Source of the DNA: Verrucomicrobiota bacterium
Lineage (GTDB): Bacteria; Verrucomicrobiota; Verrucomicrobiia; Chthoniobacterales; UBA6821
Reading direction: 5' to 3'
Length of the DNA stretch: 17,507 bases
Assembly (NCBI GenBank): GCA_008932965.1
Contig: WBXG01000037.1
Location: forward strand, 1-17,507
Shown in pieces: positions 1 through 17,507 of this stretch. The notes under the pieces are model-generated. The model searched no databases. It saw nothing but the letters and a program-made list of their open reading frames with translations, and was not told the origin of the DNA. Within the stretch, counting starts at the first letter, position 1, and the number at the start of each line of letters is the position of its first letter. A program made the translations under genes and the position numbers.

Positions 1-28
1 CGTAAGTCTCATCACTGCTACGTTGTAC

Positions 29-207
29 TAACCTAAATATTTCATACTAATATAATGAGGAGGCGGCGAGGCTAAGGGGGCATGACAGGCGAGCATTTGA
101 CACTGGGCTGTAGGTGTCCCTATCGCCCCATTCAAAATGTGGTCTCACGCAGCATTTACCCTAGCTTCCCGGTCTCCGCAGGTGATTGGTATGAAGTGTT
201 CGGACCA
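29..207. mobile_element. MITE-like imperfect-palindrome repeat, copy A (degenerate right end)
   Basis: Left end TA|ACCTAAATATTTCATACTAA and right end GGTATGAAGTGTTCGGAC|CA are inverted copies of the family terminus. Internal blocks GGGCTGTAGGTGTC, CATTCAAAATGTGGTCTCACGCAGCAT and CTTCCCGGTCTCCGCAG align with copy B (2292-2476). Confidence 0.75.
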
Positions 208-229
208 GCATCATGGTTGAGTCTTTGAT

Positions 230-269
230 GATGAGAGAGCATAGCATGCTACTGCTCTATTCCCTCATC
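230..269. repeat. Imperfect inverted repeat / hairpin followed by a T-rich tract (possible terminator or operator upstream of the porin gene)
   Basis: GATGAG (230-235)/CTCATC (264-269) and GAGCA (237-241)/TGCTC (253-257) bracket the perfect palindrome TAGCATGCTA (242-251), followed by GATTTATT. The structure is seen directly. Its function cannot be determined from sequence. Confidence 0.3.
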
Positions 270-375
270 GATTTATTAGGCCCACGAAGCATCCGATGTC
301 ACCTCTGTGCGCAATACTCGGGTTAGAATGTGTAGTATCATCGATTCGGCGTAGGAGTATCAATCACAAAAAGTC

Positions 376-519
376 ATGATGAAAAATTTTTTCTTGCTTC
401 TATCCTATCTCTTACTAAAACGTTTGGGGTCCATTTGGGCCTCTCCTCCGGATACATTTTTTTGCCCCACTTACTATCTCATCTCAAATCTTCTTTGTGA
501 CCCAACTCCGATGAGATGA
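376..519 (+). CDS. Possible 47-aa small ORF with a signal-peptide-like N-terminus (below the ORF-track cutoff)
   Basis: ATGATG start at 376. Hand translation: MMKNFFLLLSYLLLKRLGSIWASPPDTFFCPTYYLISNLLCDPTPMR*. It has a hydrophobic h-region and an A-S-like cleavage context. It is in the same frame as the porin ORF but separated from it by TGA (517) and TAA (532). No homology recognised. Confidence 0.2.
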   Translation: MMKNFFLLLSYLLLKRLGSIWASPPDTFFCPTYYLISNLLCDPTPMR

Positions 520-555
520 AGCATAGAAAAATAAGTTCTCTATAAGCACCCCCCC

Positions 556-2274
556 ATGTCCTCTTTCCTCTGCTTCCTTGCGGCAGCAACTCTTCCCTTT
601 GCCTATACTTCGAGCCCCAAAAGTGGCTCTATTAGCACGCCTCCTGCTGCTACCAAAGTTTCAAATCCTATCCAGCCTGCCTCGATTTCTCACGTGGAGG
701 AGCAGGAGGATCAATTAATCCAGGAGCTTTTTGACACTCAGGAGCCTCAACCCTTTATTTCTCCTTATGAGGCCATGGCTCCATTTCCACGTAGCATTCG
801 TGAGTATAAAAATGCTTCTCAGAGCTCTAATGGAGAGCGTCGCGACCTTCCACGCACTCGAAAAACATTAGATTATCTTCGTTCGGCCCTTCTTTCAGTG
901 GTAGATGAGGAGGAGGATCAATTAATCCAAGAGCTTTTTATTAATAAGGAACCTCAACGCTTTATTTCTCCTTATGAGGCCATGGCTCAATTTCCACGTA
1001 GTATTCGTGAATATAAAAATGCCTCTGGTAATTGGTTTGGTTGTAGGGACTATTTGGATAACCATGGGATTGAATTCTCCACGACCTATACCTCCGATAT
1101 TGCTGGCAACCCCGTTGGGGGAAGGATTCCTGGGGGCTTTACCTACGCTGATAACTTTACCTTTGCCTGTTTAGTCGAGACAGAAAAACTTTTTGGATGG
1201 CATGGGGGCTTCTTGAGAATCAGTACATTACAACGTGATGGATTGAGCCTTTCTCAAAAAAATATTGGGAGTTTTTATCGTGTTCAGCAGCTCGCAGATG
1301 GTCATACATTCAAGTGGTATGAGCTCTCCTACCAGCAAGACTTTTTGAAGGATCGCTGGAGTTTTAAGTTGGGACGTCTAGGAATCAATAACGATTTTGA
1401 TGTTTCCCCTCTCTACTGGCTTTATATGAACCACGCTATTGATGGCACCACGCGTGGGTTTGCTATTGATGGAAAATTACCGACTTATCCCAATGCTGTT
1501 TGGGGAAGTCGTCTTAAAGTCAATCTTACCTCTTCCACAGCACTGCGTCTTGGAATCTACCAAATGACCACTCCCTCTCTCAATGGACTCAATTGGAATT
1601 TTTATCCAAGCAATGGCACTCTACTCCTAGGTCAATACAGCTGGAGCCCAGAATTTTGCAAACCCACCTCCTTATCAGAAAAGCCTCAAACCCCCTCATT
1701 GATTCCATCAACCTCGGGGAAAAAGGAGGTCTCTGAAAAATCTTTTCAAAAGCCTGTTGATGTTTCAAAGCTCAAAGGACTCGAAGGTCATTACTGGATG
1801 GGAGGCTACTATTCTTCCTGGGAATATCGTCAGCTCAATACTCCTCAGAATGCCCCTAATTCCTTTGGTCTTTACTGGCATGCCGATCAAACAGTCTATC
1901 GACCTAATCCTATAAGCGATGCTGGACTCATCCTCTGGTCCTCCTACACTTTGTGTCCCCAAGAGAATATTTCAATTGTTACCTTTCAAGCAAATGCGGG
2001 GGCTATTTACACAGGTCTCATTCCAGGACGTGTCAATGACTCCCTGATTTTTGGATCAGCTTATGGTGATTTTAGTAACTCCCTTGCGGGAACTCCATCA
2101 TCAGTCAAAAATGGCACCCCAACCTACGAGCTTATTTATGAGCTTGCCTACCGGGTCAATTTTACAAAATTTTTCTACTTTCAACCCGACCTTCAGTGGA
2201 TCATTAATCCGGGCGGAACCGGCCACATTCCTAATGCCTTGGTCTTAGGAGCTCAGATGGGAGTGATTTTTTAG
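556..2274 (+). CDS. OprB-family (carbohydrate-selective) outer-membrane porin with a duplicated N-terminal module
   Basis: 572-aa ORF. The C-terminal FYFQPDLQWIINPGG...LGAQMGVIF motif with terminal Phe, and the start of the barrel (GNWFGCRDYLDNHGIEFSTTYTSD), are typical of OprB porins. The N-terminus is hydrophobic. Residues about 47-158 contain two copies of a 42-aa unit. Confidence 0.85.
   Translation: MSSFLCFLAAATLPFAYTSSPKSGSISTPPAATKVSNPIQPASISHVEEQEDQLIQELFDTQEPQPFISPYEAMAPFPRSIREYKNASQSSNGERRDLPRTRKTLDYLRSALLSVVDEEEDQLIQELFINKEPQRFISPYEAMAQFPRSIREYKNASGNWFGCRDYLDNHGIEFSTTYTSDIAGNPVGGRIPGGFTYADNFTFACLVETEKLFGWHGGFLRISTLQRDGLSLSQKNIGSFYRVQQLADGHTFKWYELSYQQDFLKDRWSFKLGRLGINNDFDVSPLYWLYMNHAIDGTTRGFAIDGKLPTYPNAVWGSRLKVNLTSSTALRLGIYQMTTPSLNGLNWNFYPSNGTLLLGQYSWSPEFCKPTSLSEKPQTPSLIPSTSGKKEVSEKSFQKPVDVSKLKGLEGHYWMGGYYSSWEYRQLNTPQNAPNSFGLYWHADQTVYRPNPISDAGLILWSSYTLCPQENISIVTFQANAGAIYTGLIPGRVNDSLIFGSAYGDFSNSLAGTPSSVKNGTPTYELIYELAYRVNFTKFFYFQPDLQWIINPGGTGHIPNALVLGAQMGVIF
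694..1026 (+). repeat. Intragenic direct duplication: two 126-bp units (694-819 and 901-1026) separated by 81 bp, in frame inside the porin gene
   Basis: Hand alignment gives about 15 mismatches in 126 nt. The peptides are EEQEDQLIQELFDTQEPQPFISPYEAMAPFPRSIREYKNAS and EEEEDQLIQELFINKEPQRFISPYEAMAQFPRSIREYKNAS (35/41 identical). Confidence 0.9.
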
Positions 2275-2291
2275 AGCATCTTAAAAAGAGT

Positions 2292-2476
2292 GAACCCGCA
2301 TATTTCATACTGAATCGTCATGAGGCGCCGTGCAAAGGTTATTAGTACAAGGCGGGCGAAGGATTGGGATGCCGGGCTGTATGTTTCATACTGTCCAAAT
2401 CAAAATATGAGTCTAACGCAGCATCCATCTGACTTCCCGGCTTCCGTAGTAGAATCGGTATGAAATATCCGGGTTA
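2292..2476. mobile_element. MITE-like imperfect-palindrome repeat, copy B (full length, 185 bp)
   Basis: The termini are ACCCGCATATTTCATACTGA and TCGGTATGAAATATCCGGGT|TA. The central hairpin is CTGTATG-TTT-CATACTG (2377-2393). The left arm is about 94% identical to copy G. The right arm aligns with copies D, F and A. It lies between the convergent porin and parB genes. Confidence 0.9.
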
Positions 2477-3370
2477 ATCCTGCGTCACTCCTAACTCTCG
2501 GATCAAACGATCCAAATCATCTGAACCATAATATTCAATAACAACCTGACCTTTTTTTTCTCCATGTTGAAGAAGGACGCGCGTTGAGAATCGATGTTGT
2601 AGTTTATTTTGTAGATGAAGCAGTACCGGCGGGAGATCCAGAGAGCTGTGGCGCTTTCTTGTTTTTCTAGCATCCTTGTTTTCTCTGAGATGGGCTTCGA
2701 CAAGTTCCTCAGTAGCCCGTACGGAGGCGCTTCGACGTAGAATCTGATTGGAAATGAACCGTTGCTCCTCGTGATTTTTAAGACCAAGAAGAACCTTCGC
2801 ATGTCCGACACTCAGGCGTCCTTGGATAAGAAAACTTTTTACTTCAGGATCGAGATCAAGCAGGCGTAGAGCATTGGCTACAACCGCACGGCTTTTACCA
2901 ACACGGCGCGCTATCTCTTCCTGAGTTAGGTGAAATTCAACTGCAAGACGTTCATAGGCGGTCGCCTCTTCAATGGGATTGAGCCCTTCACGCTGGAGAT
3001 TTTCAATTAAGGCAAGCTCTAAGACCTCTTGGTCTGAAGCTTTTCGAATAATAACCGGAACTTCATGGAGCCCTATTTCAATGGCTGCACGAAAGCGGCG
3101 CTCTCCGGCGATCAGCTCATAGTGGCTCCCCACCCTGCGAACAATCAGTGGCTGGATAATACCTCGCTCTCGAATGGATTCGATTAAGTCGTGTAGCTGC
3201 TCTTTCTTAAATTCAGTTCGTGGCTGCAGTGGGCTAGCTACAATTTTTGGAAGTGCCACTGTTTCGATTTGCTCCCCCTTTTCCTCTTGGGGTTTAGGAG
3301 AGCCGAGAGGGGAGGCACCGCGAGAGTTAATGAGGGACCCAAGACCTTTACCAAGTGCTGGCTTTGCCAT
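2474..3370 (-). CDS. parB: ParB/Spo0J-family chromosome partitioning protein
   Basis: 298 aa. Motifs: N-terminal GKGLGSLI, the ParB-box region IQPLIVRR...YELIAGERRFRAA, and the HTH LTQEEIARRVGKSRAVVANALRLL. The stop codon TAA (2474-2476) overlaps the terminal TA of MITE copy B. Confidence 0.9.
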   Translation of the reverse strand: MAKPALGKGLGSLINSRGASPLGSPKPQEEKGEQIETVALPKIVASPLQPRTEFKKEQLHDLIESIRERGIIQPLIVRRVGSHYELIAGERRFRAAIEIGLHEVPVIIRKASDQEVLELALIENLQREGLNPIEEATAYERLAVEFHLTQEEIARRVGKSRAVVANALRLLDLDPEVKSFLIQGRLSVGHAKVLLGLKNHEEQRFISNQILRRSASVRATEELVEAHLRENKDARKTRKRHSSLDLPPVLLHLQNKLQHRFSTRVLLQHGEKKGQVVIEYYGSDDLDRLIRELGVTQD

Positions 3371-3523
3371 AGAAAAAAATAGGAGTAGTGGAAGAGAGGT
3401 TTATGAGTAGCTGCAGGATGGTTAGCACATACAATTATAATAACTCCTCTTTTTTTACGAGATGGAATCTTTTAAAATGCATTATTGTCATAAATATAGT
3501 GTATTAAATTGAAAAGAGCATGT

Positions 3524-3690
3524 TAGCCCGAATATTTTACACTCAATCTATTGCAGCTTGTACAAATCATGTGAGGAAGGCTGACACCATAGGTGCGAGC
3601 AGCGATTACCTGAGGAAGACTTCGAACTCAACGCAGCATCTATCTAGCTTCCCGATCTCCGGAGGTGATGAGCGTGAACTATCCGGGCGA
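3524..3690. mobile_element. MITE-like imperfect-palindrome repeat, copy C (diverged)
   Basis: Left end TA|GCCCGAATATTTTACACTCA. Right end TGAGCGTGAACTATCCGGGC|GA (reverse complement GCCCGGATAGTTCACGCTCA). The internal block CAACGCAGCATCTATCTAGCTTCCCGATCTCCGGAGG aligns with the right arms of copies A and B. It lies in the divergent parB / ligase-like intergenic region. Confidence 0.8.
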
Positions 3691-3693
3691 GAT

Positions 3694-4410
3694 ATGTTTT
3701 CTCAGATGGATCTTTTTTTTTCTTCTACCCCTCTAGAAGGTCCAGAGCAGATGGCTTTAGACGAGGTCTTATTACGACACGCCACGCGACCCTTATTACG
3801 CCTTTATTGCTGGAGCGCTCCGTGTGTCACTTTTGGTTATTTTCAACAATGGAAGAAAGTTCAGGCTGCTTTTCCAGGACGCCAGCTTGTACGGCGCTCG
3901 AGCGGTGGGGGGTCGGTCGAGCATGATGGAGATAATACTTTTTCTCTTATTATTCCTCCCTCCGAGCCAGCAGGGAGGATTCCTCCATCTCTTTTTTATA
4001 AACGCTTTCATGAGGCTCTTGTGGAGGTCTTACACGCCTTTGGATGGAATGCCCGTCTCTTAGGTCTAGATGAAACCGTTCAGGGCGAGGCCTGTTTTCA
4101 AGCCCCCTCTCTTTATGATGTGATGATAGAAAATCAAAAAATTGTTGGAGGAGCACAGCGTCGCTCCGCTGGTACCTTGCTTCATCAGGGAAGTCTCCAT
4201 CTCCCTAGAAAATCAAAACTAGTAGCTGCCGTGGAAAAGGAAATTATCTCGCATGAGGCCTCCGAGTTAGCCCGAATATTTTTCTCTGCTCTCGCAGCAC
4301 ATTTATCCTCCAAGGTAACTCTTTTAAAAGAAGAGCCACTCTGGCTAGAAGAGGCATCATTACTTGCTCGTACACGTTATGGAACGCTCTCATGGACTCA
4401 AAAAAAGTAG
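3694..4410 (+). CDS. Lipoate--protein ligase family protein (BPL/LPL catalytic domain)
   Basis: Motifs: MALDEVLL, RRSSGGGSVEHD and KIVGGAQRR (the conserved Lys context of LplA/LipB-type enzymes). The track ORF starts at 3520 inside MITE C. The first ATG outside the repeat is 3694 (MFSQMDLFF...), 3 nt after the repeat end, and I take it as the start. Confidence 0.75.
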   Translation: MFSQMDLFFSSTPLEGPEQMALDEVLLRHATRPLLRLYCWSAPCVTFGYFQQWKKVQAAFPGRQLVRRSSGGGSVEHDGDNTFSLIIPPSEPAGRIPPSLFYKRFHEALVEVLHAFGWNARLLGLDETVQGEACFQAPSLYDVMIENQKIVGGAQRRSAGTLLHQGSLHLPRKSKLVAAVEKEIISHEASELARIFFSALAAHLSSKVTLLKEEPLWLEEASLLARTRYGTLSWTQKK

Positions 4411-4419
4411 CAAAGGGAT

Positions 4420-4600
4420 TAACCCGGATATTTCACACTAAATCTATTACGGCTTGTGGAAAGCTTATCATTACTGCTTCAGCCTCGAATTGCTCCTCGG
4501 GCAGTATGAAACATACAGCCCAAATCAAAATGTAAGTCTAACGCAGTATCCATTAGGTGTTCGCAAGCCGCAGTAGAATCGGGATGAAATATCCGGGTTA
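4420..4600. mobile_element. MITE-like imperfect-palindrome repeat, copy D (full length, 181 bp, TA on both flanks)
   Basis: TA|ACCCGGATATTTCACACTAA...GGGATGAAATATCCGGGT|TA. The left arm aligns with the reverse complement of its own right arm at about 65% identity. The central hairpin CAGTATG-AAA-CATACAG (4502-4518) is in the opposite orientation to that in B and G. Confidence 0.9.
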
Positions 4601-4691
4601 TATCAACTCCACGTTAGCTCTCGACGCTCGATGCTTACTCAAGCTATTTTATTGGGCTTTGATATCTCCAGCTGTTAACCCAAATACTCCT

Positions 4692-5600
4692 TTGAAAACT
4701 GATCACGTATTTTCTTCTGCTCTTAAGACCACTTCCCCACTACTTCTGGGACATTCTCCTGATCCGGATGATGCTTTTATGTTTTATGCTATGGCTGCAG
4801 GAAAAATCGATCTGCGTGGATACCACTTCGAACATATCTTACAGGATATTCAAACCCTCAATGAACGTGCGATGCGAGGAGAGCTTCATCTGAGTGCTGT
4901 TTCAATTCATGCCTATGCCCATCTGCTCCACAGTTACGCGCTCCTTCCTTGTGGAGCAAGTATGGGAGATGGATATGGTCCCATGTTTGTGACCCGTAAC
5001 TCACATGCAACGATGCCGTCCAATGATGCCTCACTCGAGGAGAAGAAAACATGGCTTCGCTGCCAAAGGATCGCTGTCCCAGGACTCATGACGAGTGCCT
5101 TTCTTTCAGCTCAGCTGCTGCTTGGCAAGGACTTCAATTATAGTGTAATTCCCTTTGATGAGATTTTTGAAGCTGTCACTACCGGTGCTGCTGATGTTGG
5201 ACTCATTATTCATGAAGGGCAACTTACTTACGCCCAGGAAGGGTTTTCAAAAATCCTCGATCTGGGAGAATGGTGGAAAGACTCTACAGGACTTCCACTG
5301 CCGCTCGGTGGCAATGTGATTCGCAAAGATTTTAATACCGAGCAACGTCGTGAAATAAACACCATCATGAAGGCCAGCATCCAGTATGGTCTTGACCATC
5401 GTGCCGCTGGTGTTGCCCATAGCATGGCTCATGCGCGCGGGATGGAGGTTCCCCTGGCCGACCGTTTCATCGGCATGTATGTTAATGATTACACCCTCGA
5501 CTATGGAGAGAGTGGCCGCGCTGCAATCCGCGAATTCCTTGGCCAAGGTGCAGAACGGGGATTAGTACCGAGGATAGACGAGCTCGAGTTTGTATCGTAG
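4692..5600 (+). CDS. MqnA/MqnD-family protein (futalosine-route menaquinone biosynthesis; periplasmic-binding-protein-like fold)
   Basis: The N-terminal LLLGHSPDPDDAFMFYAM motif and overall layout resemble the MqnA/MqnD family. The stop at 5600 is firm and the start is unresolved. The track start GTG 4557 and the ATG at 4584 both lie inside MITE D. TTG 4692 (or TTG 4659) is the first in-frame start outside the repeat and upstream of the conserved motif. Confidence 0.65.
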   Translation: MKTDHVFSSALKTTSPLLLGHSPDPDDAFMFYAMAAGKIDLRGYHFEHILQDIQTLNERAMRGELHLSAVSIHAYAHLLHSYALLPCGASMGDGYGPMFVTRNSHATMPSNDASLEEKKTWLRCQRIAVPGLMTSAFLSAQLLLGKDFNYSVIPFDEIFEAVTTGAADVGLIIHEGQLTYAQEGFSKILDLGEWWKDSTGLPLPLGGNVIRKDFNTEQRREINTIMKASIQYGLDHRAAGVAHSMAHARGMEVPLADRFIGMYVNDYTLDYGESGRAAIREFLGQGAERGLVPRIDELEFVS

Positions 5601-5656
5601 TAAGAGTTTTTTTATAGCAATGACTGGAATGAGCCTGGGATTTTATACGATTTTCC

Positions 5657-5796
5657 TAGCTCGGATATTTCATACTGATCGTGACGAGGAAGCCGTGAAG
5701 GCTGATGGGGCAACACCGGCGGTCGGGAGACTGCGGGGGAGACTGCATCAGGATTCGCGGCGCCTCGCGACGAATTAGTATGAAATATGCGGGCTA
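5657..5796. mobile_element. MITE-like imperfect-palindrome repeat, copy E (short form, 140 bp, TA on both flanks)
   Basis: TA|GCTCGGATATTTCATACTGATCGTGACGAGG...TCGCGACGAATTAGTATGAAATATGCGGGC|TA. The arms are mutually complementary (TCGTGACGAGGAAGCCGTGAAGGCTGATG versus the reverse complement TCGTCGCGAGGCGCCGCGAATCCTGATG). The centre carries a small tandem duplication, GGGAGACTGC at 5725-5734 and again at 5737-5746. Confidence 0.85.
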
Positions 5797-5824
5797 AATC
5801 GATGCATGAGCAGGGAATAAAAAA

Positions 5825-6988
5825 TCACTTTGCCTCCGTGGCCTTAGGGACGAATTCTTTCTTTACTGCCAGTAGTAAATTGGCCCCCCCGGATTCGGTA
5901 GTATTAAATTGATAACCTGTTCCAAAGGGCATGGGGCCACGCAGTCCGCAAGAATTAGAGGCATTAGCCAGTTCGGATTGATAATATTTTTTAAAGAGTT
6001 CAATAGGGCCTTGATAACAGCCAAAATAATAGAAGGCCCATCTATTTTTTTCAAAATAGCAAAGTGGAATTCCTGAGTCGTCTTGCAAAATTGTAGTTGA
6101 TTCGTTTAGAAGGAATTCACGAGCATGTGAAAATTCGTTTTCATGGAGTAGGTAGGAGGCTGCCTTAAGGTAGGCGGCACCTGAACCGAATGAGCGCACC
6201 CACTTTAAAAAGGAGGTGCTCCCATCATTACAAAGATTGACCTGGGCATAAAAAAGCTGTTGCTCCTGCCCTCCCGAGCGAGAAATAAATCGGATCTTCA
6301 CTCCTGGAGCACCTCCAAGACTCATCATTTCAATGCTTAAAATTTGATCCTCATGCAGTATTAGAAAAGTTAACAAGATGGGCAAAACCCCTTGAAGAGG
6401 ACCATTGCTCATCTGGTTTTTCATTTCTTTGGTAATAAAATAACCATAGAGCAAAAATGTTTTTGTCACTTCTCGAATCTGTGCTGATCCAAGCTGTAGC
6501 TCCTCTGGGGTGAGTTCTTCTATGGATTTCATTGTTCCAACCGGCTCGGTGCCACATAGAATATAGATCGGAGCCTCCGAAAAAAAAGCCATTACACTGA
6601 GGAGATCGGGTCCTCCAAAAAAATAACGAACCACTCGTGGCATCGGAATGCGTGAGGGTAATTCATGGCGAGCCCATTGTTTCATTGGCTCATAGCGCTT
6701 CTCGCTAAAATCTTTCCAAGCTGCTTGGATTGCTGGATCGTGCGCTAACCACTCGCTCGTGGTCGTAAAACCATTGGAAGCGTTGATGTCGGATATTGCA
6801 GACTGATCTTGCCGAGAAGGCCGCAAAGCCTGGTTTTGCAGAGGCAGGGGGTGATCTTTGAGCGGGGCTCTATGTTTCATACTGCTCGAGGAGAGGTCCT
6901 CGTTCACAGGAATAGCCCGACGTATCTCTTGCCCAGAAACAGAAGCTGCCCAGAGCAGGAAGAAAAAGGGGAGCTTTCGTGGTATCAT
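5825..6988 (-). CDS. Hypothetical exported protein (387 aa)
   Basis: Long uninterrupted ORF with the signal-peptide-like N-terminus MIPRKLPFFFLLWAASVSGQE. I recognise no catalytic or family motif. Confidence 0.6.
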   Translation of the reverse strand: MIPRKLPFFFLLWAASVSGQEIRRAIPVNEDLSSSSMKHRAPLKDHPLPLQNQALRPSRQDQSAISDINASNGFTTTSEWLAHDPAIQAAWKDFSEKRYEPMKQWARHELPSRIPMPRVVRYFFGGPDLLSVMAFFSEAPIYILCGTEPVGTMKSIEELTPEELQLGSAQIREVTKTFLLYGYFITKEMKNQMSNGPLQGVLPILLTFLILHEDQILSIEMMSLGGAPGVKIRFISRSGGQEQQLFYAQVNLCNDGSTSFLKWVRSFGSGAAYLKAASYLLHENEFSHAREFLLNESTTILQDDSGIPLCYFEKNRWAFYYFGCYQGPIELFKKYYQSELANASNSCGLRGPMPFGTGYQFNTTESGGANLLLAVKKEFVPKATEAK

Positions 6989-7128
6989 CTCAGATCCTAT
7001 TTATTTCTTTTTTTATAAAAAATGAAAGAACTTACAGAATCTCCTTGAGACATTGCTCACTCTCCGCAATGCTATCCCTCCGCTTTTGAATTTATTGTTC
7101 CCCAACAAAAAAATGAAGCGTCATTCAT

Positions 7129-7278
7129 TGAGAACCTGTATTCAAAGTCGTTGAGACTGATGAAAAACAAGGAGTCGACGGCGCAGAGACTCATAGTGTA
7201 CACGAGGCACTCAAGGAGGCGAGCACCGGTGCGATGCTGTTATTCGAATTCTCAGTAGAGTCTGAATATAGGTTCTTA
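7129..7278. mobile_element. Divergent palindromic repeat (second subfamily of the MITE-like elements)
   Basis: The termini are AGAACCTGTATTCAAAGTC and GACTCTGAATATAGGTTCT|TA (reverse complement AGAACCTATATTCAGAGTC; counting the gapped extension the left end runs on as GTTGAGACTGATG). Compare AACC-TATATTCAGACT with AACCCGGATATTTCATACT of the main family. The GC-rich internal arms (CAAGGAGTCGACGGCGCAGAG / CAAGGAGGCGAGCACCGGTGCG) resemble the arm CAAGGCGGGCGAAGG in B and G. Confidence 0.6.
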
Positions 7279-7293
7279 ATTTAACATCTGAAA

Positions 7294-7299
7294 TATAAT
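7294..7299 (+). promoter_or_regulatory. Perfect -10 hexamer TATAAT, 6 nt upstream of the bS22-like ATG (possible leaderless transcript)
   Basis: TATAAT at 7294-7299. A start site about 7 nt downstream would coincide with the A of ATG 7306. There is no Shine-Dalgarno sequence. Any -35 would fall in the right terminus of the repeat at 7129-7278 and is weak. Confidence 0.25.
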
Positions 7300-7305
7300 A
7301 CCCCA

Positions 7306-7410
7306 ATGGGATCCATTAAAAAGAAACGCAAATCTAAAATTGCAAAGCATAAACGTCGTAAACGGATGAAACTAAACCGTCACAAAAAACGTCTGCGGTA
7401 TAAGTCTTAA
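7306..7410 (+). CDS. bS22-like small basic ribosomal protein (AURKAIP1/COX24-type, 34 aa); not in the supplied ORF track
   Basis: Hand translation: MGSIKKKRKSKIAKHKRRKRMKLNRHKKRLRYKS*. The MGS(V)IKK(R)RK...KHRK pattern matches, from memory, the actinobacterial/Bacteroidetes bS22 family (M. smegmatis [21 protein letters not shown]...). Confidence 0.6.
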   Translation: MGSIKKKRKSKIAKHKRRKRMKLNRHKKRLRYKS

Positions 7411-8009
7411 TCCTTCAAAGAAAAACGGATTGGGATCAGTACTGTAGAAGTAATTGCTTGGCTATGACGATGAGCAGGGTAAAAAACCCAGCTCCTTTCT
7501 ACTGTTGTTAAAGCCTGTTGATCGAGGATGGGATAACCCGAGGAACCTTGTACTCCCAGGTGAGTTATTGTTCCATGCTCATTGACTGTGACACATAGCA
7601 GAACTGTTCCTTCATGACCTTGCTGCCGCTCTCCCTCGGGGTAGAGCGGTTGGGGATTATGAAGATAGCGTGGCAGGACATCTTGAGCCCCTGATGAAGC
7701 AGAGAAGGATTGTTGATGTGGACAGGAAGCAGAGATCTGTTTTTGAAAATGAGGGAAGGATTTACTTGTTTTAGAAGTAACTTCTCTATGAGCAGTGATA
7801 TTTTTTGTTGCCTCAGGAGATATTCCCTTTTTTTCACGGTACGGTGCCTCCAGGAGTATTAGCTCAAGACTTGAGAACCCTTTTGAAAGGCTGTATTGAG
7901 GCGGCTCTACCGAGGAATAGAGGAAAAACAATAGTACCCCATGGATCCCTAGTGCCATGACACAACAAATCCAATAGGAGCGTTTAAAAAGTATATTCAA
8001 TACCTCCAT
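7407..8009 (-). CDS. tonB: TonB-family energy transducer
   Basis: N-terminal membrane anchor WICCVMALGIHGVLLFFLY, a linker, then a C-terminal TonB domain (YPEGERQQGHEGTVLLCVTVNEHGTITHLGVQGSSGYPILDQQALTTVERSWVFYPA). It overlaps the receptor gene end by 26 nt, which suggests operon coupling. The alternative start Met18 would be at 7958. Confidence 0.8.
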   Translation of the reverse strand: MEVLNILFKRSYWICCVMALGIHGVLLFFLYSSVEPPQYSLSKGFSSLELILLEAPYREKKGISPEATKNITAHREVTSKTSKSFPHFQKQISASCPHQQSFSASSGAQDVLPRYLHNPQPLYPEGERQQGHEGTVLLCVTVNEHGTITHLGVQGSSGYPILDQQALTTVERSWVFYPAHRHSQAITSTVLIPIRFSLKD

Positions 8010-10125
8010 AAATAGATGCCCCGTCTCCAGGGAAAAATTGAGCTAGGTAGGCTTTAGGCGCTTGTGCATTGGCAATCACTCCAGTAGTGGCTGCATAAGT
8101 AGTGTTACTAAGATTCATGGTTTCTACATAAAAGGAACATCCGCGTTTCGGCCGGTAACCCATTTTAAATCCTAAAATAGCATAGGGGGCTGTGAAGAGA
8201 GTTGCTGCTGCATCGACATTGTAGCCAACTGGAACCCATTCGACATTGGGGCCAGCATAAAATCCTCGTGGGTGCTCATAGAGCAGTTCGGCTCGGTAGT
8301 AGAGGAGTGGAATACCGGGCAACTGGTTGTTTCCATACTGAGGATCATTAGCAAAATGAAAATCATTAAAAAGCCCCACCTGCTTGAGGTAGAGACGATC
8401 TCGGCCATTTTTAGGAAAATCGAATTCCTTTTTTTTATCTAACGTTGCAGTTGTTGTCGTGGAATGACAAAAAAGCGAATTGCAGAGCGTGACATCGAAT
8501 CCCAATTCAACGCCTTGATGGATTGTTTGGCCTGCGTTGGTATTAAGAACAGAAGGGCCTGTAGAGGTGTTCACACTATAGGGAAAAATTTCGTTCTCCA
8601 CCCATGAATAGTAATAAGCCAGATCCCACCGATAGCGCCCAGCACGTCCACGGGTACCGGTTTCCAGTGTGGTAGCAGTGGTGGCTTTCAGTGGCATAAT
8701 TCCTTGATAACTCGGATTCACAAGCTCTGCAAAAGAAGGGGGTGAAAAACTACGACTGATATTTCCAAAAAGCTGTGCCTCTGGTGTCACGTCATAGAGC
8801 AATCCCCATTGAGGCGAATATCCCCAATAGGTTTGTGTGCCACTGTTATCGATGTTGTTGGGCTGATTCCAGAGGCTCGTATTTTGCCGCACTGCGTAGG
8901 TGACCGCAGTTCCGGCTACGGTCGAGAGCTTCTTTGTGAGATAAAACTGATCTTGGACAAAAAAATTGAAGTTTGAGGCAAGTTCTTCATCATGGTCTAT
9001 TTGTTTCCCGGCGTTTCCATTGTTGTTGAGGTAGACTGGCTCATCGGTGATGCCCCAGCTAGGATTCAAGCCGAGGGTGAGTTTATTTTGATGCTGTAAA
9101 ACTTCCTGCTCATTTTTCCATTGCAGCATGAATCCTAAATCATCATTCACATCTCCCAAAAAGAGTGCCATGGCATGATGTGTAAAGTTGACATGATTCC
9201 AATAAACTTGAGCCTCGGCTTTATTCTCTCCCTCTTGCCAGGTCGTCTTGTCGGCAACACGGAGGAAATCATAATCTTTTTGCCAGTTGTTCCTGCTATT
9301 GGTCGGGTTTGCTTGTTTAGGATTACTCTCGAGCTGAGATTTTGTCAGACCACCTGGCATTTGAGAGAGAGTCTGGACGTAGGTAAAATAGAGCCGCGTT
9401 TCCAAATGCTCTGAAATTTTATCTCCGATATTAGAAAAAAGGCGCATGTTCGACTGATTGCTATGATTACGATAACCATCTGTGAAGCCAGTACTGATGC
9501 TCGAATAATAATCGTATTTTCCTAGGACACATCCTGAACTGACTTGTCCTTTGAACGTATTGAAACTTCCATATTCAAAACGTGCTGTGAGTGGTGGTGT
9601 ATCATATCCGGTGAAAGAGACAAAATTAATTGCCCCTCCCAAATTCGTAGAGCCATACTCGAGGGAGTTGGCGCCGCGATAAACCTCCATGTAACGCGTG
9701 GCAAGAGGCTCGATGGATTGCATATTAAAAGTCCCATCGGCAAAATTAATGGGCATTCCATCTTGGAGCAGCTGGATACCGCGTCCTCCACACATCCCGC
9801 GCTGAATTCCAGAGCCACGAATAGAAATACGTGACTCTTCTTGGCCAAAACGTGGTTGTACATACACCCCAGGAGCCCATTGCAAGGCATCTTTGAGTGT
9901 GGAGTAACGACCCGTCTTATAAGAGTTGGCATTGATCACCTCAACCGCTCCGGCGCGCTGGGCGAGCTCTTGCTCTTTACTTTTAAATTCTTGAACGGTT
10001 AGCGAGGCGTTGGATTTTCCCGAAACAAGCACTTCGGGAAGGAGCAGCGGGGGGTCATTAGAAAAAGTGGAGTAGACAGCACTTATGCTAATAAAGAAAA
10101 AAAGGAGAACAAAAGATCTCTTCAT
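7984..10125 (-). CDS. TonB-dependent outer-membrane receptor
   Basis: It has a plug region (AGAVEVINANSY...ESRISIRGSG...GIQLLQDGMPIN), a long beta-barrel and the terminal ...GGIEYTF. I prefer the ATG at 10125 (MKRSFVLLFFFISISAVYS, a canonical signal peptide) over the track start at 10170. Confidence 0.85.
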   Translation of the reverse strand: MKRSFVLLFFFISISAVYSTFSNDPPLLLPEVLVSGKSNASLTVQEFKSKEQELAQRAGAVEVINANSYKTGRYSTLKDALQWAPGVYVQPRFGQEESRISIRGSGIQRGMCGGRGIQLLQDGMPINFADGTFNMQSIEPLATRYMEVYRGANSLEYGSTNLGGAINFVSFTGYDTPPLTARFEYGSFNTFKGQVSSGCVLGKYDYYSSISTGFTDGYRNHSNQSNMRLFSNIGDKISEHLETRLYFTYVQTLSQMPGGLTKSQLESNPKQANPTNSRNNWQKDYDFLRVADKTTWQEGENKAEAQVYWNHVNFTHHAMALFLGDVNDDLGFMLQWKNEQEVLQHQNKLTLGLNPSWGITDEPVYLNNNGNAGKQIDHDEELASNFNFFVQDQFYLTKKLSTVAGTAVTYAVRQNTSLWNQPNNIDNSGTQTYWGYSPQWGLLYDVTPEAQLFGNISRSFSPPSFAELVNPSYQGIMPLKATTATTLETGTRGRAGRYRWDLAYYYSWVENEIFPYSVNTSTGPSVLNTNAGQTIHQGVELGFDVTLCNSLFCHSTTTTATLDKKKEFDFPKNGRDRLYLKQVGLFNDFHFANDPQYGNNQLPGIPLLYYRAELLYEHPRGFYAGPNVEWVPVGYNVDAAATLFTAPYAILGFKMGYRPKRGCSFYVETMNLSNTTYAATTGVIANAQAPKAYLAQFFPGDGASIYGGIEYTF

Positions 10126-10350
10126 GGGGGAATGTAATGATTGGGGGGGAGGGCTCGCTATCGAGCCCATTACTGGAGGGAGAGGGAGAACAACGTTGTC
10201 TTTTTTAGAAAAGTCGGTTGCAAAAAATTGTTTTTATCCTGCAAGCACGCATCAAAAGATTTTGTGTAGTGCTACATGAAATTACTGATGACTGAGTGAA
10301 AAACCATCTCGACGAAACAGAACGATTTCTAATCCCATCGGGTTTAGTGC

Positions 10351-10534
10351 TAACATGGATATTTCATACTGATCGTGACGAAAAAGTCGCGAAGGGTAAT
10401 GCAGCAAGGCCTACGAGTATTTTAACGCAGAACTCTATGAGTAGAGCCCTCCCCAAATCAAAATGGGAGTCATACACACAGCATCCAGCTGGCTTCCTGG
10501 CTTGCGTGTAAATTCGTATGAAATATTTGAGCTA
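10351..10534. mobile_element. MITE-like imperfect-palindrome repeat, copy F (full length, 184 bp, TA on both flanks)
   Basis: TA|ACATGGATATTTCATACTGATCGTGACG...TTCGTATGAAATATTTGAGC|TA. The start of the left arm matches copy E. The right arm (CCCCAAATCAAAATGGGAGTC...CAGCATCCAGCTGGCTTCCTGGCTTGCGTG) aligns with B and D. Confidence 0.9.
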
Positions 10535-10951
10535 GAGAGCTCGAGGATAGGGTGCAGGGGTCTCTTGGATGATACTTCTATAATCCAAGGCAATAACGTG
10601 AGGGTATTGGGTTTTTTTTCCAAATAGGAAAAGTAGCTCGCAGCCTTGGGTAAGAAGGGCTGCTTTCAAAGATTTTTCTATTTTAAAGGAAGCTGCTGTT
10701 TTTTGCTCGTTGTGTTTTGCTTCAGCAATTTTTTTGCACAAAGAGCAGCGATATTTTCCACTCAATGTTTTTTGAAGAGCATTTGTGAAACTATCGTGTT
10801 TCGAGTATTCCTGTACCATTCCCGTCCAAGCAACCCCTTGAAGCACTAGGAGCGGACCTCCAGCAATAATAAAGAGGGAAAAAGCAATTGAGAGAAAAGC
10901 AATCCACTGAAACCTAAATAGGTGGATCAAACTAGGGAATTGGGCCTGCAA
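10532..10951 (-). CDS. Hypothetical small membrane protein (start uncertain)
   Basis: The ORF encodes one clear TM helix (WIAFLSIAFSLFIIAGGPLLVLQGVAW) and a CSLC motif. The track version (to 11041) overlaps tRNA-Gly and so cannot be correct. Candidate TTG starts are at 10951 and 10930, and Met75 would remove the TM helix. The stop TAG (10532-10534) overlaps the terminal TA of MITE F. Confidence 0.45.
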   Translation of the reverse strand: MQAQFPSLIHLFRFQWIAFLSIAFSLFIIAGGPLLVLQGVAWTGMVQEYSKHDSFTNALQKTLSGKYRCSLCKKIAEAKHNEQKTAASFKIEKSLKAALLTQGCELLFLFGKKTQYPHVIALDYRSIIQETPAPYPRAL

Positions 10952-10999
10952 CGTGGAGATGTTTTGAGAGCTAGAAACGGTGATAAGACGGATTACACG

Positions 11000-11072
<73 letters not shown>

Positions 11073-11091
11073 ATCTGTATCAAGGTCGGTA

Positions 11092-11119
11092 ATTCTTCAC
11101 ATTCTGCACGGTCTGTCAA
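11092..11119 (-). promoter_or_regulatory. Candidate sigma70-type promoter for tRNA-Gly
   Basis: On the minus strand there is a perfect -35 TTGACA (11119-11114), a 16-nt spacer and the -10-like AAGAAT (11097-11092). The -10 ends 19 nt upstream of the mature tRNA 5' end. Confidence 0.4.
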
Positions 11120-11136
11120 TTTTTCAATTTTCTTTC

Positions 11137-11172
11137 TAGCGTGGATATTTCATGCCGATGGTGACGGGGATT
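11137..11172. mobile_element. MITE left-end fragment (copy P), embedded in the 3' end of the pqiA-like gene
   Basis: CTAGCGTGGATATTTCATGCCGATGGTGACGGGG (11136-11169) matches the left end of copy E (CTAGCTCGGATATTTCATACTGATCGTGACGAGG) at 28/34 positions. It is followed by CCCAAATC, a motif found next to the central hairpin of full copies. More degenerate similarity may extend to about 11215. Confidence 0.65.
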
Positions 11173-11650
11173 CCCAAATCCATTGGGGGCGGTAGAGCTC
11201 ATATGCAAAAATATTACACAATAAAACAGCTGAAAAAAAGAGTGCTCCTGGTTCTGCATGAATACTTGCCAACATTCCGAGCTGACCCACGGCAGCGATA
11301 ATGGAGAGTAGAAAAATGTCAATCATCGCCCAATTTCCGATTTTAATCATGATACGATAGAGTCGACATCGCTCCTCACAATAGATTGGTTTTCCATGAA
11401 GCCATAACATCCAACTCATGATGATCAGCTTTAAAAAAGGAACAACGATACTTGCTAAAAAAATGATCAAACCGACCGGCCATAATCCCGAATGAACCAT
11501 CTCTTGAACTCCTCCCATCACAGTAAGTGGGCTTGTATTACCATTAAGAGTCATGGTCATTACCGGCACCACATTTGAAGGAATATAGAAAATAGCCCCG
11601 GTTAGGACCATGGCTTTGACTAGAGAAAGCTGTTGTGTTGACGTCATCAT
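11150..11650 (-). CDS. PqiA-family integral membrane protein (second half-gene)
   Basis: 166 aa, multi-TM, with PqiA-like motifs (PVMT...GG...W...LASIVVP..K; ...W.MIDIF..). It lies 9 nt downstream of the first PqiA-like ORF. The last codons and the TGA stop (11150-11152) lie in MITE fragment P. Confidence 0.7.
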   Translation of the reverse strand: MMTSTQQLSLVKAMVLTGAIFYIPSNVVPVMTMTLNGNTSPLTVMGGVQEMVHSGLWPVGLIIFLASIVVPFLKLIIMSWMLWLHGKPIYCEERCRLYRIMIKIGNWAMIDIFLLSIIAAVGQLGMLASIHAEPGALFFSAVLLCNIFAYELYRPQWIWESPSPSA

Positions 11651-11659
11651 GACACTTCA

Positions 11660-12283
11660 TTATGAAATATTGAGGTTCGTAATAATTTTCTCAAAAAAGG
11701 AACGGTCAAAAAATCGCATTACAATAAGGGATACAATGGCTAACAGGCCCACCCATAGGGATCCTGATTTCCAATGAATATTTCCTAGTTGTTCTAATTT
11801 TACAACGGCTGCCAGGGTCCCTACGGCAAAAACGGGCATCAGATTCCAGGGTAATAAAGTTTCTACTAGGATTAGTGCTATTTTAAGGCCTGGCCAGGAG
11901 AGCCTCAGGCAGCATCCTGCTAGTAAATACCAAAATGCGGCAAAGTAGAGAATAGGTAGTCCTATTGCAGAAAAAAAAACGAGAAGGGCTAACGGCCAGT
12001 AGCCTTGAGAGAAAAGGCTCTCAACACCAGTGATCATCAAATTAGATTGTGTGTTTCCAGAAACATCAAAAACCATGAGCGGCCTCACATTAGCCATCAG
12101 TAAAAAAATCAGGCAGGCTGTCACCAAAGCCCATGCTATTTGCAAAGAATTAGGATCTCCATATTTTTTGAGGCTTTTCCCACATCGTATGCAGAGCAGT
12201 TCCTCACCCGGACTAAGCCTGCAATCAATGTAGGAGGCGGAGCAATCGGAGCACGATTTTAAAAATAAAGGATCATGATGCAC
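11660..12283 (-). CDS. PqiA-family integral membrane protein (first half-gene, with a Cys-rich N-terminus)
   Basis: 207 aa. The zinc-ribbon-like CSDCS...C...CIRCG N-terminus followed by several TM helices is the arrangement of paraquat-inducible protein A domains. Confidence 0.75.
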   Translation of the reverse strand: MHHDPLFLKSCSDCSASYIDCRLSPGEELLCIRCGKSLKKYGDPNSLQIAWALVTACLIFLLMANVRPLMVFDVSGNTQSNLMITGVESLFSQGYWPLALLVFFSAIGLPILYFAAFWYLLAGCCLRLSWPGLKIALILVETLLPWNLMPVFAVGTLAAVVKLEQLGNIHWKSGSLWVGLLAIVSLIVMRFFDRSFFEKIITNLNIS

Positions 12284-12401
12284 AGTGTTACCAATTAAAG
12301 CTTACATGGAGCCAACCGTCAAAAGTTTCTAACAAGAAAAAAGAAAGATTTTGGAACCCAGATATTCACTTTTGAGCCTAATGGGTTAGATGGAGATGGT
12401 A

Positions 12402-13298
12402 TTACTCACCATCCAAATACCGCTGATTCATTCCCTCATAAGCATCAATACGTCGGTCCCGCAAGAATGGCCAGTGCGTGCGCTGTGTATTTAGCAATGA
12501 AAGATCAAGGTCTGCAATCAAGACCTCTTCCTCATTCTCGGAAGCCTCCACAACAAGTGAACCATCAGGGGCGGCAATAAGGCTGCTTCCCCAAAATTCA
12601 AGCCCCTCTCCACCTGCAGGAGCCTCATGGCCAATACGATTAATCCCGGCTACATATACTCCGTTTGCAAGAGCATGAGCGCGCTGGGCAAGCTGCCAGG
12701 CCTCTTTTTGTTTTTTTCCAAATTCTTTTTTTTCACTTGGGTGCCATCCAATGGCGGTAGGATAAAATAAGACCTCTGCTCCACGCAGTGCAGTAAGACG
12801 TGCTGCTTCTGGATACCACTGATCCCAGCAGATGAGGACTCCTATCCTTCCTGCCTGAGTACTCCAAGAACGAAACCCGAGATCCCCTGGGGTAAAATAA
12901 AATTTTTCGTAAAAAAGAGGATCATCAGGAATATGCATCTTGCGGTACTTGCCAAGGTATGTTCCATCGGCATCCAAAATAGCAGCACTATTGTGATAGA
13001 GACCCGGGGCACGCCTCTCAAAAAGGGAGCCAATGACCACAATTCCATATTCTTTAGCAAGGGCCCCTAACGCCATTGTTGTAGGACCAGGAATGGGTTC
13101 AGCTAATTCAAAATAGGAATGATCCTCTTTTTGACAAAAATATTCGCTTAAGAAGAGTTCTGGCAAACAAACAACCTGAGCCCCCCTTGCAGCAGCCTCT
13201 TTAATAAAAAGTTGTGCTTTTTCTAAATTGAGGAGTGGATCAGCGCTGCAGCGCATTTGCACTAATCCGACTCGAAGCACCTTGGATGTATGAACCAT
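12402..13298 (-). CDS. aguB: N-carbamoylputrescine amidase (carbon-nitrogen hydrolase superfamily)
   Basis: 298 aa. The nitrilase-superfamily triad contexts are CLPELF (Glu), YRKMHIPD (Lys) and VLICWDQWYPE (Cys). Overall similarity is to AguB-type enzymes of the agmatine-to-putrescine route. Confidence 0.85.
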   Translation of the reverse strand: MVHTSKVLRVGLVQMRCSADPLLNLEKAQLFIKEAAARGAQVVCLPELFLSEYFCQKEDHSYFELAEPIPGPTTMALGALAKEYGIVVIGSLFERRAPGLYHNSAAILDADGTYLGKYRKMHIPDDPLFYEKFYFTPGDLGFRSWSTQAGRIGVLICWDQWYPEAARLTALRGAEVLFYPTAIGWHPSEKKEFGKKQKEAWQLAQRAHALANGVYVAGINRIGHEAPAGGEGLEFWGSSLIAAPDGSLVVEASENEEEVLIADLDLSLLNTQRTHWPFLRDRRIDAYEGMNQRYLDGE

Positions 13299-13361
13299 AT
13301 GAAAAAAGAATGTGGATATTGCAAAGCTATCACAATAGAATAACGACTCACAACTTTCTCT

Positions 13362-13946
13362 ATGAAAAAAAATCTTTTAAAATTCTACGCTCCCTTCTTC
13401 ATGGCCTCCACGATAGCTGGTGCTGCTTCACCAGCTGCCGCTCATGATATTCGCATTGTTATTAATACGGACAAAGGAGCTATCCATGCAACTCTCTTTG
13501 CGAGCAAGGTTCCAATCACAACGGCTAATTTTCTCAACCTTGCCAAGCATGGTTTTTATAACGGACTTACCTTCCATCGTGTGATTGCTGATTTTATGAT
13601 TCAAGGTGGCGATCCAACAGGAACAGGAAGTGGTGGTCCTGGATATAAATTTGCTGATGAAATTGATCCACGTCTCAAACATGATCGTGCAGGGGTCTTC
13701 TCAATGGCAAACTCTGGCCCCAATACCAATGGAAGCCAATTTTTCATTACCCATGGACCTACCCCATGGCTCGATGGGAAACATGCTGTTTTTGGTGTGG
13801 TCGATCAGGGGCAAGACGTTGTCAATGCGATAAGAAAGGGAGATAAAATTATTTCCATCGATATCCTCGATAAGACAGATACTCTCTTCCAAGAGGAGTC
13901 TAAGGAGATCGCAGCCTGGGATAAAAAATTGAACTTAAAATCGTAG
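13362..13946 (+). CDS. Cyclophilin-type peptidyl-prolyl cis-trans isomerase, exported
   Basis: Cyclophilin signatures [15 protein letters not shown] and [18 protein letters not shown]. The N-terminal signal peptide is [27 protein letters not shown]. Confidence 0.9.
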
Positions 13947-13975
13947 TGCCGTATGGGCTCAGCGTTACTGACCCC

Positions 13976-15850
13976 TCATTCACATAGAGGGGTTGTGAGT
14001 GCTCTGCCAATGTTAAGGTGGCGTTGATCGATGATTTTTCCTTCGAGCCCAGGGCTATGATCTGCGTTGGCCAGAAGGTGTTTGATTAAGCTTTGATACG
14101 AGGCTTGAGGACAATGTTTTTTGAGTAATACAAGAGAACCAGTGACAAAGGCTGTTGCCATTGAGGTCCCTGAATAGCGTACATAGGAGCTATCCGATTC
14201 ATTCGATGTAGAGAGAATATCGCATCCAGGAGCTGCGATATGCACACTCTTAGCTCCGTAATTGGAAGTGGAACTCAGCTCTATCGTGCTCGACCAAGAA
14301 AATCCTGAAGCTGCTACGGAAATAATATTATCTAGGCCGTAGCCAACGCTATAGCCTGCTGGAAAGGTCGGATGTTCGTCATTGTTATATTGGATTGTTT
14401 GTGTTACTTGGCAATGATCCTGCCGTTGTGTGATCGTAGCATCCGGGAGTTTCTCAGGCTTTGAAATCTGGGAGGGGTTAGAATATGTTTTTTTGACTGT
14501 TGCTGCATTTCCTGCTGCAGCAACAATCATCACCCCTGCTCTTTGAGCTTTCTGCAAGCACTCAACGAGCATAGGAGAGCTCGTAGATTCATATGAGTGA
14601 TCGTAATCACCCAGCTTGTTGGGATTAACATGGCTCGGATTTAAATAATTTGTCATCACAAAGCTACAATTTAATATCGATGCTCCATGCCTGACGGCAT
14701 AGTCGATACAGGTAATCAGGTCGCTCTCGGTTCCCACACCAGCCGAATTTTCTGAGTCCTTCAAACATCGGCATGCCATTAGTTTGACCTTGGGAGCAAC
14801 TCCAAAGGTCCCCCTGTGGACTCCGCCATCTTTACTAATACCCATCCCCCCAATAATACCTGCAATATGCGTTCCATGTCCTGTTTTACTAATATCCATC
14901 GATGCATCGTTTTCATTAATCATATCAATACCATGGAGACTCCCCTCCTTTTCTTCAGCAGGATCAGACCAGAGGTTTCCGCTAAGATCTTCGTGCGTTA
15001 ATCGAATGCCAGAGTCTAGAACGGCCACGATCGGCAGGGTGGCATCATTCATTAAAGAGGGAGTCTCTGGGGGCTCGACCTGCCAGGCATCATAAGCATC
15101 AATCCCTCCACACTCCCTCCATAATCCCCATTGATTTTCTAAATTCCAAAATGATGGAAGATAGCTAGGAATATTACTACTACAGGAATGGAGCATCCAC
15201 ACAGGCTCTGCCCTCACTCCATCGAGCGAGGCAATCTTTTCTAATGCCTCAGGAATCGCTTCTAACGAACTACTACGAAGCGTTAGATCATAAAGAAAAC
15301 CCTCTGGAGTTACTTTGTTAATAGCAGAGGCCCCAAAATTTTTGAGAAAATGCTGAGGATCCTCACCTATTGGGAGTGTAACTAAAAGATGATCTGCGAG
15401 CATCTCTCCTCGATCCATAAGTTCACCACTCTGATCATCAACAATCTCTTCGGTACGAATCAGTCCGGAAGTAGAAGTGCGGGAAGTAAAAGCTGTTTTT
15501 AAAATACGATGGTAGATTTTTTCATGACGTTGGGATCCTGCTAGCCAAGCTAGTTCAGCGGCCTCTTGGACCACCGCTCTAGGATAAAAAAGTAATTCTT
15601 CCTCAGAGGGTTCCTGCAAAGGGGCAGGAGTACCATGGAGTGAAGTTCGCTTGGATGTGGCCACAGAAATTGATTTGCGTGGCGTGATTGAATGGAGCGA
15701 TGAAGCAGCATGGGAGAGCTTGTTAACTTCGGTTTTCTTTTCTTGAGATAAAAAGGAGCGTCCTTTCCAAAAGATAAGAGCAATCAGTAATGGTGCAACG
15801 GCTAGGAAGAGGAGATAACAACGTTTTGAGGTAAATAAGGAAAAGCGCAT
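13976..15850 (-). CDS. S8-family (subtilisin-like) serine protease, membrane-anchored or secreted
   Basis: The catalytic triad contexts are VAVLDSGI (Asp), GHGTHIAGIIGG (His) and SGTSMATAFVTG (Ser). There is an N-terminal hydrophobic anchor (CYLLFLAVAPLLIALIFW) and a long pro-region. Confidence 0.88.
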   Translation of the reverse strand: MRFSLFTSKRCYLLFLAVAPLLIALIFWKGRSFLSQEKKTEVNKLSHAASSLHSITPRKSISVATSKRTSLHGTPAPLQEPSEEELLFYPRAVVQEAAELAWLAGSQRHEKIYHRILKTAFTSRTSTSGLIRTEEIVDDQSGELMDRGEMLADHLLVTLPIGEDPQHFLKNFGASAINKVTPEGFLYDLTLRSSSLEAIPEALEKIASLDGVRAEPVWMLHSCSSNIPSYLPSFWNLENQWGLWRECGGIDAYDAWQVEPPETPSLMNDATLPIVAVLDSGIRLTHEDLSGNLWSDPAEEKEGSLHGIDMINENDASMDISKTGHGTHIAGIIGGMGISKDGGVHRGTFGVAPKVKLMACRCLKDSENSAGVGTESDLITCIDYAVRHGASILNCSFVMTNYLNPSHVNPNKLGDYDHSYESTSSPMLVECLQKAQRAGVMIVAAAGNAATVKKTYSNPSQISKPEKLPDATITQRQDHCQVTQTIQYNNDEHPTFPAGYSVGYGLDNIISVAASGFSWSSTIELSSTSNYGAKSVHIAAPGCDILSTSNESDSSYVRYSGTSMATAFVTGSLVLLKKHCPQASYQSLIKHLLANADHSPGLEGKIIDQRHLNIGRALTTPLCE

Positions 15851-15923
15851 GAATGGGGAGATAAAATGAAAAGCTGTTACCTGTTTTACACAAAATTAAT
15901 TCGTTAGGGTGTTAAGTGCGATT

Positions 15924-16107
15924 TAACCCGGATATTTCATACTGAAGTGTCATGAGGCGCCGTGCAAAGCTTATTAGTACAAGGCGGGCGAAGGATTGGG
16001 ATGCCGGGCTGTATGTCTCATACTGCCCAAATCACAATTCGAGACCAACGCAGTAATGATGAGCTTTCCACAAGCCGTAATAGATTTAGTATGAAATATG
16101 CGGGTTA
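15924..16107. mobile_element. MITE-like imperfect-palindrome repeat, copy G (full length, 184 bp, TA on both flanks)
   Basis: TA|ACCCGGATATTTCATACTGAAGTGTCATGAGG...TTTAGTATGAAATATGCGGGT|TA. The left 109 nt nearly equal copy B. The right 73 nt are the reverse complement of the left arm of copy D. Confidence 0.92.
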
Positions 16108-17336
16108 ACAGCAAGCAACGTCAACTTCTCAAAGAGACTCTTGGCATGAGAGAGGAGTTTTTCCCGCTCATCACCAACGAGAGTAAAATGACCCATCTTG
16201 CGACCTGGCATGGCCTCTTTTTTCCCGTAGAGATGGAGGTGCAGATGCGGCTCGGCAAGGAGAAGATCCCAATGGGGCTCACCTGCCTGCCAAAGATCAC
16301 CTAAAAGATTGACCATCACTGCCTCCGACACTAACTCGGTTGACCCAAGGGGAAGACCTACAACAGCACGAATCACTTGTTCGAACTGGCTTGTCTTAGA
16401 GGATTCCAAACTGTGATGCCCCGAATTATGCGGACGTGGGGCAAGTTCATTAACAAGAAATGTTCCATCAGCAAGGAGAAATAATTCTACTGTAATGAGT
16501 CCAACAACCCCAAGAGCCTCTGCAATAGCCGTTCCTAGTGCCTCTCCTGGTGCCTCTCCTGGTGCCTCCCCTGGAAAGCAAGGAGAGGTAATGGTGATAT
16601 CAAGAATACCATGACGATGATGGTTTTCTTGCATGGGAAAAGAGAGCACTTCTCCCTGAAGCGACCGTGCTGTGATGATAGAGGCCTCGTTGACAAAAGA
16701 GATTTTTTTTTCTAGTACCGCACGTGGTGTCTTAAGTGCATCCCAAGCAGCAGCACAATCATCACCTGGTTCAAGAGGAGACTGTCCCTTTCCATCGTAT
16801 CCGAGCGTTGCCGTTTTTAGAATGCAGGGAGCATTAAAAAAATGCAGAGCTTTTTCGAGTTCCTCCTTTGAGGTAATAACCTTAAAAGGAGCAATAGGAA
16901 ATCCATGGGCACGAAGAAATTCTTTTTCTAAAATACGATCTTGGCAAATGTGAACTACCTCCGGCTTTGGATAGACCGGCTTGAGCAAGGCCAGTTCTTG
17001 CAATGCAGCTACTGGAATATTTTCAAATTCCAAAGTAATCACGTCGACTCTTTGAGCAAAACGTTGTAGAGCATCATGATCATCGAAAGATCCTGTGATC
17101 ATCTCATCTGCAACACTAGAGGCAGGCCCATCGGCAATCTTATCAAATACGCAAACACGGTATCCTAAGCGTTGAGCAGCTTGAGCCATCATCATACCTA
17201 GTTGGCCACTTCCTAAAATCCCAATACAGGAACCAGGCACTAATGGTTCTAATGGCAAGGTGGGGCTTAAACTAGATATTTTATGCTCATGATCTTCTGA
17301 AGTCAGGAAGCCAGATGGATGCTGTGTTAAGGTCAT
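16086..17336 (-). CDS. purK: N5-carboxyaminoimidazole ribonucleotide synthase (PurK, ATP-grasp)
   Basis: 416 aa. Motifs: GILGSGQLGMMMAQAAQRLGY, ATP-grasp core, NELAPRPHNSGH and GRKMGHFT. It has an unusual N-terminal extension of about 35 aa, an in-frame (PGEA)3 repeat, and final codons plus stop that lie inside MITE G. Confidence 0.9.
   Translation of the reverse strand: MTLTQHPSGFLTSEDHEHKISSLSPTLPLEPLVPGSCIGILGSGQLGMMMAQAAQRLGYRVCVFDKIADGPASSVADEMITGSFDDHDALQRFAQRVDVITLEFENIPVAALQELALLKPVYPKPEVVHICQDRILEKEFLRAHGFPIAPFKVITSKEELEKALHFFNAPCILKTATLGYDGKGQSPLEPGDDCAAAWDALKTPRAVLEKKISFVNEASIITARSLQGEVLSFPMQENHHRHGILDITITSPCFPGEAPGEAPGEALGTAIAEALGVVGLITVELFLLADGTFLVNELAPRPHNSGHHSLESSKTSQFEQVIRAVVGLPLGSTELVSEAVMVNLLGDLWQAGEPHWDLLLAEPHLHLHLYGKKEAMPGRKMGHFTLVGDEREKLLSHAKSLFEKLTLLAVNPHISY
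16539..16574. repeat. 3 x 12-bp perfect or near-perfect tandem repeat inside purK
   Basis: TGCCTCTCCTGG at 16539-16550, TGCCTCTCCTGG at 16551-16562 and TGCCTCCCCTGG at 16563-16574. On the coding strand it encodes GEAPGEAPGEA. Confidence 0.95.
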
Positions 17337-17361
17337 TTTATTTACTACATTTGAAGAGTCT

Positions 17362-17390
17362 TAGGCTCGATATTTCATACTGAAGTGTCC
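17362..17390. mobile_element. MITE left-end fragment, interrupted by the next copy
   Basis: TA|GGCTCGATATTTCATACTGAAGTGTCC matches the first ~25 nt of the left arm of copies G and B (GGATATTTCATACTGAAGTGTCATGAGG). It then breaks off exactly where a new terminus (TA|GCCCGGATATTTCATACTGA) begins. Confidence 0.8.
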
Positions 17391-17507
17391 TAGCCCGGAT
17401 ATTTCATACTGATTCTGCTGCGGCTTGCGAACACCTGATGGATACTGCGTCAGCCTCGAATTGCTCCTCGGGCAGTATGAAACATACAGCCGTCGTCGCA
17501 ATCCATC
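17391..17507. mobile_element. MITE-like imperfect-palindrome repeat, copy H (truncated by the window end)
   Basis: TA|GCCCGGATATTTCATACTGATTCTGCTGCGGCTTGCGAACACCTGATGGATACTGCGT is the reverse complement of the right arm of copy D (about 5 mismatches in 60). The stretch 17450-17491 is identical to D 4479-4520. Confidence 0.88.

Follow-up and report, generated by a model that had tools for sequence, protein, structure and literature searches.

MITEs of the Correia/NEMIS, ERIC/IRU and RUP types exist as subtype variants and as longer forms that stem from internal insertions. The IS1380 family of insertion sequences (IS1380, ISEcp1, IS942) has members of 1.55-2.0 kb with ‘Cc’ ends and direct repeats of 4-5 bp (ISfinder). 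Bacterial MITEs are shorter than 300 bp, non-coding, multicopy and mostly intergenic, carry terminal inverted repeats (TIRs) and TA-containing duplications, and form long hairpins; clusters in which elements have inserted into one another have also been reported (PMC2229807; PMC10969869). Among other mobile or repetitive DNAs, IS5 uses the target 5'-YTAR-3' with a 4-bp duplication (PMC5009759; PMC10359306), and BIMEs and REPINs are interspersed, hairpin-forming modules of alternating orientation (PMC2817692).

We analyzed a contig stretch of 17,507 nt (hereafter “the window”), the repeats of which are a non-coding MITE family of freshwater Chthoniobacterales, ~182 bp in length. MITEs being a known kind of bacterial mobile DNA, the system is fairly ordinary and reveals no new kind: it resembles Correia/NEMIS of Neisseria, ERIC/IRU of enterobacteria and RUP of pneumococcus in size, TIRs, TA-containing duplication, copy number and hairpin. 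However, it differs from Correia, ERIC and RUP in its host (Verrucomicrobiota; Chthoniobacterales), in a 4-bp YTAR duplication instead of TA alone, in an apparent cognate insertion sequence (IS) of the IS1380 rather than the IS630 family, and in having at least six co-adapted arm subfamilies with ~20% chimeras, the breakpoints of which concentrate at a palindromic centre. The explanation that we regard as very probable combines subfamilies of an IS1380-type MITE with exchange between copies at conserved blocks.

The elements have the ends CCCGSATATTTCATAC…GTATGAAATATSCGGG and a 4-bp YTAR target duplication on both flanks; the MITE unit inserts at YTAR and duplicates those 4 bp. Because loci were chosen by exact terminal-repeat match, from data that apart from the window and one independent assembly (L087) are MAG or metagenome assemblies, frequencies are approximate: the census gave 312 outer ends and 103 convergent end pairs, with a length mode at 180-189 nt (64 copies in that bin). 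These short elements carry TIRs (CCCGSATATTTCATAC and its inverse, >93% of cells paired in helix 1), and the ORFs within them are read-through from neighbouring genes or spurious calls only. Across 78 elements, the base preceding the left TA equals that preceding the right TA in 65 and the base following it does so in 62, while the flanking base is Y at the left in 76 and R at the right in 77. An IS630/Tc1-type MITE (RUP-like, with a TA-only duplication) was rejected, since the duplication extends to the bases flanking TA.

The family is mobile. A complete e/d element lies nested within a b-alpha/A2-a element in L079, at GAGT-CTAA-CGC with CTAA on both sides, and this insertion point is uninterrupted in more than 40 other copies; in 11 adjacent element pairs one TTAA is common to both partners. 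The MITEs are abundant in freshwater Chthoniobacterales MAGs, where copies occupy many unrelated loci in both orientations (at least 83 stretches from at least 3 MAGs). In the window the shared core TTTCATAC occurs 15 times against 0.57 expected, a count reached in 0 of 200 shuffles, and ~9% of the window is MITE sequence (as the sum of the parts located below). Other length forms are a long one of ~277 nt, a half of 103 nt and minimal copies of 64-66 nt, the last without arms and present in four MAGs; nested insertions and deletions between short internal repeats would give rise to all three. For uncultured freshwater Chthoniobacterales this defines a high-copy mobile element with known ends, a YTAR target and a candidate transposase, and the family may account for contig breaks in assemblies.

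Complete IS1380-family insertion sequences have the same ~19-nt ends and YTAR duplication as the MITEs. Specifically, the IS in L105, which sits inside a long-form MITE copy, is ~1.57 kb long with the ends CCCGCATATTTCATACTGAG… and …ATATGAAATATGCGGG, CTAA on both sides and a single 437-aa ORF (Pfam DDE_Tnp_1_4, 3.9e-163; NCBIfam IS1380 transposase equivalog, 400.6 bits with a cutoff of 180). A second such IS, in L106, combines the same ~19-nt terminal repeat with a YTAR duplication and an IS1380-family transposase; the two transposases score 400.6 and 415.1 bits with NF033539 (cutoff 180) and E ~1e-163 with PF13701, and further homologues occur in L096 and L110. In their DDE transposase, length (~1.57 kb), CC start and 4-bp duplication, both agree with the IS1380 family, in contrast to the window, which has only non-autonomous derivatives that share the ~19-nt ends; neither ~555 kb of MAG loci nor the window contig yielded an IS copy. 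The MITE as a simple internal-deletion derivative of the L105 or L106 IS was rejected, as beyond the terminal repeat the subterminal sequence is unlike any MITE arm. Judged by sequence, the MITE is a terminal-repeat sharer of the IS with only ~19 nt in common, and the IS1380 transposase is the candidate that would mobilize it. To our knowledge, no high-copy MITE family has been described for IS1380.

The target motif and duplication length are identical to those of IS5. Mobilization by IS5 was rejected, given that its terminal repeats (GGAAGGTGCGAA…) are unrelated and that the ends are carried by IS1380-family elements; phmmer at E≤10 returned no InsH homologue in the loci. Like BIMEs and REPINs, the MITEs here are interspersed, modular hairpin repeats. 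Yet REP units are 20-40 nt long with GTAG/CGTC heads, no target duplication and a link to a Y1 (RAYT) transposase, whereas the MITE units are 80-100-nt arms of one transposed element with TIRs, a YTAR duplication and a DDE partner. REP/BIME/REPIN identity was rejected on unit length, target duplication and the DDE transposase partner, and no RAYT was present among the ORFs examined.

Each copy is laid out as a long imperfect hairpin (TIR, S1, S2, palindromic centre, S2', S1', TIR) around the centre GGCTGTATG-n3/4-CATACyG, and a canonical copy takes one arm from the T2 set (b, e, f) and the other from the T1 set (a, c, d). Copy G (15923-16108, plus strand) is a canonical e-gamma/G1-d MITE, flanked on either side by the duplicated TTAA and switch-free in its Viterbi path, and copy H (17390-17507, minus strand, cut by the window end) is a canonical f-delta/D1-c MITE in the opposite orientation, its unit at 17399 reading c-D1-centre-delta'. 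Copy B (2291-2477, plus strand, between the 4-mers TGAA and TTAA) is chimeric (class e-ga/A2-a), with an e-gamma left half, as in G, an A2-a right half and a Viterbi switch from ed to baA2 in the centre. Copy D (4419-4601, plus strand, between TTAA and TTAT) is a T1-T1 chimera, d(S1)-D1(S2)-centre-A2'-c', and copy E (5657-5796, plus strand) a short, 140-nt T2-T2 element in which a b/h-type left arm and a g/f-type right arm meet at a CTGC microhomology. The other three copies, all on the plus strand, are degenerate: A (29-207), a full-length copy of the b-alpha/A-a type, has terminal repeats that have decayed, was scored as an outer-end pair by the census and follows a single Viterbi parent (baA1) at a cost of 48, high enough to indicate an old copy; C (3524-3691; outer end 3524, repeat families D7 and D8) has a d-like left and a B2-a right arm; and F (10351-10534) is a b-alpha/A2-a MITE with a replaced centre and the single Viterbi parent baA2 at a cost of 47.

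A sequence-only reading of the window had described these copies as mosaics of exchangeable arms, and its alignments were borne out by recounting. B 2294-2402 and G 15926-16034, said to differ at about six positions, have 6 mismatches in 109, and their right arms align only loosely outside the terminal repeat. The reverse complement of G 16035-16107 departs from D 4420-4492 at 7 of 73 positions and that of D 4541-4600 from H 17391-17450 at 5 of 60, while D 4479-4520 and H 17450-17491, a D1-plus-centre block, agree at 42 of 42. The three quoted blocks of 22-23 nt were located at 2395, at 4479 and 17450 (reverse complement) and at 16026, and a repeat search recovered the direct and inverted relationships between copies independently. 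That modules recur in both orientations was right only in part: rare same-polarity copies exist (D and two others are T1-T1, E is T2-T2), but orientation is mostly that of the whole inserted element, as in H.

Mosaics of this kind could be artefacts of short-read metagenome assembly that misthreads repeats, and the comparison data are mostly MAG contigs, of which three short ones (L002, L089 and L090, 2025 bp each) may terminate in or close to repeats. We consider this explanation highly implausible. The independent assembly L087 (ENA ERZ28593824), from another project, matches window positions 520-5734 at 99.64%, with 19 substitutions and 0 gaps over 5.2 kb; B, C and D have the identical architecture in it, which shows that they are not assembly chimeras, and gene order across the repeats is kept in both assemblies. 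The point at which L087 does favour an artefact is E, where 100 consecutive N stand at the GGGAGACTGC direct repeat and make the internal length of E uncertain.

Across the wider sample, 54 of 67 full-length copies had Viterbi paths that stayed within a single one of the six subfamily consensus sequences, and the other 13 needed at least one parent switch. Inter-subfamily chimeras make up 13-15 of the 67 (~20%), and the conserved centre contains 10 of the 16 inferred breakpoints. A test for recombination is significant (PHI 1.013 observed vs 1.121±0.019 permuted; 0 of 2000 permutations as low, p<0.0005), and with the hybrids and the clustering of breakpoints at the centre it sustains the claim that the copies are not the simple decay of one master. 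Recombination is favoured by the recurrent chimeras, the PHI test and the D junctions, which are unique to one locus; shuffling, on the other hand, is not free, as the switch-free majority attests. The contrary case, arm types linked in fixed combinations, describes ~80% of copies, which fall into six linked combinations, and leaves the ~20% that are chimeric. The recombination reading is thus partly supported, the copies forming discrete subfamilies between which exchange recurs.

These same data allow one to ask whether discrete subfamilies alone would suffice, i.e., whether each arm combination, B and D included, is a separate mutated lineage that arose with no exchange. The linked ~80% would suit this, as would the chimeric types b-beta/D1-c and e-gamma/A2-a, each of which occurs twice, and the window's genome, sampled by only 23 kb, may hold unseen subfamilies. 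We nevertheless judge it improbable: the d-D1 junction and the T1-T1 centre junction of D occur only at the D locus and in L087, blocks of 94-100% identity adjoin blocks of no better than ~50-60%, the PHI test is significant, and S1 (outer) and S2 (inner) blocks are combined incongruently even among the subfamily consensus sequences. Moreover, the two e-gamma/A2-a copies (the B type) lie at non-orthologous loci and have different centre sequences, and their breakpoints therefore differ.

The sequence-only reading had also raised assembly from independent half-elements, for which we found little support. Here the halves would be mobile in their own right and the arms joined by transposition rather than by recombination. 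The centre (GTATGAAACATAC / ATGTTTCATACTG) does resemble the terminal repeat ATATTTCATACTG, and half-elements of 103 nt, each bounded by terminal repeats, do occur (L011:2488 and L078:5956). The transposase of ISEcp1, of the IS1380 family, can use alternative or surrogate ends, and by analogy such end use might join halves here. Such halves, however, are rare (2 of 103 end pairs) and are explicable by deletion between the direct repeats formed by the TIR and the TIR-like centre; the YTAR duplication is absent from the centre junction of every full element, D included; and independent assembly does not predict co-adaptation of left and right arms. We give it a slim chance.

Under the preferred model of subfamilies with exchange, several subfamilies coexist, the two arms being mutually complementary within each, and chimeras such as B and D would arise when copies of different subfamilies exchange sequence at short conserved blocks, chiefly the ~20-25-nt centre, the palindrome of which could also join arms of the same polarity. 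The exchange would be homology-driven, whether by gene conversion, crossover or template switching during gap repair. Target duplications match in 6 of 15 chimeras and in 29 of 50 canonical copies, a slight deficit in the chimeras that does not separate crossover, conversion and transposition after exchange. Chimeras showed no enrichment in element-dense loci (p=0.29), which argues against in-situ resolution of nested copies as the main route. As its subfamilies coexist, its chimera rate can be measured and its recombination has a hotspot, the family offers a natural system for MITE diversification.

The native left and right arms are co-adapted for pairing. In a fold matrix of left against right halves, native pairs reach -90 to -105 and swapped pairs -58 to -99 kcal/mol; 83.9% of cells are paired vs 29-43% in slid controls; and the compensatory changes that the sequence-only reading had suggested looking for are present, with 224 double-sided cells vs 85.5±12.4 in shuffles, none of 500 reaching that count. 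Copies G and D have fold z-scores of -6 to -9. In 53 of 63 copies the strand that runs from T2 to T1 gives the more stable fold of the two, by ~10 kcal/mol (Wilcoxon p=3.6e-8), an asymmetry present in all six subfamilies, with G·U-type pairs concentrated accordingly. In the window, copy G gives -78.4 kcal/mol (z -7.4) on this strand vs -64.3 on the other, copy D -74.9 kcal/mol (z -9.0), and chimera B folds weakly (-64.7 kcal/mol, z -3.8).

Such covariation, z-scores and strand preference would also be expected of host-selected structured RNAs or regulatory elements (mRNA stabilizers, processing sites), the modules of which could be swapped because only the fold matters. This alternative strikes us as having little likelihood. 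The duplicated targets, the nesting of one copy in another and the cognate IS mark the repeats as mobile DNA, armless 64-66-nt copies exist in four MAGs, and chimeras that fold poorly persist. Rfam covariance models placed only tRNA-Gly above the gathering threshold, and over 2250-5850 nothing relevant appeared at E≤1. Orientation relative to neighbouring genes is unbiased (27 vs 27 at 3' ends, 23 vs 22 at 5' ends), which points to selfish rather than host-regulatory MITEs.

A plain cut-and-paste MITE model, however, needs neither the arm co-adaptation nor the strand asymmetry of folding, which remain unexplained. From the compensatory arm changes, the G·U strand bias and the well-paired 182-nt forms, far commoner than the minimal 64-nt forms with terminal repeats only, it is conceivable, if rather doubtful, that selection acts on one strand of the long hairpin itself, the MITE then working as a folded single strand. 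The folded strand might be RNA, as a hairpin that functions or is processed in its own right, or ssDNA, folded back as an intermediate in which both ends would be brought together for an IS1380-type transposase. If this were so, element fitness would be set by arm matching and chimeras would be crippled by-products; the family makes it possible to ask if mobility depends on hairpin quality.

Many gene starts and stops here are element artefacts or element-supplied, a point of use for MAG annotation. The parB stop codon (2474-2476, minus strand) is supplied by the right-hand TTAA of copy B, the called lplA start is overlapped by copy C, the mqnA start as called is an ATG within the right terminal repeat of copy D, and the last 7 codons and stop of purK lie within the right end of copy G. 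The purK start is overlapped by a decayed a-type arm fragment (17294-17339, plus strand; inverted repeat I8, 78% complementary to B 2404-2449), beyond which a truncated terminal repeat with 8 nt of e-type arm (17360-17390, plus strand; core match 17373) abuts H. A decayed fragment of arm and centre (6784-6893, plus strand; repeat family D1 at 69% identity, inverted repeat I11, core match 6875) falls within the part of ORF 5825-6988 that codes for the N terminus. Two solo terminal repeats complete the set: one with a short arm remnant (11136-11193, plus strand; repeat family D1, 62%) adjoins tRNA-Gly and overlaps the 3' end of ORF 11150-11650, and one with an e-type start (11647-11678, minus strand; inverted repeats I13 and I14) lies at the junction of two PqiA ORFs.

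The sequence-only reading had described the repeat copies of the window (A–H) as mosaics of arm modules that are exchanged among copies and recur in both orientations. Its hand counts are reproduced exactly on realignment: B 2294–2402 and G 15926–16034 differ at 6/109 positions, the reverse complement of G 16035–16107 differs from D 4420–4492 at 7/73, that of D 4541–4600 from H 17391–17450 at 5/60, and D 4479–4520 is identical to H 17450–17491 (42/42). The three blocks that it quoted are likewise in place, a common core (TTTCATAC) occurs 15 times in the window vs 0.57 expected, and a repeat search recovers the same direct and inverted relations, which confirms the mosaic observation itself. 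The window is a portion of JGI metagenome contig Ga0209191_1000787 and carries housekeeping genes (OprB, ParB, LplA, MqnA, TonB, a TonB-dependent receptor, PqiA, a nitrilase-type hydrolase, PPIase, subtilase, PurK), with the repeats lying between genes or at their extreme ends. An exact-pattern scan (one genome per species) found the terminal motif in at least 83 stretches, and among those listed nearly all lie in three freshwater Chthoniobacterales (“Spartobacteria”) MAGs (Kiruna_bin-02438, Tobar2m-G38 and Deming_bin.170). Together, MAG loci and window (~555 kb) contain 312 outer ends and 103 adjacent convergent end pairs.

Aligned copies follow a common plan: terminal inverted repeat (TIR), S1 (~40 nt), S2 (~22 nt), a palindromic centre (GGCTGTATG-n3/4-CATACyG), S2', S1' and TIR. 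One arm comes from the T2 set (S1 types b, e and f, plus g and h in long forms) and the other from the T1 set (a, c and d); the S2 alleles alpha, beta, gamma and delta on the T2 side stand opposite A1/A2, B1/B2, G1 and D1 on the T1 side. Lengths have their main mode at 180–189 nt (64 copies in the bin), with long forms of ~265–305 nt that hold an extra internal hairpin module of ~95 nt, 103-nt half-elements (n = 2) and minimal hairpins of 64–66 nt in four MAGs. Judging by these minimal copies, spread does not strictly depend on the arms.

The elements form discrete, co-adapted subfamilies with ~20% recombinants. When S1 and S2 were classified on both arms of 67 full-length copies, linked combinations predominated—e-gamma/G1-d (10 copies), b-alpha/A1-a (9), b-alpha/A2-a (6–8), b-beta/B1-a or b-beta/B2-a (15) and f-delta/D1-c (8)—and other, chimeric combinations made up ~13–15 copies. 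When copies were parsed with the Viterbi algorithm against the consensus sequences of six subfamilies, 54 required no switch, 10 required one and 3 required two. The recombination first proposed is partly supported: about a fifth of copies are recombinant, but shuffling is not free; equally, the opposing reading, in which arm types always keep to fixed combinations, describes the 54 unswitched copies but not the 13 that need a switch. Breakpoints are concentrated, 10/16 falling within 28 alignment columns (~12% of the total) that span the end of S2 and the centre, and the remainder mainly at the S2'/S1' junction (ACGCAG) and within S1 (comparison locus L054 in the parse; L060:3702 and L086:3602 by eye in the alignment). 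The PHI test (149 informative sites) returned 1.013 vs 1.121±0.019 (2000 permutations, 0 as low), a signal that may be inflated by module heterogeneity. S1 and S2 blocks are incongruently combined at the subfamily level also: the S1 pair b/a is found either with alpha/A, which is similar to gamma/G of subfamily e/d, or with beta/B, which is similar to delta/D of subfamily f/c. The recurrence of modules in both orientations mostly reflects the orientation of whole elements. True same-polarity pairs are rare; apart from E, there are 3 T1-T1 copies among the 67.

Within the window, G is a canonical e-gamma/G1-d copy and H a canonical f-delta/D1-c copy in opposite orientation. B has a G-type left half and an A2-a right half that meet at the centre, D has two T1 arms (d with D1, c with A2) and cannot be derived from canonical forms in fewer than three exchanges, E is a short T2-T2 element joined at a CTGC microhomology, and A, C and F are decayed. 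B's arm combination is also found in another MAG (L011:5964), with a different centre and so an independent breakpoint; that this is simply the locus of B is ruled out, as the MAG loci are without orthologues of the window genes. D's junctions were not found elsewhere in the data examined, and an independent assembly of a 99.64%-identical strain (L087) carries the same B, C and D. In that assembly, 100 N (L087:5216–5315) fall exactly at a GGGAGACTGC direct repeat within E (window 5735–5736); either strains may vary in the real length of E, or the window contig may carry a collapsed version of it.

Arm pairs keep their pairing through compensatory changes at the subfamily level. Pairing was assessed in a 58-sequence alignment on a majority-MFE structure of 69 pairs, which replaced an RNAalifold consensus that recovered only the terminal stem and tip because arm register differs between subfamilies. 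Paired cells amounted to 83.9%, vs 29–43% in slid controls, and double-sided changes involved 28 pairs and 224 cells, vs 85.5±12.4 in shuffles (0/500 as high), counts that few independent events may underlie. The tip stem provides a clean compensatory variant (GTATG…CATAC in 52 copies, GTGTG…CACAC in 6). When left and right halves were crossed in silico, native pairs folded at −90 to −105 and swapped pairs at −58 to −99 kcal/mol. B's combination was the weakest in its row (−66.7) and the real B folds weakly (−64.7, z −3.8; G: −78.4, z −7.4); thus, chimeras are not selected for pairing.

The two strands also differ in stability. Folded separately, the T2-to-T1 strand was the more stable in 53/63 copies (means −83.8 vs −73.2 kcal/mol; Wilcoxon p=3.6e-8) and likewise in all six subfamily consensus sequences. 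This independent two-strand MFE comparison is the unbiased test, since the count of G·T vs A·C (355 vs 135) is biased by a majority-MFE structure that leans towards the strand folded. Together, arm matching and one-strand stability are the basis for a less likely reading, in which the hairpin would act as a folded single strand. Orientation relative to neighbouring genes was random (27 vs 27 at 3' ends, 23 vs 22 at 5' ends), and a host cis-regulatory role is therefore not indicated.

How mosaics form is inferred. Exchange at short conserved blocks fits gene conversion, crossover between dispersed copies, and template switching as an excision gap is repaired off a different copy. No internal conserved block is longer than the centre, which, being palindromic, can also join like-polarity arms. 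Chimeras L063:1615 and L085:477 have wholly different flanking 4-mers (TTAA vs CTAG), as crossover would leave, and in 6/15 chimeras the two duplications are identical, which is what conversion or later transposition would produce. A nested insertion with subsequent local deletion is a possible further route to chimeras, but it is not the main one because their enrichment in dense clusters was not significant.

The repeats are a transposon, as nested insertion and flank statistics demonstrate. A complete e/d element lies within a b-alpha/A2-a element (L079:2525–2709) with CTAA on both sides, and the corresponding GAGT-CTAA-CGC is intact in >40 other copies; this serves as the filled/empty comparison, orthologous MAG flanks being too diverged for one of empty sites. 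Across 78 elements, the base preceding the left TA equals that preceding the right TA in 65/78, and the bases following the two TAs are equal in 62/78; complementarity of the presumed terminal R and Y holds in only 51/78. The element itself therefore runs CCCGG…CCGGG, with a duplication of 4 bp, YTAR, rather than TA, which rules out our initial reading of a TA-only duplication (IS630 or Correia-like). Eleven neighbouring element pairs have one TTAA in common.

A candidate autonomous partner came from metagenome contigs in which the terminal repeat is followed by a base used by no MITE arm (17 loci). The 1854-bp contig L105 holds a ~1.57 kb insertion sequence (IS) with ends CCCGCATATTTCATACTGAG… and …ATATGAAATATGCGGG, CTAA on both sides and a single 437-aa ORF (Pfam DDE_Tnp_1_4 at 3.9e-163; NCBIfam IS1380-transposase equivalog, 400.6 bits, cutoff 180). 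Because this IS is inserted in an f/c-type MITE copy of the long form, the two kinds of element occur in one genome. A second such IS (L106) has flanks TTAA and TTAG and a 453-aa ORF (415 bits), and L096 and L110 hold further homologues. IS1380-family elements measure 1.55–2.0 kb, start with CC and make 4–5-bp duplications, and the IS found here fits that description; only ~19-nt ends are common to IS and MITE. YTAR with a 4-bp duplication is a known signature of IS5 (PMC5009759, PMC10359306), which was ruled out as partner by its unrelated terminal repeats and by an InsH homologue not being found in the loci. Between convergent ends in MAG loci there was no transposase; all candidates were ordinary genes (TolC-like, OMP decarboxylase-like, ATCase, LolE-like) with element-encoded extensions.

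A GC-richer MITE family of ~125–150 nt in other metagenomes (Ga01941xx; L097, L099, L101, L103, L107–L111) has the same ends as the IS and MITEs. Its terminal repeat is the same (TAGCCCGGATATTTCATACTGAGCTTGAATCCGCGACAGT…GTGCATGAAATATGCGGGCTAG) and its arms are unrelated; it appears to come from a different, GC-richer source, and several MITE families have therefore arisen with the same IS1380-type ends. The left end of the IS (terminal repeat, then GAGACAGAAAATGG…) is present as fragments at L095:12044–12290, L104:4514 (minus strand) and L100:13662. At L095, ~190 nt of IS left end are joined directly to a long-form MITE module (…GAGCAGGTGCGAGCGAGTCAATATG), a fusion that could be an IS–MITE intermediate.

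That MITEs vary by subfamily, nest within one another and recombine is known in principle. The elements have the defining features of bacterial MITEs (PMC2229807, PMC10969869) together with an IS1380-family partner, and do not qualify as IS630-type MITEs, as partners of IS5, as REP/BIME/REPIN or as members of an Rfam family. The repeats had no match in Rfam and a single chance match, within a CDS, in viral contigs; no description of Chthoniobacterales MITEs was found in the literature.

Several gene ends are supplied by the elements. Across loci, 7 ORFs end exactly at the terminal TAR and 6 end 22 nt inside the element; as YTAR followed by CCC retains a TAA/TAG codon, an element that inserts into a stop codon leaves the stop intact. 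In the window, B's right-hand TTAA target duplication contains the parB stop codon (2474–2476), G contains the final 7 codons of purK (…VNPHISY*; 16086–16107), and the start called for mqnA is an ATG that belongs to D's terminal repeat (4584–4600); L014:1121–1948 is among further cases. The N-terminal coding part of a 387-aa ORF (5825–6988, minus strand), which is without a Pfam match, includes a decayed MITE fragment, especially at 6784–6893; either the ORF start is mis-called or part of the protein is MITE-derived.

A second, unrelated hairpin repeat of ~155 nt occupies 7127–7281 (ends TTGAGAACCTGTATTCAAAG… and …CTGAATATAGGTTCTTAA; −53.1 kcal/mol, z −3.2; without an Rfam match). Related copies lie in different gene contexts (L046:1322, L082:1942), and it is probably another low-copy MITE-like family. 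Nearby, a tiny ORF (7307–7411, plus strand) encodes an extremely basic 34-aa peptide (MGSIKKKRKSKIAKHKRRKRMKLNRHKKRLRYKS), which may resemble small ribosomal protein bS22. The OprB-family ORF (556–2274) contains a 126-nt direct repeat (694–819 and 901–1026, 88% identity), a tandem protein repeat with 207-nt spacing in its N-terminal, non-porin part.
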